From the IMG/VR virus record IMGVR_UViG_3300001687_000947: a DNA stretch of 64,000 nucleotides. One strand, given 5' to 3'. Positions 1 through 64,000 of the stretch are shown piece by piece. Origin of the DNA: a virus. Lineage: Duplodnaviria; Heunggongvirae; Uroviricota; Caudoviricetes. A program made the translations under genes and the position numbers. Below the pieces are notes generated by a model. That model worked only from the letters and a program-made list of their open reading frames with translations. It had not been told where the DNA came from and made no database searches. The stretch's first letter is position 1; every line of letters begins with the position of its first letter.

Positions 1-11
1 CTGTTGTTATA

Positions 12-848
12 GTGCTTGTTCTAGTTGGTTATACGGTGTTAGGTGGAATTAAATCTGTTCCATCTGGCTATAAAGGCGTAAAGTTACAGTTTGGACAAAT
101 AGTTGGTGAAGCTGATGAGGGATTACACTTTGTTGTTGTGTGGTTTGGTCAAGATATAGTTCCAATGTCTATACAAACATTGAAAGTGTCAATAGCTGAT
201 ACATCTTGTGGAACAGTTGATATGCAAGAGGCTAGGATTGATGTAACTGTAAACTATCATATTGATGCAGGATTTGTCAAGGAAATATTCAGAAGTTTAA
301 GGTTAGATTGGGAAAACAGAGTTATTGTTAATAACGTTCAACAGGCATTGAAGGCAACTACAGCTAAGTTCAGAGCAGAAGAACTGTTAAGCAAAAGGGA
401 AGAAGTAAGACTTAACTTCTATAATGCTTTACAGTCAAAGATGAATCAGTACCACATAACTATTGAGGAAGTACAATTAGAGGATATTCAGTTCAGTGAA
501 GCTTTCACTAGAGCCATTGAAGAAGCGGCAACAGCTGAGCAAAATGCTATAAGGGAAAGAAATCAGTTGGAAGTTATAAGATATCAGCAAGAGCAAGCTA
601 TTATCAAGAAGGAAGCTGAAGCTAAGATGATGCGTATTGAAGCTGAGGCTTATGCAAATGCTACAGTTACAAGAGCAATGGCTGATTCTGAAGCAATTAG
701 AGTTGTTGCAGAGCAAATAGCTAACAATCCAGACTATTTGACAAAGATTAGTATTGAGCAATGGGATGGTAAGTTACCATACTACTATGGCGGTGGAGCA
801 GCAATACCATTTATCAATATAGGCAATGGAACAATACCTGTAGGTTAA
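12..848 (+). CDS. SPFH/Band-7 (prohibitin/HflC-like) domain protein, N-terminus probably beyond window edge
   Basis: The Ala/Glu-rich coiled-coil tail (EAFTRAIEEAATAEQNAIRERNQ...RIEAEAYANATVTRAMADSEAIRVVAEQIANNP) is typical of the SPFH C-terminal region. The ORF is open to the left edge. Confidence 0.7.
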   Translation: MLVLVGYTVLGGIKSVPSGYKGVKLQFGQIVGEADEGLHFVVVWFGQDIVPMSIQTLKVSIADTSCGTVDMQEARIDVTVNYHIDAGFVKEIFRSLRLDWENRVIVNNVQQALKATTAKFRAEELLSKREEVRLNFYNALQSKMNQYHITIEEVQLEDIQFSEAFTRAIEEAATAEQNAIRERNQLEVIRYQQEQAIIKKEAEAKMMRIEAEAYANATVTRAMADSEAIRVVAEQIANNPDYLTKISIEQWDGKLPYYYGGGAAIPFINIGNGTIPVG

Positions 849-1434
849 ACATAAGTATATTATAGTTCAAATCCCACACCTTTTTTATGTACAAGTTTAT
901 TATTTATGTGTATTATTTCTTAATTGTGCCAATAACAAACGGGGAAAGTAATATGAGTGATATCTATTTTAAATTTGAAAAGCCTAAAAAATTCCATGTT
1001 AAATATGCAAATGGAAACCATGATATTATAGAAGTTTTAGCATTAGCGGGGATGAAATAATGATGGCTCCTGAAAAGTCTGAACAAGAATATGGAGGTCT
1101 ATCCTACGGATTAATTTCCTTGACCAATTCTTACCCCTGTTTTGCTGTGGGGATAAGACTCAGGATAAGCCATCAAGATATTTCTATTAATTAGAGGTTA
1201 ATGAATTATGGATATTTGTTATAGTTGCTCAACAATTTATATGAGAGATAATGAAGAATATAATTTGGTTAATAGCAAGAAATGTAGAATATGTAAATTA
1301 GCCAAAGGGTTACTTGAGAAATTTAATGGTAAATTGTCTGTTGAAGAATATAATGCTATGATTAAATCCTATGTAGATAATATAATGGGAAGAATTGAGC
1401 ATAATTTCTAAAGAAAATAAATGGTAGTATAGTT

Positions 1435-2106
1435 ATGAAAAGAGTTATTGGTAGAACTGAAAGTCAGTTACTTGATATCTTAACTATGAAGGGAGATAAA
1501 GTAACAACAAAAGAATTAATTTATTCTGTTAATAAAGATAGAGAAGTAAAAGTTACTAAAGGTTCTATTAATAGAGCATTAAATAGTTTAGCACATAAAG
1601 GATTAGTTAATAAATTTATTCAAATATTAACTTATAAAGCAAATGATATTCATATATGTGAACGTGAACGTAATGATTTAGATAAAGTTGTTGAATTAAC
1701 TGATGGTACAAAGAGAGTAGTTTGTAAACAATGTTACAAGTTTAATAAAAATAGGGATAGAGTAAAGAATGTTTTAGTTTTTGGTTCACATGAAATGAAG
1801 ATAGTTAGGGTATTATATAATAATATAAATATATCCTTTGATGCTAAAGATTTACTTTATACTATTTACGGTCATGATGATACAAGAACTACAGATTATG
1901 GAATGTTACGTAGATCACTTAATTCACTACTAAAAAAGCAAATTATAAAAATATCTAATTCTTGCAAGTATAATAGATGGCGTAGAACTAGTTTATGTTT
2001 ATGCCACTATGATTTCCAGAGGAAGATTGTACCTATTATTATTGATGATAAAAAATTGTTACTATGTGAAAAATGTGGATTGATTATTTTACCTGATCAT
2101 AGGTAA
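1435..2106 (+). CDS. Two tandem winged-helix-like DNA-binding domains plus C-terminal CxxC zinc ribbon; putative transcription regulator
   Basis: Two repeats of a helix-turn-helix/wing pattern are present (SQLLDILTMKGDKVTTKELIYSV...INRALNSLAHKGLV and MKIVRVLYNN...DLLYTIY...LRRSLNSLLKKQII). The C-terminus has a CEKCG motif. Confidence 0.4.
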   Translation: MKRVIGRTESQLLDILTMKGDKVTTKELIYSVNKDREVKVTKGSINRALNSLAHKGLVNKFIQILTYKANDIHICERERNDLDKVVELTDGTKRVVCKQCYKFNKNRDRVKNVLVFGSHEMKIVRVLYNNINISFDAKDLLYTIYGHDDTRTTDYGMLRRSLNSLLKKQIIKISNSCKYNRWRRTSLCLCHYDFQRKIVPIIIDDKKLLLCEKCGLIILPDHR

Positions 2107-2149
2107 GTTAATAAAGTATAATAATGCTAAGTAATAGCAGGGAGGCATT

Positions 2150-2614
2150 ATGGTAAAAAAGAAAATTGTGAATAATGCTCTAATTGCAATCTTATCCGTT
2201 TGTATATTAGTTACTTGTGCTTATGCTATACTTTCAGTAGTTTTAGATAAGCCATTTCAAGGTAATGTATGGACAATTGGTGTAGAAGTATATGCAGAAC
2301 CAGAGTGTATTAACATTGTTAATAATGTAGACTTTGGTGGCATTTATCCTGATGATTCTAATTCATTTACTTATTATGTGAAGAACACTAGAAATACAGA
2401 TGTAACATTAACGGTTGTGTATACAGATATACTTCCAGTAGAAGTACTTACAGTACTTGACTTTTCAGCAACATATGATACAGGTGTTCTAGCGGCAGGT
2501 GAAGTTACACCATTACAATTAACAGTTACACATAATGGTGGAGATGATACAGGATTAAATGATTATAGTGGTATAGTGCGTGTAACTGCAACAGAGTATA
2601 TTATTGTTCCATAA
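2150..2614 (+). CDS. Membrane-anchored/secreted Thr/Val-rich protein (N-terminal hydrophobic segment)
   Basis: The N-terminal MVKKKIVNNALIAILSVCILVTCAYAILSVVL is a single hydrophobic helix after a basic stretch. A GGAGG ribosome-binding site lies 8 nt upstream. Confidence 0.35.
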   Translation: MVKKKIVNNALIAILSVCILVTCAYAILSVVLDKPFQGNVWTIGVEVYAEPECINIVNNVDFGGIYPDDSNSFTYYVKNTRNTDVTLTVVYTDILPVEVLTVLDFSATYDTGVLAAGEVTPLQLTVTHNGGDDTGLNDYSGIVRVTATEYIIVP

Positions 2615-4231
2615 ATAATAGTTAATATTTTATAGGTATGTTAGATTATGATAATCTGTAACTGTAAAGAATGTCTCTTCAAGAGTTTAGATGGAGATAA
2701 AACTTGTGAGAATGAGATAATTATTAAAGATCATATTGTTAATTGTTTTAATGATTTGAGTGAACATAAAGTAAGTATATCTCATGTTGCACTTGCACAT
2801 TATGATAAGTGTCCAAATCTAATAGAGGTTAAAGTCACTAAAACTATACAGATAAAGCTTCCTGATAGGATGGAAGGAGAAAACTTAGAGGGTTTACGTA
2901 AACTATTTGAATTGAATAATAAATCTAATGTTTCTACTTCTGCAAATAGAGAAATGGCAATATATACCAATGAACATTCTAGAGATATTGCTTTTTGGGT
3001 CAGATATGTTAGATATTTAAATAAGACTACCCCTAATACATGGGAAGTATCATATGAGAATGATAAACTTGGAGCAAGGAAGATTAGGTGATGGTTTGGT
3101 TACTTAAATTTCTTTTAGGCAATAGAAAATTTGATTGTAAAAGTGATTTACCCGTAAGTGAAACTCATTGGGGTAAAGCAAGTAGAAGGTGTCCAGTAAC
3201 GGGTATTCCCATATTACTTGTTGAAAATAAAGATGGAAATTGGATATGTGGAGAACGTAATTGTATTAATAGTGAATCACCCAAGTGTTATACTAATACT
3301 GTTAAGAAAGAAAAGGAATATATAGGAAGACTATGTGCTTGGGATTTTATGGGTAATTTATATCCAGAAATGTTTGAGTAAATATTTGATGGGAAAAAGT
3401 AGGGAGCATTTATATATACGTGGTAACACAATATTTATATAGGCTTTTGAGGGGGTCAATGGACAAATGTCCAATTTTTATAAACCAAAAGGATTAACTC
3501 AAGAATTTAATAATTATGATAAGTGTATAATAATTAAATGTGGATTCAGGAAAGTAACTGATTATAAATATGCTTCACCTAGATACAATTTATATTCATA
3601 TTATACCATTGAGAAATGTAAGGAAATTAATACAGGCTTAGGTGGAATTTATGCTGATAAAGTATTTTATATACTTAGCTTAATTTATTTGCCATCTGGC
3701 AAGATAAGAAAAAAATATGATATATTCCTTTGTCCTGAAATAGAAGAATATGGAATGCTTGATTTTGAATTATATATTGATAAAATTACTGAAGTTAGTG
3801 TTAAAGAAACTATGAAAAAATTATATGATTCATTAATTAATACTATTAAAGATATGTTTTATGAAGTGGTAAGTTGGTAAGTTATAATGGAAGTGAACAA
3901 CAATCAGAAAGATAGGATTTAAGATAGAAGAAGGAACAATTGGATTTAGAGTACACCTTGACAATAAATCCTTAATTAATCATGTTTCAACAATGATTAG
4001 TAATATTTTACCATATATTAAAGTTGGTAATATAAGAATAGTAATAAATCCTGAACATGGAACATATATACTTATACCATTATTTCACATAGCAGATTGG
4101 AAAGATCATATTGCTCAGTATATTCATGTTGATTCAAAGGACAATTTATTCTTTTTATGTGATGATGATTATGTTAACTTAAAAATTAATCCTGATAAAG
4201 AAGCTGGATCAGCAATATATACAACTTAAGG

Positions 4232-4807
4232 TTGATTATGTTGAGTAAAACTCATTGTTTAATATGTTCAGAGGAAATTCATCCAGTAGAAAGATTTAGA
4301 CACGCCTTTATGAAGCATGGTTTAACAACTGAAGAAGTTGTGGAAAATTGTGTGTTTGGAACAGATATTGGTCAACTTAAGATTCCAAGTAGTTGGGTTG
4401 GATGCCCAATATGTGAAGGTGGTATAACTCAAGATGATGATGTTATTTCATTTACAATGAGTGATTCAGGAATATTAAAATTTATAGTTAGATGCCCAGA
4501 ATGTTTAGGTATATATTTTTATCTTGATAGAGGTATGAGTGAAGTGTATGATATGAACTTAAGTGAAGATGGTGAAAATATTAGTGAATATTTCATTAAT
4601 TTAGAAAAATCTGAATCCAATAAAAATGAGGAAACTTGTAGACATTGTGACAAGTTAAGTTATAATAACAAGGAAGTATGTTATTATTGCAGTTGGTATT
4701 TACCTCAAAAAGTTAAAATAGATCCAATAGCTTTAGATAAAAAGGGGGAGTGTGAAGGATATGGAGAAAGAACAGCTGATATGCCCAAATTGCCACCAGC
4801 CAATTAA
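4232..4807 (+). CDS. Multi-zinc-ribbon protein
   Basis: Several CxxC pairs are present (CLIC, CPIC, CPEC, CRHC, CYYC). Confidence 0.4.
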   Translation: MIMLSKTHCLICSEEIHPVERFRHAFMKHGLTTEEVVENCVFGTDIGQLKIPSSWVGCPICEGGITQDDDVISFTMSDSGILKFIVRCPECLGIYFYLDRGMSEVYDMNLSEDGENISEYFINLEKSESNKNEETCRHCDKLSYNNKEVCYYCSWYLPQKVKIDPIALDKKGECEGYGERTADMPKLPPAN

Positions 4808-5362
4808 AGAAATAGAAGATCATTTTTCAGGCTGTGATAGGTATAAGCTCAAGGACAATTTATTTGTTAAGAATCCCAAAGATACTATTGAAACATATAA
4901 TATTGTCCATACACCTTGTGGTAAAGCTTTACCGCCTGATGTGGCAAACAAGGTAATGTATATGATGGTGAATAATGGAGTTTAGATAGCTTTTGTTATT
5001 ACGGATAAAATATGAGTGTAATGATTGCTTTAGCCATTATGTTTCATTACACTTTATACATTCAGATATTGTTAAGAATAAAATATCTGAGATTGAGCGC
5101 AAATGTCCATATTGTGATGGTAAAATGAATAAAACTATTACAGAATTTAAGGACATTAAACACAGGATAAGTGACGGTAATTATGTTTTCTGTGATATTC
5201 CAATAATTACTATTGAAGAGAACTCTATGGCTATTAATATTAGGAATTTGCTTGATGCTGGTTATGGTGGAATTTTACAGATTAGGTGGAAAACTAGAAC
5301 AAGTAAATATTTGATTGATCCAATTCAACATAGAATAAAGAAAATATCTTAATGATAACTTT

Positions 5363-6229
5363 TTGCTTGGTGATAATTTGCTATATATTCTTGGATTTAA
5401 GAGTAGTCAATATGAAAAGACTACTCCAATTAAATTATCTGAAGATTTTAATCTCAAGTTTGTTAATGGATTAAAAGATATTGAATTAACAAACAAGGAT
5501 GTTCTTATACGTTATGGAGTAACATATTTTCCTAAGAAAGATTATGATTGTAGAATTGTTATTAATAGTGCAAGGGCAGTTAGTGATACAATAGATAAAG
5601 TATTGAGTACAAAATTATTATTGCGTAGTAATATTCCTATGCCAAAGGTATTCTTTGATAGCAACAAGATTAGATACAAAGATTTGCCTGTGTTTAGAAG
5701 ATTGAAGAATCATTCTAAAGGAAAAGATATTATTATTGTGAGAAAACTTAAAGATATGCCTAAAGGAGATTTCTTTACTAAGTATATTCCAAGTAAACGT
5801 GAATATAGAATATTAGTGTTTAGAGGTCAAGCTTTAAGAATACAACTTAAACATAAGAAAAAAGAAAGTGTTAGAGATAAAGTTAAGAATTCTGAACATG
5901 GATACCGTTTCTTGAATGTGTTTGAACATAATGTTCCTATGGAGAAAAGACTTATACAAATAGCCATTAGGTCTGTTCAAGTGTTAAATTTGGATTTTGG
6001 TGCTGTAGATATTTTAGTTGGAAGAAATGGTAGACCTTATGTACTAGAAGTTAATTCTGCTCCAAGACTTAATAGAAGTGGTAGAGAACTGCTTATGCTT
6101 CATATACTTGAGACAGTTGGAGCAAAGTTTGATATGTTATCTTTTCATAGGATAAAAATGAATAATAGGTTACTTGACTTACCATTAAGGTTCATAACTT
6201 ATAATTCTAGTAAGAAAAGGAAAGATTAA
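5363..6229 (+). CDS. ATP-grasp ligase, RimK/LysX family
   Basis: The RRLKNHSKGKDIIIV glycine-rich loop and the C-terminal FGAVDILVGRNGRPYVLEVNSAPRL motif (E-x-N Mg/ATP site) are characteristic of RimK-like ATP-grasp enzymes. The start is probably TTG. Confidence 0.7.
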   Translation: MLGDNLLYILGFKSSQYEKTTPIKLSEDFNLKFVNGLKDIELTNKDVLIRYGVTYFPKKDYDCRIVINSARAVSDTIDKVLSTKLLLRSNIPMPKVFFDSNKIRYKDLPVFRRLKNHSKGKDIIIVRKLKDMPKGDFFTKYIPSKREYRILVFRGQALRIQLKHKKKESVRDKVKNSEHGYRFLNVFEHNVPMEKRLIQIAIRSVQVLNLDFGAVDILVGRNGRPYVLEVNSAPRLNRSGRELLMLHILETVGAKFDMLSFHRIKMNNRLLDLPLRFITYNSSKKRKD

Positions 6230-6449
6230 GCTTGGTTGTTGATTTTAGAGATAGGAAAAAAGCAGAGTGGCATCCTCTTATAATCTATGCTGATTTAATT
6301 GATGTTCAACAGGATTTTGAAGGTAATTGTCATATTATATTACGTAAACACAGGATTGAATCTATGAAGGTATCTATAGATAAGCTTAAGGAAGTTCTAG
6401 GCAAGTCATTGAAGTTTATGATAGCTGATTATCATGGAGATAAAGTATA

Positions 6450-7805
6450 ATGAAGTTTGATATTAATAAGCAAGGTATAGAAATAGAGTTTCAAATGCTT
6501 GATGGTAAAAATTACATTGGTGTTAACAAGAACTATAGAATGGGAGACTTAGCAAGAATTGATGGTGGATATCATATAGATGATGATAAGATTGAACTAT
6601 CAACTAAACCATATACACATCTAGGTGGTTTAGAAAACGCATTATGTGATAGTGTAGCTGGAGCAATAGAACATTTGGAAGAAAATACAGATGTTTTACC
6701 TTATACTATTGGTTGTCAACCATTTGAGAAAGACTTTGCTAGTGCACATATTCATACTAGTACAAAGAACATGGATAGGGAAACTTGGATAACTTTAAGA
6801 CAAAAGTTATGGAGTGCTCAACCATTAATTGATTTAATATCACAAAATTCACCTATACTTTATAACTTGAGAGCGGCTGATGTTAGAATGTTATTGTGTC
6901 AATGGGCACATGTTCCACCATTTGATTCAGAGGAAACATCACATTATATGTCAATAGCTTGGGGAGAAAATGGCAATACTATAGAGGTTAGAATACCAAG
7001 TAGTGGTCCTTTATCTCAACCTTTAGCAGTAGCTACTTTAATTAGGGTTATATTACAAGATGATTATGAACCAATACCATTAATATCAACTAAAGAAAAT
7101 TGGAAGAATGTTATTAATTATGGTTCATCCTCATTATGTAGGATAGGAATACCTTACAAGGTAAGCTATGAAGGATTAAAATATAATTCAATGTTGGTTA
7201 AATCAACTGATTTATTTAAGATATTTTATCAGGAAAACTATGATTTATTTAAGGAAGAATTAGATTATTTTTCTGCTAGTACATCTGGACAAGTAAGTAA
7301 ATTATTTGAATTGATTGCGGCAGGATATACTCTATCTGATGTGGTTTATGCTATATATCAGGAGAATATTAAAGAACCAAATAAAGTTAATAAGATTCTT
7401 TATGATATATTCTCAAGGACATATATGCGTAAAGATATGTTTTTGAAGTTTCCTGAAGTAAAATCATTTATGCCCATTATTAATGAATACTATTCTATGG
7501 ATGATTTGAGAGAAATAGTTGATAAATTCAAGGTATCTCCAATATCTAAGAGATTAGAGTTAATGAACAAAGATTGTCTTAGTGTATTTATGGGTAAGAA
7601 TGGATTCATTAGATCAAGAGAATCAAGAAAAATATTATATGATTTAGTTTCTTTTGGCGCAGTTGATTATAATTATTATAAAGGGGAAAAGATAGTTAGT
7701 TTATTAACTAAGACTAAAGCAATTAAGAAGAATGATAATAAGTTAGTTCCTGATGTTAATTTTAGGGAAGTTATTTCATTAGCTAAACAATCTGGAATGA
7801 TTTAA
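6450..7805 (+). CDS. Carboxylate-amine ligase, glutamate-cysteine ligase family 2 (GCS2/YbdK)-like
   Basis: The N-terminal GIEIEFQMLD resembles the GxExEhQ metal/substrate motif of the GCS2 family. A later SAHIHTS is His-x-His-like. The size (451 aa) fits. Confidence 0.45.
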   Translation: MKFDINKQGIEIEFQMLDGKNYIGVNKNYRMGDLARIDGGYHIDDDKIELSTKPYTHLGGLENALCDSVAGAIEHLEENTDVLPYTIGCQPFEKDFASAHIHTSTKNMDRETWITLRQKLWSAQPLIDLISQNSPILYNLRAADVRMLLCQWAHVPPFDSEETSHYMSIAWGENGNTIEVRIPSSGPLSQPLAVATLIRVILQDDYEPIPLISTKENWKNVINYGSSSLCRIGIPYKVSYEGLKYNSMLVKSTDLFKIFYQENYDLFKEELDYFSASTSGQVSKLFELIAAGYTLSDVVYAIYQENIKEPNKVNKILYDIFSRTYMRKDMFLKFPEVKSFMPIINEYYSMDDLREIVDKFKVSPISKRLELMNKDCLSVFMGKNGFIRSRESRKILYDLVSFGAVDYNYYKGEKIVSLLTKTKAIKKNDNKLVPDVNFREVISLAKQSGMI

Positions 7806-8948
7806 ATGATTACTGAAAGTTCAATTTTAGAGTCTGTAAAAGCTACTGAAAAATGGAATGATACTATTTATTTTAATGGTGATTTATCTGTTATTACGTC
7901 AAGTAATTTATTTTCAGATGTTTTGGCTAAAGAATTAAATTATTTTAAAGTTAAAAGTGATTTCTGTAGTGTTTATACGTTAAAGAACATTTCTATTTCA
8001 CAGGGGTATAATCCAAACTATGTTACGTTTGCATCTAATGATTTAAGATTGTATGATTTATTTGGTAATTTTATGAGGAAAGCAAGGATTCCAGTAATGT
8101 TCAAGGATTTCATAGAGTTTATTCATAAAAGAAATTTAAATTTTAGACTAATAGATATTCTTGGTAATGATAATAATGGTGATAATAAATCTAGTCAAAG
8201 AATAAATATTTATTTGCCTGAGTATAATAACTTTAATGCAATTAAACACGTTCTTAATTCAACTAAATTATTTCTAGAGTATTCATCTAAGTTAGATTCA
8301 GTAGATCCAAAAGTGTCATGTGCAATAAGGGGATGTGCTAATGTGCCAATGTATTATCCCAATATATGTTGTAGTCATATTCATCATTTACCTACTGAAG
8401 TGTTTGATAAGATAATTAATAATCAAGATTTTGAAATAAGTATTAATCAAGGAATAGATATTAGAAGGTTATTCCTTAAGAATATACTTGAAAAGGTTGT
8501 ATCTGGATACAGGATAATAGATGATGATTATTTTCAAGAGAAGTATAATGGATCAGAATGTTTAATATGTGGAGATGTTATAGAGAAAAATAATATATAT
8601 CCACCAGGATTTTGCCCAAATTGTTATTTGTATATTGATAAAGCAAAATTTGAAGCTGATTATAATAATGGAACAGCTAGTATAGAAATAATTAGAAACA
8701 AATTGTGGAAAACTTATTTAGTTTACTCTTTAAAATACATTAGATCACAAGTAAGGAAAAGAAAATCTAATGATAAAACAAATGGTAATAAACGGTCAAA
8801 TAAAGATTTTGTGGGTGTGCCTGTAGGGACCTTTAGGGGATATCATGTGGCTAATGTACATATGGGTGAAATGGATCATTTTCATCTAGCAGATGAAAAT
8901 GGGAATTGGGCAATAAATGAAAATGAAGAAGTAGAAATACTTGAGTGA
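7806..8948 (+). CDS. Cys/His-rich hypothetical protein inside ligase cluster
   Basis: A 380-aa ORF starts 1 nt after the preceding stop. It contains CAIRGCANVP...CCSHIHH and CLICGD...CPNCY zinc-binding-like motifs. Confidence 0.3.
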   Translation: MITESSILESVKATEKWNDTIYFNGDLSVITSSNLFSDVLAKELNYFKVKSDFCSVYTLKNISISQGYNPNYVTFASNDLRLYDLFGNFMRKARIPVMFKDFIEFIHKRNLNFRLIDILGNDNNGDNKSSQRINIYLPEYNNFNAIKHVLNSTKLFLEYSSKLDSVDPKVSCAIRGCANVPMYYPNICCSHIHHLPTEVFDKIINNQDFEISINQGIDIRRLFLKNILEKVVSGYRIIDDDYFQEKYNGSECLICGDVIEKNNIYPPGFCPNCYLYIDKAKFEADYNNGTASIEIIRNKLWKTYLVYSLKYIRSQVRKRKSNDKTNGNKRSNKDFVGVPVGTFRGYHVANVHMGEMDHFHLADENGNWAINENEEVEILE

Positions 8949-10154
8949 ATGATTATGTGTGGAATATCAGCTTGTATATTAGGAGAACAAAATATTGTAA
9001 GTTCCGTTAAGATAGTAAGTGAATTAATGGATAGGGGAAGAGATGCTACAGGTGTTGCTTTTGTTAAGAATGGTAAAGTGTTTGTTACTAAAGAAGCAGT
9101 TCCTCCAGATATTTTTCTTAAGAAGTATGAGGAAACATTAAGTGGTATAACTAGTAATATGGTTATAGCTCATAATAGGGGAGCATCAAGATTAATTGAT
9201 TCAGATAAAACTAAAGATACTGAATGTCATCCATTTCTAAGTGAAGATAAAACATTTGCATTGTTACATAATGGCGGTGTACCAAACTATTGGAATATAA
9301 TGAATTATCTAAAGTTTCTTGGTCATGAATTTTCTACTGGTATAGATTCAGAAGTACAAATGCATATGCTTGAAGATATCCTTAGAGTGTCTAAGAATAG
9401 AGAAGAAGCTATGAGAAGGTTTTATCAAACTTATTGTGGTAATATATTAGTTTTATTTGGTGATAATGAATTATACGGTTATGCTAGTAATGATTCATTT
9501 GTTATAGTTCAATCAGATGGAGCATTATATATAGGTTCAGCAGGTGAAGCTATATTTGATGCTATAGGTGAAAAGGTCTTAGGGGATAAAGTTTATGCTT
9601 TAAGACCAAAAGTAGCAACGTACATTAAAGTTACTGTTAAAGATGGTAAATATACATTAAAGTTGTACAGTAAAGATGCTTGGGTTAAATATCCACTTAA
9701 ATATAAAGATTGGACATTTTGTAAATATACTAAATGTGATTATTGTCATACTGATGAAGTTGCTTGTCAATCTGTTGGAATAAATGATAGATGTATTGAT
9801 TGCTACAAGAAGGGTATTTCAGAACCTAAGAGTTATGTTAATACAGCTGTGTATAATGCTAATGATGATGAGTCTAATATTCCAAGTGTTGGGAGAATAG
9901 TGGTGAAACAGAGCACACCAAAAGCTAAAGTAGGTGGTAAGGGTGAAGTTGCCATCTGTGCATATTGTCATTTACCACATCATATGAAAGCAATTATCCA
10001 ATGCACTAAATGTGGCAAGTATTATTGTATGTGGGATTTAAATAAACATAAATGTCATGTAATACCACAAGTTAATGCTACATTTCTAGGATGGATAGAT
10101 GGATTATTTAGAAAAATGGTAGATTATGCTGTTGTTGAGACTGAAGCAAGTTAA
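8949..10154 (+). CDS. Class II (Ntn-type) glutamine amidotransferase-like domain protein with Cys-rich C-terminal region
   Basis: MIMCGI...HNRGAS...HPF...LHNGG matches the MCGI/HxR/HNG pattern of GATase-2 enzymes. The true start is probably the second ATG at 8955, giving Met-Cys. The C-terminus has CDYCH...CIDCY and CAYCH...CTKCGKYYC motifs. Confidence 0.55.
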   Translation: MIMCGISACILGEQNIVSSVKIVSELMDRGRDATGVAFVKNGKVFVTKEAVPPDIFLKKYEETLSGITSNMVIAHNRGASRLIDSDKTKDTECHPFLSEDKTFALLHNGGVPNYWNIMNYLKFLGHEFSTGIDSEVQMHMLEDILRVSKNREEAMRRFYQTYCGNILVLFGDNELYGYASNDSFVIVQSDGALYIGSAGEAIFDAIGEKVLGDKVYALRPKVATYIKVTVKDGKYTLKLYSKDAWVKYPLKYKDWTFCKYTKCDYCHTDEVACQSVGINDRCIDCYKKGISEPKSYVNTAVYNANDDESNIPSVGRIVVKQSTPKAKVGGKGEVAICAYCHLPHHMKAIIQCTKCGKYYCMWDLNKHKCHVIPQVNATFLGWIDGLFRKMVDYAVVETEAS

Positions 10155-10167
10155 ATGGTGATAATTT

Positions 10168-11058
10168 ATGGCTAAGAGATTAATACATTTAGTTGAACGG
10201 AAAGACTTAATATCAGATTATAGGGCAACTTGGTTTAGATTATATAAAAATCTATATGGTGGTGATTCTATAATTACGGTTGAAAAGATAGATTCTGTTA
10301 ATAATAGACCAATATTTGATGGTAAATACATTTCACCTGATGATTGTCTAGTAATATATAATGGTTTAAGAGAATTTGAATCAGCTACTTTCTTAAGTGG
10401 TTGTGGATATACCATTGATGCTTTACCTGAAGTATTTAGAATATGTAGTCATAAACCATTATTAATGAGATTACTTAATACTTGGAATTTTCCAATAACA
10501 AAGTTTACTACAATTAGACAGGATCATCCTAATACTATTGTTTATACTTTTCATGGTGTAGAAGTATATCCTGATTTTAATAAGGTAAATAGAACTCATA
10601 CAAATGTAATTAAAGGATATTCTACGTGGGATGATAGTCAAATAGAAGGATATATTGTTCCATATTATTTATATGAGCCATTAGGTGTTTATAAGGTAAT
10701 ATGGCAAGCAAATAACACGTTTCTTTGTAATACAGAGGAAACTGATGGTAAATCTAAACTTAGAGCCTTTGGTCTAAAATTCACAAAAGCAAACTTGAAA
10801 ACATTAAGGAATTTACCTAAGTTAGAAGTTAATTCTCCATTTATTAAGCAAGTATCTAAAGCAATAAGAAGATTAGGTATAGTTGTTACTGATGTATTAG
10901 TTGGAATTGATAAAGGAAATAATCACAAGCCAACTATAATTGATATTAATTCTTCACATTATCCACAATCACCTTCAATAATTGGTTATGATTTGTACAA
11001 TATGTTACAAAGAGAAAGATTTCTAGAGTTTATGGATATAGGGAGAAAATATGAATAA
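10168..11058 (+). CDS. Second ATP-grasp-like ligase
   Basis: The central SHKPLLMRLLNTWNFPITKF pre-ATP-grasp motif and the C-terminal GIVVTDVLVGIDKGNNHKPTIIDINSSHYP parallel the DILVGRNGRPYVLEVNSAP motif of the first ATP-grasp. Confidence 0.45.
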   Translation: MAKRLIHLVERKDLISDYRATWFRLYKNLYGGDSIITVEKIDSVNNRPIFDGKYISPDDCLVIYNGLREFESATFLSGCGYTIDALPEVFRICSHKPLLMRLLNTWNFPITKFTTIRQDHPNTIVYTFHGVEVYPDFNKVNRTHTNVIKGYSTWDDSQIEGYIVPYYLYEPLGVYKVIWQANNTFLCNTEETDGKSKLRAFGLKFTKANLKTLRNLPKLEVNSPFIKQVSKAIRRLGIVVTDVLVGIDKGNNHKPTIIDINSSHYPQSPSIIGYDLYNMLQRERFLEFMDIGRKYE

Positions 11059-11531
11059 TGGGTAGAAAAGGAAGAAGACGCAGGAACAAGAAGAAGAATA
11101 GAAAAAATGAAAACTTGAATAATAAAGTAACTACAACTTTTTCATTAAAGAGTTTTATTCCTTCTGTTGCAGATGATACTAATAATGATTGCTGGAAGTG
11201 TAGTAGTTTAAACTTTGATTGGTTCAATCATTGTATTTATTGTGATAATGGTTATGTACACATTAATCCATATGAATTAATTCCCTTGATGAATAAATGT
11301 GAAAAGAAAGATTGTTTAAGACCTAACATTAGGGGAGCAACAGTTTTATTATTAAAGTTATTATGTGTATATCCTAAGATACATATACATAGTTTGCCTG
11401 AAGAATTGCTTGGAGCAATAGGAAACTTAGTGAGATATGATTTAGCTAGCGTAGGAAAGAGTACTGTTATTATTCCAACTATGTGGAATAATTATACTAC
11501 AAATAGAAGCACAATTTTGAAAATGGTGTAA
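11058..11531 (+). CDS. Basic-N-terminus (RKGRRRRNKKKNRK) zinc-ribbon protein
   Basis: An Arg/Lys-rich N-terminus is followed by CWKC...CIYC. Confidence 0.35.
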   Translation: MGRKGRRRRNKKKNRKNENLNNKVTTTFSLKSFIPSVADDTNNDCWKCSSLNFDWFNHCIYCDNGYVHINPYELIPLMNKCEKKDCLRPNIRGATVLLLKLLCVYPKIHIHSLPEELLGAIGNLVRYDLASVGKSTVIIPTMWNNYTTNRSTILKMV

Positions 11532-12312
11532 ATTTATGGATAAACATTATTGTAAAAAGCATTGTTCAACATATGGGTTCATTAATGAAGAAGGTATATG
11601 GATATGTTGGCAATGTTACAAGGAAGATAAATACGTTAATCCTGATGGTCCTATAGCAGATAAATATGAGAATTCAATATATTCTGTAGAAGCTAGAAAG
11701 CTACTTATAGGTTCACATGAAGTCAGAATTGAAGTGTGGTTATTAAAAGATAAACGTAAAGTATTGAAGTTTCAACAGGACTATAGGTGGATGTCTAGGG
11801 CTAACAGAGATTGGGATCCGCTTATAGAGAGAATTGACGCAGGAGAAGCTATTTAAATTAACTTAAAATAAGGTGTGATGAAAATAGAAAGAGTGTATAA
11901 TATAGTAGAAGATATCAAGAAATATGGGTTAAGTATGGATGAAATAATGCATCTTATTTCAGTCTTAGCGGTAGAAGAACTTAAGACCCCTAGGGTTCAA
12001 GTTACTATAGACGCTAGGAATGAAAAAATTATTGATTTAATTAAAGTTTGTTTAAGTCATTATAACCCTGATGTTGCTATAGGTATTCTTACTGATATAG
12101 CAACTGACTTGGTAATGAAATGTAATAAACCAATAGAATTTAATGGTGACCAAAAATATATAACTTAGGGAGAGTATAGAGGTGGTGATGAAAGTACTTA
12201 ACTTAAGTAAGGGAGAAGCTGGATACGTTGCTATACCTGAGGGAACGGTGTTTACAACAGAAGAAACTCAAATTAGACAGAATGGCAAACGGTTAATACT
12301 AGTGAGAAATGT

Positions 12313-13086
12313 TTGAGTGAAATAATAAAGAAGTATGATGTTACAAGAGAGTTCCTAGATCAATTTTTCCCAAGTATAGAACAGATAGAAAAAATTAATC
12401 CAGAGATTCCATATGCAAACAATATAATATATCATAGCTTGATAGCATTTGGATTCCCAGCATCAGGTAAAACAACTTTGTGTAATACATTAGCTGGATA
12501 CGCTAGGGATAAATATGGTGATAAAAATGTTAATGCAATGTTTTCTGAGAAGGGTAATCTACAAGCTATACTTGATAATTTTAAGCCAAAACTAGTTAAT
12601 ATTTTGTATACAGATAATGCTACACTAGCAGAATATGACAAGAAAACTATACATGACTATTTTATGTTAAGGAATATTACAGCTAAGAAGTTTGGTATTA
12701 CTCAGGGATATATTTTGTCAATTATTGCTTTACATAGATACTTTGCTATTCCAATAGAGTTCAGAAGTATTATTGATGGTATGATACTTAGAGATGTTTC
12801 ATTAAATCCATATGATAATAATGTTATCAAGAAGTTCATTAGCAATGATGAGTTACATAAACTACTTAAAGAATTATCTGTTGATAGGAACAAACATAGA
12901 AAACTTATGAATTTCAGCATATTTGTTGGTAAGACTTTGAAGGGAGTGTTGTGCCTACCACCAAGAAGGGAATTCTACTTTAATGAGCCAGCTTCTCCTA
13001 TGGGGGATATTCCTATGTGGAGATTTGAAGATATCAATAAAGTTATTGAAGAACATGGGGGATATCACAATAAAGAAAAGCAATAA
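12313..13086 (+). CDS. P-loop NTPase/kinase-like protein
   Basis: Walker A motif GFPASGKTT is present. The start is probably TTG. Confidence 0.5.
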   Translation: MSEIIKKYDVTREFLDQFFPSIEQIEKINPEIPYANNIIYHSLIAFGFPASGKTTLCNTLAGYARDKYGDKNVNAMFSEKGNLQAILDNFKPKLVNILYTDNATLAEYDKKTIHDYFMLRNITAKKFGITQGYILSIIALHRYFAIPIEFRSIIDGMILRDVSLNPYDNNVIKKFISNDELHKLLKELSVDRNKHRKLMNFSIFVGKTLKGVLCLPPRREFYFNEPASPMGDIPMWRFEDINKVIEEHGGYHNKEKQ

Positions 13087-13169
13087 TGAGCTAAAGATTT
13101 ATATTAAGTGTATTCTAATACCTAAGATGCAACTTATTAGAGATAAGATAAGAAGAAATAGATTATTGC

Positions 13170-13835
13170 TTGAGAGTTACAAACATTATGAATAATGAAA
13201 AGAAAACCATTATTATGGATTCTAATGAACCTAAGCATATACAATATGAATTAGAGAAAGCTGGTTTAATTGTTGAGAGGAAGAGACTTAAGGCAGGAGA
13301 TTATTGTATAGGGAATATTTTACTTGAAAGAAAAACTATTGATGATTATTGGAGTACAATGTATGGTAAGAGATTGTTTAAGCAATTATTTAAGATGAAG
13401 AATAGTGATAAAAGGTGTTTCTTGGTTATAATTGGTAATTATCCAAGTAGAGATTTTGATATGCCTAAGAGGGAAATGGAAAAGCGTATTAAGGGAATGG
13501 GTTTAATTTCATTTATATCATTTGGTGTAATGTTTACTAGAGCTGAAACAGAAGAAAAATTTATAGAGTTTATTAAATGGTTATGGGAAAGATGTACAAC
13601 TAAAACTTATGCTCCAGTTGTTAAGAGTAAAGGGGAAACATCTGAGCAAATGAGATCATCAATGCTTGGTTGTATTAATGGTATTGGTTCAGCTTTAGCT
13701 GAGGAGTTATCACACTTTACCTTTCAAGAGTTAATTGATATGGGTGAAGATTTAAAGGATTACAAGTTTCATGGTAGAAGGATTGGTAAGAAAGCTAGTC
13801 TATTAATAGAGGTGTTAAAAAACAAAAATGAGTGA
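13170..13835 (+). CDS. ERCC4-type (XPF/Mus81/Hef family) structure-specific nuclease with C-terminal HhH
   Basis: VERKRLKAGDY...LLERKTIDDYWSTMYGKRLFKQL matches the ERK-x3-D...GRL-x2-Q ERCC4 signature. The C-terminal GIGSALAEEL is helix-hairpin-helix. Confidence 0.65.
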   Translation: MRVTNIMNNEKKTIIMDSNEPKHIQYELEKAGLIVERKRLKAGDYCIGNILLERKTIDDYWSTMYGKRLFKQLFKMKNSDKRCFLVIIGNYPSRDFDMPKREMEKRIKGMGLISFISFGVMFTRAETEEKFIEFIKWLWERCTTKTYAPVVKSKGETSEQMRSSMLGCINGIGSALAEELSHFTFQELIDMGEDLKDYKFHGRRIGKKASLLIEVLKNKNE

Positions 13836-14124
13836 ATCAATTGATGAGTTAGATTATTTAAAATATGGTAAATCCTTTGATACTTCTACAGTTAAAAGAC
13901 GTAGGAAAAAATGCAAAGAATGTACTGAGTGTCTTAGAGCTTTTCTTAAATCAGGGGATAAAGGTTGGAAAGTGAATAAAAGTTCATTACCTGCAAAGGA
14001 TCCTAATATTATTCTCTCTTCTCTGAAGTGGAGAGTTGACCATTTTCCTGAAGAGTTTGGAAATATCAGAGTTTTCATGAGTAAGGGTGAAATTTACCTA
14101 GAAAGAGGTGATGAGAATGAGTGA
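13828..14124 (+). CDS. Small Cys-containing basic protein, paralog A of a tandem pair
   Basis: MSESIDELDYLKYG...RRRKKCKEC...KGWKV...GEIYLERGDENE aligns along its whole length with the next ORF. Confidence 0.5.
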   Translation: MSESIDELDYLKYGKSFDTSTVKRRRKKCKECTECLRAFLKSGDKGWKVNKSSLPAKDPNIILSSLKWRVDHFPEEFGNIRVFMSKGEIYLERGDENE

Positions 14125-14407
14125 ATCTGATGAGTTAGATAATTTAAAATATGGTTGTCCTGTAGATTTATCTAAGGTTATTAGGCGCAGGAAAAGATGC
14201 CCACAATATGATGTTTGTCTAAGAGAATTTCTTAATTCATCCTACAAAGGTTGGAAAGTTGACCTCAATACTCTACCTAGTAAAAAACCTAGAACTGTTT
14301 TATCTTCTATTAAGTGGAGAATCAAACATATTCCTGAGTTTAAGGGAATTAAAACTTTCATGGCTAATGGTGAAATTTACCTAGAAAGAGTTGAGGATAA
14401 TGAGTGA
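14108..14407 (+). CDS. Small Cys-containing basic protein, paralog B of a tandem pair
   Basis: MSESDELDNLKYG...RRRKRCPQYDVC...KGWKV...GEIYLERVEDNE. The conserved C-terminus and junction are repeated. Confidence 0.5.
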   Translation: MMRMSESDELDNLKYGCPVDLSKVIRRRKRCPQYDVCLREFLNSSYKGWKVDLNTLPSKKPRTVLSSIKWRIKHIPEFKGIKTFMANGEIYLERVEDNE

Positions 14408-14620
14408 AATAAATATGAGTGAAGGTTGTATTGATTTAGATAAAGAGAAGTTTAAACATATGGTTGCATCTAAGCTTGATGATATGGTTTCATCTAATTA
14501 TATGAGAACTTTAACAGCACAGGCTGTTCTTGAAGCTATAGATGAATGTTTAATTGAATGTGAAGTAGTGAAAACTTGATAAGATCTCACACCCACCAAT
14601 AGAGTGAAAGGTGCTGAGCA

Positions 14621-15322
14621 ATGAACAAAATAGGTTTTGAGAAAGAGTATTTTCTAGAGAACAAAAAGAAGGAGCTAGTTATTGATCCTGCTAGATATGG
14701 ATATGAGACTGATAACTTAGGTGTATTAGTTGAAGTACGTGGTAAACCAGATGTTACAGTTGCAGATGCTTTAGCTAGTTTGTTAGCTAAAGAAATTGTA
14801 GCAAAAGCTAGAGCTAGTGCTAAGGGATGGACATTAGTAGAGAAGAACTTCCGTAAGCTATCTGATGAGGAAATCTTGAGGATTACAGATAAATATCACA
14901 ATATGCTATCTGATAAACTAAAATCTATCAAGAGAAACAAATCATCTAGAGTTGAAAAGTCTTTCAAGATTACAAGGTTAACCGCTGGATTACACATACA
15001 TTTTTCTAAGGAAACAAGAGAACAAGTGGAACTAGTTAACATAACTACAAATGTAAATTCAACTAACAAAGATGGTGAAGTTAATCAAGATAGCAAGATT
15101 AAAGTTCACTATAAAGACATAGTTGCTAATACATTTCTTGATATGCCATTGATTATCAGGACATTAGATGAAGCGTTTGCTAAAGTAATTAAGAAATCAG
15201 GTAGAACAGCTGGTGCATATGAGATGAAAGACTGGGGATTTGAGTACAGAAGCTTACCTAACACAGTATCTCTAGAGAAGGTTGCAGGAATATGCAACAA
15301 AATTTTGAATATGGATATCTAA
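14621..15322 (+). CDS. Hypothetical protein
   Basis: The 233-aa ORF is preceded by a GGTG spacer. No motif was recognised. Confidence 0.3.
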   Translation: MNKIGFEKEYFLENKKKELVIDPARYGYETDNLGVLVEVRGKPDVTVADALASLLAKEIVAKARASAKGWTLVEKNFRKLSDEEILRITDKYHNMLSDKLKSIKRNKSSRVEKSFKITRLTAGLHIHFSKETREQVELVNITTNVNSTNKDGEVNQDSKIKVHYKDIVANTFLDMPLIIRTLDEAFAKVIKKSGRTAGAYEMKDWGFEYRSLPNTVSLEKVAGICNKILNMDI

Positions 15323-16870
15323 CCAATATCCACTTTTTATGTAAAGGTGATAAAATAATGTGTAAGAATTGTAAGCCTAACAGGAAGTATTGGCTCCACA
15401 TAGCTGATAATTGGTCAAAGTATGAGAAGGAAGAAATGTGGGAATATCTTAATAACATCTTGGAGATTGTATAATGGAAGAAGAAAATTGGTTCTTGAAA
15501 CTTCATAATATACAAGAGCAAATAAACAAGTTATCTTCTGTTTATAATCCTGATAATGATGCTTTTGATGAAGAAGCTTGGAATAAGGATATGAATAAGT
15601 TACTTGAAGAAAGGAATAAGTTGATGAAGAAAAAATGAATAGAAGAGAAATGAGATCATACCTTGATGCTTTAAGAGAAAGTATACAAGAAAAACGTGAG
15701 GAGCTAGATGATCTTAAGAAAGAGCTTAATGAAGAGTTAAAACAGGAGTTTGGTTAATGAAAACATTTGAGCAAGTATTAGATGAATTACTAAAATATGT
15801 GCAAGAAAACTTAATGGATTTTGTTGATTCATATGCAGGACATGAAGGGTTAGATATGCCATATATTGATAAGAATATGGAAGATAACTGGAAGAAATAT
15901 ATAACTACTAAAGTTATTGAGTGGTTTAAACAGTATAATGGTATGTATATTAATTGTAGTGGGCAATATGCCGTTTATCAGATTTTATGTAGACTTAAAG
16001 GAGAAGAAGATTAAATGAATTATTGTGTTAAGCATCAGAAGAAATATAGGGTTTACTGTATAGAATGTTATACTGAAAATATGTTAAGTAATCCAAGATT
16101 TATAATTAGAGGTGGTAATTAAATATGGTAAAGTTAGAACATATAGAGGATATGAGTTGGTTCAAGGAAGGTCTAGAAGAAATAGGTTTGTCTCTTAGTC
16201 AATACAAAAAGTTAAATAGACAAGATAAGAAAATTGTAGATGATGCTTTGAAAGAAATGGGTCATTTATGGTAAAGGAAGTAGTGGAAATATCTACAAGT
16301 GCAAGAAATGTGAATATCTTAAACATGTACCATTAGTGTATTATAATTAAGTGAATAATATGAAAATAAAATATCCAAAATTAAATATAGAAATAGATGG
16401 GGAAAGAGCCAAGTTCATATTTGCATTATCCATAGTCATTGTAACAGTTATAGCTAGCGGTTGGTATGCTAAAAGGTTTCTAGATACACATGAACGTATA
16501 AAATACACAGAACATTTAGAGATTCTTGATACAAATTATTATACAACTACAACATTTATTTTTGTTGGTGGTAGTGAAGATACTCCAGGAGTAATGATTC
16601 CAATAATAAATCACCATTACAGATTTTATCTTGAGAATAAGGGATGGATAAGTGTAAGTGGAACATCCTATAACAACTATAGAGTTGGAGATATTTATCC
16701 GTATACTTGGTGGGAGTGGATAGAAAAGTAATGACAAAAGTAAAATATTGTAAAGCATATGGTTGTACTAATAATAGTGGAAGGGGTCAATGCAAACTTG
16801 ATGGAATTTCTATTGATAGAGATTTCATTTGCTTTAACTATGATTATGATGAAATAGAGGATAGTTAAAC

Positions 16871-17638
16871 ATGGTAGATATACCTGAAATTAATAAGAAG
16901 AAAACATTGTTTGTGGCTATAAGTGGAGCAGATAGTTTTGGTTGGAAGAAACCTGATTCTGATCTAGATTTAATTTATGTTAAATTTAGTGATTTATCTA
17001 AAGTTATTTCACCTTTCTTTAGTCCTAGAACTACACAGAGAATAACTGGTAAGTTAGATGAGCATTTTTATCCAGTTGAGAAATATTTAGGATTATTGGT
17101 TGAGGGAAACTGTAATGTTTTAGATAATTTATTTGAACCAAAATTATATCAGAGAACTAGATTAGTGAAATCTTTACAGAAAATAGTTATAAATAATCTT
17201 CATGTTGGATTTATAGATCATTGCTTAGGATATTCTAAACATCTTAAGAAAGACTTAAGTAATCCTGTTAGGATAGCTAAGTATGGTAAGCCAAAGTTGT
17301 TGCTTAATAGATACCGTATTGTGTTACAAGGGTTTACTTTAACTTCTTTAGGTTATAATAGAATTCAATATAATCTTAGAGATTTACTTAGGAATTCAGT
17401 TATGCAGGTATCACATGGTGAAAGTTTACTTGATAGTTATCTTCATCATTCATCTGAGAAATATTATAGGTTGCTTATACCTAAAGCAGAGGAAGAAGTA
17501 GAAATGCTTGATAGAATTTTACAGTCATATAGAAGTAATGAACATTTTAACCAATACCATAATTTTGTTAGTAGAGATAAAATGAAAGTTGCTCTTAAGG
17601 AATGGTATTATAATATCTATAGGAAGAAATGGATATGA
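16871..17638 (+). CDS. Minimal nucleotidyltransferase (Pol-beta superfamily)-like protein
   Basis: ISGADSFGWKKPDSDLDLIYV fits the hG[GS]-x9-13-DhD pattern. Confidence 0.35.
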   Translation: MVDIPEINKKKTLFVAISGADSFGWKKPDSDLDLIYVKFSDLSKVISPFFSPRTTQRITGKLDEHFYPVEKYLGLLVEGNCNVLDNLFEPKLYQRTRLVKSLQKIVINNLHVGFIDHCLGYSKHLKKDLSNPVRIAKYGKPKLLLNRYRIVLQGFTLTSLGYNRIQYNLRDLLRNSVMQVSHGESLLDSYLHHSSEKYYRLLIPKAEEEVEMLDRILQSYRSNEHFNQYHNFVSRDKMKVALKEWYYNIYRKKWI

Positions 17639-18316
17639 GTGAACAAGATAAACCCAAGAAAGCTGAGAAAACAAGATTAGAAAAGTTAGTTAATAAACTT
17701 TCTATATTAGAAAAGCAAATAGAAATTGCTTTATCAGAGTTGGATAATTATGGTGGAGAATGTCATTGTGATAAGTACGGTGAACTTAATGTTAAGATTG
17801 TTCATCAAGGTAGTATGTTTGATGAAATAATAACTTATTGTGCTTATTGTGGGGGAATAGTAGTTTGAGTGACATGATAAGTAAAGAACAATTAATTGAA
17901 CAACTTCATATTATATTTGGTTCTGGTGGCAAGAATAGTATGATTGAAGAAATATTAGAGAAATCTAATGGTTACAGATCAGCTTATATGAAAGCGTATA
18001 AGTATCTTAAGGAGTCTAGAGATGGACAAGCCCATTGTAAAAGTGATGATAGTTATTGGATTTATGCTGGAGATATAACTTTAGCTAAAGTGATGTGTGC
18101 TACGTTAATATATCTTAATAGAGGAAATACAAAGTTTCCTAGTTTAGGATATAGAGAGGACATTTGTTTAATGGACAAACAAGCTATTCTTGAGGAGTGG
18201 GCATCACAGTTAGTTGCTAATCATAAACATAAGTGGAAATGGGAAGTTAAAGATAATTGTGCATTTGAAGAATGTAAGTTATGTTATGAACATAAATATA
18301 ATTGGGAACCACCTAA

Positions 18317-18502
18317 ATGGTTAAATTAGAACAATTCCAGAAAGTACAAAAGGAATCAGGAAAAGGAGAAACTAGAAAAATGAGTGAGCCTAAAAAATGT
18401 CCTAATGGGTGTGGTCTTTATCTGTATGCTTGCAAGGGTGTGGATTACTGTATTATTTGTGGATATAAAGATTTTCAATTCAAAGAGGTTAAAGAAAAAT
18501 GA
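18317..18502 (+). CDS. Small zinc-ribbon protein
   Basis: CPNGCG...CIICG. Confidence 0.3.
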   Translation: MVKLEQFQKVQKESGKGETRKMSEPKKCPNGCGLYLYACKGVDYCIICGYKDFQFKEVKEK

Positions 18503-18892
18503 CTGATGGTGAACTATACCGCAAAATCCATGATTTAGAAGCAAATGTTTACCCTAAAGGATGTCATTGGCTTAAAGTTCCTGATGTGGAGAAGGTTTTG
18601 AATGAGGTAAAACAAGACTTAATTAAAAATAGTTATAGAATATATCCAGATAAACAAGATTATAGTCATCCTATTGAATACAAAACTTCAGGGTATATTG
18701 TAATAAATTATTCCGCATTTTTGAAGTGGTTTGGTGAGCCAGAAGGAGAAACAGAAAAATGAAAAAATTAAGAGAACACCTACAATTCCATGATAAATGT
18801 CACTTACATGAAACGGTATTAAAAACTATTAAAAAATGGTTAGAACAACCTAAAATGACAATAGAAAAAGCATTAAAGGAACTGGAAGAAAA

Positions 18893-19159
18893 ATGAAACT
18901 AAAACATTTTCTGCAAAAATACAGTTTAGATTTTTACTTACATCCTAACATAATCAAAGCAGTTGAAGAATGGCTAAAACAAAAACAACACAGAAAAAAC
19001 AACCCTACTTGTGGATGTCCAGATCATTTAGTAATGACAATAGAAAACAGATTTATGAGAATTTACTGTGAAAACTGTAAAAGCTTTCAAGAACCCAAAA
19101 GAGTGGGAAATGTCATTCACGCAAGAGTATGTGGAACGTGTGGAGAGCGGACAAAATGA
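18893..19159 (+). CDS. Small zinc-ribbon protein
   Basis: CGCPDH...CENC...CGTCG. Confidence 0.3.
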   Translation: MKLKHFLQKYSLDFYLHPNIIKAVEEWLKQKQHRKNNPTCGCPDHLVMTIENRFMRIYCENCKSFQEPKRVGNVIHARVCGTCGERTK

Positions 19160-19615
19160 ACAGAAAACAATTTGTGTATTAGAGGAGAGTAATAGTGACT
19201 AAAGATGATGAAAGTGAAATCCGTAGATGCGGGTTTCCAATAAATAGAGAGGATGCCAAGAATCTGTTAAGATTCATTGATTATCATAATCCAAGTCATG
19301 ATATGATTGAACCTTGGATATATGTTAAACTTGAGTTACTTGCAGGAAAATACTGGATACGTGATGTTAAGATAACTGAGGAAAATAAATGTGATTGTGA
19401 ATAACTATGGTTGAAGAAAATAAAAAGTCTACATTTCCTGAATTAGAATCTAAAAAGTTTGACTTAAGTATTTATGATAGTATTACTCTGCATGTGAATG
19501 GTGATATAGAAATGGATTTACTTGAGGACTATAATAAGTCTAAGTATAATCATATTTATATTTCTAAACATATTGCTGAGAGATTAGTTAAGATTCTTAA
19601 GAAATATTATGGTGA

Positions 19616-19837
19616 TATAAAATAACTGAAGAAAAATATGAACCAACTACACATGGATTAACAATAGAACAGTTAAAGAAAGAACTTCATGATCTTCTTG
19701 ATATTGATTTCTATGATTATCAAATTAAAGCAATATTTCATTGGATTAATAAACTTAAGTGTGATCATGATGATTGTCCAGATTGTGATTATTGTGATGA
19801 GAGAAGAAGTGAGCCTAATTATGATTGGAGAGATTAA
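19616..19837 (+). CDS. Cys-rich ORF (CDHDDCPDCDYCDE) with no in-frame start codon; probable frameshifted continuation of 19407..19625
   Basis: A 73-codon open frame with coding character contains no ATG/GTG/TTG. It opens inside the end of the upstream gene, adjacent to an A4 run at 19619-19622. Confidence 0.35.
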   Translation, partial: YKITEEKYEPTTHGLTIEQLKKELHDLLDIDFYDYQIKAIFHWINKLKCDHDDCPDCDYCDERRSEPNYDWRD

Positions 19838-20103
19838 ATGACAAAAGATAAAATGAATGATAAGTTTATAGTAACTACTGTATCTAGAGAAGATGTTAGA
19901 GCTGTATATTCTGAGGATCCTGTCTTGTCAAAGATAGCTGAGAAACTTACTGATGAGCACATGAAAGTAATTGCAAATAAACTAGGGGATTTCTGCTTAT
20001 TGAATTGGACTGAAGATATTAAGACTATAATGGAGAACAGAATCTTAGATGAATTTGAGTGTGAATGGTGTGGAGAAATAAAGTGTGTTTGTGAGGAAAG
20101 AGC

Positions 20104-20760
20104 ATGAAGATTGCAATAGTGGGTCCTGAAGAAAAGAAATGGACTAAGGATCAAGAGGTTAAGGCAAGAGGTTGGATTTCAGTTATATTAGCTAGTAAGG
20201 AATCTTCAGGGAAGTTACTAGATGAAGGAAAGACAGTAAAGGTTGAGTTAGAAGCTGGCAAAGATTATAGTGGTAACATACTTGTGAGTGGTCATTGTCA
20301 TAAGGGTGGAGTTGATATTTGGGCTGAGGAAATGGCTAAGAGTATTGGGTGTTATGATTCAGAGTATATATTTCCAGCAGAAGTTCATGGATGGAATGAT
20401 AAAAAAATATGTTCTAAATGTTATGATATTCAAGGTGCTAAAATAGATCAGTGGATAGCAGATGAGAAATGGTGTTATTGGCATGGTCAAAATTGTCAAG
20501 ATAAAGGGAAAGAAATAACTTTGGATATGTTTGTTACTAAAATGGGTTATAGGTCAAGGAATATTAAGATAGCTGAAGCTTGTGATGTATTATATTGCAT
20601 AGTACCAAAGGTAATGGTAGGATTTAATGTTGTGCCTTACAATAGGAAGTGTTATTGTACACATTGTGGAGAATGGGGACATCCTAATAATGGTGGGTGT
20701 TGGACAATGAAATATGCTAAGAAAATTGGTAAAGAAACACATCTAGTAGTGATAGATTAA
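20104..20760 (+). CDS. Cys/His-rich hypothetical protein with Rossmann-like N-terminus
   Basis: MKIAIVGPEE... with many Cys (SGHCHKGG, CSKCYD, CYCTHCGEWGHPNNGGC). Confidence 0.3.
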   Translation: MKIAIVGPEEKKWTKDQEVKARGWISVILASKESSGKLLDEGKTVKVELEAGKDYSGNILVSGHCHKGGVDIWAEEMAKSIGCYDSEYIFPAEVHGWNDKKICSKCYDIQGAKIDQWIADEKWCYWHGQNCQDKGKEITLDMFVTKMGYRSRNIKIAEACDVLYCIVPKVMVGFNVVPYNRKCYCTHCGEWGHPNNGGCWTMKYAKKIGKETHLVVID

Positions 20761-21976
20761 TGAGAAGTAGAAAAGAAATAATGAGTGACATAGAAGGATG
20801 TGTTGCTTGCGGTGGAGATGATGTTGGTCTACAGTTAATTAAACTTGAGATAGCTTTAGATATAAGAGAATTACTTGCTCATATGTTATATGGTAATCAT
20901 AATGCTCTTTGGTTGTTAAAAAATAGGGAAGATATAACTAGAATAGTTTATGAGGAATTATTAAATGAGAGTAATATTTAAATGTAATATTTATTTAAGT
21001 TTCCATTAAGGTGAAGAATATGGTAGTAATGATTGTTCAATGTGATATATGCGGTAATTACATTAGAGGAGATAAAATATGTGCATATGTTATTACACCT
21101 GATGATAAGATATTCTGCAAATCATGTTTAACTCAACCAAGTACAGTTAAGCAAAGTAAATATGCTAAACAAACACTTGAGAATGTTATTAAATGGTTCT
21201 TCAGGTCACAGACAGGTGAAAAACAATGTAATGATGAAGAGGAAGAGGATTATGGAAGACTTAATTGATGTAGGATATTTGTGTGAGGATGAATATTATG
21301 AGTAAAGGTAAATTTGAACATTATTTAACTAAGATTTCTTTTGAAGATAGTAATTATGATGAGAATATTATACTCTTATCAGAGGCTAAGAAGATAGTTA
21401 AATTAGCTTTAGAAGAATTACTTTCATATAAAGCTCTTTATAATTATGAAGAGATACAAGTTCCTGATGCATGGCAACCTTGGTTAAAAGATTGGTTTGC
21501 ACATGAAATTAAGATGGTAGAGATAGAGAATATTAATAATAAGATAATGAATGAGATAATGAAAAAAATAGCACAGTTTATTGAAAACTATGCGCATAAT
21601 CCTACAACACTAAGAATTAACCCAGAAGATTATGCTCTTTTGCTTGATGAAATTGATGGTTTGAAAAAAATGGTTCCCTTAAGGAAAGAATATCCTGATA
21701 TGTGCTTTGGGTTAAAAATTGTGATTGATAATGAACTATCAAAAGGAACAACTTTGATGTATTAAAATTGGGAAAGATAAAAAATGAATAAGAAATTTAT
21801 ATCAGTTATATTAGCATGGTTTGGTTATGGTATAACACTTCATGCTATAGCAGGAGAGTTATATGATAAAGGGGGATACCCAGAGATACTTGCTCCACAA
21901 GGTGAATGGATAGGTATGAGTATATTAGCTATAGCCTTGATATTAATTACATATTATATTTTAGAGAATAAATAAT

Positions 21977-22144
21977 ATGAGAAACTGTAAGATATGTGGA
22001 GAGAAAATGGTTTTTAGTAAACCATTTAAGAAAGTGAAACTTAGGGATTTTATTGTTTATTATTGCCCAGAGTTTATATGTAAGAATAAACATACAATTA
22101 AAGTTAGTTATAAAGGAGAGATTATAAAAGATGAGATGCATTGA
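21977..22144 (+). CDS. Small zinc-ribbon protein (55 aa), below ORF-track threshold
   Basis: MRNCKICGEK...YYCPEFICKNKH. It overlaps the next ORF's start by 14 nt. Confidence 0.35.
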   Translation: MRNCKICGEKMVFSKPFKKVKLRDFIVYYCPEFICKNKHTIKVSYKGEIIKDEMH

Positions 22145-22292
22145 TTGTGATTCAAGTGTTTCCATTAAAGGATGTAAGAAGGGTGAAATAGTTACCTGTA
22201 GTGATTGTGGATTAGAGTATGAAATTGTTGTACGTAATGGAAGACTTGTTGCTATAGAGTTAGAGTTAGATGGTGAAGATTGGGGAGAATAG
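22131..22292 (+). CDS. lysW: LysW/ArgW-like amino-group carrier protein (53 aa)
   Basis: The translation is MRCIDCDSSVSIKGCKKGEIVTCSDCGLEYEIVVRNGRLVAIELELDGEDWGE. It has a CxxC...CxxC zinc ribbon, a GEIVTCSDCGLEYEIV core like GELVxCxDCGAELEV of characterised LysW, and an acidic tail ending in the hallmark EDWGE-COOH. Confidence 0.75.
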   Translation: MRCIDCDSSVSIKGCKKGEIVTCSDCGLEYEIVVRNGRLVAIELELDGEDWGE

Positions 22293-22577
22293 AGTGGTGA
22301 GTATTATGAAAGTAGTAGTTAAGGATCAATCAAGGATAGAGTTAATATCTGAATCCAGTCTTGATGTGATAGTCTTAAGTAACTTCTGGAGAGATAAGAA
22401 GATTAAGATTCTTAAAGGTGAAGTATATCATTATGGTAATATTAATAGTAAAGATGATGTTTTAAAATTACAAATTATATCTGAAAAGTACGTTAAGATT
22501 AATGATAAAAATGATACTGAAACTGGAAACTATTATAAGTCTGATAATCATATCTAGCTTAGAGAAAGTAATAAGGG

Positions 22578-22802
22578 GTGAATTGTATGGAAGGTGATGG
22601 AGCAACCGTTACTGGAGCAGGACTTGTTATTATTGGTGTACCATTGTTAGTTAAAGGTGTTGATCTTGTTAGTACTGATTTGACTACAGGAATAGCATCT
22701 ATAGGCGTTGGAGCAGGATTAATGATAGCTGGATTTATAGCTATCAGGTTTGGCTTACTTAAAGCTTCAGTAGCTAAAGTTGCAAAAACATTCAAGTTAT
22801 AA
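22578..22802 (+). CDS. Small two-helix membrane protein (holin-like topology)
   Basis: Gly/Ala/Ile-rich hydrophobic segments GAGLVIIGVPLLV and IGVGAGLMIAGFIAI. A terminator lies immediately downstream. Confidence 0.35.
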   Translation: MNCMEGDGATVTGAGLVIIGVPLLVKGVDLVSTDLTTGIASIGVGAGLMIAGFIAIRFGLLKASVAKVAKTFKL

Positions 22803-22857
22803 TCTAGACTGAGAGTGTGCTGGAAGTAAATACAGTATGGTCTGCAAAACCATATAT

Positions 22858-22920
22858 GAGAGTGAAAATCTCTCCACTCTCTCCAGATTATACTTTTTTT
22901 TTATTTTTTATTTTTTTATT
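22858..22920 (+). terminator. Intrinsic-type terminator: GAGAG-N7-CTCTC hairpin, nested in a longer GAGAGTG/CACTCTC inverted repeat, followed by T10/T-rich tract
   Basis: gagagtgaaaatctctccactctctcc is followed by tactttttttttattttttatttttttattt. It lies in the only large (177 bp) intergenic gap in this region. Confidence 0.5.
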
Positions 22921-22972
22921 TAAAAAAGTTATATTTAAGAAAGGGCTTGATAAGAAAGGGGTTAAGTAAATA

Positions 22973-23668
22973 ATGTTTGGTGATTATTTAACATCAACAG
23001 TAGATTATCCAGATAAAGTTTGTACAACAATATTTACTAGAGGATGTAATTTACATTGTGGATACTGCTATAATTCTAGTTTATTTATACAGAATAATCC
23101 TAAAGATATACCTGTAATTAAAATGTTAGATATACTTGATAAAAGAAAGCTTTTAACTAATTATGTTTGTGTTACAGGTGGAGAGCCAACTATTCATAAT
23201 GATTTACATTCTTTCTTAAGATATTTACATATTAATGGATTTAAAATTAAACTTGACACTAATGGTTCTAGACCACATGAACTAATGAAGTGTTTAAATT
23301 ATGTGGATTATATTGCTTTGGACATTAAAACATGTGCAAATCTTTATTACACATTAAGTTATCCAACAGAATTTCCAATACAGAATCTTAGGGATTCAAT
23401 TAAACTAGTTAAAGAAAGCGGTGTTGATTATGAATTGAGAACTGTTATGATGCCATTTTATGTTAATGAGAGAAATATACATGATATAATTAATTTAGTT
23501 GGTTGGATGGGTAATCCAATGTTGTATAGGTTATTACAATTTAATAATGAGAATTGTTATTTAAGTAGATGGTGTGGTAAAGTTAAACCATATACTTTAG
23601 ATAGGATATTAAACTTTAAGAAAATAATAGAAAGTTATGGGATAAATAATGTTAAAGTGTCTATATAG
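22973..23668 (+). CDS. nrdG: Anaerobic ribonucleotide reductase activating protein-like radical SAM enzyme
   Basis: The TRGCNLHCGYCYNS CxxxCxxC cluster sits near the N-terminus and LDTNGS follows, as in NrdG/PFL-activase-type small radical-SAM proteins. nrdD is present in the same window. Confidence 0.6.
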   Translation: MFGDYLTSTVDYPDKVCTTIFTRGCNLHCGYCYNSSLFIQNNPKDIPVIKMLDILDKRKLLTNYVCVTGGEPTIHNDLHSFLRYLHINGFKIKLDTNGSRPHELMKCLNYVDYIALDIKTCANLYYTLSYPTEFPIQNLRDSIKLVKESGVDYELRTVMMPFYVNERNIHDIINLVGWMGNPMLYRLLQFNNENCYLSRWCGKVKPYTLDRILNFKKIIESYGINNVKVSI

Positions 23669-25166
23669 TATACATGTTAAAAGAAAGTGTTATAAATATG
23701 AAAAACAATATAAAAGGTGGTTATTTATTTGGATAGAGAAAGCTTAGTTGTTATTTTAGAAGATATGTGTGATGATATGATAAAGGAAGGTAAAGGGGTT
23801 ATAATTGTTGAAGGACCAATAATAAAGAATATTGGAGAAAATAATTATGAGTGTAATATAGAGTTCTTTGCTGATTTACCTTTAGAGGAAACAGAAGGCA
23901 AGCCTATTAAATTGATAGGTTTACATTATAAATTTGATCTTAATAAAATGAGTGATGATGATGTGTTTTCAGCAATAGCTATGTCTCTACTTGAGGCTAG
24001 AGAAACAACTGCTAGGTTATTTTTTCAAACTATGTTTAAGGGTATGGCTGAATCAGCAGGTAAAGCTTCAGATAAACAGAAGGAATATTTATCTTGACAA
24101 ATATGAGGTTTAATGTTAAGGAAGCTAGGGATCATCTAATTATGTGTGGTTATGTATATACCTTAAGGAAATGGGGTAAGTATCCTAAGATATGTACTGC
24201 CATTTATGATAAAGGTAAGGATATAATTAGAATAGGTAGAATTGAAGTAACCAAGGTTTTAGATAATATTACTGATTATAGGCAACTTGAACCATATTAT
24301 AATGGTAGTGGATTTAAGAGTCCTGCTCAATGGTTTAATAGAGCAATATCAGTTGGTAAAGTTGATAATTTTTATTTGTATAAAGTGGAAGGAAATGGTA
24401 AGAGGTAAATTAAAGAAGGAAATAGAGAAACTTAAGTATAAATATGATAGTGCAGGTGTAGATGAAGTTCCAATGTTTAATGCTATCTTCAAGATTATTG
24501 ATGAGATGATTAATGAATTAGATAAGGAATGGAATGAACTTGTGTTTTTAGGAAGATATTGTGATTTTGAAAGATTGTTAGAGAAATGGGGTTTAATTAA
24601 GGAGTTGATAGTAAATGAATAAACAAAATAAATACAAGTGTAAAGGTGAAGATTGTGATTTTAATGATTTGCTTGAGAACTATCATGTGTTTAGTATACC
24701 ATGTGGTGATCAACTTAACATTTATTTAGTGTGTCCCAAATGTGGAGAAGTGCATTTTTGTCATCATTTAATGCATCCAGTTAATTATTGTGTGAATGCC
24801 TGTTTATCACACTTATTAGCAGCAAGTACAAGTGAATATTCTACACAAGAGGAAGCAGATAAGTTTAAGGAAATAATGATAGTTGAACTTGGTTTACTTC
24901 CAATTAATGAAGTGGTAAAGAAGTTTAATGAATATCTTGATATTCCTGAGCCATATAAGGTAATTGAAAGCTCAAGAGTTGGTATTTAATATAGGTGAAC
25001 TTAAGGATGATAACTGAATTAGGTTTAACTGAATTATATTGTAGATGGAAGCATTGGAGAAGTAAGAATTGGAGTTGTGATAAATGTCCAATGTGGGGAT
25101 GGTGTTTATTTTGGATAATGTTCAAGAATGGAGAGGTAAATATTAATTGAGTTTACAGATGAGCAA

Positions 25167-25835
25167 TTGTTTAATGAATACATAAAAGAAGAGAATAGAA
25201 AGTATCTGGAGAAGGAAGAAGAAAAAAGGCATAAAGTTAAAATGGAAGTCTACATTCAAGTGAAATTAAAGATACTTGATCTGTTCTGTGGGGCTGGTGG
25301 TTGGACTGTTCCATTCTTGGAATATGGGGACTACTGTGTTGGTGTAGATATTAAAGAGTGTTATAGTCCCTACCCAGCCCACTTTATAAAGCAAGATATA
25401 GCTACATTGGATGGTAGTAGATTCAAGGATTTTGATTTGGTTATAGGTAGTCCACCTTGTGTAGAGTTCAGTAATTTCCGTTATAAAGGTACACATGTGC
25501 ATGGATTAATTCCTAATCCAGAGAAGGGTATGCCTTTGATAGAGGAGTTCTGGAGAATAGTAGATGAGGCTCAGCCAAGGTTTTATGCTATGGAGAATAT
25601 TAAGGCGTTAACTAAATATTATGATAGGAAACCTCAATGGCACTTTATGATTAGTAAGGGTGGTAAACGGTGTTTATGGACTAATATTCCTATACCGTTA
25701 ACTAACCAGTTTGTGTTCAGGCACAAGATAGGTGATATCTATGGTTGGGAGAAGCATAGGTGGAAACGGGCGTATATTCCGTATAATATTGCTAAGTTTA
25801 TAGCAGATTGTGTTCATAAGGAGATAGATAAATGA
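25167..25835 (+). CDS. C5-cytosine methyltransferase-like protein, unusually short (222 aa)
   Basis: Motif I LDLFCGAGGW, motif IV GSPPCVEFS (the PC dipeptide) and motif VI-like AMENIKAL are present. No recognisable target-recognition region or motifs IX/X were seen. Confidence 0.5.
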   Translation: MFNEYIKEENRKYLEKEEEKRHKVKMEVYIQVKLKILDLFCGAGGWTVPFLEYGDYCVGVDIKECYSPYPAHFIKQDIATLDGSRFKDFDLVIGSPPCVEFSNFRYKGTHVHGLIPNPEKGMPLIEEFWRIVDEAQPRFYAMENIKALTKYYDRKPQWHFMISKGGKRCLWTNIPIPLTNQFVFRHKIGDIYGWEKHRWKRAYIPYNIAKFIADCVHKEIDK

Positions 25836-27161
25836 TAACGGATAAGATACAATTTGATAATATAACTTTAAATGATCATTATGCTCCATTTGGATGTAAC
25901 CTTGAGCTTGAAGCAAATATGGATGAAACAGAATACTATAAAGTTACAAAGTTTTCTATAAACTGCTACTTTGGTGACATTATTAAGTATGATAAAAACA
26001 ACAAGGTTATATGGGATATGGGAAAGAATACACTATTCCGTAAGCGTAAGAGATTTAGTGTATGTGATTTTACATCTATGTGTCTTGGCTGGGAGTCTGT
26101 TCTTAGCACTATTGTTATAGTAGAAGGGTTTATTCCAGCTATGAAATTAGATGATTGGCATATAAAAGAGAAAGGTAATTTACCGTTAATGTTTTGGAAT
26201 GAGGAAATAGATAAAAAATGAATAAAAGTAAAATAAAAAGTAGAGCAGATAAAATAGATAAGAATATTGAAAAAATAGCTGATGATATAATAGAGTTGTT
26301 TTATGAGAGACATATTGATTTACTTATGCCTGATACTACTAGTACAATAGCCAGAGCAGAAGTAAAACAATTAATTATAGACAAGCTAGTTAAATTATGT
26401 TATGGGTGGTGGTAAATTAATGAAAGTGTATATTTTATTTAATACGGAAGATGGTGAGATTATAGATGTGTTTAGTAGTGAAGAGAAGGCTAAGATTTAC
26501 TTGATGAATAATTACTCTAGTGATTATGTTGATGATTTTATTGATATTATAGTGAAGGAAGTTAAGTAATGAAGAAGATAGAAGCTATTAAAGAATTAAT
26601 TAAACATTTAGATAAATATCCAACTTCAGAGAAAGAAGAAAAGAATCTAGAATATAGAAGTAAAATGATAGAGGGTAAGATAAATAAACTTAAGAAGTCT
26701 GATGTTCTTATTGAAAGATACTTTTATCAGGGATGGGGTGTAGATGAAGGTAAGTACTTTATGAAGGTTGAAGTTCCAAGGCAAACAAGACCACGTGATG
26801 TTTGGATAATTAGAGGTCCTTGGGATAATGGCACAGAAGAGATTAAAATTCCAATGAAGACTTTTCTAAGAAGTCCTAGTGAATATTATGGATTTCTTGG
26901 TGAACAAGAAGAAAGGGTAAGAGATTTAAGGAGAGATATTAATAAGATAATATCTTTAATTGATGAAAAGCATAAGCTTGATACTGAAAGATATGATATT
27001 CAAGGAAGAAAACATAAAGCTTGGTATGATAGGAAAGAAGAGTTAAAGTGTTATGTTGGAAAGAATATATTTAATATTATAGATGAGCTGGAGAGAGATA
27101 TGGAACATGATCCATATGGTTTAGTAAAATATGTGTTGACAAATTTACTTGAGGAAATAAA

Positions 27162-27515
27162 ATGATAGTTGATTATACTTGGGATGATATAAGAATATTA
27201 CCATTACAATCATATGGTAAGCTTAAGGAAGGAGAGAGGTTTGATGAGACTAAAAGATGGGTCTTTATGGGTAGGGCAGATAAAGATTTTGAGCAGTATA
27301 AGTTACCTATATTTATAGGAGCTTGTTATCTTAGATCACAAGATGAAATTGATGATTTAACTTTAGAAGAAATAATAGTACATGAAACTGTACATCAGTT
27401 AATATTCTTAATTGCTGGTAGTGCAGCAAGTTGGAGTTTAGATAAAATGGTATTTAGAAGAGATTATATTGATGGGAATAGAATTCATATACAGAAAAAT
27501 AAAGTGGTATTATAA
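27162..27515 (+). CDS. Small HExxH zinc-metallopeptidase-like protein
   Basis: EIIVHETVHQLIF contains HExxH. The ORF is 117 aa. Confidence 0.3.
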   Translation: MIVDYTWDDIRILPLQSYGKLKEGERFDETKRWVFMGRADKDFEQYKLPIFIGACYLRSQDEIDDLTLEEIIVHETVHQLIFLIAGSAASWSLDKMVFRRDYIDGNRIHIQKNKVVL

Positions 27516-30329
27516 ATGAATGTAGAAGAAGTAAAGAATGATTTAAAGAAAGTAATTGAACTTAAGGGAGGATTCTTTAAATATGGAACTGATAAATATA
27601 AGGAAGCATATGAAGAACTATATTCTATATATGATAAATATGATGATGGTATATTAAGAGGAATAAGTTATGATGAGCCTTATGATGGTGCATCACCATT
27701 TGGTGATTTCTTAGTTGTAATAATAAGGACACTTGGTGGAAAGGTTGATATAGTTAATAATGAATATGTTATAAGGTGATATAATATGTCAAGTGATTAT
27801 CCAGAAAAATACGCAACTAAATCTGAGGAAGATATGAAGAAAGAATCAGATTATTATTGGACATGTAGTTTCTGCGGTAAAATTAGGAATGAAGGTACAT
27901 TATCTAGATGTAAAAATTGTGATGGTGTAAGGAAGACCGCTTAATGAACAAATTGGATTTTGAACAACTTAGAAAAATAGAGATGTTGTTACTTAATTTA
28001 GTTGCAGAGACAGAACATACCATGTTTTCAAATAACAAGTTTCCAAATGAAGAAATATTGAATTTAAATTCTACTGCATTTAACGCTTTATTAACTATAG
28101 AAAAGATGGTTAGTGATTACAATTTAAATGAAATGAGAGGTTAAGAATGTTATGAAAAACCAGAAAGTAATAGATAGTATATGTGAACAATGTGTTAAGA
28201 AGTGGGGTATAAATAAGCAAACTGATCAGGCTATTCAAGAAATGGCTGAACTTATTAAGGCTATACTGAAACTTAGACAAATGGAAGGATATTCTGATGT
28301 TGATAAGTATAATAGGTTTATGGAAATGCTTGAGGAAGTTGTTGATGTAGAGTTTATGATAAGACAATTAAAGTATATGTTACTTAATAGTTTGAAAATG
28401 GATTTTGAATATGAGCAAATATGGAATAATAAAATTAAGAAAATACAGGCTATGATAGATGCTTAGTAGTATTAGTATTAATGGTATTATTTTACAAATA
28501 GTTAAATTACGTGTTTTCTTTAATTTATCTAAAGAAAATGATGTAACAGAAGATATGATACAATATCATATTTTAACTGCACTAAATAGTATTAGACATG
28601 AAGGAGTTAGAAAGGATCTTATTCCTATATCAAATACAGAAGGGAAGTGGAAAGTGGAATATGATGAGTCTACAGGTTTATATAATATAATGTTAACTGT
28701 GGGGTGTTTTAATAGAGATGAGTATGAAACGGTTAGAGGATTATCTCAGGAATAAACGGAGAACAGTAGAGAATAATCCTTGTTTATTGGTTGGTAGTAG
28801 TTATACTAAACTATGTAGAAATTGTGATGGTTATAAAGAGAAATGTAAGAATAAGGTTTATGATACTATGATTGAGGGAGTACAATTATATTATGACTGA
28901 TGTAAGAAAAACAGCAGAGTTACATTGGAATTACACTAAAGGTATTATAGAAAGAGTAATGAAACTTTGTGCTGTAGATGACAGTTTTCAAATTGAAGAG
29001 TTTATTGAAATGTGCCATTACATTTATGTAGAGGTTTTTATACATGGATATAAACATAGGGTAGGAGAATGTGATAGTAAATGATAATGTATTACCGTTG
29101 TCCATCATGTAAAGCAGTACATAAAATATTAATAACGCAACAGATGATAAATAATAAAGAGTTTACTTTGGTCTGTTGTAATACTGGTAATGATATTTTA
29201 ACTAAAATAAAATTGGAAATGCAGGTTATTCCAGATATTTCTAAGGTTGATTTTGCTGTTGCTGAAGAGGAAAGTAAAGTAGCTGATCAGAAATGGCTTT
29301 ATGAGGAAACAGCTGAAGTGCAGAAGAGAATTGCTAGTTTAAAGAAAAATGAAGAATATAATAATGAAGTGTAAATGTGGTTGGACTAGATTCTATAAGG
29401 CTGAGATAGATATAGGTCAAGCTAAACAAATAGTTGATTTCTGTGAGAGATGTGGGACAGTATATTTTGATGAAGAAGAGAAAGGGCACATATATGAATA
29501 TCCTAAACGTGTACTATTAAGATTACCAGAAAATAACATATAATTAGTAATGTTTATAAGAGTAAATTAGTATATAATAAGGGAATATAAATTGAGTAAA
29601 AGAGCTAAACCAATTAAATTATTTGGTAAGTATTTAACCTTAAAATATGATAAAGACAATCCTCATATCTATACGCTTATTTTATATAGATATGAGCCAA
29701 TTATACCAAATATTCTCAAGAGAGAATATAATGAAGCATTTAAGAATAAACAGGTTACCATTTTAATTAGTGAAGGGTTAGATACTAATGAAGTATATCC
29801 ACACTTTGATGAGATACAAGAAACTATTAATAAAATTAAACTCAAAAAAGCAATTGAACGTGGAGAGCAGAAAACTTTATGATCAAGGTTATTTTTGTTT
29901 GTGAACTTCAAGATACTGAAACTTTAATTAAGTTATTGAAAGAACTTAAGAAGATTCCAAAGAAAGTTCCAGTATATTCAACTTCAATAGAATCACAGGG
30001 GGAGTTAAAGGTTTATGGTAAAAAGGTGAAAGGTTACGTAATAAAAGATATTAAAGGTAATGAGTTGAATAAAATATGAATAAAATAGGAAATGAATTAA
30101 ATATCTATCTTACTCAGGGTACTGAGAAGGATGGCATTGGGGTTGGGTTAACAATAGATAAACCCATAACTGTTAAAGATCTTAAGAGAAAGCTTATGGA
30201 AACTTTAACATTAATAGAAGAAACTTTAGATGAGAATGATATAGATTGGAACACAAAGTTCAATGTGTCATTTATGGTGGATGTTCAATAAATGGCAATA
30301 AAATATTCATGTGATAGATACGGTGTAGA

Positions 30330-31322
30330 ATGGGAAGAATTAGATTGGTGATTAATATGGGATTATATGAAAAACTTAAAGCATTAGAGCCATTCAGTTT
30401 ATCTTGTCACCATGATGCTGATGGAATATATAGTGCAACATTACTCAGAAGAATATTTAATATTAAGAAAGATGAAGAAGGAGAAGATATAATTGAGATT
30501 CCAGAATTTGGCACATATACTACAGATGTTGCTGTAGATTTAGGGTTCCCAGAAGACACTAGTTGGTCAGGAATTTGTATAGACCACCATCCAGACCATC
30601 CAGAAGATAGGAAATACAAGCTTTATTGGGATTATTGTCCAACGGGTTTGATCTTATATAACCACTTGAAGGAACATATCAAACCAGAAGATTATTGGTT
30701 GGTAGTTGGTTCCCTAGCTGGTGATGGTCAACCAGATTTAACTCCAGACGCAATATGGGATTCTTGTCCTGAATTACTTGGGGGAAGAGGCATCCTATAT
30801 AAATCCCAATGGAAACTGGGAATAAGCAGTACTCCATTGTACAGGTTCTTATCTTCTGGTGTCAATTCTTTATGTAGACAAGGATTTCCAGAAACAGCAT
30901 TAGAAGTTCTAGAGCATACAACTAATCCAGTTGATTTACTTGAGAATGATATTGTTGTTGATGCTGTAGATGAAATGAGAAAGGAAGAAGATGCTATTTA
31001 TAAAACTAAACCAGTTGTTGAGTCACTAGGAAACTTTGCATTAATACGCATTAAACCAAGTAAACCACAGATTAACTTACATGGTTTAATAGCAAGTAGG
31101 TTAATGGGTAATGATAATAAGATAACTTATATTGTGTTAAATACTGAAAGCGGTAAAGGAAGTATACGTGGTGATTTAGCTAAGTATATGAGTAACAAAC
31201 TGTTAGCTAAAGGATTTAAGGCTGGTGGACATAGTGCATATTGTGGCGTTAAAGTTGCTGAAAATGAAGTGGAGAAGTTAGTTGATACTATAAGAAAGAT
31301 AGCTATAGGATTAATAAAATGA
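30330..31322 (+). CDS. DHH-family phosphoesterase (RecJ/Cdc45/GAN-like)
   Basis: SCHHDADGIYSA (DHH motif I/II HxDxDG) and CIDHHPDH (DHH motif III) are present. It sits at the start of the replication/recombination block. Confidence 0.6.
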   Translation: MGRIRLVINMGLYEKLKALEPFSLSCHHDADGIYSATLLRRIFNIKKDEEGEDIIEIPEFGTYTTDVAVDLGFPEDTSWSGICIDHHPDHPEDRKYKLYWDYCPTGLILYNHLKEHIKPEDYWLVVGSLAGDGQPDLTPDAIWDSCPELLGGRGILYKSQWKLGISSTPLYRFLSSGVNSLCRQGFPETALEVLEHTTNPVDLLENDIVVDAVDEMRKEEDAIYKTKPVVESLGNFALIRIKPSKPQINLHGLIASRLMGNDNKITYIVLNTESGKGSIRGDLAKYMSNKLLAKGFKAGGHSAYCGVKVAENEVEKLVDTIRKIAIGLIK

Positions 31323-32762
31323 ATAGTGTAGATAAGGAATTAATTCAATCTTTGAAGAAAGCAATAGTTGATATAGAGAATGGTACATTTCAGGGTGTAA
31401 TATGGAGTTCAGATATTAAAAATGGTGTAATATATGGTAAAGCTGTTAGTGGAGATATGAATGATAGAATAAATGTTCTTGATTTATTGTTTCAATCTAT
31501 CTATGAAGAATCAAATATGGAAAGTAGAACATGGGGTATGATGGAGATATATAAGAGATTCAAGTATTATTTTGGTAATCTTGAAAGTATGTTAGATAAC
31601 TTTAGTGGTATTAAAGTGTATGGAGAGAAGAAAAGTGAAACCCAAGTATGAAGAGAAAGTATTTATTGAGTGTATAGAAAGTGGTGGAAGTTTACTTGAT
31701 CCACCATGTGATTGGCATAAAGATGGTTGGTGTGGAACACAACCTCCACATGAGTGCATTTATAAACTTAAATTAATGAAGGTGAAGAGAAGTTGAGAAA
31801 GTTTGTAGTTACAAAAACTGGAGATCTAACATGGAGAGTCTTAGAAGATGAAGAGGCTAATGAGGAATTTGTTAGATATGATATCTTTGAGGATAGATTC
31901 AAGTGTACATGTAAGTTTAATGTAGCTACAAACATATCATGTAAAGATATTAGGTTTGTTAAAATATTTGAGAATAACGGACAAAGGGAATTTGAATTAT
32001 AATGATGGATGTAAAAGGTAAGATAAAAAATGTAGTAAGCAAATCAGAAAGTAAAGCTTGGGCTTACTTTAAGCAAGTACTTAATGATGATGAAAAATTT
32101 GTAATGTTTAAAGAAAAGAAAAAACGTATAGGAATTAATGGTAATAATGGCGGAATATATTTTTTGTATCCTAATGGGCAAATTGTTAGACTTGATGATG
32201 ATAGACCAATGATGGGTAATATTTACTTTAATAATACAATACATAAAGTTGATTTTCTTACTACAGTATTAATGTGGATTAAACATAATGAGAAAGAACT
32301 TAAACGTGTATGGGGTTGTGGTAGTTTAAGTATGTTATATAATGGTCATAGGAGAATGAGAGAACCAACTGCACATCTTAACCGCAGACCAATGCATGAG
32401 GAGACTCCAATTACACTTAATTATTGGAATAATTGGCATCCATATTCAGGATTATGGATGGATGCTGAGAATAATACACTTACTATTGGTAGCTTTACAG
32501 CTATGATGATGGGCAGTTAATTATGTTAATTAAAAGGAGTGATTAAAATGGTAAAAATAAGAATGATGGATAGAACTGGTGACAAAGTAACCAATGTGCC
32601 TTTAAATGAAGCACTTGAAACTATTGAAGAGAACTTAGATCAAGGAAACTTAGTGTATAATGAAGATGAGAAGAAACTAGTTACTAAAGCAACTATGGGA
32701 CAAATAACTGAAGAAAGTAATGTTGGTATAACACCAGCAATTAGGGGTGGTTAAATATAACT

Positions 32763-33788
32763 ATGAGTGAAACCAAAGATGATCTTGATTCTATGGAAGT
32801 TAGTATTCCTGAAGAGTCTAAACCACTTATGAATATCAAGGGTATAGGTCCAAAGACTGTGCAAAAGTTAATTGATATAGGGGTAAATACACCAGCTCAC
32901 TTAGTTGCTATGCCATTTCAAGATTTAGCTGCTTTACTTCAAATAAATAAGAAAGCTGCTAGGGAAATATGTAATGATGCAATAGATAAGTTTCTTCCAG
33001 ATACAGTACATGCTAAGTCTTTGGATGATATTATTATTCATCAGAAAGATATTGTTAAGCGTATACCAACTGGAGTAACAAGGTTTGATCAAGCTATGGA
33101 TGGCGGTTTACCAACAGAGGCTATAACAATATTTAAAGGTGAATATGAAAGTGGTAAATCACAGTTTTGTTATCAACTTGCTGTAAATTGTTTAAAGTAT
33201 CATAAGAGGCATGTTGTTTGGATAGAAACTGAGTCAGGCACATTTGTTGGTACTAGATTGTTGGAAGTAGCTAAAGCTACAGGTGTTAAAGTTAATGGTT
33301 CAAGTGATATGACAATAGTTACTTCTGATGAAGCTAGTAGACCACAATTATTGTATAATGCTTATGAGATGGTTTCTAGAATAGTTAAGAACAAAAATGT
33401 TGATGTTGGATTACTTATTATTGATTCATTTAGTGCACCATTTAAAGCTGAGTATGGTCCAAGAGAAAGACTACCAGCTAGGTCACAAGATGAAACTAAA
33501 CATTTAGGATGGTTAAATGAATTTGCTAAGAATAATAATTGTGCTATAGTATTAACTGCTCAAATTATGGGATTACCAGATACTAGCTTATCATTAGCTG
33601 AGAAGGCTAAGTCTGGGCATAATAAGAAGATGCAAGGTGGAACTACAGTACAACATGGTGGAACATATCTAATTAGTTTAGAGCAAAAATCTAAGATTCA
33701 ATATGAAGGGATAATCTTTGGTTCACCAAATGTTCCTAGAACAGCATTTAGATTTAAATTAACTAAGCAAGGAGTTAGAGATATTTAA
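32763..33788 (+). CDS. radA: RadA/Rad51-family recombinase with N-terminal helix-hairpin-helix domain
   Basis: N-terminal IKGIGPKTVQKLIDIGVNT HhH is present. Walker A is GEYESGKSQ and Walker B is LLIIDS. Confidence 0.8.
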   Translation: MSETKDDLDSMEVSIPEESKPLMNIKGIGPKTVQKLIDIGVNTPAHLVAMPFQDLAALLQINKKAAREICNDAIDKFLPDTVHAKSLDDIIIHQKDIVKRIPTGVTRFDQAMDGGLPTEAITIFKGEYESGKSQFCYQLAVNCLKYHKRHVVWIETESGTFVGTRLLEVAKATGVKVNGSSDMTIVTSDEASRPQLLYNAYEMVSRIVKNKNVDVGLLIIDSFSAPFKAEYGPRERLPARSQDETKHLGWLNEFAKNNNCAIVLTAQIMGLPDTSLSLAEKAKSGHNKKMQGGTTVQHGGTYLISLEQKSKIQYEGIIFGSPNVPRTAFRFKLTKQGVRDI

Positions 33789-34037
33789 CGTGAGAACAAA
33801 ACATAAAGGAAGTAAATATGAGGGTAAAGTAACTGAACTTTTAGCCCTTGATGCGGAACTATGGAGTCAATTCAAAGAACTTAGACAACCGTATGGTACT
33901 GTTAATGAGTTATTTGAAGACTGCATAAGAATATTGCTTGGATTTCAACCTAAGCACCAAGCATTACTTGAGAGGTTTAAAGTAGTGGTTCCATCTTTAG
34001 CCTCTGAATAAAATTAACAAAATAAGGAGAGTGAAAT

Positions 34038-35015
34038 ATGACACAAGAAAATTTAGTAAATCAACCAAAAAACAAATCAGTTTTTGGTATTAGTGCAAAA
34101 GTAGATGATAAAGCAGAGAAGTATGCTAAGAAATTCAATGTATCCAAAGAGTATGTTATGTCATTGTATATGAGTAATATGAATCAGCTACAAGATGAAA
34201 AGAAGGCGTTGCTTTCAACATATGGTGATCTTCTATATGAGTCAGGAAGAGATGTATATTATACTTATATCTTGAATGATGAAGGTCCAATTGATATGTT
34301 TGAGTTAATGAGACAAAGTGTTACAAGAGTTCTAGAACATGGTAATGAAGAAGAAATAGACAAGGTGTATGCTGATGAGAAAGCATGGGAAGATGGTACT
34401 GTTTTAGATTATAGGAAAACAGTATTTGGTAGACCAAATGAAAATAAAGGTCAACCTTTGACTGGTTCAAGTTGGCAAAGGACTATTTGGTGTATAGTTG
34501 CTGATAATGAAAGCTTTGAAGGTGCTAAACTAGTTGAAATAACTAGTAGTGGTGATACAGCTAAGAATCTAGATATAGTGCCAGGATTTGCTTATTATAA
34601 GGCTTTTATTAATCCTAGTAAGAAAAATCCTAATAGGTTTAGCTTTGGTAAAACAAGTGCATTTAAACCTTGGATACCCAAAGTTTCTAACGCTGAAATT
34701 GCAAATAGAATTCCAGTAATTGATATTGGTCCTGACTTAGAAGAAGAATACAAGAAGTACTTTGCTGGAAAGAAATATCCTAGACATGTAACGGCTATAC
34801 GTGGTTATGTTACTTGGATGAGTCTAGATGTTGTGCGTGGTACAAGACAGTTAATTATAACTGACGGGGATACTGAAGAATCAATTAAATGTAACTTACC
34901 TGAGTCCATTCCAGTAACATACCAGAAAGTAGATGAAATAATTGCTTTCACAAGGTTATTTGCTAGAAGGAACGGTAAGATAGGCGCAGAGATAAGAGCA
35001 TATATGGTGGTCTAA
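34038..35015 (+). CDS. Hypothetical protein in replication block (role unknown; ssDNA-binding or accessory is speculation)
   Basis: A 325-aa ORF with an AAGGAGAG ribosome-binding site lies between radA and polB. No motif was recognised. Confidence 0.25.
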   Translation: MTQENLVNQPKNKSVFGISAKVDDKAEKYAKKFNVSKEYVMSLYMSNMNQLQDEKKALLSTYGDLLYESGRDVYYTYILNDEGPIDMFELMRQSVTRVLEHGNEEEIDKVYADEKAWEDGTVLDYRKTVFGRPNENKGQPLTGSSWQRTIWCIVADNESFEGAKLVEITSSGDTAKNLDIVPGFAYYKAFINPSKKNPNRFSFGKTSAFKPWIPKVSNAEIANRIPVIDIGPDLEEEYKKYFAGKKYPRHVTAIRGYVTWMSLDVVRGTRQLIITDGDTEESIKCNLPESIPVTYQKVDEIIAFTRLFARRNGKIGAEIRAYMVV

Positions 35016-35017
35016 AC

Positions 35018-35908
35018 TTGCAATCACAAGAAGATTCACCACCCATTATTTCTTTTGATGTTTCATCTGAAGTTAAGAATTTAGGTGAAAGGGTAGAGTT
35101 TGGATTTATTAACCCTAAACTGTTACATAAAGCTGATACTAATTGTAGAAAAGTAGATATTTCAGATAATGAAAAAGTAATTATGGATGCAACTACAAGT
35201 AATTATGGTATTATTGATCCAGTTGTTATAAATATGGATAATGGTGTTGTTAAGGGACAACTTAGGTGGAGTTCAGCTTTAAGAGTTAATCTTGATAGAA
35301 TTCCATTTATAAGAATGAAATTTAAAGATGTGTTCTCAGAACGTTCAGCTAGTGCATTAGATGATACTACAAAGCATCCTTGGAGTAAGGAAGATTGGAG
35401 ATATTATATTGGAGTAAATTTGAATGAAGGTAAAACATATGAGCAAATTGCTAATGCAGTTTGTTTAAGTGTAGATCATATAAGAGCAAAGATGAGAGGA
35501 GCATATATTCATCCTAGTATGTATGGTAATGATGAAGCAATAAAAAAATATGAAGAGCTTCAACCTGATAAGCAAAATGCAGTAAAAGGTATTCTTGATA
35601 CTAAGCAATATGAAGATGCATCACCTGAAAAGGTTACTAAGTTAGTGGACTATGCTATTGTTGCTCCAGTAAGAGATGTTCAAGATTTAAGGAAAACTTC
35701 TAAGAAGTATAGTGATATTGATGTGGATTCTAGGTTAAAGAAAGTTAAGAAGAAAACATCTATATTACGTATTAAAGTTGATAAGGAACTGATGGATAAA
35801 TTTACTGCTTATTGCAATAGGAGACATAGGGATCCAATTAATGTTGTTGAGGAACTTATAAGAGCATATATAGGTAAGAGTAATATTTATCAGATTGTTG
35901 AGATATAG
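35018..35908 (+). CDS. Hypothetical protein with C-terminal ribbon-helix-helix-like segment
   Basis: The C-terminal LRIKVDKELMDKFTAYCNRRHRDPINVVEELIRAYIG has a strand-helix-helix pattern. Confidence 0.3.
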   Translation: MQSQEDSPPIISFDVSSEVKNLGERVEFGFINPKLLHKADTNCRKVDISDNEKVIMDATTSNYGIIDPVVINMDNGVVKGQLRWSSALRVNLDRIPFIRMKFKDVFSERSASALDDTTKHPWSKEDWRYYIGVNLNEGKTYEQIANAVCLSVDHIRAKMRGAYIHPSMYGNDEAIKKYEELQPDKQNAVKGILDTKQYEDASPEKVTKLVDYAIVAPVRDVQDLRKTSKKYSDIDVDSRLKKVKKKTSILRIKVDKELMDKFTAYCNRRHRDPINVVEELIRAYIGKSNIYQIVEI

Positions 35909-35915
35909 ATGAGAT

Positions 35916-38345
35916 ATGTCATGTATTGTATCTTCAAGCTATGTCATTGTAGATGATAAACCTGAAATTATTTTATGTTTAAGAGATAAGGATTATAAAA
36001 GAAGCAAATTAAATATTCCTTATAACCCATATTTTTATGTTAGAGAATCAGAATATAATAGATTTTTAAGTCTTATTCCAATAGATATTTCAGATGAGTT
36101 AAGAGAAACTCAGACTGGATTTTATGGTGTAGATGGATGTAAATTAATTAGAATATTTACATCTTTACCTAGTGTTATAGGTGAAATTAATAGTCATATT
36201 AGAGATTACAATAATAGGATTATAAAGAGTAGAGAAACTGAGGATCCTATTGAGGAACCATTATTTGACTTATATGAATCTAATATTCTGTTTCATTACA
36301 GATATTTAATTGATAATAAATTAGTCACAGGTATTGATCCTGAGACTATGTTCCCAGTAAAAGTGAAATCTTATCATAAGAGAATATTTATTGATATAGA
36401 AACTTTAATGAAAGAAAGTAAACCTAGTGCATCCAGAGATAAGATTATTGTTATAGGAATTTATGATTATCATACTAAAAAATATCATTTATTGTATATT
36501 GGTAATAGATTTAAGGTTTCTAATGATGTTATTAAATCAGATGTTAAAACAGTTGTTATGCACCCATGTAGAGATGAATTTGATTTAATAAGTAAGTTTG
36601 CATCATTATGGGCTAATATAAGCCCAGATATTGTATGTAGCTTCAGCAAGTTTGATATGAATTTTATTGTTAGAAGATTACAATATTTACATATTAATCC
36701 AGATTTCTTATCTCCAATATTTCAAGTTAGAGCAACTAGAGATATTAGTATTAAATGTTTACATATTGTTGATTATGAGCAATTATATAGAACTGTTTAT
36801 GGTGAACCAGTTTGGAATACTTTAGAGTATGTTGCAACTAAGGAGTTGGGTTATGGCAAGTTAGATTTAGATGAAGATATACCTACTTTATGGAGTAAAG
36901 ATTACAGGAAAGTTGTTGAGTATAATCTTAGAGATGTTGAATTACTTAGGGATTTGGAAGATGAACTTAGTTTAATAGATAATTATGTATTGTTTATATG
37001 GAGTCAAACTGGACTAGATCTTGAAGATTGTTTTATGACTAATAGAATAGGAGATATGTGTCATTTCCGTTATTTAGCTGGAAAATACATATTTAGAACA
37101 GATTCACCTGTTGAATATTCTAAATATGAAGGGGCACTTAATGATGCTTTCAGGAAGGGTTTAAGTTATAGAGTTGGAGTATTTGATTGGAATGAGCTAT
37201 ATCCGTCTATAATGGAAATATTTCATATATCTATGGATACACTTGATCCATATGGTGATATTATAATTAAAGGAAATATTTCAGCAACATGCAAAGAAGT
37301 AAGATTTAGTTCATATAGTCCTGGATGGACAAATCAAATTATGATTCCGTTTAGACGTAAAAGACAAAGGGAAAAAGCTAAAGCTAAAGAGGCTACAATT
37401 AATAAGATAAGAAGAGCATTAAAGGTTTTATCTCAAGCTCTTAAAGTTATTAATAATGCCCAGTATGGATTGTATGGTCAATGTACTGATAAATTTAAAT
37501 CAAGATTTTATGATCACCGTATAGCTGGAGCAATTACTTTTATAGGTAGAGAAGTATCTGAGAAAGCAAAGGAAATAATTGAAAGTTTAGGATATGAACT
37601 AATATATAGAGATAGTGACTCATTCTTTATACCACTTAAACGTGCTGATGAAGAAGAAATAAAGTTTCTGCGTACAACAATACAAAGTGAAGTTAATGCT
37701 TTCCTAAAGAGTAAGTATAAGATAACTAAGGAATTAAGACTTGACTTTGAATATATTGCAACAAGAATATTTGTTCTTACTAAGAAGAAATATCAGGGTA
37801 TTAAGGAGAATGGTGAGTTTGTAGTTAAAGGAATTAATATTATACAGAAGAACACTTCTAAATATACAGTATTAATAGGAAGTAGAGTTGGAGAAATGAG
37901 ACTTAAAGGTATATCTGTTACTGAGACAAAGGAATATATTGATAAAGTGTACAATAATGTTAGACATGGTAGGATTCCATTAGATATGATTGCTCCACTT
38001 GGTAGATGTAACCAGAAGACATACAAGAAGATTAATAGAAATCTTAAAGCTATGACTTATTCTGCAAGTATTGGTATTGAGATTCCTTTAGGTTCAAGGT
38101 TTAAATGGTTATATGTTCATCCTAAAGGAGCAACGGTTGATGTCCCATTACTTAATGATAAGAAAAAGATTATTTATCAAACTGTTGATGCTGATGTAAT
38201 AGCTTTTATGGATATTGAGCAGATTCCTAGAGATATAGTTATAGATTACAAGAAAATGGCTGATACTATAATAAAGAAACCTTTAAAGCGTTATATAGAA
38301 GAGGAAAAACATATAAGGCAACAACCATTAAGTAAGTATTGGTGA
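35916..38345 (+). CDS. polB: Family B DNA polymerase
   Basis: Exo I is FIDIETL. Motif A is DWNELYPSI. Motif B is KVINNAQYGLYG. Motif C is IYRDSDSFF (YxDTDS variant). Confidence 0.85.
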   Translation: MSCIVSSSYVIVDDKPEIILCLRDKDYKRSKLNIPYNPYFYVRESEYNRFLSLIPIDISDELRETQTGFYGVDGCKLIRIFTSLPSVIGEINSHIRDYNNRIIKSRETEDPIEEPLFDLYESNILFHYRYLIDNKLVTGIDPETMFPVKVKSYHKRIFIDIETLMKESKPSASRDKIIVIGIYDYHTKKYHLLYIGNRFKVSNDVIKSDVKTVVMHPCRDEFDLISKFASLWANISPDIVCSFSKFDMNFIVRRLQYLHINPDFLSPIFQVRATRDISIKCLHIVDYEQLYRTVYGEPVWNTLEYVATKELGYGKLDLDEDIPTLWSKDYRKVVEYNLRDVELLRDLEDELSLIDNYVLFIWSQTGLDLEDCFMTNRIGDMCHFRYLAGKYIFRTDSPVEYSKYEGALNDAFRKGLSYRVGVFDWNELYPSIMEIFHISMDTLDPYGDIIIKGNISATCKEVRFSSYSPGWTNQIMIPFRRKRQREKAKAKEATINKIRRALKVLSQALKVINNAQYGLYGQCTDKFKSRFYDHRIAGAITFIGREVSEKAKEIIESLGYELIYRDSDSFFIPLKRADEEEIKFLRTTIQSEVNAFLKSKYKITKELRLDFEYIATRIFVLTKKKYQGIKENGEFVVKGINIIQKNTSKYTVLIGSRVGEMRLKGISVTETKEYIDKVYNNVRHGRIPLDMIAPLGRCNQKTYKKINRNLKAMTYSASIGIEIPLGSRFKWLYVHPKGATVDVPLLNDKKKIIYQTVDADVIAFMDIEQIPRDIVIDYKKMADTIIKKPLKRYIEEEKHIRQQPLSKYW

Positions 38346-38719
38346 ACATAATTATGCCCAACACAAACGGAACTTTAAGGGAAAGAGTTGCTAAGAATGA
38401 GGTTAAAATACAAGCTATTGAAGTTTGGCTTAAGAATTCTCTAGATACGTTTAATGATAGATTAGCTGAAGTCATTAAACATTCTAATGAGGATATTACG
38501 TCTTTATCTGTTCAACATAAAGAAGATATGCAAACTTTATGTGGTCTTGTTAGTAAACAGCAAAATCAAATAGATAATATTATACAGAGATGTAGTAAGC
38601 ATGATATTCAAAGTGCTGAAGTTAAGCTTGTTAATAAAGTATTGTATTTTATTGGTGGTGCTTTAGGTATAGCATTAATATCATTAATATTTGAATGGCT
38701 TAGTAAGGTGTTGCTATGA
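38339..38719 (+). CDS. Coiled-coil protein with C-terminal transmembrane anchor
   Basis: Heptad-like polar repeats are followed by LYFIGGALGIALISLIFEWL. Confidence 0.3.
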   Translation: MVNIIMPNTNGTLRERVAKNEVKIQAIEVWLKNSLDTFNDRLAEVIKHSNEDITSLSVQHKEDMQTLCGLVSKQQNQIDNIIQRCSKHDIQSAEVKLVNKVLYFIGGALGIALISLIFEWLSKVLL

Positions 38720-39750
38720 GTGATTTTATTAAGCAATGTATAGAATATCTTAAAGATAAAGAAAATGTTATTGGATTTAGTGAGAAACTTAGACCTAAAA
38801 TTGTTAATGGTAAAGAAGTTGAAGACATTAAGGTTATTAGAGTTTATGTGTCTAAGAAAGTAGAGGAAGCTAAACTTAAAGCTAAAGATATTGTTCCTAA
38901 AGTAATGTGTAATAGTGAAACAGATGTTATTGAAATAGGTGAAGTTAAAGCATTTGTAGATAGAACAAGTAAAATTAGACCTGTTGAGCTTGATGTTAGT
39001 GTTGGTAATATTGTTATTACTGCTGGATCATTGGGTATGAAATATGTTACTAAGGAAGGTAATAGTTTAGGTTTACCAGCTGGTAAAGTGTTACTTGGAA
39101 GTAATGCTCATGTTTTAACTGATAATGATCCATCTAAGGAGATTGATGGTATTAAAGAGAAACGTATAGCTCAGCCAGGCGTTGTGCATGATGCTATGTG
39201 GTTTAATAATTTAGTTGGTGATTATGTTTGGCATCAGGTTATTTATCCTAAAGAGTATATTTCAGAGTGTGAAGTTAGTAAGGCAATATCTAAGTTTCTT
39301 AATAAAGTATCTAAGTTTCTGCATAGGAGAACAACCTTTAAGGCTATTGTTGAAGATAGATCAAACTATGTTGATTTTGCTTTGTATGAACCAACTGTAG
39401 AGCATTTAAGTAAGGTTGTTGGAGACTTTATTAAACCAGAAGATAAATTTGTTGGTCATTTATTTGCTGGATCAGAAATAGTTGGTGTAGTGTTTGGATT
39501 AGATAAGATATTGCCTTACGGTATAGAACCATTAGTTAATTATAGTACTGAAAGACTTAAGATTGGTGATATAGTTAAGGGAGCAAGTTTCTGGGGAGAT
39601 TATGAAACAGAAGTAGTTGATGATAGTGCAGTTATAACTGTTAATTACGGTAATTTTCTAGCTACATTTGAAGATATTATATTACTTAAGAACAGTAATG
39701 TTATACGTGGTGGTTGGAGTGGAAGTAGTTGGTTCTTGAAGGGTATTTAA
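38716..39750 (+). CDS. Trypsin-like (chymotrypsin-fold) serine protease
   Basis: LGSNAHVLTDND matches the His motif TNxHV. The C-terminal GGWSGSSWF is a GxSGG/S-type catalytic Ser motif. The order His...Ser fits the fold. Confidence 0.45.
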   Translation: MSDFIKQCIEYLKDKENVIGFSEKLRPKIVNGKEVEDIKVIRVYVSKKVEEAKLKAKDIVPKVMCNSETDVIEIGEVKAFVDRTSKIRPVELDVSVGNIVITAGSLGMKYVTKEGNSLGLPAGKVLLGSNAHVLTDNDPSKEIDGIKEKRIAQPGVVHDAMWFNNLVGDYVWHQVIYPKEYISECEVSKAISKFLNKVSKFLHRRTTFKAIVEDRSNYVDFALYEPTVEHLSKVVGDFIKPEDKFVGHLFAGSEIVGVVFGLDKILPYGIEPLVNYSTERLKIGDIVKGASFWGDYETEVVDDSAVITVNYGNFLATFEDIILLKNSNVIRGGWSGSSWFLKGI

Positions 39751-39789
39751 ATATATGTGATGTTATATAGATAGTAATGGTGAATAGTT

Positions 39790-41178
39790 ATGACCGTTAG
39801 AGATTGGTTTGATAGAAACTTTGGTGCTACAGAGAAGAAATCCATTAATGAAAAGGTAATGGAATTATCTACTTCAAGTCCTTCTACATCTATTGTTCAA
39901 GAATCTATGAGTATTAAGGAAAGAATAGCTTTATTCTTTCAGTTATATAATAATGATGATTTTACATTTCAATTAGTTAATTTCTTAGCTTCAAGAATAA
40001 CTCATACTTTTATGTTTGAAGGTGATCCTAGTGTTGTTAAGAAACTTGATAAATGGGCTAAAGATGTTAATTTAGGTAATAAACTTGAGGATATGGCTGT
40101 TGATGCTATAGTTGCTGGAACAGCTTGGATAGAAGCAGTACCAAATAAGGCACTTAAAAATATTCTTAGAATTATTATTATTAATCCTGAAACTATGGAT
40201 TTTATTAGAGATCAAAATAATTATACTGCTTATGATGAGGAAGGTAAGGTTGTTGGTTATGAACAGCAAGCTGGTGGTTATGTTAGGTACTGGAAGAAAG
40301 ATGTTATAGAACAGGGTGGATTACCAATATATAATTCTACTAATGGTGAAGACCTTAGAGATAGAGTTAAATACCTTAAGATATGCGGTAGAGGAGACTC
40401 TGAGCTTGGGTTAAGCTTACTTGGACCTGGCTATAGAAGTGCAATTATTAGAGCTAACATTGCTGATATGACAGGTGAAGCTGCCTTTAGGGGTGGTGGT
40501 ATAGTTGCTAAACATCCAGGTGATATGTCTCCAGAAACTAAGAAGAAACTTAGGAATGATCTTAAGAATATTACTACACGTAACATTATGATTATTAAAG
40601 AGAACATTACTATTGACAATTTACCTATTCCAGATGTTAGTCAAGCTAGTTCTTTAATGTATCAACTTGCTGATTTTCAAGCAAGTGGTATGGGTATTCC
40701 TATGGATTTACTTATTGCTGGTGGTAGAGGATATCAACGTGATCTAGTGTCCAAGATTGCTAATATGGAAACAAGAATAAGTAGTTATCAACAGAGACTT
40801 GCTGAAAGTGTTAATGATAATATTATTTATCCGTTACTTGCAATGTGGGGCAATCCAGCTAGTGCAAAACTTAAGTTTGTTTCAGCTAGTCCAGGTGCTC
40901 AGCTTAATAGGGCAAGAGTTATAGCTACTTTAGCTAGAAGAAACTTAATGACTTATGATCCTGAGCTTGAAGTTGCGTTACGTAGAGAATTAGATTTGCC
41001 TCATAAGTTACTTGATGAAGTGTATAAAGAATGGGAAAAGAATGGTCCACCTATGGTTAAACCAGAGGTTGGTAGAGAGACCAATATTATTGATAGTAAA
41101 GATGAGCAAGATATTGAATCCCAAGAAGATAAAGATAGAGATAAAGATGATGAAGAAGAAGAAAAAGATGAAGATTAA
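39790..41178 (+). CDS. Large hypothetical protein with poly-acidic C-terminal tail (possible portal/structural; unproven)
   Basis: The 462-aa ORF ends DSKDEQDIESQEDKDRDKDDEEEEKDED. It directly follows the protease-like gene, as in head-morphogenesis modules. Confidence 0.25.
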   Translation: MTVRDWFDRNFGATEKKSINEKVMELSTSSPSTSIVQESMSIKERIALFFQLYNNDDFTFQLVNFLASRITHTFMFEGDPSVVKKLDKWAKDVNLGNKLEDMAVDAIVAGTAWIEAVPNKALKNILRIIIINPETMDFIRDQNNYTAYDEEGKVVGYEQQAGGYVRYWKKDVIEQGGLPIYNSTNGEDLRDRVKYLKICGRGDSELGLSLLGPGYRSAIIRANIADMTGEAAFRGGGIVAKHPGDMSPETKKKLRNDLKNITTRNIMIIKENITIDNLPIPDVSQASSLMYQLADFQASGMGIPMDLLIAGGRGYQRDLVSKIANMETRISSYQQRLAESVNDNIIYPLLAMWGNPASAKLKFVSASPGAQLNRARVIATLARRNLMTYDPELEVALRRELDLPHKLLDEVYKEWEKNGPPMVKPEVGRETNIIDSKDEQDIESQEDKDRDKDDEEEEKDED

Positions 41179-41271
41179 ATGTCATTTTCCTAGTTATAAG
41201 TGTAGTGAGAGAATGATTAATGGTGATTGTTGGGATAAATTTGTTGAATCATGTTATGATGATGAATAATT

Positions 41272-42648
41272 ATGTACAGTAAAGAAGAGATAAAGGATAA
41301 GATATTTCTAGGTCATGTTTTAGAGGAGTTAAAGAAGTATCCTGATAACTGTTTAGATATGGCTGTAACTAGTCCACCATATTTTAGTTGTAGATATTAT
41401 GGTAAGGAAATTAATACAGTATGGGATTCTAATGATCCAGATTGTGAACATGAATGGAAGTATTATGTTAAGTCTAATGGAATTAGACAACCACTTGGAA
41501 TACTTAAAGGTAAAAGGGAGAATGTTGAGTTCACTAAAGGTCATAAGACTGGTTACTGTATGAAGTGTGGTGCTTGGTATGGACAGCTTGGACAAGAGCC
41601 AACTCCAACACTTTATATTAAGCATTTAGCTGATATATTTGATGAACTTAAGAGAGCACTTAAGTCAACAGGATTATTTTTCCTTAATATAGATGATGTT
41701 TATGCTGGTAGTCATAGTGGATATGGTAATAAGATTCCTAATCCTAAGAGCCTTCAGGATATAAGTAGAGGATATAGTGCTAGTAGTGTTATGAAGCCCC
41801 CTGCTGCTACATGTGTTGGTTCAGAAGATTGGATTAAACATAAGACTTTAATGCTTATTCCATACAGGTTAGCTATTGAGATGCAGAACCGTGGATGGAT
41901 ACTTAGAGCAAGTATAATATGGAGAAAACGTACTCATTTACCTATGTATTCACTTGATAACTTTGATTGTAAAGCCTATGAGAACATATTTATGTTTAGT
42001 AAAGAATCATATTATTTCTTTAATAAGGATGATGCTAGAAGACCATATTCTGATAATACATATAAGAGACAAAAGTATAAAGTTACACAATTTGGTACTG
42101 ATGGTATTATTAAATGTACAAGTGCAGATAAAGATTCAGCTTCTAAGCCAGCTTTTATACATCCTAATCCCAAGGGGGCACCTAAGACTAATATATGGTC
42201 TATTAAGGTAGCTAATACTAAACTCAAGCATTTTGCTGCATTTGCTGAGGAACTTGTTCAAGAATGTATTTTACCTGGTTGTGCTAAAGAAGTGTGTTCT
42301 GAGTGTGGTAAACCTAAGATGGTTAAGTATAAGATGATTACTAGAGACTTTGATGAGCTTATGATTGGTGAGAAGGAAAAATATAATAAAATACTAAAGA
42401 TGCCACTTGATAGTGAGGAACTTAGAGATAAAATATTAGGTAAGTTATTACGTAAGAAAATATCACTTGGGTTTATTCCAACATGTAAATGTAAGGTTGG
42501 ATTTGATAATGGTATAGTGTTTGATCCATTTATGGGTTCAGGTACTACGGCTGTTACAGCTAGGAAGCTTGGATATCATTATAGTGGTATTGAGATGCAA
42601 CCTAAATATCATAAGATGATTATGAAGAGATTAAAGGAGATGCTATGA
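41272..42648 (+). CDS. Beta-class DNA methyltransferase (N4-cytosine or N6-adenine)
   Basis: Motif IV DMAVTSPPY precedes the C-terminal motif I FDPFMGSGTTAV. This is the beta-class order. Confidence 0.7.
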   Translation: MYSKEEIKDKIFLGHVLEELKKYPDNCLDMAVTSPPYFSCRYYGKEINTVWDSNDPDCEHEWKYYVKSNGIRQPLGILKGKRENVEFTKGHKTGYCMKCGAWYGQLGQEPTPTLYIKHLADIFDELKRALKSTGLFFLNIDDVYAGSHSGYGNKIPNPKSLQDISRGYSASSVMKPPAATCVGSEDWIKHKTLMLIPYRLAIEMQNRGWILRASIIWRKRTHLPMYSLDNFDCKAYENIFMFSKESYYFFNKDDARRPYSDNTYKRQKYKVTQFGTDGIIKCTSADKDSASKPAFIHPNPKGAPKTNIWSIKVANTKLKHFAAFAEELVQECILPGCAKEVCSECGKPKMVKYKMITRDFDELMIGEKEKYNKILKMPLDSEELRDKILGKLLRKKISLGFIPTCKCKVGFDNGIVFDPFMGSGTTAVTARKLGYHYSGIEMQPKYHKMIMKRLKEML

Positions 42649-43388
42649 TGTTTTGTTCAACTTGTAAAGATTGTATAGATAAAGCAATTGAAAGGGTTGG
42701 TGGTAAAAATGTAGCTTTTATACATAATAATAAGGGTATATCAAAGTATACTTGTATTTTTTGTGGTGAAAAAGCTAAGTATGTAATTAGCTATTTTGAA
42801 GAATTTGACCATTAGGAGGTGAATGAAAGTATGGAATTAATTATTAAAGTTAAAAGAACAGAGTTATTGAAGAGGATAAAGGAGAACAAATTCAGATTTG
42901 TTAAAACATATAAAGAATTACTTGTAGTGTTCAAAGCGGCAAGTGAAACATATAAACTTAATTATGAAAAATATGTTAAGAATACTTTAGGTGGAAAGAA
43001 GTCAAAACAACCTAAAGTGCCAATTAGACCATTAGATCATACTAAGGAATATGATGATTATATTGCAATGTTTGAGGCTGATCAGGAAGATATTGTTAAT
43101 TTAGATGAGAATAAATTTAGGTTTCTATGGTTAGATTTATGGGACTGGAGATACAATTTTGGGAGAACAGTAAATCAATATTATGGTATTGCTTCTGGTA
43201 CGTGTGGATTAGAAGCATCACGTCAAGTGTTATCTGATAGTGTTCAATACTATAGGGTAGATGATTAAGGTGATTAAGTTGATATGGAATAAAATAGATA
43301 TAATAGTACATAAATATGAGTATATGGCTATTATAATGCAAGATAGTTGGATAGATAATCTTTATCATAAACTAGAGGAAATAATACT

Positions 43389-43604
43389 ATGATTAATGCA
43401 TTATTTAGTTTAGAAGTAGTTTCAATAATGTATGTGTGTATAGGTATATTCTGTGCAATAGTAGCTGTTGATGAAACAGATAAGTTTTATTGTTATTTAT
43501 ATCTTATAGTTTCAGCGGTATGTTTAGGTATAGGAATATTCTTTGCATTGTTATTTATTGCTAACTTGCTTACTCCAGCATCAATTGATTTAAGGTGGAT
43601 ATAA
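43389..43604 (+). CDS. Small two-helix membrane protein
   Basis: VSIMYVCIGIFCAIVAV and LIVSAVCLGIGIFFALLFIANLL. Confidence 0.3.
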   Translation: MINALFSLEVVSIMYVCIGIFCAIVAVDETDKFYCYLYLIVSAVCLGIGIFFALLFIANLLTPASIDLRWI

Positions 43605-44137
43605 TGAGTTTGCATTCAATAGATAGACTTGATGTAAAGATGTCTAATTATGATATGGATAGACTAATGGTTTTCTGTTTACTTGATAGAGCACAACAAT
43701 ATGAAAAAGTGTGTAAAACATTTGATTATTTGGATAATATGAATTTAACAACTAGACAAGGATTAAAATCTGTTCCATTAAATGAGTTACAATATCATTT
43801 AAGGAGAATAGGTTATAGGTTTCCTAATCAAACGGCAATTTATCTTAAAGAGTTTAGTTGTAATGATATTAATCTTAAAGTGTGTACAAGAGAAGAGTTA
43901 GTTAAGAAGGTTAAGGGAATAGGATATAAATTAGCTTCTATGTTTTTACGTAATACTAGAGGAAAAGATTATGCTGTATTGGATGTTCATATTAAAAGGT
44001 GGTTAAAGAATAAAGGATATAAATTTAGGAATTATATTGAAGCAGAAGGAATCTTTAGGAAATTAGCTAAAGATATGAATATGAGTATATATGATTTAGA
44101 TATGAAAATATGGCAAGAGAATAGGAGAGGTAAGTAA
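43595..44137 (+). CDS. HhH-GPD superfamily DNA glycosylase-like protein
   Basis: VKGIGYKLASMFLRNTRGKDYAVLDVHIKRW has a helix-hairpin-helix followed by the Gly/Asp motif. Confidence 0.5.
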   Translation: MDIMSLHSIDRLDVKMSNYDMDRLMVFCLLDRAQQYEKVCKTFDYLDNMNLTTRQGLKSVPLNELQYHLRRIGYRFPNQTAIYLKEFSCNDINLKVCTREELVKKVKGIGYKLASMFLRNTRGKDYAVLDVHIKRWLKNKGYKFRNYIEAEGIFRKLAKDMNMSIYDLDMKIWQENRRGK

Positions 44138-44248
44138 TGTGTTGTCCTTATTTGGAAATGGGGCAAGACTGTGAGAAGTGTAGTCTTTATGGTTTTTGTC
44201 CTGAAACTAGAAGTGATAAAGAAAATATTAAATAGAGGTGTATAAAAT

Positions 44249-44579
44249 ATGGAATTTAAGGAAGTTCAAAAATTAACATATGAGGAATGGCAACATATAA
44301 TAGAGGGGATATTATCTAGTATACCTAAGCAAAAGTTTAGACTTGAGCAATTAAGAGATAGAGGGGGCGTTCTCTATAAGCCATGCTGAAATTTGTCCAA
44401 TATGTAACGGTAAGGGAACAATACCTAATCCTGATGGTACAACTATAGCCAAAATTATTTGTAATGGTTGTAACGGTAAAGGATGGATAACAGTAGATGA
44501 TTATTTTCCTCAAAGATGGTTTAGTCCAACATATTGGAATCCAGATGAATATAGATATGAGTATACTTGGAAGACTTAA
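44249..44579 (+). pseudogene. DnaJ-type CxxCxGxG zinc-finger protein split by a +1 frameshift at a G5 run (44363-44367)
   Basis: Frame A reads MEFKEV...LYKPC* (46 aa). Frame A+1 continues ...EICPICNGKGTIPNPDGTTIAKIICNGCNGKGW...TWKT* with no start codon. Removing one G fuses them into a roughly 110-aa protein. Confidence 0.4.
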
Positions 44580-44665
44580 ATATTGTTATTTTATCAACAA
44601 TATTTATATTATACATGATTATTATAATCAATAATGAAACCAGTATATAAGGTGAACAATGAGTT

Positions 44666-45034
44666 TTGGTTAGTTGGATAACAAGAACACTTGGTGTTAA
44701 AAGTTCCAGATCCAAGCTTAGGAAGGAAGAGTTTGGATTAATTATTGTGGATTTGAGAGATGTAGTAGATGGTCCTAATGATCCTATGGATATTATTAAG
44801 ACATTTAATAAAGTTCTTACTGTAGCTGCTGTTGGTAGAAAAAGCAATGTTAAAGTTGTACTTCAATGTGAAGCAGGAATATCTAGGTCATGTGCATTTG
44901 TAGCTGCTATATTTGTTCATGCTAATGATATGGAATGGGATGATGCTATAGATTTTGTTAAGAAGAAAGTACCTGAATGTCAGATGAACTTGGAGCTTAT
45001 TGATTCTATTAAAGAGGCTTTAGAGAGAGTATGA
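44666..45034 (+). CDS. Dual-specificity/tyrosine phosphatase-like protein (CX5R)
   Basis: VVLQCEAGISRSCAFVAAIF matches the hCxAGxxRS P-loop. Only a TTG start is available, so the N-terminus is uncertain. Confidence 0.5.
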   Translation: MVSWITRTLGVKSSRSKLRKEEFGLIIVDLRDVVDGPNDPMDIIKTFNKVLTVAAVGRKSNVKVVLQCEAGISRSCAFVAAIFVHANDMEWDDAIDFVKKKVPECQMNLELIDSIKEALERV

Positions 45035-45537
45035 ATAAATATGAACCAGTAGTTGCATCTGCACTTGCAGCAATACCAAAGGCTATTGTTATTAATGGTA
45101 GTAGACATGGTGTAGCTGTACTTATGAAAGATGGTACTATAGTGCAAGGATTTAATATTGAAAGTAGAGGATTTGATAACATTCATGGTGAGGTTGTAGC
45201 TATAATAATAGCATTGAACTTAGGTTATAGAAAGAATGATTTTGAAGGTATGGTTATAACTTGTGAAGGTAGAAGTGTGGTGCCTGGCTGTGCTACTTGT
45301 AGACAGTTTATGTGGGAACACACTAATCCAGATATGATAATTGTAGCATTTGATACAACTACAGCTAATGCTGAAATATATAAGCTTAGGGATTTATATC
45401 CGTTGCCTTATCCATCAGAGAAGAAACCTGTACCTAAACCAGAAGTAGTGGCTAAGAAAGTTGACAAAATAGTTAAAAGTAAGGACGTCAAAATAGAAGA
45501 TAAGGAAAGTGTTAAAGATGGTAAGAAAAAGGCTTGA
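45031..45537 (+). CDS. cdd: Cytidine deaminase (zinc-dependent CDA family) with Lys-rich C-terminal tail
   Basis: HGEVVAI (the H/C-x-E zinc/catalytic motif) and VVPGCATCRQFMWE (the PCxxCRQ motif) are present. Confidence 0.6.
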   Translation: MNKYEPVVASALAAIPKAIVINGSRHGVAVLMKDGTIVQGFNIESRGFDNIHGEVVAIIIALNLGYRKNDFEGMVITCEGRSVVPGCATCRQFMWEHTNPDMIIVAFDTTTANAEIYKLRDLYPLPYPSEKKPVPKPEVVAKKVDKIVKSKDVKIEDKESVKDGKKKA

Positions 45538-46690
45538 GTTAAGTAAGGAATTTTTAGATAATTTATATACTAATGAAAGGATGTCTATTAGGGAAATAGC
45601 TAAGAAAGTTGGGGGTTCTAAGGGACAAATAGAATATTTGCTTGAGTTATATGGTATTCCTAAACGGTCATTTAGTGAATCACATAAAGTTAAGCATAAT
45701 AGAAGAGTAGAGAAAGAACAAAGGGAAGAAGTTGAGGCTCTTAAGAAGAGAATTAAAGGATTTAAGATTAATACTACTTTTAGCCCAGCTGTTAAGAGAA
45801 ATATGTTGATTCCTGTTCCAATTGATAATAAATGTAGAGATGCATCTGTTACACTTGTTATGTCTGATGCTCATGTTGGTGATGTGGGACATTTACCTAA
45901 ATGTTTTTGGTCTTCATTCACTAACGCTATGGAAGTAATAAAGAATATTAATAGTTTCTATAAGATTAAGAAACTTAATTTACTTATTAATGGTGATGTT
46001 GTTTCTGGTGTTAATATTTATAGGTATCAAGAATTAAGTAATCTTGTACAGCGTGGTAATTGGCAAGTTGCACTTGCTGAAATAATTATTAGGGATATGC
46101 TTAAAGAATTAGAGAAGTATAAGAAAATTGATGATATTGTTTTTGTACGTGGAACACATGAGAAGTTTGGTAATAACTTTATTTTATACTTGAAGAGAAT
46201 AATGTCTGGTAACACTATATATTTATCTCATGGTGGAGTTTATGATTTAGGTCTTAAACCATATAAGCATCATACATTGTTTATGCATGGTTATGGATTC
46301 AATAATTCTAGTCCAGTATCTAGTAGAATGATTAATGATGTTATGAAGATTGTTAATAACTATAAGAATATGGGTATGAATGTTAATAGAGTATGTAGTG
46401 CTCATAGTCATTGGCTTAGTAGTGGATTAATAATTAATGATATTTACTGGGATACTACAGGTGGATTCCAGAAATGGGCTTATACTATTAATCAGAGACC
46501 ATGTGGTATGATTGTTTACTTGTGTGCTGGTGATGAATGTCTAAGTATTCCAGTTAGACCAAATAGTGATGTTGAACTAGAAGAAAAGTTTGATCCTGGT
46601 TTAAAGTACAGAAACTTGGTGTATTATGGTAATTATTTATTGAAGCATTTAAAGGAAGTTGAGGGGATAGAACAAAATGAGTATAGCTAA
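45509..46690 (+). CDS. N-terminal HTH domain fused to calcineurin-like metallophosphoesterase
   Basis: MSIREIAKKVGGSKGQIEYLLELYGI is an HTH. The phosphoesterase signatures are VMSDAHVGD (DxH), INGDVVSG (GDxxD), VRGTHEKF (GNHE-like) and HGG. Confidence 0.5.
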   Translation: MLKMVRKRLELSKEFLDNLYTNERMSIREIAKKVGGSKGQIEYLLELYGIPKRSFSESHKVKHNRRVEKEQREEVEALKKRIKGFKINTTFSPAVKRNMLIPVPIDNKCRDASVTLVMSDAHVGDVGHLPKCFWSSFTNAMEVIKNINSFYKIKKLNLLINGDVVSGVNIYRYQELSNLVQRGNWQVALAEIIIRDMLKELEKYKKIDDIVFVRGTHEKFGNNFILYLKRIMSGNTIYLSHGGVYDLGLKPYKHHTLFMHGYGFNNSSPVSSRMINDVMKIVNNYKNMGMNVNRVCSAHSHWLSSGLIINDIYWDTTGGFQKWAYTINQRPCGMIVYLCAGDECLSIPVRPNSDVELEEKFDPGLKYRNLVYYGNYLLKHLKEVEGIEQNEYS

Positions 46691-47873
46691 ACTTAAATTA
46701 TTATGGCATAGTGTAGCACCTTGGATACGTAGTGGTTACGGTAACGTAACTAATCAAGTTGTTAGTAGACTAGTTAAATTTGGATTTGATGTAATGATAT
46801 CAGCATATTATGGAACTGAACCAGGTGGTGAACTTGAGTATAATGGTGTAAAAGTAGTGTCAAGTAAGGAAGGACCATTTGGTATAGATTCAGCTTCTAA
46901 GTATGCTAGACGTTATGGTTGTGATGCGGGATTATTGTTTACTGATTGGTGGGCATTTAGTAATTTCCCTAAGATTCTACCTAGACCAATATTGTATGGT
47001 CCAATGGATCACACTAATTATAGTGAGGAAATATTAAATTTCACTAGGATGTACAGTAAAATAATTAGTTTGTGTAAATGGCAACAAGATTACTTGAAGA
47101 GTGTTGGTATAGAGTCTGATATGATATATCATGGTGTAGATACTTCAGTATTTAAACCATTAAATAAAGCTGAGTGTAGAAAGAGATATGGTATTCCTGA
47201 AGGAGTATTTGTTATTGGAAGTGTAAGAGCAAATAGTGATAAGGAAGACCGTAAAGGACACACCCGTGATATGAAAGCAGTATCTTACTGGTTAGAGCAA
47301 CATCCAGAAATTGACCGTAAGAAAATAGTGTGGATGTACCATACTGTAGCTAATGATCCAAGAGGTATGCCTTTAACAAGTATTGCTCATAAGTATGGTT
47401 TAGATGATATTATTAAGTTTATGGATCCAAGTCAACATGATACTATGATATCAACTGAAGATTTAGTTAAGTTAATGAACACTTTTGATTTTCATTTAAT
47501 GTGTAGTAAACGTGAAGGATTTGGTTTAACATTACTTGAAACTATGGCATGTGGAGTACCTAATATTACTCATAATTTTAGTAGTATGACAGAACTAGTT
47601 GAAGGTCATGGATGGTTATGTAAAAGTTTAGGTACAGGATTAAATCTTGAAACTACACCCATTAATGCTGAAACTGCTCATCCTGATGTGTATAGTATTG
47701 TTGATTGTATAGAGGAAGCTTACTTTAAAGATGATCTTAGAAAGAAATATGGTAAAGAAAGCCGTAAGTTTGCATTAAAGTTTAATTGGGATGATTTAGT
47801 GGTTAATGAGTGGGTTCCAGTACTTGATAGTTTACTTGAAGATAAATGCATTGATGACAGGAGATTGATATAG
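46677..47873 (+). CDS. Glycosyltransferase, GT4-like (GT-B fold)
   Basis: CSKREGFGLTLLETMACGVPNIT matches the E-x7-E GT4 C-terminal motif. Confidence 0.6.
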   Translation: MSIAKLKLLWHSVAPWIRSGYGNVTNQVVSRLVKFGFDVMISAYYGTEPGGELEYNGVKVVSSKEGPFGIDSASKYARRYGCDAGLLFTDWWAFSNFPKILPRPILYGPMDHTNYSEEILNFTRMYSKIISLCKWQQDYLKSVGIESDMIYHGVDTSVFKPLNKAECRKRYGIPEGVFVIGSVRANSDKEDRKGHTRDMKAVSYWLEQHPEIDRKKIVWMYHTVANDPRGMPLTSIAHKYGLDDIIKFMDPSQHDTMISTEDLVKLMNTFDFHLMCSKREGFGLTLLETMACGVPNITHNFSSMTELVEGHGWLCKSLGTGLNLETTPINAETAHPDVYSIVDCIEEAYFKDDLRKKYGKESRKFALKFNWDDLVVNEWVPVLDSLLEDKCIDDRRLI

Positions 47874-47999
47874 TGAGTAAAGAGTTGGATAAAGTAATAA
47901 TTACAATAACAGAAGATAATAAATTTAGTATTAACGGATATGATCCAGTTGTTATAACAAAGACAATTGATATTAAAATAGAAAAAATGTGGAAAGCGT

Positions 48000-49928
48000 A
48001 TGACTACTAAAGATATTTTTGTTGGTATACGTATAGATAATATTCATCCTTGGTTTGATAGGCACAAGCAAGTTATTAGAGATATTAATTATCCTAAAGA
48101 TAACATGAGGTTTGTTTATAGTATTCAAGATAATGTTTACAAGAAAACTATTGCTGAAGAGATAAAGAAGCTTAAGGATGAAACAGGATATAATATTGAA
48201 GCATATATTGAACCACATGACCGCAATCTTAAAGCGTATGGTCAACAAATGAGTGCTCCAATATTTAATGATTGGAAAAACATATTTGATGAAGACTATT
48301 TTATGTTACTTGATTCAGATATAGTTTTAATGCCTAAGTTTACTGTTAAGGAGTTACTTAGAGTTAACTACCCTATTACTGCACCTTATGTGTATATGAT
48401 TGGCACAGGAACATTTTATAGCACATGGGAATTTAGAATGGGTGGAAGAAGGTTTAGTAATCAGAATCCACCAGGTGCAGGATTACTTGTTCCTATACAG
48501 ATAGATTCAGCTGGAGCAGTTATGATGGTTCAAGGTGATGTATTTAAGGAAATAGAATTTACTAATCCTTATCCTACTGTAATGTTCTGTTATAGAGCTT
48601 TTAATAGAGGTTACAGGACAGCTGGGTTACCTTATGTTATGGTTCAACATGATAATTTAGCTGCCAGAAGAATATTTCATAGTCCTTTACCTAGAGAGCT
48701 TGGTGGGTATCCTATGGTTGGAAACTTTGTATCTTTCTATAATAGAGTTAACATATTGAATAGGAAGCCTTTACCAGCTTATCCTGAACTATTAACTTTA
48801 CTTAAAGAAGTTAATAGTCAATATATTGAAATATCTGATAAGCAGGCAACTGACTTGTATAATTGTAGTGATATACTTAAGAATGAAAAGTCTTTAGAGT
48901 GGGCTAAGAACATTACTAAGTTTTATAATTTTTACTTTAGTAAAGACCCATGGAAACTAATGTATCAGTATTATCATGAGCCTTTACCTGAATGGCTTGA
49001 GATAGAAACAAGTACTTATTGTAACTTTAAATGTTTAATGTGTGAGAATGCTCATTGGGATGAACCAGATAGGTTTATGTCACTTAATGAATTTAAGGGA
49101 ATAATTGACCAGTTTCCTGATCTTAAATGGATAGGCTTTAGTGGTATAGGTGAAGCATTTCTTAATCCTGATCATAGAGCTCAAATGCGTTATATTAAAG
49201 ATAAGAATCCTAATACTTATGTTGAGTATTTTGACCAGTTTTTCTTACAGCAACCTGAAGTGTTTAAGGAATGGATTGATTACAGTTATGATAAAGTATA
49301 CGTTAGTTTTGATGCGGCAACTAAAGAACAATATGAACATCAAAGACCTGGTTCAAATTATGAGAAAGTAATAAGTAACCTGAAGTTGTTTGATAAGATT
49401 AAGAAAGATGAAGGTAAACATTACCCTAGATTATGTTTCCATTATATTATTAACAAGGATAATATAGGTGAAGCGGTTGACTATATTGATTTTGTAGCTG
49501 ACTTAGATATTGATGTGTGGTTTATACAGTACACTAGAATGTTACATAGTTTTCCTGAGATAGAAGATATGAGAGTTGAGATTCCAAATAAACTAGTTAA
49601 GGATATTCAAGAGAGAGCTAAGAAACGTAAGTTAGAAGCTAGATTTAATGTTAATACTGGTAATATACTTTGTCCAAGTTACAGTTGTAACGCTTGGACT
49701 CAACCTTACATTTATGTTACTGGGCATATGATTCCATGTTGTGCATGTAATGAACGTAATGCAAGAAGCACACAGAAGGAAACAGCTATGGGTAACATAT
49801 TTGAGAATACACTAGAGGAAATATGGCGTGGTAAGAAGTTTAGGAAACTTAGGAAGAACATTATGACTGGTAAAGTTACTAATTGCTGTGAGCCTTGTCC
49901 TATATTTAACCAGAGGAGTTCACCATGA
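48000..49928 (+). CDS. Radical SAM enzyme with C-terminal SPASM-like Cys cluster and N-terminal extra domain
   Basis: EIETSTYCNFKCLMCENAHWDE contains CxxxCxxC. The C-terminal CPSYSCNAWTQPYIYVTGHMIPCCACNE...CCEPCP has seven or more Cys, SPASM-like. The first ~330 aa before the radical-SAM core are unassigned. Confidence 0.55.
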   Translation: MTTKDIFVGIRIDNIHPWFDRHKQVIRDINYPKDNMRFVYSIQDNVYKKTIAEEIKKLKDETGYNIEAYIEPHDRNLKAYGQQMSAPIFNDWKNIFDEDYFMLLDSDIVLMPKFTVKELLRVNYPITAPYVYMIGTGTFYSTWEFRMGGRRFSNQNPPGAGLLVPIQIDSAGAVMMVQGDVFKEIEFTNPYPTVMFCYRAFNRGYRTAGLPYVMVQHDNLAARRIFHSPLPRELGGYPMVGNFVSFYNRVNILNRKPLPAYPELLTLLKEVNSQYIEISDKQATDLYNCSDILKNEKSLEWAKNITKFYNFYFSKDPWKLMYQYYHEPLPEWLEIETSTYCNFKCLMCENAHWDEPDRFMSLNEFKGIIDQFPDLKWIGFSGIGEAFLNPDHRAQMRYIKDKNPNTYVEYFDQFFLQQPEVFKEWIDYSYDKVYVSFDAATKEQYEHQRPGSNYEKVISNLKLFDKIKKDEGKHYPRLCFHYIINKDNIGEAVDYIDFVADLDIDVWFIQYTRMLHSFPEIEDMRVEIPNKLVKDIQERAKKRKLEARFNVNTGNILCPSYSCNAWTQPYIYVTGHMIPCCACNERNARSTQKETAMGNIFENTLEEIWRGKKFRKLRKNIMTGKVTNCCEPCPIFNQRSSP

Positions 49929-50225
49929 AGTCTAAAGAAAGTATAATTGATTTAATACATAAAATTGAATTATCTCTTAATTGGTATGCTGGTGGAGATG
50001 AATATACTGCTGAGAGACAAGGAGTTATAGAGGCATTAAAGTGGGTATTAGAGAATAAAGAGTTGGATCCTGTATTATGGATGGTAAAGAAATGAAAGTT
50101 ATTAAGAAAAAAGATAGATGGATACTTGAAACAGAAACAAAGTCTGATAGAGAATTCTTGAAGGAAGCATTTAATATTCCTACATCATTTATTGATGTTG
50201 TAATACCTAGAGAGGTAAGATAAAA

Positions 50226-51275
50226 TTGCGTATTCTTATAGTTCATCCTATGTTTCATGTTTATGGTGGAGCAGAATTAGCTATAGTTAAATTAGTTGAG
50301 TATCTTAAAGGTAAAGATCATACTGTTGATTTGCTTACTATGATAACAATGCCAGAGGTTAAGGAAGATCTGAAAACAGATAACATATTTTATGCTAATA
50401 CTTATCAGGAGTTGGCACAGTTACTTGGTGGATTAACATTGAATTATGATGTTATTAATTATCATAATCATCCAGCTGAAGTACTGTTCCCTTCTCCATA
50501 TCCTTCAGTATGGTTTATGAATGAGCCACCAGAGGAAGCATTATGTGGACAACCACTTAATCCAACTGATGTTAAGCATGTGCATGATAATATAACTAAG
50601 ATTGCTGTATCAGATGTTTATAATAAGGTTAGAGTAAGGAAACTATATGATAGAGATGATGCTGTAGTTATTCCATATGGTGTAGATTATGATTATTTCA
50701 GTAAAGGTAAAGCAAACAGATGGTACTTTGATAATAAGAATAAATTTACTATACTTCAAGCAGCTTGGATTCATCCTAGAAAGAACCAGTTAGAAACTTT
50801 ACGTATATTTAATGAAGTGTTAAAGTTTGTTCCTAATGCACGTTTAATATTATGTGGAAGCATTACTGTTCCATATATTAATGAACTAATTAAGTATATT
50901 GAAGATAATAAATTGACTGATAATGTTACTATTGATGGAACATTTGGTGATAGAAACTATTTAAGGAATCTTTATCATAGTGTGGATTTACTGTTGCAAC
51001 CTATAACTGATCAAGGTGGATGGATTAGTCCATTGGAAGCAATATGTGCAGGTTTACCTGTTGTAGCATCTAACAATGCTGTATTTGCAAGTTACTTTAG
51101 GAAACATAAACTAGCTACTGTTACAGATAATTATATTGAAGCTATTATGGATATTTATAAACATAATAGAAAGTATAAGAAGATTAATAAGGTTGCTAAA
51201 GAGTATATTAAAGCTAATCTTACTTGGGAAAAGTATGCAAGTGAAGTTGAGAAGTTATTAAAGAGTGCTAAGTAA
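50226..51275 (+). CDS. Glycosyltransferase, GT4-like
   Basis: MRILIVHPMFHVYGGAE at the N-terminus. The C-terminal SPLEAICAGLPVVASNN is the GT-B nucleotide-binding motif. Confidence 0.55.
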   Translation: MRILIVHPMFHVYGGAELAIVKLVEYLKGKDHTVDLLTMITMPEVKEDLKTDNIFYANTYQELAQLLGGLTLNYDVINYHNHPAEVLFPSPYPSVWFMNEPPEEALCGQPLNPTDVKHVHDNITKIAVSDVYNKVRVRKLYDRDDAVVIPYGVDYDYFSKGKANRWYFDNKNKFTILQAAWIHPRKNQLETLRIFNEVLKFVPNARLILCGSITVPYINELIKYIEDNKLTDNVTIDGTFGDRNYLRNLYHSVDLLLQPITDQGGWISPLEAICAGLPVVASNNAVFASYFRKHKLATVTDNYIEAIMDIYKHNRKYKKINKVAKEYIKANLTWEKYASEVEKLLKSAK

Positions 51276-52111
51276 TGAATTCTTATGTAGAGATAATGAG
51301 ACCAAAATTATGGTTTAAGAATATTCTAGTGTTTGCACCATTATTCTTTACTGGATTAGTATTTTCATTTAATTATTATCCAGAGATGTTATTTAGAATG
51401 ATATTATTCTGTATGGCATCAGGATTTTCATATGTTATTAATGATATATTTGATAGGAAAAATGATTTACATCATCCTATAAAGAAGAATAGACCTTTAC
51501 CTTCAGGTAGATTATCTTTACTTGGTGCTATAGTATTAATTATAGGGTTAGGTTTAACTATAGGTATTGGTATGGGATTATTAGGATTTATATCATTTAT
51601 TCCATTATATATGATTAATACATTTGTTTATTCTAGAGTGTTAAAGAATTATATTGGAATAGATAATGTTTCAGTTGCTATTAATTACTGTTTAAGGTTA
51701 CTTGAAGGATATATTGTATTAAGTATAATGCCAAGTATTTATCCAATATTAACAGTATTTTTTCTATTAATGTTAATGAATACACTTAAGAAGAAAGAAG
51801 AGCATATGAGTTTAAAACATGATGCTGTTAAGCATAGGAAGAGTCTTAAAGGTATTAAGTTTGGTACTCAAGATATTATGATAGCTTGTTTCACGTCATT
51901 ATTTATATGGTCTATAATAATGTCTTTACCTAATGAATTATCATTATTAACTATTCCGTTAGTAGCGTTGCTTACAATAAAATATATTTACTTTATAGAT
52001 ACTGATCCAGATAAGATAATGTATCCTAATAGAGTATTTAAAGATAAACAATTTACAATAATATTTGCTATATTAGTTGTTTCTCTTATAGTTACAATGG
52101 TGATAGGATAA
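51275..52111 (+). CDS. UbiA-family prenyltransferase-like integral membrane protein (polyprenyl-phosphate modifying)
   Basis: It has multiple TM helices. NDIFDRKNDLHH is the NDxxDxxxD motif, and KKNRPLPSGRLS is the conserved RPLPSG loop. Confidence 0.55.
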   Translation: MNSYVEIMRPKLWFKNILVFAPLFFTGLVFSFNYYPEMLFRMILFCMASGFSYVINDIFDRKNDLHHPIKKNRPLPSGRLSLLGAIVLIIGLGLTIGIGMGLLGFISFIPLYMINTFVYSRVLKNYIGIDNVSVAINYCLRLLEGYIVLSIMPSIYPILTVFFLLMLMNTLKKKEEHMSLKHDAVKHRKSLKGIKFGTQDIMIACFTSLFIWSIIMSLPNELSLLTIPLVALLTIKYIYFIDTDPDKIMYPNRVFKDKQFTIIFAILVVSLIVTMVIG

Positions 52112-53181
52112 TGGTTAGAACATCTATAGTTATAGCTTGTTGCAATGAGGAAGAAGCTATAGGTAAGGTTGTTGATTCAATACTTAAAGTTAAAGGTAAA
52201 GATGATGAGGTAATAGTTGTTAATAATGGAAGCACAGATAATTCATTAAATATATTGAGGTCTTATGGTAATAAGATTAGAGTTATTTCTCATAGTAGAA
52301 TTTATCCTTATAGGGAATCTATAAGAAGTGGATGTAAGTTTGCTAGGGGAAACAAGATATTCTTTATGGATGGTGATGGACAGTACAAGTTTAATCCAAA
52401 TATTATAGAGCAAGGTAACGGTGTAATATCAGGTTTACGTAGTTTAAGAGCTGATGATAATATAGCTAAGTTTGCATCTAATATATTATATAAGATTTTA
52501 TCTATAGTGTTTAGAACTAAGCTTGATGATTTAAATTGTGGATATAAAGTGTTCTCTAGGGAATTGGTTCCACGTTTAGATGATTCTAAATATTTTAAGT
52601 ACAGTCCTTGGGTAGAGTTTATTATGGAATTATACTTTGATGGTTATGATATTAAACAACCTAAAATTAATCATTATAATAGGATAGGTACTGGTGGAAG
52701 TAGACTTAATAAGAGAAGGCTATTTACTATGACTGTTCAAGGAATTGGATTATTTACTTATATTATAGTTAAAATATCAAAGTTTTCTTATTATACATTT
52801 AAAACTAGAATATTAGGATTATTAGGTAGAAACCGTACATTTATAACTGATAATATTTGGATTACTGATAGTAAATCAACACTTACAGTATTTTCTATTG
52901 ATGCAAGAATATTACCTGAAGGAAGATATGTTAATCCTGAATATTTAGATAGTATGGTTATGGTGATAGAGGCTATGAGAAAAGTAATGCCTGTAAGTGT
53001 GTTCTGTAGACAAGGTAGAGGAAGATCAGTTATGAGTGTAGCTGGATGGTTAATGAAATATAAGGATATGAAATGGAATATAGCATATCAATTTATTAAA
53101 AGTAAACGTGATGTAGCTTATCTTACCAGAGAACAATTTAAAGTATTAAGGGACTATGAGAAGTGGTTAAAGAATGTATGA
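52111..53181 (+). CDS. GT2 glycosyltransferase (DPM1/GtrB-like) fused to C-terminal CX5R phosphatase-like domain
   Basis: The N-terminal SIVIACCNEEEAIG...VVNNGSTDNS...FMDGDGQY is GT-A/GT2. The C-terminal VSVFCRQGRGRSVMSVAGWLM is a PTP/DUSP P-loop. Confidence 0.5.
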   Translation: MVRTSIVIACCNEEEAIGKVVDSILKVKGKDDEVIVVNNGSTDNSLNILRSYGNKIRVISHSRIYPYRESIRSGCKFARGNKIFFMDGDGQYKFNPNIIEQGNGVISGLRSLRADDNIAKFASNILYKILSIVFRTKLDDLNCGYKVFSRELVPRLDDSKYFKYSPWVEFIMELYFDGYDIKQPKINHYNRIGTGGSRLNKRRLFTMTVQGIGLFTYIIVKISKFSYYTFKTRILGLLGRNRTFITDNIWITDSKSTLTVFSIDARILPEGRYVNPEYLDSMVMVIEAMRKVMPVSVFCRQGRGRSVMSVAGWLMKYKDMKWNIAYQFIKSKRDVAYLTREQFKVLRDYEKWLKNV

Positions 53182-53872
53182 TATTTGTGTAGTTAGTATG
53201 ATCTGTAATGAGATAGAGATACTTCCAATGTACTATAGGTATATTAAGAAATGGTGTAAATCATGGAAGGTTCTTGATCATGGAAGTACAGATGGTTCAG
53301 TAGAATTTCTTAAATATATGAGTGAACGTAATGAAATAAATATTGAAGTGTTCCAGAGAGAATGTGGTGATTTTGATAAGGACTTCTATAAGGAATGGAA
53401 TTGGATACTTGATAAAGTTGATTGTAAATGGACTTATGTTGGTCATATAGATGAATTTTGTCCATATATGGATACTATATTATCACAGATGTTCAAGTTT
53501 AATGCTATCTATATTATTAGAAGAGAAGAAATGATAAGTTTGTTTCCACCATTATCATTTGGTAAAGAAACGCCATTTATGAGGATATTTCCAACGGATT
53601 GGAAGATAAGATTTATAGAGGGTAATCATGTGCATAGAGAAGAGTTTAATCCTAGAGAATTTCCAGTTAGAGAAGCACAGATTCCATTCTATCATTTAGG
53701 GGAATGTAGAAATAGTGAACATGTTAGATTTAAGGAGAAAGCTTATGAGGATTGTTCAGGTGATACAATATTTGGTTCTAAGTATACTGAGAAAGATAGA
53801 CAGGAAAGACGTAAGGGAGCACATTTACTTAAAGATGAACATTTACCTGATTTAATGGATATGATATTATAA
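53174..53872 (+). CDS. GT2-like glycosyltransferase (small)
   Basis: VVSMICNEIEILP...DHGSTDGS fits a GT-A N-terminal pattern. Confidence 0.4.
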   Translation: MYDICVVSMICNEIEILPMYYRYIKKWCKSWKVLDHGSTDGSVEFLKYMSERNEINIEVFQRECGDFDKDFYKEWNWILDKVDCKWTYVGHIDEFCPYMDTILSQMFKFNAIYIIRREEMISLFPPLSFGKETPFMRIFPTDWKIRFIEGNHVHREEFNPREFPVREAQIPFYHLGECRNSEHVRFKEKAYEDCSGDTIFGSKYTEKDRQERRKGAHLLKDEHLPDLMDMIL

Positions 53873-54906
53873 TGAGTAAAATAAAAGTATGTATGGATGG
53901 TGTACCAGGTTGGCTTGGCAATTGTGTACAACGGAAACTTTATGATAATCCAAGATTTGCTACTGTAAGAGCAATGTACTTTGGGGATAAACATCCACTT
54001 ACAGAAGAAGGAAGTAAAATAGAATATGTGGCTGGGGATATTAGGAATTACAGTAAGTGTCTTGAATTAACTAAGGATATGAATATACTTGTTCACATTG
54101 TTGGCATTATACATCCAAAGAAAGTTAAGGATTTCTATAACATTAATGTTAAAGGCACAGATACTATTATTAGAGCAGCTATTGAGAATGGTGTTGAACG
54201 TATAATACATATTTCAAGTAATAGTGTTTACGGTATGTATCCTTATAGTATGAATGAGTTTACTCCTAGAGATTCCTATATGCATTACGGTAAGAGTAAG
54301 GCTATGGGTGAAGATATAGTGTTCCAGAAGTGTATGGTATCTGATACTGAAGCAGTTATACTTATTCCGTGCTGGTTTTACGGTGAAGGACAGCCTGATA
54401 GATCAACTAGACTGTTTAAGATGATAGCTAAAGGTAATCCTATGATATTTGGTAAAGGAAATAACGTGAGGGGAATGACTTATATTGGTAACTTAGCTGA
54501 TGCAATAATTAAAGCTATTGAGAAACCTAAATCAGAAGGTGTGAATAGCTACTGGATATGTGATGATGAGCAACATACCACTAATGAAATATATAAGGCT
54601 ATATGGATTGAATTATGGAAGCGGGGAATAAGAGATAAAGGTAAAGCGTATGATGATATGGATGTTTGGAAGTTTAAACCTAGATATTTACCTAGTGTAG
54701 CATGTAAGGTTGGAAGGTTTGGAGATAGGGTGCTTCAAGGTTTAGGATTATATAATCAAACTATTCATGTGCTTGGTGAAATGGACCAGAATATTGCTGC
54801 TGATAATACTTTAGCTAAGAGAGAGCTTGGTTGGAAGAATAATGTTAGCTTTGAGGAAGGTATAGCTAGAAGCATTCAATGGTGCAGAGAGAATGGTAAG
54901 TTATAA
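53872..54906 (+). CDS. NAD-dependent epimerase/dehydratase (extended SDR)
   Basis: A Gly-rich N-terminus (CMDGVPGWLGNCV) and catalytic YGKSK (YxxxK) are present. Confidence 0.55.
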   Translation: MSKIKVCMDGVPGWLGNCVQRKLYDNPRFATVRAMYFGDKHPLTEEGSKIEYVAGDIRNYSKCLELTKDMNILVHIVGIIHPKKVKDFYNINVKGTDTIIRAAIENGVERIIHISSNSVYGMYPYSMNEFTPRDSYMHYGKSKAMGEDIVFQKCMVSDTEAVILIPCWFYGEGQPDRSTRLFKMIAKGNPMIFGKGNNVRGMTYIGNLADAIIKAIEKPKSEGVNSYWICDDEQHTTNEIYKAIWIELWKRGIRDKGKAYDDMDVWKFKPRYLPSVACKVGRFGDRVLQGLGLYNQTIHVLGEMDQNIAADNTLAKRELGWKNNVSFEEGIARSIQWCRENGKL

Positions 54907-54932
54907 AGGAATTAGAATGAATATTAAGGTGA

Positions 54933-55640
54933 AGAAAAATAATAGTAATAACTAATGTTGGTAAATACAAGTTATTCTATAGGAAAGGTACTATTGATGA
55001 GTTTATATTTGGTGAAGTAACAGGTGGAAACTATAATGGCTACAAGAAGTATGTTTCTGATCCAAGAGTAATTATTGATATTGGAGCACATATAGGAACA
55101 TTTACTCTTAAAGTATTAAATGATCATCCTAAAGCAAAAGTATGGTCATGGGAAATTATACCAGCAAACTATGATATGTTACACTTTAACATATTAATTA
55201 ATGCTCTAGATGGTAAATGTAAAGCATTTGAATTTGGTGTAAGTAAAGATACTTATAATAGAATTGCTATGATGTCTACTGTTAATAATGGTGCTAATAT
55301 TTTAACTAGTCCAAATGATGGAATTATAGATAAAGGAGATATGATTAAAGTAGCTACATTAGACTTTGAGAGCGTAGTTAATATTACAGGTAAGAAAGAA
55401 GTGGATTTAGTTAAGTGTGATATTGAAGGTGCAGAGTTTGAAGTGTTTATTAATTGTAAACGTAGTTTATTAAGGAAGGTTAAATGTTATATTATGGAAA
55501 TTCATGTTAACAAAGATGATATTAAAGGAATGTATAATTTAAGGTTATTAGCTGAAACATTTGAGAAAGGTGGATTCAAGATTATGCAGAGTGGTCCTAT
55601 TATGTTATTTATAAGGGATGATATATATGGTAAGAAATAA
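54933..55640 (+). CDS. FkbM-family methyltransferase; N-terminal part has no in-frame start, apparently frameshifted from ATG at 54917 in an A5 run
   Basis: The open frame from 54933 encodes ...VIIDIGAHIGTFTLKVL... (FkbM SAM-binding motif) but has no ATG/GTG/TTG before 55176. The ATG at 54917 (MNIKVKK) is in the -1 frame relative to it. Deleting one A of aaaaa (54935-54939) joins them. Confidence 0.5.
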   Translation, partial: RKIIVITNVGKYKLFYRKGTIDEFIFGEVTGGNYNGYKKYVSDPRVIIDIGAHIGTFTLKVLNDHPKAKVWSWEIIPANYDMLHFNILINALDGKCKAFEFGVSKDTYNRIAMMSTVNNGANILTSPNDGIIDKGDMIKVATLDFESVVNITGKKEVDLVKCDIEGAEFEVFINCKRSLLRKVKCYIMEIHVNKDDIKGMYNLRLLAETFEKGGFKIMQSGPIMLFIRDDIYGKK

Positions 55641-56442
55641 AGATGTAGAAATATTATATGGTAAAAATGTACTTAAGCAATTTAGAAATTATTTGTTTAA
55701 TGAAAATCCAATATCATTGTTTGATGGTAGAAAAGTTGGGTTTCTAGTTAAACCTAATATGTTACGTAATGAATCATCTAGTACAGGTATAACAACTGAT
55801 GTTAAAGTAGTAGAGATTATTGTTGATTACTTGTACAGTATGGGATTTAGAGATATAATTGTTGGTGATGGTGGAGAAGCAAGTTATGATACTATGGAAA
55901 CTTTACGGAATAATAATTATTTTAGTATAGTTGATATTTATCCTGAAGTTAAGATTGTTGACTTAAATAAGGGACCAATGATTCCAAAGGTTATAGGTAA
56001 TGTTCAAATGTTTATTAATAAATATGCTTTAGATCATTATGTTATTAGTGTAGCCAAGCTTAAACCTCATGGTATGATGCAAGCAACTATGACACTTAAG
56101 AATCTTATGGGATGTGTGTTACCTAAAGGACATATGCATGATAATTTTACTATGAAGATACGGGATGTTTATAATTATATTAAACCTATTTACGGTGTAG
56201 TTGATGGTATTATAGCTAATGGTAGATGTGAGAACATTGCTTGTCCAGTTAAGATGAATACTATTCTTTGCGGTAGAGATTTACCAACTGTTGATAAGAT
56301 TGGTTCTATGATTATAGGTAGAACGGCTAGTCATATAGATAATTTGTATAAACGTAAGAATGAAGCATTAGATAATAATTTATGTGACAAGAAGATTTTA
56401 TCTAATCTAATTAATTTATATAGGAAAGGTGGATTAAAATAG
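55618..56442 (+). CDS. DUF362-like protein
   Basis: VGFLVKPNMLRNESSSTGITTDVKVVEIIVDYLYSMGFRDIIVGDGGE resembles the conserved DUF362 N-terminal block. Confidence 0.35.
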   Translation: MIYMVRNKDVEILYGKNVLKQFRNYLFNENPISLFDGRKVGFLVKPNMLRNESSSTGITTDVKVVEIIVDYLYSMGFRDIIVGDGGEASYDTMETLRNNNYFSIVDIYPEVKIVDLNKGPMIPKVIGNVQMFINKYALDHYVISVAKLKPHGMMQATMTLKNLMGCVLPKGHMHDNFTMKIRDVYNYIKPIYGVVDGIIANGRCENIACPVKMNTILCGRDLPTVDKIGSMIIGRTASHIDNLYKRKNEALDNNLCDKKILSNLINLYRKGGLK

Positions 56443-56691
56443 GTAAGTTACCAAGAAATTATATACGTAAGAATAATAGAAGTGGAAATATACCAAATTG
56501 GGCTATTGGAACTGATGATTGGCAATTAATTTTTAGTGATGGGGTATTAAGTATATTTGTTGTGCGTAGAAGAAGTGGATTAACTGATGTGCTAGCTGTT
56601 GCTAAAGGCAATAATAATTTATATCTTGATGGGTTTGATCATGTGTATAGTCAATATGGTGAATTATAAATGAATAAATTATTGTTACACT

Positions 56692-56982
56692 TTGGAGTTG
56701 ATAACATTAGGTAGATGTATAGTAATAAGAGCATATAAGGAGCATCCTAATATAATATGTAAGGGATGGCAAAAATTATGTGAGGAACGTAAGATTTCAT
56801 ATACATATGGTGGATGTGATTGTTCTATGATGGAAAGAAGATATCAGATTCTACAAGATGGAGAATGGATAAATGTATATAATTGTCCATATTGTGATAA
56901 GCCAATTAATAAGATAATTTGGAAAGCTGTTAAACCAGTTAAAGTTACTATTATTGAACCAGAGGAGCCAGAATATGAGTGA
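56692..56982 (+). CDS. Small Cys-rich zinc-binding protein
   Basis: CKGW...CDCSMMER...CPYCDKP. TTG start. Confidence 0.3.
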   Translation: MELITLGRCIVIRAYKEHPNIICKGWQKLCEERKISYTYGGCDCSMMERRYQILQDGEWINVYNCPYCDKPINKIIWKAVKPVKVTIIEPEEPEYE

Positions 56983-57155
56983 GTTAAGCTTTTCTTGGAT
57001 TGATGATTGGATATTAGGTGGAGTTAAATTCATATGTAAATGTGGTCATCAAATAGAGAAAGATGGTTATGATTGTGGATTGCAAGATAAAACTATTAAT
57101 TGTAGAAAATGTAATAGGAAATACGTAATAGATGTAAAGGTTGAGGTAAGAGAAG

Positions 57156-58157
57156 TTGAGTAGTGGTATTGTTGTTACTGGTTCAAGTGGATTCTTAGGT
57201 TCAGCAATAGTTAAGGAGTTGCTTAAGAGAAAACATGAAGTAGTTGGAATAGATATTGTTCCAGCAAGCAAGTGGATGTTTGCTAGTAAACTGTTTAAGT
57301 TTCATAGAATGAGTGTAGTTAGTCATAAAATATATGATATTGTTGAAGGTAAAACTGTTATTCATTGTGGTGCCAAAGTGCCTATAACAAGATCAAGTTT
57401 TGCTGAATATGTTACTACTAATGCAACTGGTTCATATAATATAGCTTTAGGTATGCCTAAGAAATATATATTCATTAGTTCATCAGCAGTATATGGTGTT
57501 CCTAATAGAGTAATAAAAGAACATACAAAGTATAAACCTATAGAGAATTATGGTAAAAGTAAGCTTATGGCTGAAGGTTTACTTAGTATGCATCATATTA
57601 TGACAGATATGCCTCTTACTATTATTAGACCAAGAACAATAATAGGTAATGGTAGAATGGGAATGATGGATTTCCTGTTCCCTAGAATAATGAAGAATAA
57701 ACCTGTATATTTACTTGGAGACGGAAAGAATAAATTCCAGTTCTTAGCTCTAGATGATCTTGTTAGTGCTATTATGAAGTGTATTGATTTAGATTATGGA
57801 TTCCACATTTATAATTTAGGTACAGATGATTATACTACTTTAAAGGAAGATATTGAAGATACTATTGTTAGGGTTGGATCTAAAAGCAAAGTAATCTGTT
57901 TGCCTAAATGTTCAAGTTGGATACTTAGAGTAATAGATAATCTTGGTTTATCACCTATGACAAGATGGCATTATGATACTATATCAAGTAATTTTGTATT
58001 TGATATTTCTATAGCTGAGAAAGAGCTTGGTTGGCATCCATTATATTCTAATAAGCTAATGTTGTTTAGTGCTTATAATTGGTATAGCAAACATAAAGGT
58101 GAAGGTAATACTCCTCACACTAAGAGTATAAATAAGAAACTATTGGAGTGGATATAA
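57156..58157 (+). CDS. NAD-dependent epimerase/dehydratase
   Basis: IVVTGSSGFLGSAIV (GxxGxxG) and YGKSKLMAE (YxxxK) are present. Confidence 0.65.
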   Translation: MSSGIVVTGSSGFLGSAIVKELLKRKHEVVGIDIVPASKWMFASKLFKFHRMSVVSHKIYDIVEGKTVIHCGAKVPITRSSFAEYVTTNATGSYNIALGMPKKYIFISSSAVYGVPNRVIKEHTKYKPIENYGKSKLMAEGLLSMHHIMTDMPLTIIRPRTIIGNGRMGMMDFLFPRIMKNKPVYLLGDGKNKFQFLALDDLVSAIMKCIDLDYGFHIYNLGTDDYTTLKEDIEDTIVRVGSKSKVICLPKCSSWILRVIDNLGLSPMTRWHYDTISSNFVFDISIAEKELGWHPLYSNKLMLFSAYNWYSKHKGEGNTPHTKSINKKLLEWI

Positions 58158-58158
58158 T

Positions 58159-58815
58159 ATGGAAACTAATTATGAAGCTATAATACTTGCTGGTGGAGAA
58201 TCATGGAGACTTAAACCTGACATATGGACAACTAAACCTATGCTTAAGATAGGTGATTGGACACTACTTGAATATCAGTTACGTTGGCTAATGCAGTATG
58301 GTATTAAACATATTATAATAGCAAGTGACCAGAAGTATAATATTAGATTGTCATTTGATGAGTATGTAACTTGGGCTATAGAGTCATATCATAAAGGTAC
58401 AGGTGGAGCAGTTATGGTTGCTGTTGATTATCTTAATAATCCAAAGCTTCCATTCTACGTTATGAATGTTGATGATATATGTTTAGGTTATAATCCAGTT
58501 ACTTTAATTGTTCCTGAGACAGAAGCTAGAATAGCTGTAGCTAAACCTAGACTTGGGTTTGGAATGGTGAAACTTAGACAGGATTTAGTGTTAGGATTCA
58601 AAGAGAAGCCTTATGCTGACTTCTATGTGTCATGTGGACACTATGCTTTCAAGAAACATATTGTTGATAGATACTTTCCAGATGATGGAAGCCTAGAGGA
58701 TATTGTATTACCTGAGTTAGCTAGAAGAAGAATATTGCATAACCAGAGACTTCATAAGTGGTACACTATTAACACAACTAAAGATTATATGATCATTAAA
58801 GAAATGTTAGAGTGA
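58159..58815 (+). CDS. Sugar-phosphate nucleotidyltransferase
   Basis: AIILAGGESWRLKP matches the LAGGxGxRL signature of NDP-sugar pyrophosphorylases. Confidence 0.55.
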   Translation: METNYEAIILAGGESWRLKPDIWTTKPMLKIGDWTLLEYQLRWLMQYGIKHIIIASDQKYNIRLSFDEYVTWAIESYHKGTGGAVMVAVDYLNNPKLPFYVMNVDDICLGYNPVTLIVPETEARIAVAKPRLGFGMVKLRQDLVLGFKEKPYADFYVSCGHYAFKKHIVDRYFPDDGSLEDIVLPELARRRILHNQRLHKWYTINTTKDYMIIKEMLE

Positions 58816-58864
58816 GAGAGCCAAATTTATTAGTTTCTGTGCTGTATAGTAAGCTGGGGTTGTT

Positions 58865-59377
58865 ATGGGATTGTCATTACATATAGAGGAGTATCTATCT
58901 AATAAGCATTGGAGAAAACGTAGAGAATGTATAAAGGGATATTTAGCGGGATTTATTGATGGAGAAGGATGTATTTCTTCCACTAAACATAAGTTTATAG
59001 GGAATAATAACAAGAGATATTGTTATTATAAGCCATGTATAAGGATAGCAAATACACATAAGGATACAATGATTATAATTGGGAAAATACTTGATAAACT
59101 AGGTGTTTCATGGACATGGTATGAGCAAAATAGGAACAGATGGAATTCAATTTATTATATATCAATAAGGAAAAAGAATAGTATTATACTGTTGTTATCT
59201 GAGATTCTACCGTATCTGATAACTAAGAATGAACAAGCAAGAATAATGTTAGAGCTACTTAAAATTGGAAGTCACATAAATAATAATACTGATAAATTGG
59301 CAAAGGAGCTATCTTATCTTAACACTAAAGGTAAATTCTGGAGGAAGAGTGAAAAATGGATGACTGTAATTACATAA
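58865..59377 (+). CDS. LAGLIDADG homing endonuclease (single-motif, homodimer type)
   Basis: YLAGFIDGEGCI. The size is about 170 aa. It overlaps the nrdD start by 22 nt. Confidence 0.7.
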   Translation: MGLSLHIEEYLSNKHWRKRRECIKGYLAGFIDGEGCISSTKHKFIGNNNKRYCYYKPCIRIANTHKDTMIIIGKILDKLGVSWTWYEQNRNRWNSIYYISIRKKNSIILLLSEILPYLITKNEQARIMLELLKIGSHINNNTDKLAKELSYLNTKGKFWRKSEKWMTVIT

Positions 59378-61101
59378 ATGAATATCTTGGTAAATCTCAT
59401 TGGCGGGTAAGGGAGAACGCTAATCACAATGAAAGTTTTAATAGTTTAGGAAATTATGTTTCAAGTAAAATATTTGCTAATGATTTTTTAATGAGTTTAA
59501 GTGAAGAGCAAAGGAATGCACATGAGAATGGTCTTTTACATATTCATAACTTAGAGACAGGTGGTTATGTTCCATATTGTTGTGGTCATAATCTTAAGAT
59601 GTTACTGTTAAATGGTATGAGGACACCTTCTGTATCATCTAAACCAGCTAGGCATTTTAATAGTTTAATGGATCATATTATGAATTGGTTGTATTGTAGC
59701 CAGATGGAATTTGCTGGTGCACAAAGCTTTAGTGATTTTGATACTTTGATTGCACCATTTATTAAAGTGGAAAAACTTGATTATAATGAAGTTAAACAGC
59801 AACTTCAGAAGCTTATTTTTAACTTAAATTTTACTATGAGATCAAGTAGCCAAACACCTTTTACTAATTTAACTTTGAATATTGGAACACCTAAGTTCTT
59901 GAAGGATGAATACGCCATTATTGGTGGAGAAGAATCTAGTCTTACTTATGGTGATTGTTTAGATGAGATAGAAATGGTTGATAAGGCTCTGGTTGAAATA
60001 ATGAATGAACGTGATATTGAAGGTAGACCATTTAGTTTTCCTGTTCTTACTATTAACTTGAATGGTAGATTCCAATGGGATAGTGAATTAGCTCAGATCA
60101 TTGCTGATAACTGTAAGACTCTTGGTTCATTCTATTTTATGAATTATGCTGGTTCAGGTATATCTGAAGATACTTTACGTAGTATGTGTTGTAGATTAAA
60201 TCTTAGGATTGACCAGTTAGCTGGTCCTAAAGGTATGTGGAATATGGGTGATGGTACTGGTTCAATGGCTGTTGTTACTATTAATTTACCTAGATTAGCA
60301 CGTGATATGAAAGGTAAAGATGAAGCTAGATTATTTGAAGAGCTTAATAGGCGTATGGAATTAGCTTTAAGTATTGTTAAGTTCAGGAAGGATAGAATAC
60401 TTAAGTATATGAAGTTAATGATGCCTTTTAATATGGCTAATGGTTGGAGTATGAAGAATTATTTTATGACTATTGGTTTACTTGGATTTAATGAGTTCAC
60501 TATGAATTATCTTGGTAAAGATATTCTTGAAACTGATAGTGTAATGTTTATGGAGAAAACCCTTAATCATATTAAGGATTGGAGTATTAATAGGCAACAT
60601 GAAATGAAAGAACTTATTAATATTGAGATGGTTCCAGGTGAAGGTTCATGTTATAGACTTGCTAAGAAAGATAAGCAAGTTTATGATGATATTTATACTT
60701 TAGGAACAAAGGATGCTCCTTACTATTCTACTCTTATGGTTCCACCTAAGTTTAATACTGATTTAATGGATAGGCTTATGCTTGAAGAAAAGCTTCTTCC
60801 ATTGTTTAGCGGTGGAACAATATTTAGAACTTTACTTGGTGAGAAGGAACCAAGTAATAATGCTATTCTTGATTACATAAGAATGATTGGTTCATCTAAG
60901 ATTCCATATTTTGATATTACAACCACTTATAGTATATGTAAGAATGATGGTAGTTACTTTAGGGGAACAGTAAAGTCTTGTCCAACATGTAACAGTAAGC
61001 TTAGTACTTACAGTAGAGTTGTTGGTTATTACCGTGAAACCCGTAAATGGAATGTGGGTAAGAAAGAAGAATTCAGAGATAGAAAATACATTAATATTTA
61101 G
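59356..61101 (+). CDS. nrdD: Anaerobic ribonucleoside-triphosphate reductase (class III)
   Basis: N-terminal HIHNLETGGYVPYCCGHNL...MEFAGAQSFSDFDTLIAPF. The C-terminal CPTCNSK zinc ribbon is followed by the glycyl-radical motif RVVGYYRE. Confidence 0.8.
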   Translation: MDDCNYINEYLGKSHWRVRENANHNESFNSLGNYVSSKIFANDFLMSLSEEQRNAHENGLLHIHNLETGGYVPYCCGHNLKMLLLNGMRTPSVSSKPARHFNSLMDHIMNWLYCSQMEFAGAQSFSDFDTLIAPFIKVEKLDYNEVKQQLQKLIFNLNFTMRSSSQTPFTNLTLNIGTPKFLKDEYAIIGGEESSLTYGDCLDEIEMVDKALVEIMNERDIEGRPFSFPVLTINLNGRFQWDSELAQIIADNCKTLGSFYFMNYAGSGISEDTLRSMCCRLNLRIDQLAGPKGMWNMGDGTGSMAVVTINLPRLARDMKGKDEARLFEELNRRMELALSIVKFRKDRILKYMKLMMPFNMANGWSMKNYFMTIGLLGFNEFTMNYLGKDILETDSVMFMEKTLNHIKDWSINRQHEMKELINIEMVPGEGSCYRLAKKDKQVYDDIYTLGTKDAPYYSTLMVPPKFNTDLMDRLMLEEKLLPLFSGGTIFRTLLGEKEPSNNAILDYIRMIGSSKIPYFDITTTYSICKNDGSYFRGTVKSCPTCNSKLSTYSRVVGYYRETRKWNVGKKEEFRDRKYINI

Positions 61102-61106
61102 TATCA

Positions 61107-61116
61107 TTTATATATA
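61107..61116 (+). promoter_or_regulatory. TTTATATATA box about 35 bp upstream of start, followed by AGGTGGTC spacer (61138-61145)
   Basis: Similar TATA-like boxes appear upstream of 62107 (TATAAATA 62075-62082), 63534 and 3467. This is consistent with archaeal box A but could equally be bacterial -10 elements. Confidence 0.3.
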
Positions 61117-61150
61117 ACCATTTACTTTATTATGTTTAGGTGGTCTAAAT

Positions 61151-61783
61151 ATGGCAACTTTAAGTTCAAGTGATATTTATTTTATGTATACGGGTGAAGC
61201 TTCAGGTCCATCAGATGCTACGTTGTCTATAGGTGGAACAATGAATGTGAATACTATTACTAGTGCACAAGCAAATAACATATTTGATGATGTTACTGGT
61301 GATGAATCAACTAGTGGTGAAATGGAATATAGGTGTATAGCTATTAAAGATTCTCATGCTACTGCTCAAATGCTTAATGCTAAAGTATGGATAACTGGTT
61401 TTGTTGCTGCGGGTGGAACTGCGGACACTATAAATTTTGCTATTCAAGAAACTAGTGGTGGAAGTTTAAGTAATGAAATTGCAGATGTGTATACTGCTCC
61501 AACTCAAGAGTTTACGGTTCCCGCTGCTGGTGGTGGAACTGTAGCTTGGACAGAGGAAGGATCTCCAAGTAATACTTTAACATATGGTACTGTAGATGCT
61601 AACGGTGGATGGTTTGGATTATGGCTTAGTAGAACTGTTCCCCCAAGTTCTGATGCATTTAGTAACAGATCAGTAACTATACAAGTTCAATGTGAAACAA
61701 CTGGTAGTCCATTATATACTGTATCAAAGAAATTCCTTGTTAATTGGGGTAGAGATGCGTTTTCAGTTGTGGCTCTTAACTAA
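61151..61783 (+). CDS. Gly/Thr/Ser/Ala-rich protein, putative virion structural component
   Basis: Its composition differs sharply from the surrounding Lys/Ile-rich proteins (AAGGTADTINFAIQETSGGS...VPAAGGGTVAWTEEG). A TATA box and ribosome-binding site precede it. Confidence 0.3.
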   Translation: MATLSSSDIYFMYTGEASGPSDATLSIGGTMNVNTITSAQANNIFDDVTGDESTSGEMEYRCIAIKDSHATAQMLNAKVWITGFVAAGGTADTINFAIQETSGGSLSNEIADVYTAPTQEFTVPAAGGGTVAWTEEGSPSNTLTYGTVDANGGWFGLWLSRTVPPSSDAFSNRSVTIQVQCETTGSPLYTVSKKFLVNWGRDAFSVVALN

Positions 61784-62045
61784 AATAGCTAAATTACTTG
61801 ATAGATTCAATAACAGATTAACGTATGGTATACTAAAGCCTTGCTATAGGTGTACATACGCTAAGTCTTTTTCTGGTATGCTTTGCATTTCTGATAAACG
61901 TGGTCCTAGAGCCATAGTTAATTTTAATGGTAGTACTTACGCTAGAAGTAATAGGAGTAAATGTTTAGGGTGGCAAGAGTGTGGTAAATGTTTTGAAGCT
62001 GTTATAGATGACTCTAAGTTTCCGTGTAAATGGAATGAACTATAA
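61755..62045 (+). CDS. Small zinc-ribbon protein (CYRC...CGKC)
   Basis: The ATG at 61755 overlaps the previous gene by 29 nt. The GTG-started ORF at 61692 in the track overlaps more deeply and is less likely. Confidence 0.3.
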   Translation: MRFQLWLLTKIAKLLDRFNNRLTYGILKPCYRCTYAKSFSGMLCISDKRGPRAIVNFNGSTYARSNRSKCLGWQECGKCFEAVIDDSKFPCKWNEL

Positions 62046-62106
62046 TGTTCTTATGTTAAAATTAATATATCTGTATAAATATTATTTTATTGAATGGTGA
62101 TATTAA

Positions 62107-63486
62107 ATGTCTAGTACAATATATAATGATAATGCATATGATGATATTATGGATTATCCTATGAATAGAAGTATTATCTATGGGGCTGGAAGATACTGGG
62201 TATTCTATTGTCCTGAAAGAGCAAATATAAGTTATAGATCAAGTGATGATAATGGAACTACATGGGATAGCCCTATAGTTATTGATTCTAATATTTATAG
62301 AAAGGTTGATTTTTCTGTTTATAGTTCTGATGGAACAATAATTCATACTTGTTATGCTAGGGAAGATCCAACTTGGAAAACTGTTTATTATAGGAGAGGA
62401 ACCTTAAATGCTGATGGAACTATTACTTGGGATATTGAACGTGAAGTTGTCCCTACTGATAATGTTAATCAACAATCTTATGTTTGTGTAACTGCTGATA
62501 GTAATTCTATTCCAGTTATTTTTTATGGGTTTTGGGTGAATCCTGATTATTATCAACATGTTGTTAGAGCAAATGATACTTTAGGAAGTAGTTGGGGATC
62601 AACTTTGAGAATAGGAACTATTGCTGGTAATCTTTATGCTAATCCAATGGTATTACCTGATGGTAAACTTTTTGTTACTATGCAACAAAACACTCCTACT
62701 GTTCATACTAAGTCATTACTTTATGATGGATCTTGGTCAGAAGATTCCTCCATTCCAGCTACAATCACTCATGGTTATTGTTATCAGGCTAAGGTAGATT
62801 TAGGTGGAACTGTTCATTATGCCTATATAGATGGAAATGATTATCATACTCAATATTTAACTTGGGATACTATTTCTGGGTGGGGTAGTACTGTTGAGGT
62901 TGACTCTAGTGAAAATCAACAATATGGTCCAATAGCCTTATTGCTACATAATGATATTCCTTATATCTTTAAAGGATATTCTGATGATATTATCATGTAT
63001 AATGGTGGGGATTCTTGGAGTAAAGAGACTGTTGTTACTGCTGAAGCAGGTACTATTTGGTATTTAAGAATGTCAACTAGTGACCGTAGAGGCTCTAGTG
63101 ATGATTATGGTATAAATTGGTTAATAACACCTGCTCCTAATCTTGATCTTAAATTTAGTACTGTAATTATTTCTGATCTAAGTACTTTTGAAATAACTGC
63201 TGTAACTACTGATGTTAGTTATGTTATTAGAACAGGAAATAATACTATTACTATTGTAGCTGATTTTACTGATCCTAATGATTATACTGCTGGTGAATAT
63301 AAATGTTGGATGTGGTTTAGGAACAATAATGTTGGAGATGCTTATACTATTGGACCATATGAAGCTACAGTTGGTAAATTAGCTTCTACATCTTATTCAG
63401 CTACCTTATCCTTGGATCCAACAACTGAGTGGGTTAGAAACTATGATGTAAGTATAGCTGTTGATCTTTGTCATTCTGCGGAGTAA
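62107..63486 (+). CDS. Asp-box (BNR) repeat beta-propeller protein, sialidase-like; putative receptor-binding/glycan-acting virion protein
   Basis: SSDDNGTTWDSP is a canonical S-x-D-x-G-x-T-W Asp-box. Further degenerate boxes are YDGSWSEDS and NGGDSWSKE. Confidence 0.5.
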   Translation: MSSTIYNDNAYDDIMDYPMNRSIIYGAGRYWVFYCPERANISYRSSDDNGTTWDSPIVIDSNIYRKVDFSVYSSDGTIIHTCYAREDPTWKTVYYRRGTLNADGTITWDIEREVVPTDNVNQQSYVCVTADSNSIPVIFYGFWVNPDYYQHVVRANDTLGSSWGSTLRIGTIAGNLYANPMVLPDGKLFVTMQQNTPTVHTKSLLYDGSWSEDSSIPATITHGYCYQAKVDLGGTVHYAYIDGNDYHTQYLTWDTISGWGSTVEVDSSENQQYGPIALLLHNDIPYIFKGYSDDIIMYNGGDSWSKETVVTAEAGTIWYLRMSTSDRRGSSDDYGINWLITPAPNLDLKFSTVIISDLSTFEITAVTTDVSYVIRTGNNTITIVADFTDPNDYTAGEYKCWMWFRNNNVGDAYTIGPYEATVGKLASTSYSATLSLDPTTEWVRNYDVSIAVDLCHSAE

Positions 63487-63533
63487 TATATATAATGTGA
63501 ATAGCTATTCATATTAGTAAGGAGACTAATATA

Positions 63534-63986
63534 ATGAGTATGAGTAGTTGCAAAGGTTTTATATGTACTAAATGCGGTAAGTGCTGTAGAGAAATGCCTA
63601 TTGATATTGTTGCATCAGATATTATTAGGTGGTATAATGATAGCAGATGGGATATTTTAACTGAAGTATCTTATATTGATAATTACCCAGATAAAGGTAA
63701 AGGTGGATTTTATATTGCTAAAACAACTTTTGCACCTAAACAATCATGCCCATTTCTAGAGGATAATAAATGTAGTATACATGATACTAAACCATTTGTA
63801 TGTAAGAATGCTCCATATGCACATAAGGAGTTTAAAGTATGTCCAGTATTTGATAGTAATGATATTTCTAGTGAAGATAGGAAAATGGCTCTTACTAAGG
63901 AACATATGTCTTTTAAGAGTACTTATTTTAATAGGAGTGACCTATTACAATTATTAATTGAGGTGAGAAGTAAATGTCAAGCATAG
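63534..63986 (+). CDS. YkgJ/UPF0153-like CxxCxxCC zinc/iron-chelating domain protein
   Basis: CTKCGKCC is followed by CPFL...CSIHD...C. Confidence 0.45.
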   Translation: MSMSSCKGFICTKCGKCCREMPIDIVASDIIRWYNDSRWDILTEVSYIDNYPDKGKGGFYIAKTTFAPKQSCPFLEDNKCSIHDTKPFVCKNAPYAHKEFKVCPVFDSNDISSEDRKMALTKEHMSFKSTYFNRSDLLQLLIEVRSKCQA

Positions 63987-64000
63987 TATTAAACTGTAAT

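What the first reader, a model, noticed from the sequence alone, without database searches (positions are those of the whole stretch)
5363..11058. Contiguous amino-acid/peptide ligation cluster: ATP-grasp + GCS2-like ligase + Ntn amidotransferase + second ATP-grasp
Six consecutive genes are joined end-to-end (stop/start overlaps of 1-3 nt). They encode a RimK-like ATP-grasp, a 72-aa protein, a GCS2/YbdK-like carboxylate-amine ligase, a 380-aa Cys-rich protein, a class-II (Cys1 Ntn) glutamine-amidotransferase-like protein with a zinc-binding tail, and a second ATP-grasp. This combination has been predicted in comparative-genomic work to synthesise and trim peptide tags on proteins or make small peptide metabolites. 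It has not been characterised experimentally in a virus. Combined with the LysW-like carrier at 22.1 kb, it suggests a carrier- or protein-directed amino-acid ligation pathway.
Basis: partly seen in the sequence, partly recalled or inferred. Interest (0 to 1): 0.7.

Follow-up and report, generated by a model that had tools for sequence, protein, structure and literature searches.

The report
Viral amide-ligase and glutaminase gene cassette
A probable archaeal tailed virus carries a conserved block of genes for two ATP-dependent amide-bond ligases and a glutamine-type amidohydrolase; it is a new version of a cassette long predicted in bacteriophages, whose substrate nobody has yet identified.

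Summary
The six ORFs exist at the stated coordinates. Five of the six identity calls hold:
- O1 is a RimK-family ATP-grasp with intact Mg/ATP motifs.
- O2 is a small protein that sits directly upstream of O3 in all six lineages examined.
- O3 has the YbdK/GCS2 carboxylate-amine ligase fold (model pLDDT 85; Foldseek E 5e-9).
- O4 is a lineage-specific Zn-ribbon protein.
- O5 is a stand-alone class-II (Ntn) glutaminase domain with an invariant Cys1/Arg/Asn-Gly/Asp site, two invariant Zn modules and no synthase domain.

O6 as a "second ATP-grasp" is unproven. It gives only sub-threshold, co-linear hints, its Mg ligands are not conserved, and it is missing from the most distant relative.

Tight gene packing is the genome-wide norm, so it is not evidence of an operon. 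The evidence for a unit is conserved order down to about 30% identity, plus the same ATP-grasp sitting with amidoligases and GATases in PA11-like and phiEco32-like phages.

The LysW-like protein is genuine (it ends in EDWGE). However, it lies 11 kb away and is absent from the fetched flanks of relatives that keep the cassette.

Verdict: a new variant, probably in an archaeal virus, of a known, computationally predicted and still uncharacterised phage cassette. It most likely performs glutamyl-type ligation and amide hydrolysis on a protein or peptide. The target is unknown.

The parts
5363..6229 (+). O1: RimK-family ATP-grasp amino-acid ligase (288 aa)
   Evidence: Pfam RimK is above its gathering cut-off; rimK_fam 2e-10 and MptN 1.4e-8; phrog_2599 2.5e-28. 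The best PDB matches to the family profile are RimK structures. K79, R112, E147, R149, K163, D216 and E229-V-N231 are invariant across archaeal-virus and phage homologues. It is 30-33% identical to ATP-grasp genes in 306 phage records.
6232..6450 (+). O2: small conserved partner protein (72 aa), always directly upstream of O3
   Evidence: Homologues precede the O3 homologue in L001, L002, L003, L012 and, as an uncalled 48-aa ORF, in L004. D28, G31, N32 and K39 are invariant. It matches no known family. The C-termini are not conserved and not acidic.
6450..7805 (+). O3: GCS2/YbdK-fold carboxylate-amine ligase (451 aa) with a C-terminal extension of about 90 aa
   Evidence: The family has 16 members among 5.8 billion clusters. 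Conserved motifs are QGIEIE, ASGHIHTS, SQNSP..RAADVR and TIEVRIPSS. Nine of 16 members give weak GCS2 hits. The AF2 model has pLDDT 85.3 and pTM 0.80. The top Foldseek matches are YbdK 1r8g/1tt4 (E 5e-9, TM 0.7), followed by glutamate-cysteine ligases, PafA/Dop and glutamine synthetases. Viral matches are phage 'amidoligase' and 'COOH.NH2 ligase' proteins.
7806..8948 (+). O4: lineage-specific Zn-ribbon protein (380 aa), always between O3 and O5
   Evidence: N78, D79, P138, C172, P185, C188, C252, C255, C270 and C273 are invariant. No family was found beyond zinc-ribbon hints. A protein in the same position, sharing sequence features with O4 but not detected by phmmer, occurs in L012.
8955..10154 (+). 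O5: stand-alone class-II (Ntn) glutaminase domain plus two C-terminal Zn modules (399 aa counted from the ATG before Cys; the ORF as listed starts at 8949)
   Evidence: GATase_6 and GATase_7 are above their gathering cut-offs. The glmS profile aligns to its N-terminal domain only, at 1e-19. Invariant residues, numbered from the Met at 8955, are C2, R27-G28, H73-N74-R75, N106-G107 and D131-S-E133, plus C261/C264/C271/C280/C283 and C335/C338/C350/C353/C358/H365/C367. In all six lineages the start codon directly precedes the Cys codon, including ATT, ATC and ACG starts.
10168..11058 (+). O6: lineage-specific protein (296 aa), possibly a degenerate ATP-grasp-like protein
   Evidence: The family has only 19 members among 1.84 billion representatives. 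The hints are sub-threshold but co-linear: PurK 3ax6 at E 0.055-0.19 over residues 68-114; hhalign against the O1 family over the same motif, P 0.003-0.006 and probability 6-11%; and the Ins134_P3_kin ATP-grasp profile at 0.15. The E-x-N Mg ligands are not conserved. The 2-sequence AF2 model failed (pLDDT 35). Its Foldseek hits are not significant but are enriched in ATP-grasp folds. O6 is absent from L012.
11058..11531 (+). O7: conserved downstream neighbour (157 aa) with a basic N-terminus and a Cys-rich segment; whether it belongs to the cassette is uncertain
   Evidence: Homologues follow O6 in L001-L004. A 180-aa protein with a similar C-terminal motif follows O5 in L012. It matches no family.
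14621..15322 (+).
   Evidence: The motifs GFEKE, VEVRG, GLHIHFS and FEYRSLP occur in the order typical of COOH-NH2 ligases. phrog_3815 'COOH.NH2 ligase' gives 4.7e-4 and PF14395 gives 0.028. A homologue lies at a different position in L003. The assignment is weak.
22131..22292 (+). LysW-like amino-group carrier protein (53 aa; Zn ribbon, C-terminal GEDWGE); in the same genome but not linked to the cassette
   Evidence: phmmer matches LysW structures 3wwl at 7.8e-6, plus 3vpb and 5k2m, over the full length including EDWGE. The precomputed Pfam hit is PF21344 Zn_ribbon_LysW. It was not found in the fetched flanks of the related contigs or in 50,697 phage records.

Best explanation
The block is a virus-encoded multi-enzyme module for making and hydrolysing amide bonds. 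It is a variant, probably from an archaeal virus, of the phage 'ATP-grasp + glutamine-synthetase-fold amidoligase + Ntn (class-II) glutaminase' cassette.

Shown:
- O1 is an intact RimK-type ATP-grasp.
- O3 is a YbdK/GCS2-fold ligase with the family's metal- and phosphate-binding motifs.
- O5 is an intact Ntn glutaminase with no synthase domain and two Zn modules.
- O2 and O4 are obligate, lineage-specific partners.

Inferred mechanism:
- O1 and O3 each activate a carboxylate with ATP, through an acyl-phosphate, and join it to an amine.
- O1 most likely adds L-glutamate to a terminal carboxylate, as RimK-type enzymes do.
- O3, working with O2, makes a gamma-glutamyl-type or other carboxylate-amine bond.
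- O5 uses Cys1 either to cleave glutamine and supply ammonia that converts a carboxylate into an amide, or to cleave a gamma-glutamyl amide bond (trimming).
- The Zn-ribbon modules of O4 and O5 dock the enzymes on a macromolecule.

I commit to a protein or peptide, of host or virus, as the most likely substrate. The product would be a short glutamyl-type tag or an amidated tail, made early in infection. O6 is at best a degenerate, probably non-catalytic ATP-grasp-like accessory.
For: - Enzyme identities.
- Conserved order: O1, O2, O3, O4 and O5 keep their order in six metagenomic lineages down to about 30% identity for O3. O2 is always just upstream of O3.
- Independent recurrence: O1's closest relatives are phage ATP-grasps that lie beside Amidoligase_2, COOH-NH2_lig and GAT-II genes in TC6/PA11 and Kuravirus phages.
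- Leads pointing to a protein or peptide target. The nearest characterised relatives of O1 are RimK enzymes, which glutamylate ribosomal protein S6. O5 and O4 carry invariant Zn modules that catalysis does not need. One relative has a peptide deformylase and a second GCS2 paralogue inside the block. The same contig encodes a GGACT gamma-glutamylamine cyclotransferase-like protein. It also encodes an archaeal eS30 ribosomal protein directly followed by a further PF14395 COOH-NH2 ligase.
Against: - No substrate has been identified. No encoded protein has a conserved acceptor tail.
- The whole region is syntenic among these related viruses, so conserved order alone is weak evidence of a functional unit.
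- Tight packing is the genome-wide norm.
- O1 also matches the cofactor glutamate ligases MptN and CofF, which fits a small-molecule substrate.
- GS-fold ligase plus glutaminase-like hydrolase pairs in cells usually act on small amines (own knowledge: PuuA/PuuD, EgtA/EgtC).
- The direction of O5's reaction, ammonia donor or gamma-glutamyl hydrolase, cannot be told from sequence.
Confidence: 0.5

Rival explanations
1. Small-molecule route. The ligases make or remodel a low-molecular-weight gamma- or alpha-glutamyl compound. Candidates are a gamma-glutamyl-amine or polyamine, a short peptide metabolite, or the glutamyl tail of an archaeal cofactor such as F420 or methanopterin. O5, and the GGACT encoded elsewhere on the contig, would remove or recycle the glutamyl group.
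For: - O1's longest NCBIfam alignment is to MptN (tetrahydromethanopterin:alpha-L-glutamate ligase, 1.4e-8, residues 65-235), and it also matches CofF.
- O3's best structural matches are YbdK and glutamate-cysteine ligases, which act on small molecules.
- GGACT-like genes occur on this contig and in L004, and a GGCT-family cyclotransferase occurs in DNTV-1.
- Known cellular pairs of a GS-fold ligase with a glutaminase-like hydrolase act on small amines (own knowledge).
Against: - The invariant Zn-ribbon modules on O5 and O4, and the obligate small protein O2, are unexpected for a purely small-molecule pathway.
- All equivalog-level scores fall far below their cut-offs.
- No other cofactor- or polyamine-pathway genes were found in the window.
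Confidence: 0.2
2. Carrier-protein route. O1 (or O6) loads an amino acid onto the C-terminal Glu of the viral LysW-like protein, and O3 and O5 elaborate the tethered intermediate.
For: - The genome encodes a genuine LysW homologue with a Zn ribbon and the C-terminal EDWGE.
- LysX and ArgX belong to the same RimK family as O1; LysX_arch scores 3e-6.
- The nanohaloarchaeal virus DNTV-1 also has LysW (ORF73), a RimK-like ATP-grasp (ORF64), an Amidoligase_2 (ORF22) and a stand-alone glutaminase (ORF23).
Against: - LysW lies 11 kb from the cassette, among unrelated small genes.
- No LysW-like ORF is present in the fetched flanks of five related contigs, including the syntenic site upstream of the radical-SAM gene in L001 and L005.
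- No LysZ/Y/J/K-type kinase, reductase, aminotransferase or deacylase was found in the window.
- O1 is much closer to phage ATP-grasps, whose phage records gave no tblastn match to this LysW-like protein at E<=1 (2.5e-28), than to LysX.
Confidence: 0.1
3. Nucleic-acid route. The enzymes append or amidate amino-acid moieties on DNA (base hypermodification) or RNA, to evade host nucleases.
For: - The cassette lies in the early/DNA-metabolism block: a P-loop ATPase, an ERCC4 nuclease, RlaP and DNA methylases lie downstream.
- In phages the homologous cassette sits beside primase/helicase and DNA polymerase genes.
- Amidoligase and amidotransferase genes co-occur with thymidine-hypermodification genes in viromes (PMC8989533).
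- L002 has a thymidylate-synthase-like gene 3 kb downstream.
- Zn ribbons, and a C-terminal extension on O3 that looks like a winged helix, could bind nucleic acid (the winged-helix reading is my inference).
Against: - No thymidylate-synthase/hydroxymethylase or TET/JBP family appeared in the Pfam scans of the window, and the P-loop ORF at 12313-13086 matched no kinase family. These scans would not necessarily detect a 5-hmU DNA kinase or an aGPT-pyrophosphorylase.
- No member of these enzyme families has been shown to act on DNA.
Confidence: 0.1
4. No joint function. The genes are neighbours only because the whole early region is syntenic in this virus group, and they act in unrelated processes.
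For: Flanking genes are equally syntenic. Packing is uniform across the genome. No promoter or terminator signal delimits the block.
Against: - The same three enzyme classes are neighbours in unrelated bacteriophages.
- A GS-fold amidoligase and a stand-alone glutaminase are also adjacent (ORF22/23) in DNTV-1.
- The O2-O3 and O3-O4-O5 adjacencies survive to 30% identity, while O6 and inserted genes come and go.
Confidence: 0.05

Closest known systems
Phage ATP-grasp / amidoligase / COOH-NH2 ligase / GAT-II cassettes. Examples are Pseudomonas phages PA11 and TC6 and the phiEco32-like Kuravirus phages. They were predicted computationally by Iyer, Abhiman, Burroughs and Aravind (Mol Biosyst 2009). 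That paper is not held in the library; I cite it from my own knowledge and through PMC10580990 and PMC11706807.
   Same: - The ATP-grasp is homologous: 30-33% identity, phrog_2599 2.5e-28, phmmer 6.7e-25 to TC6_048.
- It is likewise adjacent to GS-fold amidoligases and a class-II GATase with a Cys-containing tail.
- It likewise sits in an early or replication-proximal position.
- It is likewise uncharacterised.
   Different: - The ligase inside the block is a YbdK/GCS2-like family confined to this virus lineage, not PF12224 or PF14395. A PF14395 gene lies elsewhere on the contig.
- O2, O4 and O6 have no detectable counterparts in the phage cassettes.
- The host is probably archaeal.
RimK, the ribosomal protein S6 poly-alpha-L-glutamate ligase
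   Same: It is the best characterised structural and sequence relative of O1, with the same Mg/ATP motif set.
   Different: Scores are far below the equivalog cut-offs (20.9 bits against 331 for PRK10446). No S6-like acceptor has been identified. Archaea lack bS6 (own knowledge).
YbdK/GCS2 carboxylate-amine ligases, and the cellular ligase plus glutaminase-like hydrolase pairs EgtA/EgtC and PuuA/PuuD (the pairs are from my own knowledge)
   Same: O3 has the YbdK fold (TM 0.68-0.71 normalised to the target). It is paired with a glutaminase-type hydrolase.
   Different: - The window protein gives no Pfam GCS2 hit.
- It carries about 90 extra C-terminal residues.
- It has an obligate small partner, O2.
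- The EgtC profile matches O5 only at 0.06.
LysW/LysX amino-group carrier protein system
   Same: The genome encodes a true LysW homologue with the EDWGE tail, and a RimK/LysX-superfamily ligase.
   Different: The genes are not adjacent, no downstream pathway enzymes were found, and LysW is absent from the relatives' flanks.
Pup / PafA / Dop protein tagging
   Same: O3's model matches PafA and Dop structures at E about 2e-6. A small protein is encoded next to the ligase, and an amidohydrolase is present.
   Different: O2 has no conserved C-terminal Gly-Gly-Gln/Glu and no acidic tail. The similarity to PafA/Dop is at superfamily level only, and YbdK matches better.
Nanohaloarchaeal tailed virus DNTV-1 (bioRxiv 10.1101/2025.02.15.638363)
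   Same: Its annotated toolkit is the same: Amidoligase_2 adjacent to a stand-alone GlmS-type glutaminase, a RimK-like ATP-grasp, LysW and GGCT. It also shares RlaP, RadA, an ERCC4-type nuclease and a dual-specificity phosphatase.
   Different: Its genes are scattered rather than in one block. Its authors state that the substrates cannot be predicted.

Membership tests
RimK-family ATP-grasp ligase (O1) | Profile match above the curated threshold | tested here: met
   Pfam PF08443 scores 27.5 bits against a gathering cut-off of 21, and phrog_2599 gives 2.5e-28. NCBIfam subfamily and equivalog cut-offs are NOT reached: rimK_fam scores 40.5 against 143.4. This is membership at superfamily/family level only.
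RimK-family ATP-grasp ligase (O1) | Conserved ATP/Mg-binding residues (Lys/Arg, Glu-x-Arg, Asp ... Glu-x-Asn) | tested here: met
   K79, R112, E147, R149, K163, D216, E229 and N231 are invariant in 8 archaeal-virus and phage homologues.
RimK-family ATP-grasp ligase (O1) | ATP-dependent addition of L-glutamate to a carboxylate | not testable with these tools
   Needs a biochemical assay.
GCS2/YbdK carboxylate-amine ligase (O3) | Pfam PF04107 match above threshold | tested here: not met
   The window protein gives no hit. Nine of 16 family members give sub-threshold hits, the best at 1.4e-4.
GCS2/YbdK carboxylate-amine ligase (O3) | Glutamine-synthetase-like fold closest to YbdK | tested here: met
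   The AF2 model has pLDDT 85.3. The Foldseek top hits are YbdK 1r8g/1tt4 at E 5e-9 to 9e-9 with target-normalised TM 0.68-0.71.
GCS2/YbdK carboxylate-amine ligase (O3) | Conserved G-x-E-x-E, H-x-H and E-x-R metal/phosphate motifs | tested here: met
   QGIEIE is present in all full-length members, and H100/H102 and E179/R181 are invariant. Mapping these onto YbdK active-site residues is inference.
Class-II (Ntn) glutamine amidotransferase (O5) | Profile match above the curated threshold | tested here: met
   GATase_6 scores 37.0 bits against 27, and GATase_7 scores 29.9 against 25. The glmS profile aligns positions 1-209 at 1e-19.
Class-II (Ntn) glutamine amidotransferase (O5) | N-terminal catalytic Cys immediately after the initiator | tested here: met
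   The start codon (ATG, ATT, ATC or ACG) directly precedes the Cys codon in all six lineages. MCGI is invariant.
Class-II (Ntn) glutamine amidotransferase (O5) | Glutamine-binding Arg, Asn-Gly and Asp | tested here: met
   R75, N106-G107 and D131 are invariant. Their correspondence to GlmS R73, N98-G99 and D123 is from my own knowledge.
Class-II (Ntn) glutamine amidotransferase (O5) | Fused acceptor (synthase) domain, as in GlmS, PurF, AsnB and GltB | tested here: not met
   Nothing beyond about residue 215 matches a synthase domain. Only two invariant Cys/His modules are found there. O5 is therefore a stand-alone glutaminase or amidohydrolase.
ATP-grasp (O6) | Significant profile or fold match | tested here: inconclusive
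   The best results are PurK at E 0.055, hhalign probability 6-11%, Pfam 0.15 and Foldseek E 0.35 on a model with pLDDT 35. All hints are co-linear with ATP-grasp architecture, but none is significant.
ATP-grasp (O6) | Conserved Mg ligands (Asp/Glu ... Glu-x-Asn) and ATP-binding Lys | tested here: not met
   Across 19 members the Glu position is occupied by Asn or Asp, the Asn position varies, and no conserved Lys occupies the expected strand. Only D84, K96 and L99 are invariant.
LysW/AmCP-dependent pathway | Carrier with a Zn ribbon and a C-terminal EDWGE | tested here: met
   (protein at 22131-22292).
LysW/AmCP-dependent pathway | Carrier gene clustered with a LysX/ArgX-type ligase and LysZ/Y/J/K-type enzymes | tested here: not met
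   LysW is 11 kb from O1. No such families appear in the Pfam scans of the window. LysW is absent from the relatives' flanks.
Phage amidoligase/GAT-II/ATP-grasp cassette | Adjacent ATP-grasp, at least one GS-fold amidoligase and a class-II GATase in a virus genome | tested here: met
   for the window; for the TC6 and LAMP reference cassettes.
Phage amidoligase/GAT-II/ATP-grasp cassette | Amidoligase of the PF12224 or PF14395 families inside the cassette | tested here: not met
   O3 is GCS2/YbdK-like instead. A PF14395 gene lies about 6 kb upstream on the contig, outside the window. A weak PF14395-like ORF lies at 14621-15322.
Pup/PafA/Dop tagging | Small tag protein with a conserved C-terminal Gly-Gly-Gln/Glu | tested here: not met
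   The O2 C-termini differ in every lineage (V, E, Q, R, E, V).

The most novel reading that the evidence does not exclude
The virus runs a protein-tagging or carrier-protein pathway of its own. One of its small proteins would be the acceptor: the LysW-like carrier (through its C-terminal Glu), the obligate O3 partner O2 (through its invariant Lys39), or the virus-encoded ribosomal protein eS30 that sits next to a third amidoligase. The acceptor would be covalently loaded with glutamyl-type units by O1 and O3, then amidated or trimmed by O5 and GGACT. This would be the first virus-encoded amino-group-carrier or Pup-like conjugation system, possibly aimed at reprogramming archaeal ribosomes.
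Probability: 0.12. Interest if true: 0.85.

Novelty: new variant of a known kind. Interest (0 to 1): 0.5.

Why it matters
Cassettes combining an ATP-grasp, amidoligases and a class-II glutaminase occur in hundreds of phage genomes and have been flagged since 2009. Papers from 2023 and 2025 still report no known substrate. This version is unusually tractable and informative for five reasons:
- It is compact.
- The catalytic sites of O1, O3 and O5 are demonstrably intact.
- Its core is defined by conservation (O1, O2, O3, O4, O5).
- It comes from a probable archaeal virus.
- That virus also encodes candidate acceptors and recycling enzymes: a LysW-like carrier, an eS30 ribosomal protein next to another amidoligase, and a GGACT.

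Identifying the product would assign a function to a widespread class of viral 'auxiliary' genes. It could also reveal a new way for viruses to modify host or viral proteins, or cofactors.

Tried and rejected
- blastn of the 5.7-kb block against 50,697 phage records gave no match. tblastn of O3 against phages gave none.
- A search for O3 relatives in IMG/VR viral contigs and in 185,579 GTDB genomes found none.
- The O6 homologue search returned only itself and one relative. The 2-sequence AF2 model failed with pLDDT 35, so its fold search is only suggestive.
- hhalign of the O3 family against TC6_047, TC6_051 and the 233-aa ORF gave nothing significant.
- O4 and O2 matched nothing meaningful in Pfam or the PDB.
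- I searched for acidic acceptor tails. The portal, O4, the LysW-like protein and a tandem pair at 13828/14108 have them. The pair is not conserved in relatives, and the tails of O2 are not acidic.
- LysW relatives were not found in IMG/VR or in phage records.
- Sigma-70 promoter and terminator scans show no boundaries and fewer promoter-like sites than shuffled sequence. This is uninformative for an archaeal virus.
- The Iyer et al. 2009 paper could not be opened, so its content is cited second-hand.
- Rejected: an asparagine-synthetase reading of O5 (no synthase domain) and a D-Ala-D-Ala ligase reading of O1 (much weaker than RimK).

Full report
**What is in the sequence**

The window has 30% G+C, about 93% of it is coding, and every sizeable ORF lies on the + strand. 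It belongs to a tailed virus. The evidence is a portal protein, a family-B DNA polymerase, a RadA/Rad51 with an HhH domain, an anaerobic ribonucleotide reductase, DNA methylases and one tRNA-Cys.

The host is very probably archaeal:
- The polymerase's best matches in the phage collection are haloarchaeal tailed viruses, at 25% identity.
- The recombinase is RadA-type.
- The contig from which the window is cut (ENA ERZ27279932 k141_7886333, 96,876 bp; window = positions 4880-68879) encodes an archaeal ribosomal protein eS30 just upstream of the window. It matches archaeal S30E chains in the PDB at 1.1e-7.

**The observation**

The junctions are a 2-nt spacer, a 1-nt overlap, abutting, abutting, a 13-nt spacer, and a 1-nt overlap into the next gene. 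The O4/O5 junction becomes a 6-nt spacer if O5 starts at the ATG at 8955 that directly precedes Cys.

This tightness is not a property of the block. The median gap over 106 junctions in the window is 1.5 nt. No promoter- or terminator-like signal delimits the block.

What is unusual is the run of large ORFs. Five are >=288 aa, in a region where the median ORF is 97 aa.

**O1 (5363-6229)**

O1 is a RimK-family ATP-grasp. Pfam RimK is above its gathering score. NCBIfam rimK_fam gives 2e-10, MptN 1.4e-8 and LysX 3e-6, while D-Ala-D-Ala ligase gives only 9e-4. The PHROG family annotated 'ribosomal protein S6 glutaminyl transferase' gives 2.5e-28. A profile of its family finds RimK structures first in the PDB.

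Residues K79, R112, E147, R149, K163, D216 and E229-x-N231 are invariant across archaeal-virus and phage homologues. The enzyme therefore looks catalytically competent.

**O3 (6450-7805)**

O3 gave no hit in Pfam, NCBIfam, PHROGs or the PDB by sequence. A homologue search found only 16 proteins among 5.8 billion clusters.

Their alignment shows QGIEIE, ASGHIHTS, SQNSP..RAADVR and TIEVRIPSS. This is the order of motifs expected for glutamine-synthetase-fold amidoligases. Nine of the 16 members give sub-threshold GCS2 hits.

An AlphaFold model built on this alignment is confident (pLDDT 85, pTM 0.80). Foldseek places it next to YbdK (1r8g, 1tt4; E 5e-9; TM about 0.7 on the target). After YbdK come glutamate-cysteine ligases, PafA/Dop and glutamine synthetases. 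Against viral models it matches phage 'amidoligase' and 'COOH.NH2 ligase' proteins more weakly.

The family itself is new and confined to this virus lineage: no relative was found in IMG/VR or GTDB genomes.

**O5 (8955-10154)**

O5 is a class-II Ntn glutaminase domain. GATase_6 and GATase_7 are above threshold, and the glmS profile aligns at 1e-19 to its first 209 positions only.

After correcting mis-called N-termini in relatives, an alignment of six lineages shows these invariant residues (numbered from the Met at 8955): Cys2, R27-G28, H73-N74-R75, N106-G107 and D131-S-E133. This is the full glutamine-binding and nucleophile set of GlmS-type enzymes; the mapping to GlmS is from my own knowledge.

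No synthase domain follows. Instead there are two invariant Cys/His clusters.

In three relatives the gene starts at ATT, ATC or ACG, placed directly before the Cys codon and 6-10 nt downstream of an AGGAGG-like site. This shows how strictly the N-terminal Cys is kept.

**O2 and O4**

O2 (72 aa) has no known family. It lies immediately upstream of the O3 homologue in every lineage, including an uncalled 48-aa ORF in L004. D28, G31, N32 and K39 are invariant. Its C-terminus is neither acidic nor conserved, so it is not a LysW- or Pup-like acceptor of the classical kind.

O4 always sits between O3 and O5. It has invariant Cys pairs typical of zinc ribbons and is otherwise novel.

**O6 (10168-11058)**

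The 'second ATP-grasp' could not be confirmed. Its family has only 19 members among 1.84 billion representatives. The evidence consists of sub-threshold signals:
- The G-Y-x-V-D..K..L...L....P-V-P segment aligns with the junction motif of ATP-grasp enzymes, in PurK (E 0.055-0.19) and in the O1 family (hhalign P 0.003-0.006, probability 6-11%).
- One Pfam ATP-grasp model hits the C-terminal region at 0.15.

The signals are co-linear with the ATP-grasp architecture. However, the Mg ligands and the ATP-binding Lys are not conserved.

The only structure prediction I was allowed used two sequences and failed (pLDDT 35). Its fold search gave no significant hit, although RimK, PsnB, ITPK1, Vip1/Asp1 and synapsin, all ATP-grasp folds, crowd the top of the list.

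O6 is missing from the most distant relative, where O5 is followed directly by the O7-like gene. I read O6 as an accessory, possibly degenerate, ATP-grasp-like protein.

**Is it a functional unit?**

The order O1 ... O2-O3-O4-O5 is kept in six metagenomic lineages, down to about 30% identity for O3. The flanks are syntenic too, so this alone is weak evidence.

Two further observations are stronger.

First, the block is plastic around a fixed core. L004 and L005 insert a second GCS2-like paralogue and a peptide deformylase between O1 and O2. L012 places a paralogue before O1 and lacks O6. P0003's contig carries two PF14395 ligases upstream.

Second, the same enzyme classes are neighbours in unrelated bacteriophages. 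O1 has homologues at 30-33% identity in 306 phage records. In Pseudomonas phage TC6 and Escherichia phage LAMP these lie beside Amidoligase_2, COOH-NH2_lig and class-II GATase genes, next to primase/helicase and DNA polymerase genes.

This is the cassette discussed by Iyer et al. 2009. I could not open that paper. Its predictions are summarised in PMC10580990 and PMC11706807, which also say that the function remains to be explored.

**Wider context in the same genome**

Just upstream of the window lie a GGACT-like gamma-glutamylamine cyclotransferase, a GNAT acetyltransferase, the eS30 gene and, 16 nt after it, a 403-aa PF14395 COOH-NH2 ligase.

The virus thus carries three or four GS-fold ligases, one or two ATP-grasps, one Ntn glutaminase and a gamma-glutamyl-cleaving enzyme. 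This is a marked investment in glutamyl/amide chemistry.

**The LysW link**

The 53-aa protein at 22131-22292 is a true LysW homologue. It has the zinc ribbon and the terminal GEDWGE, matches three LysW structures and has a precomputed PF21344 hit.

It is 11 kb from the cassette, among small unrelated genes. It has no detectable counterpart in the fetched flanks of five related contigs, including the syntenic position before the radical-SAM gene in L001 and L005. No LysZ/Y/J/K-type enzymes were found in the window. O1 is also far closer to ATP-grasps from phages, whose records gave no tblastn match to this LysW-like protein at E<=1, than to LysX.

The one point in favour of a link comes from the nanohaloarchaeal tailed virus DNTV-1. 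It is annotated with LysW, a RimK-like ATP-grasp, an Amidoligase_2 adjacent to a stand-alone GlmS glutaminase, and a GGCT. Its authors call the substrates unpredictable. I keep the carrier idea as a low-probability, high-value reading.

**Mechanism**

Shown: two competent ATP-dependent carboxylate-amine ligases of different folds, one competent Cys-nucleophile glutamine-type amidohydrolase with no acceptor domain, and conserved non-catalytic partners rich in zinc ribbons.

Inferred:
- O1 adds glutamate in RimK fashion.
- O3, with O2, forms a gamma-glutamyl-type or other amide.
- O5 either supplies ammonia to amidate a carboxylate or trims a gamma-glutamyl amide.
- O4 and the tail of O5 dock the enzymes on a macromolecule.

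I favour a protein or peptide target, with confidence about 0.5 for the whole statement. The reasons are the RimK precedent, the zinc modules, the deformylase inserted in one variant, GGACT, and the eS30-ligase adjacency.

The rivals are a small-molecule gamma/alpha-glutamyl product (0.2; O1 resembles MptN and CofF, O3 resembles YbdK and GCL), the LysW carrier route (0.1), nucleic-acid modification (0.1; amidoligases and amidotransferases co-occur with thymidine-hypermodification genes, PMC8989533) and no joint function (0.05).

**Novelty and score**

The kind of system is known and has been predicted since 2009, so the finding is not categorically new. It is a new variant for three reasons:
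- The ligase inside the block belongs to a different, lineage-restricted family.
- O2, O4 and O6 are new partner proteins.
- The host is probably archaeal, and the genome encodes several candidate acceptors.

Interest is 0.5. The cassette is real, conserved and uncharacterised.

Noticed in passing
L014:2881-3072 and L014:3088-4299 (same contig, about 0.6-2 kb upstream of window position 1): The virus encodes a 63-aa archaeal-type ribosomal protein eS30 (precomputed PF04758; PDB S30E 1.1e-7). It is followed after 16 nt by a 403-aa PF14395 phiEco32-like COOH-NH2 ligase. This adjacency recalls RimK and ribosomal protein S6, and it supports an archaeal host.
   Followed up: partly
L001:12557, L012:7822, L003:12265 (O5 homologues): The Ntn glutaminase gene starts at ATT, ATC or ACG placed directly before the catalytic Cys codon, each 6-10 nt downstream of an AGGAGG-like site. 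Gene callers truncated these proteins at internal Met or Val codons.
   Followed up: yes
L014:492-797 (upstream of the window) and L004:726-1142: GGACT/AIG2-like gamma-glutamylamine cyclotransferase genes occur in this virus and in a relative (33% identity). A GGCT-family cyclotransferase is also annotated in the nanohaloarchaeal virus DNTV-1.
   Followed up: partly
L004:6720-8423 and L005:1217-2920: One related lineage inserts a second GCS2-like paralogue (388 aa) and a peptide deformylase (PF01327) between the ATP-grasp and the O2-O3 pair. A deformylase is odd for a virus of archaea, which do not formylate the initiator Met.
   Followed up: no
window 45500-58900: A large glycan or lipid-linked sugar module. 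It has two NAD-dependent epimerases/dehydratases, an NTP transferase, GT2 and GT1/GT4 glycosyltransferases (one GT2 fused to a dual-specificity phosphatase domain) and a UbiA prenyltransferase. It also has a 642-aa radical-SAM/SPASM protein, an FkbM methyltransferase and DUF362.
   Followed up: no
window 13828-14124 and 14108-14407: Tandem paralogues (98 and 99 aa) that both end in ...GEIYLER(G/V)(D/E)(E/D)NE. They were not found in the fetched flanks of related contigs.
   Followed up: partly
window 22811-22885: A single tRNA-Cys(GCA) in a genome crowded with Cys-rich zinc-ribbon ORFs. It lies between the LysW-like gene and a radical-SAM gene, which is probably the activase for NrdD (my inference).
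   Followed up: no
window 58865-59377 and 59356-61101; L004:14316-15821: A LAGLIDADG homing-endonuclease ORF overlaps the start of the NrdD gene. A relative carries a 501-aa protein with a weak intein-splicing hit.
   Followed up: no
window 32000-64000 (one ORF; exact position not mapped): An Ogg-type HhH DNA glycosylase family (PF22175, 4e-20) and a dCMP deaminase family were detected among ORFs of the right half of the window. They were not assigned to individual ORFs.
   Followed up: no
window 6450-7805, residues about 350-451: O3 has a C-terminal extension absent from YbdK. It is modelled as several helices plus a beta-hairpin, which looks like a winged helix. This suggests a nucleic-acid- or protein-docking module, but the idea was not tested.
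   Followed up: no
whole window: GC skew is strongly positive throughout (+0.23 to +0.50), and all genes lie on one strand.
   Followed up: no
L015:11868-17045 (contig 68888-74065, downstream of the window): A 1725-aa ORF with no Pfam hit follows the CxxCxxCC-domain gene just beyond the window's end.
   Followed up: no

What the first reader, a model, noticed from the sequence alone, without database searches (positions are those of the whole stretch)
46677..58815. A 12-kb virus-encoded glycan / lipid-linked sugar biosynthesis island
Fourteen co-directional genes make up the island. They encode two GT4 glycosyltransferases, a radical-SAM/SPASM enzyme, a UbiA-family polyprenyl-phosphate transferase, a GT2 (DPM1-like) enzyme fused to a phosphatase domain, a second GT2, two NAD-dependent epimerase/dehydratases, an FkbM-family methyltransferase, a DUF362 protein, two Zn-ribbon proteins and an NDP-sugar pyrophosphorylase. 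This is enough to activate a sugar, epimerise and methylate it, load it on a polyprenyl phosphate and transfer it. A lipid-carrier-based glycosylation pathway of this size is unusual in a virus. It could decorate virion proteins (the Asp-box protein at 62107 may bind the same glycan), remodel the host S-layer or cell surface to block superinfection, or modify DNA.
Basis: partly seen in the sequence, partly recalled or inferred. Interest (0 to 1): 0.7.

Follow-up and report, generated by a model that had tools for sequence, protein, structure and literature searches.

The report
Viral lipid-linked pentose glycan island
A roughly 95-kb tailed virus, probably of an anaerobic archaeon, carries a 12-kb sugar-chemistry gene island whose core looks like the tuberculosis-type route for building a five-carbon sugar on a membrane lipid carrier, yet it lacks the enzymes that normally move that sugar to its final target.

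Summary
The block is viral, not a host insert. Its composition matches the rest of the window and it has no att-like repeats. Its core keeps the same order, at 31-67% amino-acid identity, in at least seven related virus contigs (GC 30-45%).

The UbiA protein is not a generic prenyltransferase. It belongs to the polyprenyl-phosphate 5-phosphoribosyltransferase subfamily. Its only PDB sequence hit and best fold match is M. tuberculosis Rv3806c (TM 0.87), and the NDxxDxxxD...P.K..RP motif is invariant. Together with the fused DSPc phosphatase and two extended SDRs it forms the donor-synthesis half of a lipid-linked pentofuranose pathway. A metagenomic locus (L119) has the same UbiA/SDR/SDR trio plus a GtrA flippase, a PHP phosphatase and a YfhO-like GT-C.

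The viruses encode no flippase and no GT-C. The UbiA block is a swappable cassette: close relatives replace it with nucleotide-sugar genes but keep GT4 / GT-A-radical-SAM / GT4.

The final target is undetermined, with host envelope favoured over virion. This is a new variant of a known kind. Interest 0.6.

The parts
45509..46690 (+). Conserved upstream neighbour, probably not part of the glycan pathway: an HTH domain plus a calcineurin-like metallophosphoesterase. It overlaps GT4-A by 14 nt.
   Evidence: Invariant DxH / GD / GxHE / H / HxH motifs in six orthologues. PHROG 'exonuclease' E 6.9e-7. Weak PDB hits to the archaeal PolD small subunit DP1. Syntenic in L005, L090-L092 and L098.
46677..47873 (+). 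GT4-A, a GT-B fold Leloir glycosyltransferase. Part of the constant arm.
   Evidence: Pfam Glyco_trans_1_4 E 1.2e-11 and Glycos_transf_1 E 8.2e-11. PHROG 2170 E 1.6e-23. PDB hits BshA and chlorovirus B736L. Orthologues at 41-67% identity in every relative.
48000..49928 (+). Fusion of a GT-A-like N-terminal domain (residues about 1-330) with a radical SAM / SPASM domain (335-634). Part of the constant arm.
   Evidence: Pfam Radical_SAM E 2e-11 and SPASM E 6.3e-11. Invariant C341/C345/C348 and auxiliary-cluster cysteines. The N-terminal domain has a DxD/DxH motif and a weak Anp1 hit, E 0.004. Fold hits SuiB, viperin, DesII, SkfB and BlsE. The only PDB sequence hit is BtrN. Homologues at 53-67% identity: P0113-P0119.
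50226..51275 (+). GT4-B, the second GT-B fold glycosyltransferase. Part of the constant arm.
   Evidence: Pfam Glycos_transf_1 E 7.3e-16. PHROG 2170 E 6.3e-19. Orthologues in all relatives.
51275..52111 (+). UbiA-family membrane enzyme of the polyprenyl-phosphate 5-phosphoribosyltransferase (DPPRS/PPPRS) type. It is the only polytopic membrane protein in the region.
   Evidence: NCBIfam decaprenyl-phosphate phosphoribosyltransferase NF008977 E 1.9e-34. The only PDB sequence hit is Rv3806c, 8j8j, E 1.7e-13. AF2 model pLDDT 92.3; Foldseek top hit 8j8j at TM 0.87, against 0.63-0.71 for other UbiA structures. Invariant N56-D57-xx-D60-xxx-D64...P68-x-K70-xx-R73-P74. Six hydropathy-predicted TM segments.
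52111..53181 (+). Fusion of a GtrB/DPM1-like GT2 domain (residues about 1-250) with a DSPc cysteine phosphatase (about 270-356). The phosphatase is the proposed 5'-phosphatase for the lipid-linked phosphoribose.
   Evidence: Pfam Glycos_transf_2 E 2e-20 and DSPc E 3.7e-11. PHROG 841 'GtrB-like' E 2.9e-18. NCBIfam PgfS, dolichyl-P hexose transferase, ArnC and AglJ. PDB ArnC and GtrB sll0501. The CX5R loop is invariant in nine sequences. In the P0113 virus the two domains are separate adjacent genes.
53174..53872 (+). Small soluble GT-A (GT2_4 / GmaR-like) glycosyltransferase.
   Evidence: Pfam Glyco_tranf_2_4 E 0.0036. A five-orthologue profile hits GmaR, E 1.2e-5. Conserved NE...DxGSTDGS motifs.
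53872..54906 (+). SDR-A, an extended short-chain dehydrogenase/epimerase. Proposed to act on the lipid-linked pentofuranose.
   Evidence: Pfam Epimerase E 1.1e-24. GxxGxxG and YxxxK motifs present. Orthologue at 37% identity immediately after the UbiA homologue in L119, and at 35% in L161.
54933..55640 (+). FkbM-family SAM methyltransferase. This is a lineage-specific insert. The likely start is ATA 54939; the ATG at 55176 would truncate the SAM-binding half.
   Evidence: The extended ORF covers FkbM profile positions 1-164 of 173, E 1.3e-12. AAGGTGA lies 7 nt upstream of the ATA.
55618..56442 (+). DUF362 protein of unknown role. Shared with the closest UbiA-bearing relative.
   Evidence: Pfam DUF362 E 4.8e-31. 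It lies between SDR-A and SDR-B in the P0113 contig as well.
56692..57163 (+). Two small Cys-rich ORFs (56692-56982 and 56954-57163). Possible zinc ribbons, function unknown.
   Evidence: CxC/CxxC patterns are visible in the translation. No family hit.
57156..58157 (+). SDR-B, the second extended SDR and partner of SDR-A.
   Evidence: Pfam Epimerase E 3.1e-30. Orthologue at 34% identity follows the SDR-A orthologue in L119 and L161. Adjacent to SDR-A in L005 and L090-L092.
58159..58815 (+). Sugar-1-phosphate nucleotidyltransferase, which makes an NDP-sugar for the Leloir glycosyltransferases.
   Evidence: Pfam NTP_transferase E 3.4e-14. 54-62% identical orthologues sit next to nrdD in L097 and L098.

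Best explanation
The island is a modular glycan-biosynthesis locus belonging to a previously undescribed lineage of large tailed viruses, probably archaeal.

Core mechanism (all steps inferred from homology):
1. The UbiA-family enzyme (51275-52111) transfers 5-phosphoribose from PRPP to a polyprenyl phosphate on the cytoplasmic face of the membrane. In an archaeon the carrier is probably dolichyl phosphate.
2. The DSPc domain fused to the next protein removes the 5'-phosphate.
3. The paired SDR-A and SDR-B convert the lipid-linked ribofuranose to an epimer (arabino-, xylo- or lyxofuranose). They would do this either as an oxidase/reductase pair or as two epimerases.
4. In parallel, the NTP_transferase makes an NDP-sugar. 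The GtrB-like GT2 domain may load this onto the same carrier. The soluble glycosyltransferases (two GT4, one GmaR-like GT-A, and the GT-A domain fused to the radical SAM/SPASM enzyme) use NDP-sugars to build or decorate the acceptor glycan. The radical SAM enzyme and the FkbM methyltransferase tailor sugars.
5. The virus encodes no flippase and no GT-C. I therefore infer that the lipid-linked donor is handed to host export and transfer enzymes and ends up on a host cell-surface glycoconjugate (S-layer, pilus or other envelope glycan).

The outcome would be a virus-induced 'seroconversion' that alters receptors, for example for superinfection exclusion. The UbiA/phosphatase/SDR block behaves as an exchangeable donor cassette within a conserved GT4 / radical-SAM / GT4 frame.
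For: Shown by tool results:
- Family assignments.
- The UbiA protein is of the phosphoribosyltransferase type by sequence, motif and fold.
- The CX5R phosphatase loop and the GT2 DxD motif are intact and conserved.
- GT2 and DSPc are fused in five viruses and are adjacent separate genes in a sixth.
- SDR-A and SDR-B have intact NAD and YxxxK motifs.
- Locus L119 has UbiA, then an SDR-A orthologue (37%), an SDR-B orthologue (34%), GtrA, a PHP phosphatase and a YfhO/DUF6044 polytopic protein. L161 has SDR-A, SDR-B, UbiA and a 13-TM protein. The UbiA/SDR/SDR trio is therefore a recurrent functional unit tied to flippase plus GT-C systems.
- 15 of 21 metagenomic UbiA-homologue loci have a large polytopic neighbour, against 0 of 5 viral loci.
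- Module order is conserved at 31-67% identity across viruses with GC 30-45%.
- The cassette is swapped in L097 and L098.

From the literature: the PPPRS, phosphatase, SDR epimerase, flippase and GT-C logic was demonstrated biochemically in Citrobacter youngae. That GT-C is promiscuous towards the pentose, and a phage example has been noted (PMC11127046).

Viral context:
- A major-capsid-like protein (PHROG E 1.8e-7; all PDB profile hits are capsid proteins), a portal-like protein and a protease-like protein.
- PolB is nearest to haloarchaeal tailed viruses.
- Relatives are present in IMG/VR.
Against: - No enzyme activity, substrate or product has been observed.
- The UbiA score is below NCBIfam's equivalog cutoff (119 against 234 bits). 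PRPP use is inferred, not proven.
- No flippase or GT-C is encoded in what could be read, so dependence on host enzymes is an assumption. About 23 kb of the 97-kb contig could not be inspected.
- Several points fit cytoplasmic protein glycosylation at least as well as envelope remodelling: all glycosyltransferases other than UbiA are soluble; one resembles the flagellin O-GlcNAc transferase GmaR; SPASM enzymes often act on proteins; and the island abuts the head genes in L005 and L090-L092.
- The close relatives L097 and L098 keep the constant arm without any lipid-linked step, so the lipid carrier is not essential to the island's basic function.
- The host and its envelope are unknown.
Confidence: 0.45

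Rival explanations
1. Virion or viral-protein glycosylation in the cytoplasm. The soluble glycosyltransferases (GT4-A, GT4-B, the GmaR-like GT-A and the GT-A/radical-SAM fusion) decorate capsid or tail proteins before assembly, as in chloroviruses and some mycobacteriophages. The variable cassette would only change which sugar is added.
For: - All glycosyltransferases except UbiA lack TM segments.
- The 232-aa family hits the flagellin O-GlcNAc transferase GmaR.
- GT4-A hits chlorovirus PBCV-1 B736L.
- SPASM-type radical SAM enzymes are typically protein or peptide modifiers.
- The island lies 0.1-3 kb from the head module, which includes the major capsid gene, in L005 and L090-L092.
- The constant arm persists in L097 and L098 without any membrane protein.
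- No flippase or GT-C is present.
Against: - In every characterised case, polyprenyl-phosphate-linked monosaccharides are donors for extracytoplasmic GT-C enzymes (established knowledge; PMC11127046), whereas tailed virions assemble in the cytoplasm. This reading leaves the conserved UbiA / DSPc / SDR / SDR block and the GtrB-like GT2 unexplained.
- In the window virus the island is about 20 kb from the capsid gene.
- Five capsid-related IMG/VR contigs show no island next to the capsid gene.
Confidence: 0.3
2. The end product is a membrane glycolipid. The phosphoribosyl or pentofuranosyl lipid made by UbiA is itself extended by the GT2 and GT4 enzymes on the cytoplasmic leaflet into a virus-specific glycolipid. 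That glycolipid would change membrane properties, for example for egress or replication sites.
For: - UbiA is the only membrane enzyme and no export or transfer machinery is encoded.
- GT4-B has weak NCBIfam hits to glycolipid synthases, namely monoglucosyl-diacylglycerol synthase and the LTA-anchor glycosyltransferase.
- The GT2 domain is fused to the phosphatase that would expose the 5-OH.
Against: - The GT4 hits are generic and far below family cutoffs.
- Homologous UbiA/SDR/SDR units elsewhere sit next to a flippase and a GT-C, which points to a donor role rather than an end product.
- I know of no precedent.
Confidence: 0.12
3. DNA or nucleotide hypermodification. The glycosyltransferases and the radical SAM enzyme glycosylate modified bases in viral DNA. 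This would fit the neighbouring nucleotide-metabolism genes.
For: The island lies between dCMP deaminase, a small DSPc protein, Ogg and DNA methylases upstream and nrdD downstream. Phage DNA glycosylation by GT-B enzymes is known (established knowledge).
Against: - No dCMP/dUMP hydroxymethylase or thymidylate-synthase-like gene was detected among the window ORFs scanned.
- An integral-membrane phosphoribosyltransferase and a GtrB-like enzyme have no role in DNA chemistry.
- No match to known defence or conflict models.
Confidence: 0.04
4. The block is a recent host-derived chromosomal insertion or an assembly chimera, not a functional part of the virus.
For: All the families are common in cellular polysaccharide loci.
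Against: - The identical sequence was assembled independently in four datasets (ENA, two JGI, Logan).
- GC content and tetranucleotide distance (0.0150) fall within the range of other 12-kb segments of the window (0.0104-0.0172).
- No att-like flanking repeats.
- The same gene order occurs in at least seven divergent virus contigs.
- The GT2-DSPc fusion was not found in 185,579 species genomes. Only about five clusters of it exist among 1.84 billion representative proteins.
Confidence: 0.02

Closest known systems
Three-component extracytoplasmic pentofuranose glycosylation systems (Citrobacter youngae O1/O2 ORF15 PPPRS-phosphatase, ORF14 MATE flippase, ORF12 GT-C/GT136, ORF13 SDR epimerase; Kelly et al. 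2024, PMC11127046)
   Same: - A UbiA-type polyprenyl-phosphate phosphoribosyltransferase with the same NDxxDxxxD loop.
- A dedicated phosphatase physically coupled to the pathway.
- Extended-SDR epimerase(s) that set the identity of the pentose.
- That paper already noted one Caudoviricetes example.
   Different: - The phosphatase is a DSPc cysteine phosphatase, not a HAD enzyme, and it is fused to a GtrB-like GT2 rather than to the UbiA enzyme.
- There are two SDRs instead of none or one.
- No flippase and no GT-C are encoded.
- The unit sits inside a larger island with two GT4, two further GT-A domains and a radical SAM/SPASM enzyme.
- The carrier is a probably archaeal virus lineage.
Mycobacterial decaprenyl-phosphoarabinose (DPA) pathway: Rv3806c (DPPRS), Rv3807c phosphatase, DprE1/DprE2 epimerase, Emb/Aft GT-C arabinosyltransferases
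   Same: - The first enzyme is the closest solved structure (8j8j, TM 0.87).
- The same order of chemistry is expected: phosphoribosyl transfer, dephosphorylation, then a two-protein epimerisation.
   Different: - No FAD-dependent DprE1-like oxidase is present.
- The two redox proteins are extended SDRs (about 330 aa), not a flavoenzyme plus a classical SDR.
- The phosphatase family differs (DSPc against PAP2).
- There are no GT-C transferases.
- The identity of the pentose product is unknown.
Phage O-antigen seroconversion cassettes (GtrA flippase, GtrB bactoprenol glucosyltransferase, GtrC GT-C) of Shigella and Salmonella phages
   Same: - Virus-encoded synthesis of a lipid-linked monosaccharide donor. 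The GT2 domain's best PHROG is 'GtrB-like O-antigen conversion' (E 2.9e-18).
- The biological logic is plausibly the same: receptor alteration after infection.
   Different: - The GtrB-like domain lacks the C-terminal TM helices and is fused to a phosphatase.
- GtrA and GtrC are absent.
- The island is four times larger and adds a PRPP-based pentose route.
Metagenomic locus L119 (SDBU01010658.1): UbiA, SDR, SDR, GtrA, PHP phosphatase, YfhO/DUF6044 GT-C
   Same: It has orthologues of UbiA (29%), SDR-A (37%) and SDR-B (34%) in the same order as in the viruses.
   Different: It carries its own flippase, a PHP-type phosphatase and a GT-C. It has no GT4 or radical SAM arm. Its GC content is 44% and it shows no viral genes in the 10 kb held.
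Virus-encoded cytoplasmic glycosylation machineries (chlorovirus PBCV-1 glycosyltransferases such as B736L; mycobacteriophage virion glycosylation operons)
   Same: Multi-gene, virus-encoded sets of soluble glycosyltransferases with sugar-nucleotide enzymes. GT4-A has a PDB sequence hit to PBCV-1 B736L (E 8.7e-6).
   Different: To my knowledge those systems use no lipid carrier. Here a membrane phosphoribosyltransferase and a GtrB-like enzyme are conserved parts of the module.

Membership tests
Polyprenyl-phosphate 5-phosphoribosyltransferase subfamily of UbiA (Rv3806c / C. youngae ORF15-C / P. aeruginosa PPPRS) | UbiA fold: a multi-helix integral membrane bundle with a central cavity | tested here: met
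   Pfam UbiA E 4.1e-21. The AF2 model has pLDDT 92.3 and is all-helical. Foldseek hits only UbiA-superfamily structures at E<0.01.
Polyprenyl-phosphate 5-phosphoribosyltransferase subfamily of UbiA (Rv3806c / C. youngae ORF15-C / P. aeruginosa PPPRS) | Loop II motif NDxxDxxxD, whose residues are required for activity in Rv3806c and ORF15, followed by HPxKxxRP | tested here: met
   N56, D57, D60, D64, P68, K70, R73 and P74 are invariant in five viral and five other homologues. They align residue-for-residue with Rv3806c. The functional importance of these residues is described in PMC11127046.
Polyprenyl-phosphate 5-phosphoribosyltransferase subfamily of UbiA (Rv3806c / C. youngae ORF15-C / P. 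aeruginosa PPPRS) | Closer to DPPRS than to other UbiA subfamilies (DGGGP synthase, MenA, UbiA, CtaB, ChlG) | tested here: met
   NCBIfam DPPRS models score E 1.9e-34 and 1.4e-28, against 4.8e-12 or weaker for other subfamilies. The only PDB sequence hit is 8j8j. TM-score is 0.87 to 8j8j, against 0.63-0.71 for DGGGPS, AfUbiA and ApUbiA.
Polyprenyl-phosphate 5-phosphoribosyltransferase subfamily of UbiA (Rv3806c / C. youngae ORF15-C / P. aeruginosa PPPRS) | Reaches the curated equivalog score of the NCBIfam DPPRS models | tested here: not met
   119.4 bits against a cutoff of 234 for NF008977, and 99.8 against 207 for NF008978. It is a divergent member, so I file it as 'DPPRS-like'.
Polyprenyl-phosphate 5-phosphoribosyltransferase subfamily of UbiA (Rv3806c / C. 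youngae ORF15-C / P. aeruginosa PPPRS) | Uses PRPP as donor and a polyprenyl phosphate as acceptor | not testable with these tools
   This needs a membrane assay with PRPP plus farnesyl- or dolichyl-phosphate.
Three-component pentofuranose glycosylation system (Kelly et al. 2024) | A phosphoribose 5'-phosphatase coupled to the synthase | tested here: met
   A phosphatase with an intact CX5R loop is encoded in the gene immediately after UbiA in all six UbiA-bearing viruses. It belongs to a different family, DSPc rather than HAD. Its substrate is inferred.
Three-component pentofuranose glycosylation system (Kelly et al. 2024) | A flippase (MATE, or GtrA-type) for the lipid-linked pentose | tested here: not met
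   UbiA is the only polytopic protein in the window, in L008 (10 kb downstream) and in L005 and L090-L092. No ORF resembles the L119 GtrA. About 23 kb of the contig was not seen.
Three-component pentofuranose glycosylation system (Kelly et al. 2024) | A GT-C fold transferase (GT136 or YfhO-like) that uses the lipid-linked donor | tested here: not met
   No ORF of 380 aa or more with at least 7 TM segments occurs in any viral locus, against 15 of 21 metagenomic loci anchored on a UbiA homologue. The hydropathy method used is crude.
Three-component pentofuranose glycosylation system (Kelly et al. 2024) | Auxiliary cytoplasmic SDR epimerase(s) that determine the pentose | tested here: met
   Two extended SDRs with GxxGxxG and YxxxK motifs are present. 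Their orthologues flank UbiA homologues in L119 and L161. Their activity on a lipid-linked pentose is inferred.
Mycobacterial DPA pathway | DprE1-type FAD-dependent oxidase paired with the DprE2 reductase | tested here: not met
   No FAD-oxidase family was found among the island proteins. The two redox proteins are both extended SDRs.
Phage Gtr seroconversion cassette | GtrB-type polyprenyl-phosphate glycosyltransferase (GT2 with C-terminal TM helices) | tested here: inconclusive
   The GT2 domain matches PHROG 841 GtrB-like (E 2.9e-18), and PgfS, ArnC, AglJ and the dolichyl-P hexose transferase. However, no TM segment is predicted and the C-terminus is a phosphatase.
Phage Gtr seroconversion cassette | GtrA flippase and a GtrC-type GT-C | tested here: not met
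Radical SAM / SPASM enzymes | CxxxCxxC radical SAM cluster motif plus a C-terminal Cys-rich auxiliary cluster domain | tested here: met
   C341, C345 and C348 are invariant, as are C563, C580, C581, C630 and C633. Pfam Radical_SAM and SPASM are above threshold. The AF2 radical SAM domain is confident and matches SuiB, SkfB, DesII and viperin.
Tailed dsDNA virus (Caudoviricetes-like) genome as the carrier | HK97-type major capsid protein, portal and terminase | tested here: inconclusive
   - Capsid-like 361-aa protein: PHROG major head E 1.8e-7, Pfam Phage_capsid_4 E 2.4e-4 (below threshold), and all five PDB profile hits are capsid proteins.
- The portal hit is below threshold.
- Protease PHROG E 2.6e-25.
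- No terminase was identified in the part read.
- Relatives are catalogued in IMG/VR.

The most novel reading that the evidence does not exclude
The lipid-linked pentofuranose is not exported at all. Instead, the virus's own soluble GT-A or GT-B enzymes would use it as a donor on the cytoplasmic face, to glycosylate virion proteins or another intracellular target. One candidate is the GT2 domain fused to the phosphatase, the GmaR-like GT, or the GT-A domain fused to the radical SAM enzyme.

This would be the first use of a polyprenyl-phosphate sugar donor by a non-GT-C glycosyltransferase. It would explain two things: why no flippase or GT-C is ever encoded, and why the UbiA cassette is interchangeable with nucleotide-sugar cassettes in sister viruses.
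Probability: 0.12. Interest if true: 0.85.

Novelty: new variant of a known kind. Interest (0 to 1): 0.6.

Why it matters
Lipid-linked pentofuranose donors are known from the mycobacterial cell wall, where they are a drug target, and more recently from Gram-negative O antigens. Finding the donor-synthesis half of that pathway as a conserved, exchangeable cassette in an uncultured lineage of large, probably archaeal, tailed viruses has several consequences.

- It extends this chemistry to viruses and possibly to archaeal envelopes.
- It shows a fourth, unrelated phosphatase family (DSPc) recruited for the same step.
- It identifies a conserved pair of extended SDRs as a candidate flavin-free alternative to DprE1/DprE2.
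- It poses a concrete question: who flips and transfers the sugar when the virus brings neither enzyme?
- It gives glycobiologists a small set of genes to express, and gives virologists a marker for virus-driven surface or virion glycan diversification in anoxic sediments.

Tried and rejected
1. Known phage: megablast of the island against 50,697 phage records gave no match. The capsid protein gave no tblastn match.
2. Single-protein scans of IMG/VR with PolB and with the fusion found nothing. Only the two-sequence alignment A1 recovered relatives.
3. A scan of IMG/VR with the radical-SAM alignment A3 picked poor patterns and returned one irrelevant locus.
4. I first read the two extra 356/357-aa ORFs in L091 as free-standing copies of the radical-SAM protein's N-terminal domain. 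The alignment showed they are radical SAM/SPASM paralogues (CxxxCxxC), so I dropped that reading.
5. The AF2 model of the radical-SAM fusion was poor for the N-terminal domain (pLDDT <50 for residues 72-250). No fold assignment was made from it. The GT-A call rests on motifs and weak Anp1 hits.
6. The 393-aa upstream protein was considered as a member of the island, because it is translationally coupled and syntenic. It is an HTH-metallophosphoesterase with nuclease-type affinities, so I left it out.
7. Defence or anti-defence system: PADLOC gave no hits.
8. Host-derived insert: rejected.
9. ORF 2150-2614 was considered as a GtrA-like flippase. It is a signal-anchored beta-rich protein with no similarity to GtrA.
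Two contexts that I looked up were uninformative.
11. Literature searches for the contig or sample identifiers, and for archaeal-virus UbiA or radical-SAM islands, found no prior description.
12. The rest of the contig beyond window +10 kb could not be fetched, because only window-encoded proteins can be looked up.

Full report
**1. What is in the sequence**

The window has about 30% GC and a strong positive GC skew, and essentially every ORF is on the + strand.
- Two GT4 glycosyltransferases.
- A radical SAM/SPASM protein.
- A UbiA-family membrane protein.
- A GT2 fused to a DSPc phosphatase.
- Two extended SDR epimerase/dehydratases.
- An FkbM methyltransferase.
- A DUF362 protein.
- A sugar-1-phosphate nucleotidyltransferase.

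Several details need refining.
- The 'second GT2' (53174-53872) is only weakly GT2_4-like in Pfam. Its orthologue profile does hit the GT domain of the flagellin O-GlcNAc transferase GmaR (E 1.2e-5).
- The two 'Zn-ribbon' ORFs are Cys-rich but match no family.
- The first 330 residues of the radical-SAM protein form an additional GT-A-like domain, with a DxD/DxH motif and a weak Anp1 hit.
- The FkbM gene really begins upstream of the annotated ATG. The frame is open from 54933, and the longer product covers the whole FkbM profile, including the SAM-binding motif. An ATA codon at 54939 sits behind an AAGGTGA site, at the same spacing as the ribosome-binding sites of neighbouring genes.

**2. 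Is it viral or host DNA?**

The window is 100% identical to contigs assembled independently from four datasets. The longest are 96,876 bp (ENA) and 90,944 bp (JGI).

The surrounding genes fit a large tailed virus.
- Upstream are a family B DNA polymerase whose nearest GenBank relatives are haloarchaeal tailed viruses (25% identity), a Rad51/RadA-type recombinase, an ERCC4 nuclease, DNA methylases, a prohead-protease-like protein and a sub-threshold portal match.
- Downstream are nrdD, a 1,725-aa protein with a faint tape-measure match and a 361-aa protein. That 361-aa protein hits PHROG major head proteins (E 1.8e-7), and the few PDB matches of its family profile are all capsid proteins.
- A terminase was not identified in the part I could read.

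I regard 'tailed virus, probably of an anaerobic archaeon' as well supported but not proven. The host is unknown.

- The island's GC content (0.309) and its tetranucleotide distance to the rest of the window (0.0150) lie inside the range for other 12-kb segments (0.0104-0.0172).
- There are no att-like flanking repeats, and promoter- and terminator-like sites are not enriched over shuffles.
- Above all, the island is conserved in related viruses, as the next section shows.

**3. Comparative anatomy**

The GT2-DSPc fusion is extremely rare.
- A word-indexed search of 5.8 billion proteins found only one other example.
- A full HMMER scan of 1.84 billion representatives found about five fusion clusters, plus a few split forms.
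- A scan of 185,579 species genomes found only GT2-domain matches and no fusion.

Every fusion whose context I could see lies in a virus-like contig. These are L005 (23.7 kb) and the IMG/VR contigs L090 and L092 (108-110 kb, 35% GC) and L091 (114 kb, 45% GC).

All of them share the same gene order at 31-45% identity:
- nrdD, sometimes with nrdG.
- An HTH-metallophosphoesterase.
- GT4-A.
- The GT-A/radical-SAM fusion.
- GT4-B.
- The 232-aa glycosyltransferase.
- UbiA.
- GT2-DSPc.
- SDR-A.
- SDR-B.
- A head module that contains a capsid gene 36% identical to the window virus's.

Closer relatives were found through the radical-SAM protein (53-67% identity).
- The 75.8-kb contig carrying P0113 has the whole island, including DUF362 and the nucleotidyltransferase. 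In it GT2 and DSPc are separate adjacent genes, a B12-radical-SAM enzyme takes the place of FkbM, and an HNH gene lies between DUF362 and SDR-B.
- L097 and L098 (31-32% GC) keep GT4-A, the radical SAM enzyme and GT4-B at one end and the nucleotidyltransferase and nrdD at the other. They have no UbiA, no GT2-DSPc, no SDR-A or SDR-B, and no membrane protein at all. In their place are an unrelated SDR and a second nucleotidyltransferase. L098 additionally has PAPS-reductase-like, phosphodiesterase-like and ARPP-1 genes.

The island is therefore modular. It has a constant arm (46677-51275), a variable donor cassette (51275-58157 in the window) and the nucleotidyltransferase. Conserved flanks around a variable centre are typical of surface-glycan loci.

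**4. What the UbiA cassette does**

The UbiA protein belongs to the polyprenyl-phosphate 5-phosphoribosyltransferase subfamily.
- Its best NCBIfam models are decaprenyl-phosphate phosphoribosyltransferase (E 1.9e-34). The score is below the equivalog cutoff, and other UbiA subfamilies score 1e-12 or worse.
- Its only PDB sequence hit is M. tuberculosis Rv3806c.
- A high-confidence AF2 model (pLDDT 92.3) superposes on Rv3806c with TM 0.87 and rmsd 3.0 Å, against TM 0.63-0.71 for DGGGP synthases and other UbiA structures.
- The catalytic loop NDxxDxxxD...P.K..RP is invariant in five viral and five other homologues. Mutagenesis shows these residues are required in Rv3806c and in C. youngae ORF15 (PMC11127046).

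In the characterised systems this enzyme makes polyprenyl-P-ribose-5-P from PRPP. A phosphatase then removes the 5'-phosphate. That phosphatase is PAP2 in mycobacteria and a HAD domain fused to the synthase in C. youngae. Redox enzymes then epimerise the lipid-linked ribose: DprE1/E2 give Araf, and a single GalE-like SDR gives Xylf. A flippase and a GT-C finally deliver the sugar outside the cytoplasm.

The viral cassette supplies candidates for the first three steps. The DSPc domain has an invariant CX5R loop, and both SDRs have intact cofactor and catalytic motifs.

The best independent support comes from homologue loci fetched from metagenomes.
- L119 encodes UbiA, an SDR-A orthologue (37%, E 3e-73), an SDR-B orthologue (34%, E 9e-57), GtrA, a PHP-family phosphatase and a 717-aa YfhO/DUF6044 polytopic protein.
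- L161 encodes SDR-A, SDR-B, UbiA and a 13-TM, 702-aa protein.

The UbiA/SDR-A/SDR-B trio therefore recurs as a unit with flippase plus GT-C systems, while the phosphatase is supplied by a different family each time.

**5. What is missing**

UbiA is the only polytopic membrane protein in the 64-kb window, in the next 10 kb, and in L005 and L090-L092. No ORF resembles GtrA. By contrast, 15 of 21 metagenomic loci anchored on a UbiA homologue have a large polytopic neighbour within 6 kb. The hydropathy method used for this comparison is crude.

The viruses thus carry the donor-synthesis half of a pentofuranose system, but not the export and transfer half.

**6. The rest of the island**

- The GT2 domain is of the GtrB/DPM1/ArnC/AglJ/PgfS type, that is, a polyprenyl-phosphate glycosyltransferase. 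It lacks TM helices.
- The radical-SAM domain is a generic SPASM/twitch enzyme. Its fold neighbours include the sugar-modifying enzymes DesII and BlsE and the peptide maturases SuiB and SkfB. Its only PDB sequence hit is BtrN. Its fusion to a GT-A domain suggests that it tailors the sugar being transferred, but this is inference.
- GT4-A and GT4-B are ordinary GT-B Leloir enzymes.
- No protein matches known defence models.

**7. Most likely function and rivals**

I am fairly confident (about 0.7) that UbiA, DSPc, SDR-A and SDR-B make a polyprenyl- or dolichyl-phosphate-linked pentofuranose. The destination of that sugar is the weak point.

The favoured reading (0.45) is that the donor, and possibly a lipid-linked hexose from the GtrB-like domain, is passed to host flippase and GT-C enzymes and changes a host surface glycan. 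This would be a Gtr-like seroconversion. It fits two facts: every known use of such donors is extracytoplasmic, and the characterised GT-C is promiscuous towards the pentose.

The main rival (0.3) is cytoplasmic glycosylation of virion proteins. Several observations favour it:
- The glycosyltransferases other than UbiA are soluble.
- One of them resembles GmaR.
- The radical SAM enzyme is of the SPASM type.
- The island lies next to the head genes in four relatives.
- The constant arm persists without any lipid step in L097 and L098.

That reading does not explain the lipid-carrier enzymes. It could do so only if a soluble glycosyltransferase uses the lipid-linked donor, which would be new enzymology (the novel case, about 0.12).

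A glycolipid end product (0.12), DNA modification (0.04) and a host-derived insert (0.02) are less likely.

**8. Novelty**

The chemistry is known, and Kelly et al. already noted one Caudoviricetes example of a three-component system. The following are new:
- A conserved viral lineage in which only the donor half is present.
- A DSPc phosphatase, fused to a GtrB-like GT2, doing the phosphatase job.
- A conserved pair of extended SDRs.
- Embedding of the cassette in a larger island with a GT-A/radical-SAM fusion.
- Cassette exchange among sister viruses.

UbiA-type genes are nearly absent from sequenced phages. There is no PHROG family for them, and only one weak hit among 50,697 GenBank records. 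I found no paper describing this island.

Verdict: a real feature that is a new variant of a known kind. Interest 0.6.

Noticed in passing
window 54933-55640: The FkbM methyltransferase ORF has no ATG/GTG/TTG start for its N-terminal, SAM-binding half. The frame is open from 54933, and an ATA codon at 54939 follows an AAGGTGA ribosome-binding site. The gene either starts at a non-canonical ATA or is a start-codon-less pseudogene. Public gene calls truncate it to 154 aa.
   Followed up: partly
window 58865-59377 and 59356-61101: A free-standing LAGLIDADG homing endonuclease sits immediately upstream of the anaerobic ribonucleotide reductase gene nrdD and overlaps it by 22 nt. In the relative carrying P0113, an HNH endonuclease gene is instead inserted between DUF362 and SDR-B. 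Homing endonucleases seem to move around this region.
   Followed up: no
window 44666-45034 and 45031-45537: A second, stand-alone DSPc phosphatase (122 aa, CX5R intact) is translationally coupled to a dCMP/cytidine deaminase. The same pair occurs in the P0113 relative, next to a dCTP deaminase. This may be a nucleotide-directed role for a 'protein phosphatase' fold.
   Followed up: no
window 45509-46690: A 393-aa protein with an N-terminal HTH and a complete calcineurin-like metallophosphoesterase motif set. It has weak similarity to the archaeal PolD small subunit (DP1) and to the PHROG 'exonuclease' family. It always lies between the nrdD/nrdG or nucleotide genes and GT4-A in the related viruses, and it overlaps GT4-A by 14 nt.
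   Followed up: partly
It is followed by a CxxCxxCC protein and a 1,725-aa protein with a faint tape-measure match. It could be a glycan-binding or glycan-cleaving tail component.
   Followed up: partly
L097 3949-7976; L098 5342-10739: In the closest relatives the UbiA cassette is replaced by a different SDR (Polysacc_synt_2-like) and extra nucleotidyltransferases. L098 additionally has PAPS-reductase-like, phosphodiesterase-like and ARPP-1 genes. This is a different sugar-donor cassette in the same frame.
   Followed up: partly
L091 7007-9154 and 17737-20513: The 45% GC relative has two extra stand-alone radical SAM/SPASM paralogues (356 and 357 aa) inside the island. It also has two paralogous major-capsid-like genes (354 and 358 aa).
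   Followed up: no
window 5363-11058: An upstream cluster holds an ATP-grasp protein (5363-6229), a class-II glutamine amidotransferase with a C-terminal zinc-finger-like region (8949-10154), and three large proteins (451, 380 and 296 aa) with no significant family match. It may be a second small biosynthetic or modification module.
   Followed up: no
window 22811-22885 and 22973-23668: A tRNA-Cys (GCA) gene lies next to a 231-aa radical SAM/Fer4_12 protein. That protein is orthologous to the gene adjacent to nrdD in L091 and L098, so it is probably the NrdG activase. In the window virus it lies 36 kb away from nrdD.
   Followed up: partly
window 12-848: An SPFH/Band 7 (stomatin/prohibitin-like) protein is encoded at the left edge of the window (Pfam E 8.7e-32). 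This is an unusual membrane-scaffold gene for a virus.
   Followed up: no

What the first reader, a model, noticed from the sequence alone, without database searches (positions are those of the whole stretch)
51275..53181. UbiA prenyltransferase followed by a GT2–CX5R-phosphatase fusion protein
51275..52111 has the NDxxDxxxD and RPLPSG signatures of UbiA enzymes, as in decaprenyl-phosphate phosphoribosyltransferase. It overlaps by 1 nt the next gene, whose N-terminal half is a dolichol-phosphate-sugar synthase-like GT-A domain. Its C-terminal ~100 aa carry a protein-tyrosine/dual-specificity-phosphatase P-loop (VFCRQGRGRSV). A glycosyltransferase covalently fused to a DUSP-fold domain is, to my knowledge, unreported. 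By analogy to laforin-type carbohydrate phosphatases or to the phosphoribose-dephosphorylation step after DPPR synthase, the domain may remove a phosphate from a lipid-linked sugar phosphate. A second stand-alone CX5R protein lies at 44666.
Basis: partly seen in the sequence, partly recalled or inferred. Interest (0 to 1): 0.6.

Follow-up and report, generated by a model that had tools for sequence, protein, structure and literature searches.

The report
Viral sugar-lipid enzyme fused to phosphatase
A family of large, probably archaeal, tailed viruses carries a conserved gene set for making a lipid-linked five-carbon sugar, and the phosphate-removing step this pathway needs is probably done by an unexpected type of phosphatase fused to a sugar-transferring enzyme.

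Summary

The fusion is real and conserved but rare. About ten diverged versions exist, all metagenomic. Those with enough flank lie in viral contigs (up to about 114 kb) with the order UbiA / GT2-DSP / SDR1 / SDR2. Relatives carry the same genes unfused: GT2 then DSP as separate overlapping genes, or the DSP after SDR2. UbiA, GT2, DSP and the SDRs therefore form one functional module.

Best reading (about 0.5): the DSP domain is the phosphoribose 5-phosphatase that PPPRS pathways require, replacing the HAD or PAP2 enzymes used in bacteria. The chemistry resembles that of PTPMT1. This is a new variant of a known pathway. The biochemistry is untested, and no flippase or GT-C was found.

The parts
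51275..52111 (+). UbiA-family membrane protein of the polyprenyl-phosphate 5-phosphoribosyltransferase (PPPRS/DPPRS) type, 278 aa
   Evidence: Pfam UbiA 4e-21. NCBIfam DPPR synthase 1.9e-34 and HAD-UbiA PRK08238 1.5e-33, against 5e-12 or weaker for other UbiA subfamilies. Best PDB match is Rv3806c, 8j8j, 1.7e-13. Of the Rv3806c active-site and PRPP-contact positions, R22, K28, Y70, N73, D74, D77, D81, K87, R90, Y138, K143, Y157, R160, K191, E195 and K208 are kept or conservatively kept; only Q135 is not (residue roles from PMC10994848). It is the only polytopic membrane protein in the window.
52111..53181 (+). Single ORF encoding the GT2-DSP fusion protein, 356 aa; its start shares 1 nt with the UbiA stop codon
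   Evidence: Full-length homologues: P0002, P0025, P0027, P0029, P0050 and L008-L011. AlphaFold2 model at pLDDT 94.8, pTM 0.88.
52111..52716 (+). GT-A (GT2) domain, residues 1-202, of the polyisoprenyl-phosphate glycosyltransferase type (DPMS/GtrB/ArnC-like)
52369..52377 (+). DGD (DXD) metal and nucleotide-sugar motif, D87-D89, inside the invariant 'DGDGQY'
   Evidence: D87, D89, G90, Q91 and Y92 are invariant in six fusion proteins. The motif is present in all ten fusions listed.
52717..52821 (+). Long hydrophobic and basic helix, residues 203-237, joining the two domains; probably lies at the membrane surface and does not span it
   Evidence: Helix 203-237 in the model. Kyte-Doolittle maximum is 1.57, which is borderline. 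Net charge is +2 to +4. The equivalent stretch in P0002 carries E, D and K. In unfused relatives it is split into a C-terminal helix on the GT2 and an N-terminal helix on the DSP.
52822..53178 (+). Minimal dual-specificity-phosphatase (PTP-fold) domain, residues 238-356
53005..53028 (+). Catalytic P-loop C299-R-Q-G-R-G-R305-S306 (CX5R-S)
   Evidence: C299, G302 and R305 are invariant. C..G..R[SA] is present in 19 of 19 family members.
52918..52920 (+). E270 of the 'PEG' motif, 29 residues before the Cys; the probable general acid, where other DSPs have Asp
   Evidence: The position holds E in 18 of 19 family members and N in one, while the stand-alone window DSP has D there. Its role is inferred from spacing only.
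53174..53872 (+). 232-aa GT-A-like protein (weak Glyco_tranf_2_4 match), a recurrent member of the module
   Evidence: Pfam 0.0036. Homologues lie next to the module in L001, L008, L009, L011, L021 and L022.
53872..54906 (+). SDR1: extended short-chain dehydrogenase/epimerase (3beta-HSD/Epimerase type), a module member
   Evidence: Pfam Epimerase 1e-24 and 3Beta_HSD 9e-24. It lies immediately downstream of GT2-DSP or of the DSP gene in L001, L008-L011, L015-L018 and L021, and close downstream in L014. YGKSK is visible in the sequence.
57156..58157 (+). SDR2: GalE/4,6-dehydratase-like extended SDR, a module member
   Evidence: Pfam Epimerase 3e-30. It follows SDR1 directly in L001, L008-L011, L013 and L018.
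46677..51275 (+). Upstream part of the conserved glycan cluster: GT4a (46677-47873), GT-A + radical-SAM/SPASM fusion (48000-49928), GT4b (50226-51275)
   Evidence: Pfam. The same order is seen in L001, L008, L009 and L011.
55176..56442 (+). FkbM methyltransferase (55176-55640) and DUF362 protein (55618-56442), inserted between SDR1 and SDR2 in this virus only
   Evidence: Pfam. Both are absent from the other loci.
58159..58815 (+). Sugar-1-phosphate nucleotidylyltransferase at the 3' end of the cluster
   Evidence: Pfam NTP_transferase 3e-14. NCBIfam HddC/GlmU-like.
44666..45034 (+). Stand-alone minimal DSP (P-loop QCEAGISRS); not part of the module
   Evidence: Pfam DSPc 5e-11. Only a 34-residue local match to the fused domain. 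It lacks the N-terminal helix. Its neighbours are a dCMP deaminase and an Ogg glycosylase.

Best explanation
The two genes belong to a conserved viral module that makes a polyprenyl-phosphate (probably dolichyl-phosphate) linked pentofuranose.

Step 1 (strongly inferred): the UbiA protein transfers ribose-5-phosphate from PRPP to polyprenyl phosphate, giving polyprenyl-P-ribofuranose-5-P.

Step 2 (inferred; the central claim): the C-terminal DSP domain of the next protein is held at the membrane surface by its hydrophobic and basic helix. It removes the 5-phosphate through a Cys299 thiophosphate intermediate, with Arg305 binding the phosphate and probably Glu270 acting as the acid. It would be a non-orthologous replacement for the HAD-type PRP domain of Citrobacter ORF15 and for the PAP2 enzyme Rv3807c. 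The chemistry parallels that of PTPMT1, which removes the terminal phosphate from phosphatidylglycerophosphate.

Step 3 (speculative): SDR1 and/or SDR2 epimerise the lipid-linked ribose, or else they make the nucleotide sugar used by the GT2 domain.

Step 4 (inferred from family only): the fused GT2 domain is a DPMS/GtrB-like enzyme that loads a sugar from a nucleotide sugar onto polyprenyl phosphate, or onto the lipid-linked pentose.

The fusion itself most simply arose when two adjacent, overlapping genes (GT2 then DSP) merged in one viral lineage. The products presumably feed glycosylation of host or virion surface structures, using a flippase and transferases that were not found here.
For: PPPRS identity:
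- The DPPR-synthase models score far above other UbiA subfamilies.
- The best PDB match is Rv3806c.
- The 5'-phosphate triad K28/Y70/Y157 and the pyrophosphate-binding K/R cluster of Rv3806c are conserved in eight viral homologues. PMC10994848 states that the phosphoribose-binding sites are not conserved in ordinary UbiA enzymes.
- A cellular homologue at 32% identity sits beside a DprE1-like FAD_binding_4 gene and a DprE2-like adh_short gene.
- HAD-UbiA fusions appear among the homologues, for example P0226.

A phosphatase is required. PMC11127046 states that PPPRS products need a separate or fused phosphatase, and that known ones come from different structural families. This UbiA has no HAD domain.

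The DSP is the candidate:
- No HAD, PAP2 or other phosphatase family appears among 62 ORFs scanned in the window.
- The metallophosphoesterase-motif neighbour looks like a DNA exonuclease.
- The DSP fold is modelled with high confidence, and the catalytic Cys, Gly and Arg are invariant in 19 of 19 relatives.

Functional linkage:
- UbiA / GT2-DSP / SDR1 / SDR2 is conserved in six viral loci at 30-38% identity.
- Unfused versions keep the same partners. L013 has UbiA / GT2 / SDR1 / SDR2 / DSP. L016, L017 and L021 have GT2 / DSP / SDR1. L022 has UbiA / GT2 / DSP / GT-A-like.
- All five stand-alone family members whose context was looked up lie in this module.

Against: - No enzymology exists, and the substrate is inferred from context only.
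- The DSP is fused, or directly adjacent, to the GT2 gene rather than to UbiA. This could mean its substrate is made by the GT2 domain.
- The module lacks the flippase and GT-C that define the known pentofuranose systems. None was found in 73.5 kb of the roughly 97-kb genome, nor within ±10 kb in five other viral loci.
- Sequence searches do not single out lipid phosphatases. MAP-kinase phosphatases and archaeal PTPs score as well as or better than PTPMT1.
- The usual general-acid Asp is replaced by Glu.
- Q135 of Rv3806c, which contacts ribose O3, is not conserved.
- The archaeal host is only inferred, from RadA, PolB, ERCC4 and Ogg genes and from weak PolB similarity to haloarchaeal viruses.
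Confidence: 0.5

Rival explanations
1. The two domains of the fusion act in sequence on one intermediate, as in GT-plus-phosphatase pairs such as GpgS/GpgP, MpgS/MpgP or TPS/TPP. The GT2 domain would glycosylate a phosphorylated acceptor, possibly polyprenyl-P-ribose-5-P itself or another phospho-compound, and the DSP domain would then remove that phosphate. In the reverse order, the DSP would free the 5-OH and the GT2 domain would glycosylate the lipid-linked ribose.
Against: Sequence models that cover most of the GT domain are all polyprenyl-phosphate glycosyltransferases, namely PgfS, Dol-P-hexose transferase, ArnC, AglJ and GtrB. GpgS matches only the first ~90 residues. In L013 the DSP is separated from GT2 by both SDR genes, so tight coupling is not obligatory. 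This rival overlaps with the main explanation if the phosphate removed is still the ribose 5-phosphate.
Confidence: 0.2
2. The DSP domain is a polyprenyl-diphosphate phosphatase, or another carrier-lipid phosphatase. It would supply polyprenyl monophosphate, the common acceptor of both the UbiA enzyme and the GT2 domain.
For: Both neighbouring enzymes are predicted to use polyprenyl phosphate. CX5R enzymes that cleave phosphoanhydrides are known, for example RNA triphosphatases and Siw14-type PFA-DSPs (my own knowledge). The domain carries a membrane-surface helix.
Against: Hosts already make and recycle the carrier lipid. This reading leaves the obligatory 5-phosphate removal without an enzyme. 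No precedent exists for a DSP-fold Und-PP or Dol-PP phosphatase. If the host is a euryarchaeon using Dol-P-linked glycans, no diphosphate is released on transfer (my own knowledge).
Confidence: 0.1
3. The DSP domain is a protein (Tyr/Ser/Thr) or nucleotide/RNA phosphatase. It would act in regulation or host takeover and would have been fused to the GT2 gene by accident of gene order.
For: The best sequence matches in PDB include MAP-kinase phosphatases and archaeal protein tyrosine phosphatases. Archaeal viruses do encode small DSPs, for example 7ncy. This virus has another such DSP at 44666 in a nucleotide-metabolism neighbourhood.
Against: This reading does not explain why the subfamily, fused or not, lay beside the GT2, UbiA and SDR genes in every context examined, across sequences only 20-38% identical. 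It also does not explain the conserved hydrophobic and basic N-terminal helix.
Confidence: 0.1
4. The UbiA protein is an ordinary prenyltransferase, for example one acting in archaeal lipid or quinone synthesis. The cluster would then have nothing to do with phosphoribose, leaving the DSP with an unrelated role.
For: Automatic names on several homologues read '4-hydroxybenzoate polyprenyltransferase'. All NCBIfam scores are below the curated cut-offs. Q135 is not conserved.
Against: DPPRS-type models beat every other UbiA subfamily by more than 20 orders of magnitude. The phosphoribose-specific residues are conserved. A homologue lies next to DprE1/DprE2-like genes. HAD-UbiA fusions appear among the homologues.
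Confidence: 0.07

Closest known systems
Citrobacter youngae ORF15 (HAD-type PRP domain fused to a UbiA-type PPPRS) and the three-component pentofuranose glycosylation systems (PMC11127046)
   Same: Both have a UbiA-type enzyme with the NDxxDxxxD loop that should make polyprenyl-P-Rib-5-P. Both need a dedicated phosphatase. Both have SDR epimerase genes beside the pathway. In both, the phosphatase is physically fused to a membrane-associated pathway enzyme.
   Different: Here the phosphatase is a Cys-based PTP/DSP fold, not an Asp-based HAD. It is fused to a GtrB/DPMS-like GT2 and not to the UbiA enzyme. No MATE flippase or GT-C was found. The setting is a probably archaeal tailed virus, not a bacterial O-antigen locus.
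Mycobacterial decaprenyl-phospho-arabinose pathway: Rv3806c (DPPRS), Rv3807c (PAP2 phosphatase), DprE1/DprE2
   Same: Rv3806c is the best solved homologue of the UbiA protein, and its PRPP-contact residues are conserved. The pathway logic is the same: transfer, then dephosphorylation, then redox epimerisation.
   Different: The phosphatase family differs (DSP versus PAP2). Two extended SDRs stand in place of the FAD oxidase DprE1 and the classical SDR DprE2. The lipid carrier and the end product are unknown.
PTPMT1 (mitochondrial DSP-fold phosphatidylglycerophosphate phosphatase)
   Different: The viral domain is not specifically closer in sequence to PTPMT1 than to other DSPs. It is shorter, at about 120 residues. 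It has Glu at the general-acid position. It has a different membrane helix. It is fused to a glycosyltransferase.
Polyisoprenyl-phosphate glycosyltransferases: Pyrococcus DPMS (5mlz), GtrB (5ekp), ArnC
   Same: All share the GT-A fold, the DXD motif and the G-x-R-x-x-R-x-D stretch. These are the best structural and profile matches.
   Different: The C-terminal transmembrane helices of DPMS, GtrB and ArnC are missing. A single helix plus a DSP domain replaces them.
Bifunctional glycosyltransferase-phosphatase enzymes (MpgS/MpgP, TPS/TPP)
   Same: A sugar-transferring domain is covalently joined to a phosphatase of the same pathway.
   Different: Those phosphatases are HAD-type, and the substrates are soluble sugar-phosphate products of the GT itself.
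Laforin / SEX4 / LSF2 glucan phosphatases
   Different: They use carbohydrate-binding modules and act on polymeric glucans. They are weaker matches than PTPMT1 or the MKP and archaeal PTPs, and no CBM is present here.

Membership tests
PPPRS/DPPRS clade of the UbiA superfamily (for 51275-52111) | NDxxDxxxD motif in cytoplasmic loop 1 (N73, D74, D77, D81 of Rv3806c) | tested here: met
   The window has 'INDIFDRKND'. All four positions are conserved in eight viral homologues.
PPPRS/DPPRS clade of the UbiA superfamily (for 51275-52111) | Phosphoribose-specific contacts absent from ordinary UbiA enzymes: 5'-phosphate triad K28, Y70, Y157; ribose contact Q135 | tested here: met
   K28 is K or R, Y70 is Y, and Y157 is Y in all full-length homologues. 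Q135 is not conserved, but an invariant Asn sits at position 134. Residue roles come from PMC10994848.
PPPRS/DPPRS clade of the UbiA superfamily (for 51275-52111) | Score above the curated family cut-off of the DPPRS equivalog models | tested here: not met
   119 bits against a cut-off of 234 for NF008977. The protein is a distant member, not an equivalog.
PPPRS/DPPRS clade of the UbiA superfamily (for 51275-52111) | PRPP-dependent phosphoribosyl transfer to polyprenyl phosphate | not testable with these tools
   Needs the membrane assay with farnesyl-P or dolichyl-P and PRPP.
Dual-specificity / PTP-fold Cys phosphatases (for residues 238-356) | CX5R(S/T) P-loop with conserved Cys and Arg | tested here: met
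   The loop is C299-RQGRG-R305-S306. Cys, Gly and Arg are invariant in 19 of 19 relatives.
Dual-specificity / PTP-fold Cys phosphatases (for residues 238-356) | PTP/DSP fold: central sheet, with the P-loop between a strand and a helix | tested here: met
Dual-specificity / PTP-fold Cys phosphatases (for residues 238-356) | General-acid Asp about 30 residues before the Cys | tested here: inconclusive
   The position 29 residues upstream is Glu, in the 'PEG' motif (E in 18 of 19, N in one). A nearby D264 is only partly conserved. No coordinates were available to check the geometry.
Polyisoprenyl-phosphate glycosyltransferases, GtrB/DPMS/ArnC type (for residues 1-202) | GT-A fold with a DXD motif, closest to DPMS/ArnC/GtrB | tested here: met
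Polyisoprenyl-phosphate glycosyltransferases, GtrB/DPMS/ArnC type (for residues 1-202) | C-terminal transmembrane anchor (1-4 helices) that forms the lipid-acceptor site | tested here: not met
   There is only one borderline hydrophobic helix (Kyte-Doolittle 1.57). It is charged in homologues. Unfused GT2 relatives end after a short helix.
Three-component pentofuranose glycosylation system (PMC11127046) | PPPRS that charges polyprenyl phosphate from PRPP | tested here: met
   See the PPPRS rows above. Sequence-level evidence only.
Three-component pentofuranose glycosylation system (PMC11127046) | [quoted passage not shown] | tested here: not met
   The UbiA protein has no HAD domain, and no HAD domain appears in any of the 62 scanned ORFs of the window. 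A DSP domain is the only candidate.
Three-component pentofuranose glycosylation system (PMC11127046) | Dedicated flippase (MATE or GtrA-like) and a GT-C transferase | tested here: not met
   UbiA is the only polytopic membrane protein in the 64-kb window, in 9.5 kb beyond it, and within ±10 kb in L001 and L008-L011. About 23 kb of the genome was not seen.
Three-component pentofuranose glycosylation system (PMC11127046) | Auxiliary SDR epimerase acting on the lipid-linked pentose | tested here: inconclusive
   Two extended SDRs with YxxxK are strictly syntenic. Whether their substrate is lipid-linked or nucleotide-linked cannot be told from sequence.

The most novel reading that the evidence does not exclude
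The GT2-DSP protein is a true bifunctional enzyme that forms a membrane complex with the viral PPPRS. The DSP domain would define a fourth, Cys-based structural class of phosphoribose phosphatase. The GT2 domain would then glycosylate the freshly dephosphorylated dolichyl-P-pentofuranose, and the pentose would become the lipid-proximal sugar of a virus-specified glycan. This would be the first pentofuranose-lipid pathway in the archaeal domain, and it would be supplied by a virus.
Probability: 0.15. Interest if true: 0.8.

Novelty: new variant of a known kind. Interest (0 to 1): 0.6.

Why it matters
PPPRS pathways make mycobacterial arabinan, Pseudomonas pilin arabinose and enterobacterial O-antigen pentofuranoses, and they always need a phosphatase. 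That step is already known to have been filled by unrelated enzyme families. A PTP/DSP-fold enzyme in this role would add a new structural class. It would extend the small set of DSPs that act on lipid head groups, such as PTPMT1 and PTEN. It would also provide a sequence marker for finding such pathways where HAD or PAP2 enzymes are absent.

The finding further shows that a lineage of roughly 100-kb, probably archaeal, tailed viruses carries a conserved nine-gene glycan cluster. The cluster contains a PRPP-dependent lipid-sugar synthase. This points to virus-directed surface glycan remodelling in uncultured anaerobic hosts. The hypothesis can be tested directly with a published assay.

Tried and rejected
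- The first structure prediction used a shallow 15-sequence alignment and left residues 239-263 below pLDDT 50. It was superseded by the 39-sequence model.
- A word-indexed protein search with the two-sequence DSP profile returned nothing. The full HMMER scan of representatives was needed instead.
- The 16-sequence DSP alignment was too diverse for locus finding.
- The afdb50 fold library was unavailable, so UniProt-wide absence of the architecture could not be checked by structure. BFVD showed no two-domain match.
- I considered the 393-aa metallophosphoesterase-motif protein (45509-46690) as the pathway phosphatase. I rejected it because its only matches are a phage exonuclease family, the PolD small subunit, and DNA-binding N-terminal hits.
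- I considered the hydrophobic helix 203-222 as a transmembrane span that would place the DSP outside the cell. I rejected this because homologues carry charged residues there, unfused GT2 and DSP relatives have no transmembrane segment or signal peptide, and the two domains are placed confidently together.
- The search of 185,579 species genomes found only GT2-domain relatives, with no fusion and no module. That scan is pattern-limited.
- The stand-alone DSP at 44666 is not a paralogue partner of the module.
- The hunt for a GT-C or flippase was negative.
- The upstream partial ORF of L014 looks UbiA-like by eye but was not detected by a viral UbiA HMM.

Full report
**Observation.** The window is 30% G+C, has a strong positive GC skew, and carries all its genes on the + strand. 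ORF 51275-52111 (278 aa) and ORF 52111-53181 (356 aa) exist as described and share one base, with TAA and ATG overlapping. The first is a UbiA-family protein containing 'INDIFDRKNDLHHPIKKNRPLPSG'. The second has Pfam Glycos_transf_2 over residues 5-93 (2e-20) and DSPc over residues 277-351 (3.7e-11, above the gathering score), with the P-loop VFCRQGRGRSV. The stand-alone CX5R protein at 44666-45034 is also real.

**What the genome is.** The window encodes a family-B DNA polymerase, a RadA/Rad51 recombinase with an HhH domain, a phage portal protein, an anaerobic ribonucleotide reductase, an Ogg-HhH glycosylase, an ERCC4 nuclease and one tRNA. The fusion protein is found on a 96.9-kb ENA contig and a 90.9-kb JGI contig. 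The best GenBank phage matches of the PolB are haloarchaeal tailed viruses at about 25% identity. I conclude that this is a tailed virus of about 97 kb, probably of an archaeon. The host assignment is inference only.

**The UbiA protein.**
- NCBIfam places it with decaprenyl-phosphate phosphoribosyltransferases (1.9e-34) and with the HAD-UbiA model PRK08238 (1.5e-33). Other UbiA subfamilies score 5e-12 or weaker. All scores are below the curated cut-offs, so it is a distant member.
- Its only solved relative is M. tuberculosis Rv3806c.
- I mapped the residues that the cryo-EM study lists as binding PRPP (PMC10994848) onto eight viral homologues. Conserved positions are R22, K28 (K or R), Y70, N73, D74, D77, D81, K87, R90, Y138, K143 (K or R), Y157, R160, K191 and E195. 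R192 is conserved in all but the window (K). Q135 is not conserved.
- That paper says the phosphoribose-binding sites are not conserved in ordinary UbiA enzymes, so this conservation discriminates.
- A cellular homologue at 32% identity lies beside FAD_binding_4 and adh_short genes, which is the DprE1/DprE2 arrangement. A HAD-UbiA fusion is among the hits.
- The product is therefore most likely polyprenyl-P-ribose-5-phosphate, which needs dephosphorylation.

**The fusion protein.**
- With a 39-sequence alignment, AlphaFold2 gives pLDDT 94.8 and pTM 0.88. The model has a GT-A domain (residues 1-202), one long helix (203-237), and a small alpha/beta domain with strands 242-246, 249-252, 261-264 and 295-298. 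The P-loop lies between the last strand and helix 305-318.
- Sequence profiles agree. The GT domain matches PgfS, Dol-P-hexose transferase, ArnC, AglJ and the GtrB-like PHROG. The DSP domain matches archaeal PTPs, MKPs and PTPMT1.
That test is passed. Cys, Gly and Arg of CX5R are invariant in 19 of 19 relatives at 20-38% identity. So is a Gln in the C-terminal 'LTxEQ' motif. An 'EG' motif 29 residues before the Cys holds E in 18 of 19. That Glu sits where DSPs have the general-acid Asp. Its role is inferred from spacing alone.

**Is the fusion real, and how common is it?**
- In a 5.8-billion-protein index, only the window protein and one 34%-identical protein carried both domains.
- An exhaustive HMMER scan of 1.84 billion representatives with the DSP-domain profile found further fusions: P0025, P0027, P0029 and P0050. 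It also found a set of ~140-aa stand-alone proteins matching the whole domain, including its N-terminal helix.
- IMG/VR holds four more viral contigs of 107-114 kb with full-length fusions.
- None has a name or a UniProt/nr entry. No solved or BFVD structure has the two-domain architecture.
- A pattern-limited scan of 185,579 species genomes found only GT2 relatives.

**Context is the key evidence.**
- In the window, L001, L008, L009 and L011 the order is exonuclease-like / GT4a / GT-A+radical-SAM-SPASM / GT4b / GT-A-like / UbiA / GT2-DSP / SDR1 / SDR2. The window moves the GT-A-like gene and inserts a methyltransferase and a DUF362 gene. L010 has the same genes rearranged, and the L018 contig begins inside the radical-SAM gene.
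- Unfused relatives keep the same partners. L013 has UbiA / GT2 (225 aa) / SDR1 / SDR2 / DSP (139 aa). L016, L017 and L021 have GT2 / DSP / SDR1, with GT2 and DSP as separate genes overlapping by 16-22 nt. L022 has UbiA / GT2 / DSP / GT-A-like. L015 has DSP / SDR1.
- All five stand-alone members whose context I looked up are in this module.
- UbiA, GT2, DSP and the SDRs are thus one functional unit. The fusion is most simply a merger of two adjacent overlapping genes.

**Mechanism.**
- PMC11127046 shows that PPPRS products must be dephosphorylated. Known systems use a fused HAD domain or separate enzymes of other structural families (PAP2 Rv3807c is one). SDR epimerases can then convert lipid-linked ribose to other pentofuranoses.
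- The viral UbiA has no HAD domain. Of the 63 ORFs of at least 110 aa in the window, I scanned 62, and none matches a HAD, PAP2 or other phosphatase family.
- The metallophosphoesterase-motif neighbour looks like a DNA exonuclease.
- The DSP is therefore the only candidate for the required phosphoribose 5-phosphatase.
- The reaction removes a terminal primary phosphate from a polyol that is phosphodiester-linked to a lipid. PTPMT1 performs the same kind of reaction on phosphatidylglycerophosphate (established knowledge).
- The linking helix is hydrophobic and basic, but it is not a credible membrane span across the family. Neither unfused partner has a transmembrane segment. Both domains are most likely cytoplasmic and peripheral to the membrane.
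- Shown: domain identities, fold, conservation and synteny. Inferred: substrate, general acid, the roles of the SDRs and the GT2 domain, and the host.

**What does not fit.**
- The DSP is linked to the GT2 gene and not to UbiA.
- The purpose of a GtrB/DPMS-like GT2 alongside a PPPRS is unexplained. It might make a second lipid-linked donor, or it might extend the lipid-linked pentose.
- No flippase or GT-C occurs in 73.5 kb of this genome or near the module in other viruses. The pathway's end point is therefore unknown, or it is supplied by the host.
- The system should not be filed as a member of the three-component pentofuranose systems, although it probably works like their first half.

**Verdict.** I rate it a new variant of a known kind of pathway, with moderate to high interest. 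It rests on one untested but readily testable enzymatic assignment.

Noticed in passing
window 48000-49928: A 642-aa protein joins an N-terminal GT-A-like (Anp1-faint) domain to a radical-SAM + SPASM domain. It is conserved in the same position in L001 and L008-L011, which is an unusual architecture for a glycan cluster.
   Followed up: partly
L001 906-3134 and L010 3155-5083: The GT4a homologues here are 742 and 642 aa, against 398 aa in the window. The L001 insert begins 'CYDDKTEVLTKEGW' and contains a LAGLIDADG-like block, so it is probably an intein inside a viral glycosyltransferase. This was judged by eye only.
   Followed up: no
window 58865-59377: A free-standing LAGLIDADG / PI-PfuI-like homing endonuclease gene overlaps the start of the anaerobic ribonucleotide reductase gene at 59356.
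   Followed up: no
window 44666-45034: A second, unrelated minimal DSP (P-loop QCEAGISRS). Gene callers give it 95 or 122 aa. It lies next to a dCMP deaminase and an Ogg glycosylase, so it may act on nucleotides or proteins and not in the glycan module.
   Followed up: partly
window 45509-46690: A 393-aa protein with metallophosphoesterase motifs (DAHVGD, NGD, GTHE, HGYG, HSHW) and a DNA-binding-like N-terminus. It lies at the 5' edge of the glycan cluster in every locus that extends that far. It gives no Pfam hit; it matches PHROG 'exonuclease' at 7e-7 and weakly matches the PolD small subunit.
   Followed up: partly
window 12-848: An SPFH/Band-7 domain protein (Pfam 9e-32) encoded by a virus.
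   Followed up: no
window 1-64000: Every sizeable gene is on the + strand. GC skew is uniformly +0.24 to +0.50 across 64 kb, at about 30% G+C.
   Followed up: no
Context of P0210 (JGI 3300072015, no DNA held): A cellular UbiA homologue at 32% identity sits between a DprE1-like/DprE2-like gene pair and Wzy, GT4, GT2 and GT4-family (PF00953) genes. It is a likely uncharacterised arabinofuranose or pentofuranose pathway outside the Actinobacteria.
   Followed up: no
L014 2-418: The partial ORF upstream of the most divergent fusion (P0050) is a polytopic membrane protein that looks UbiA-like by eye ('YPLRLAIGY', 'TRKGDNRH'). A viral UbiA HMM did not detect it.
   Followed up: partly
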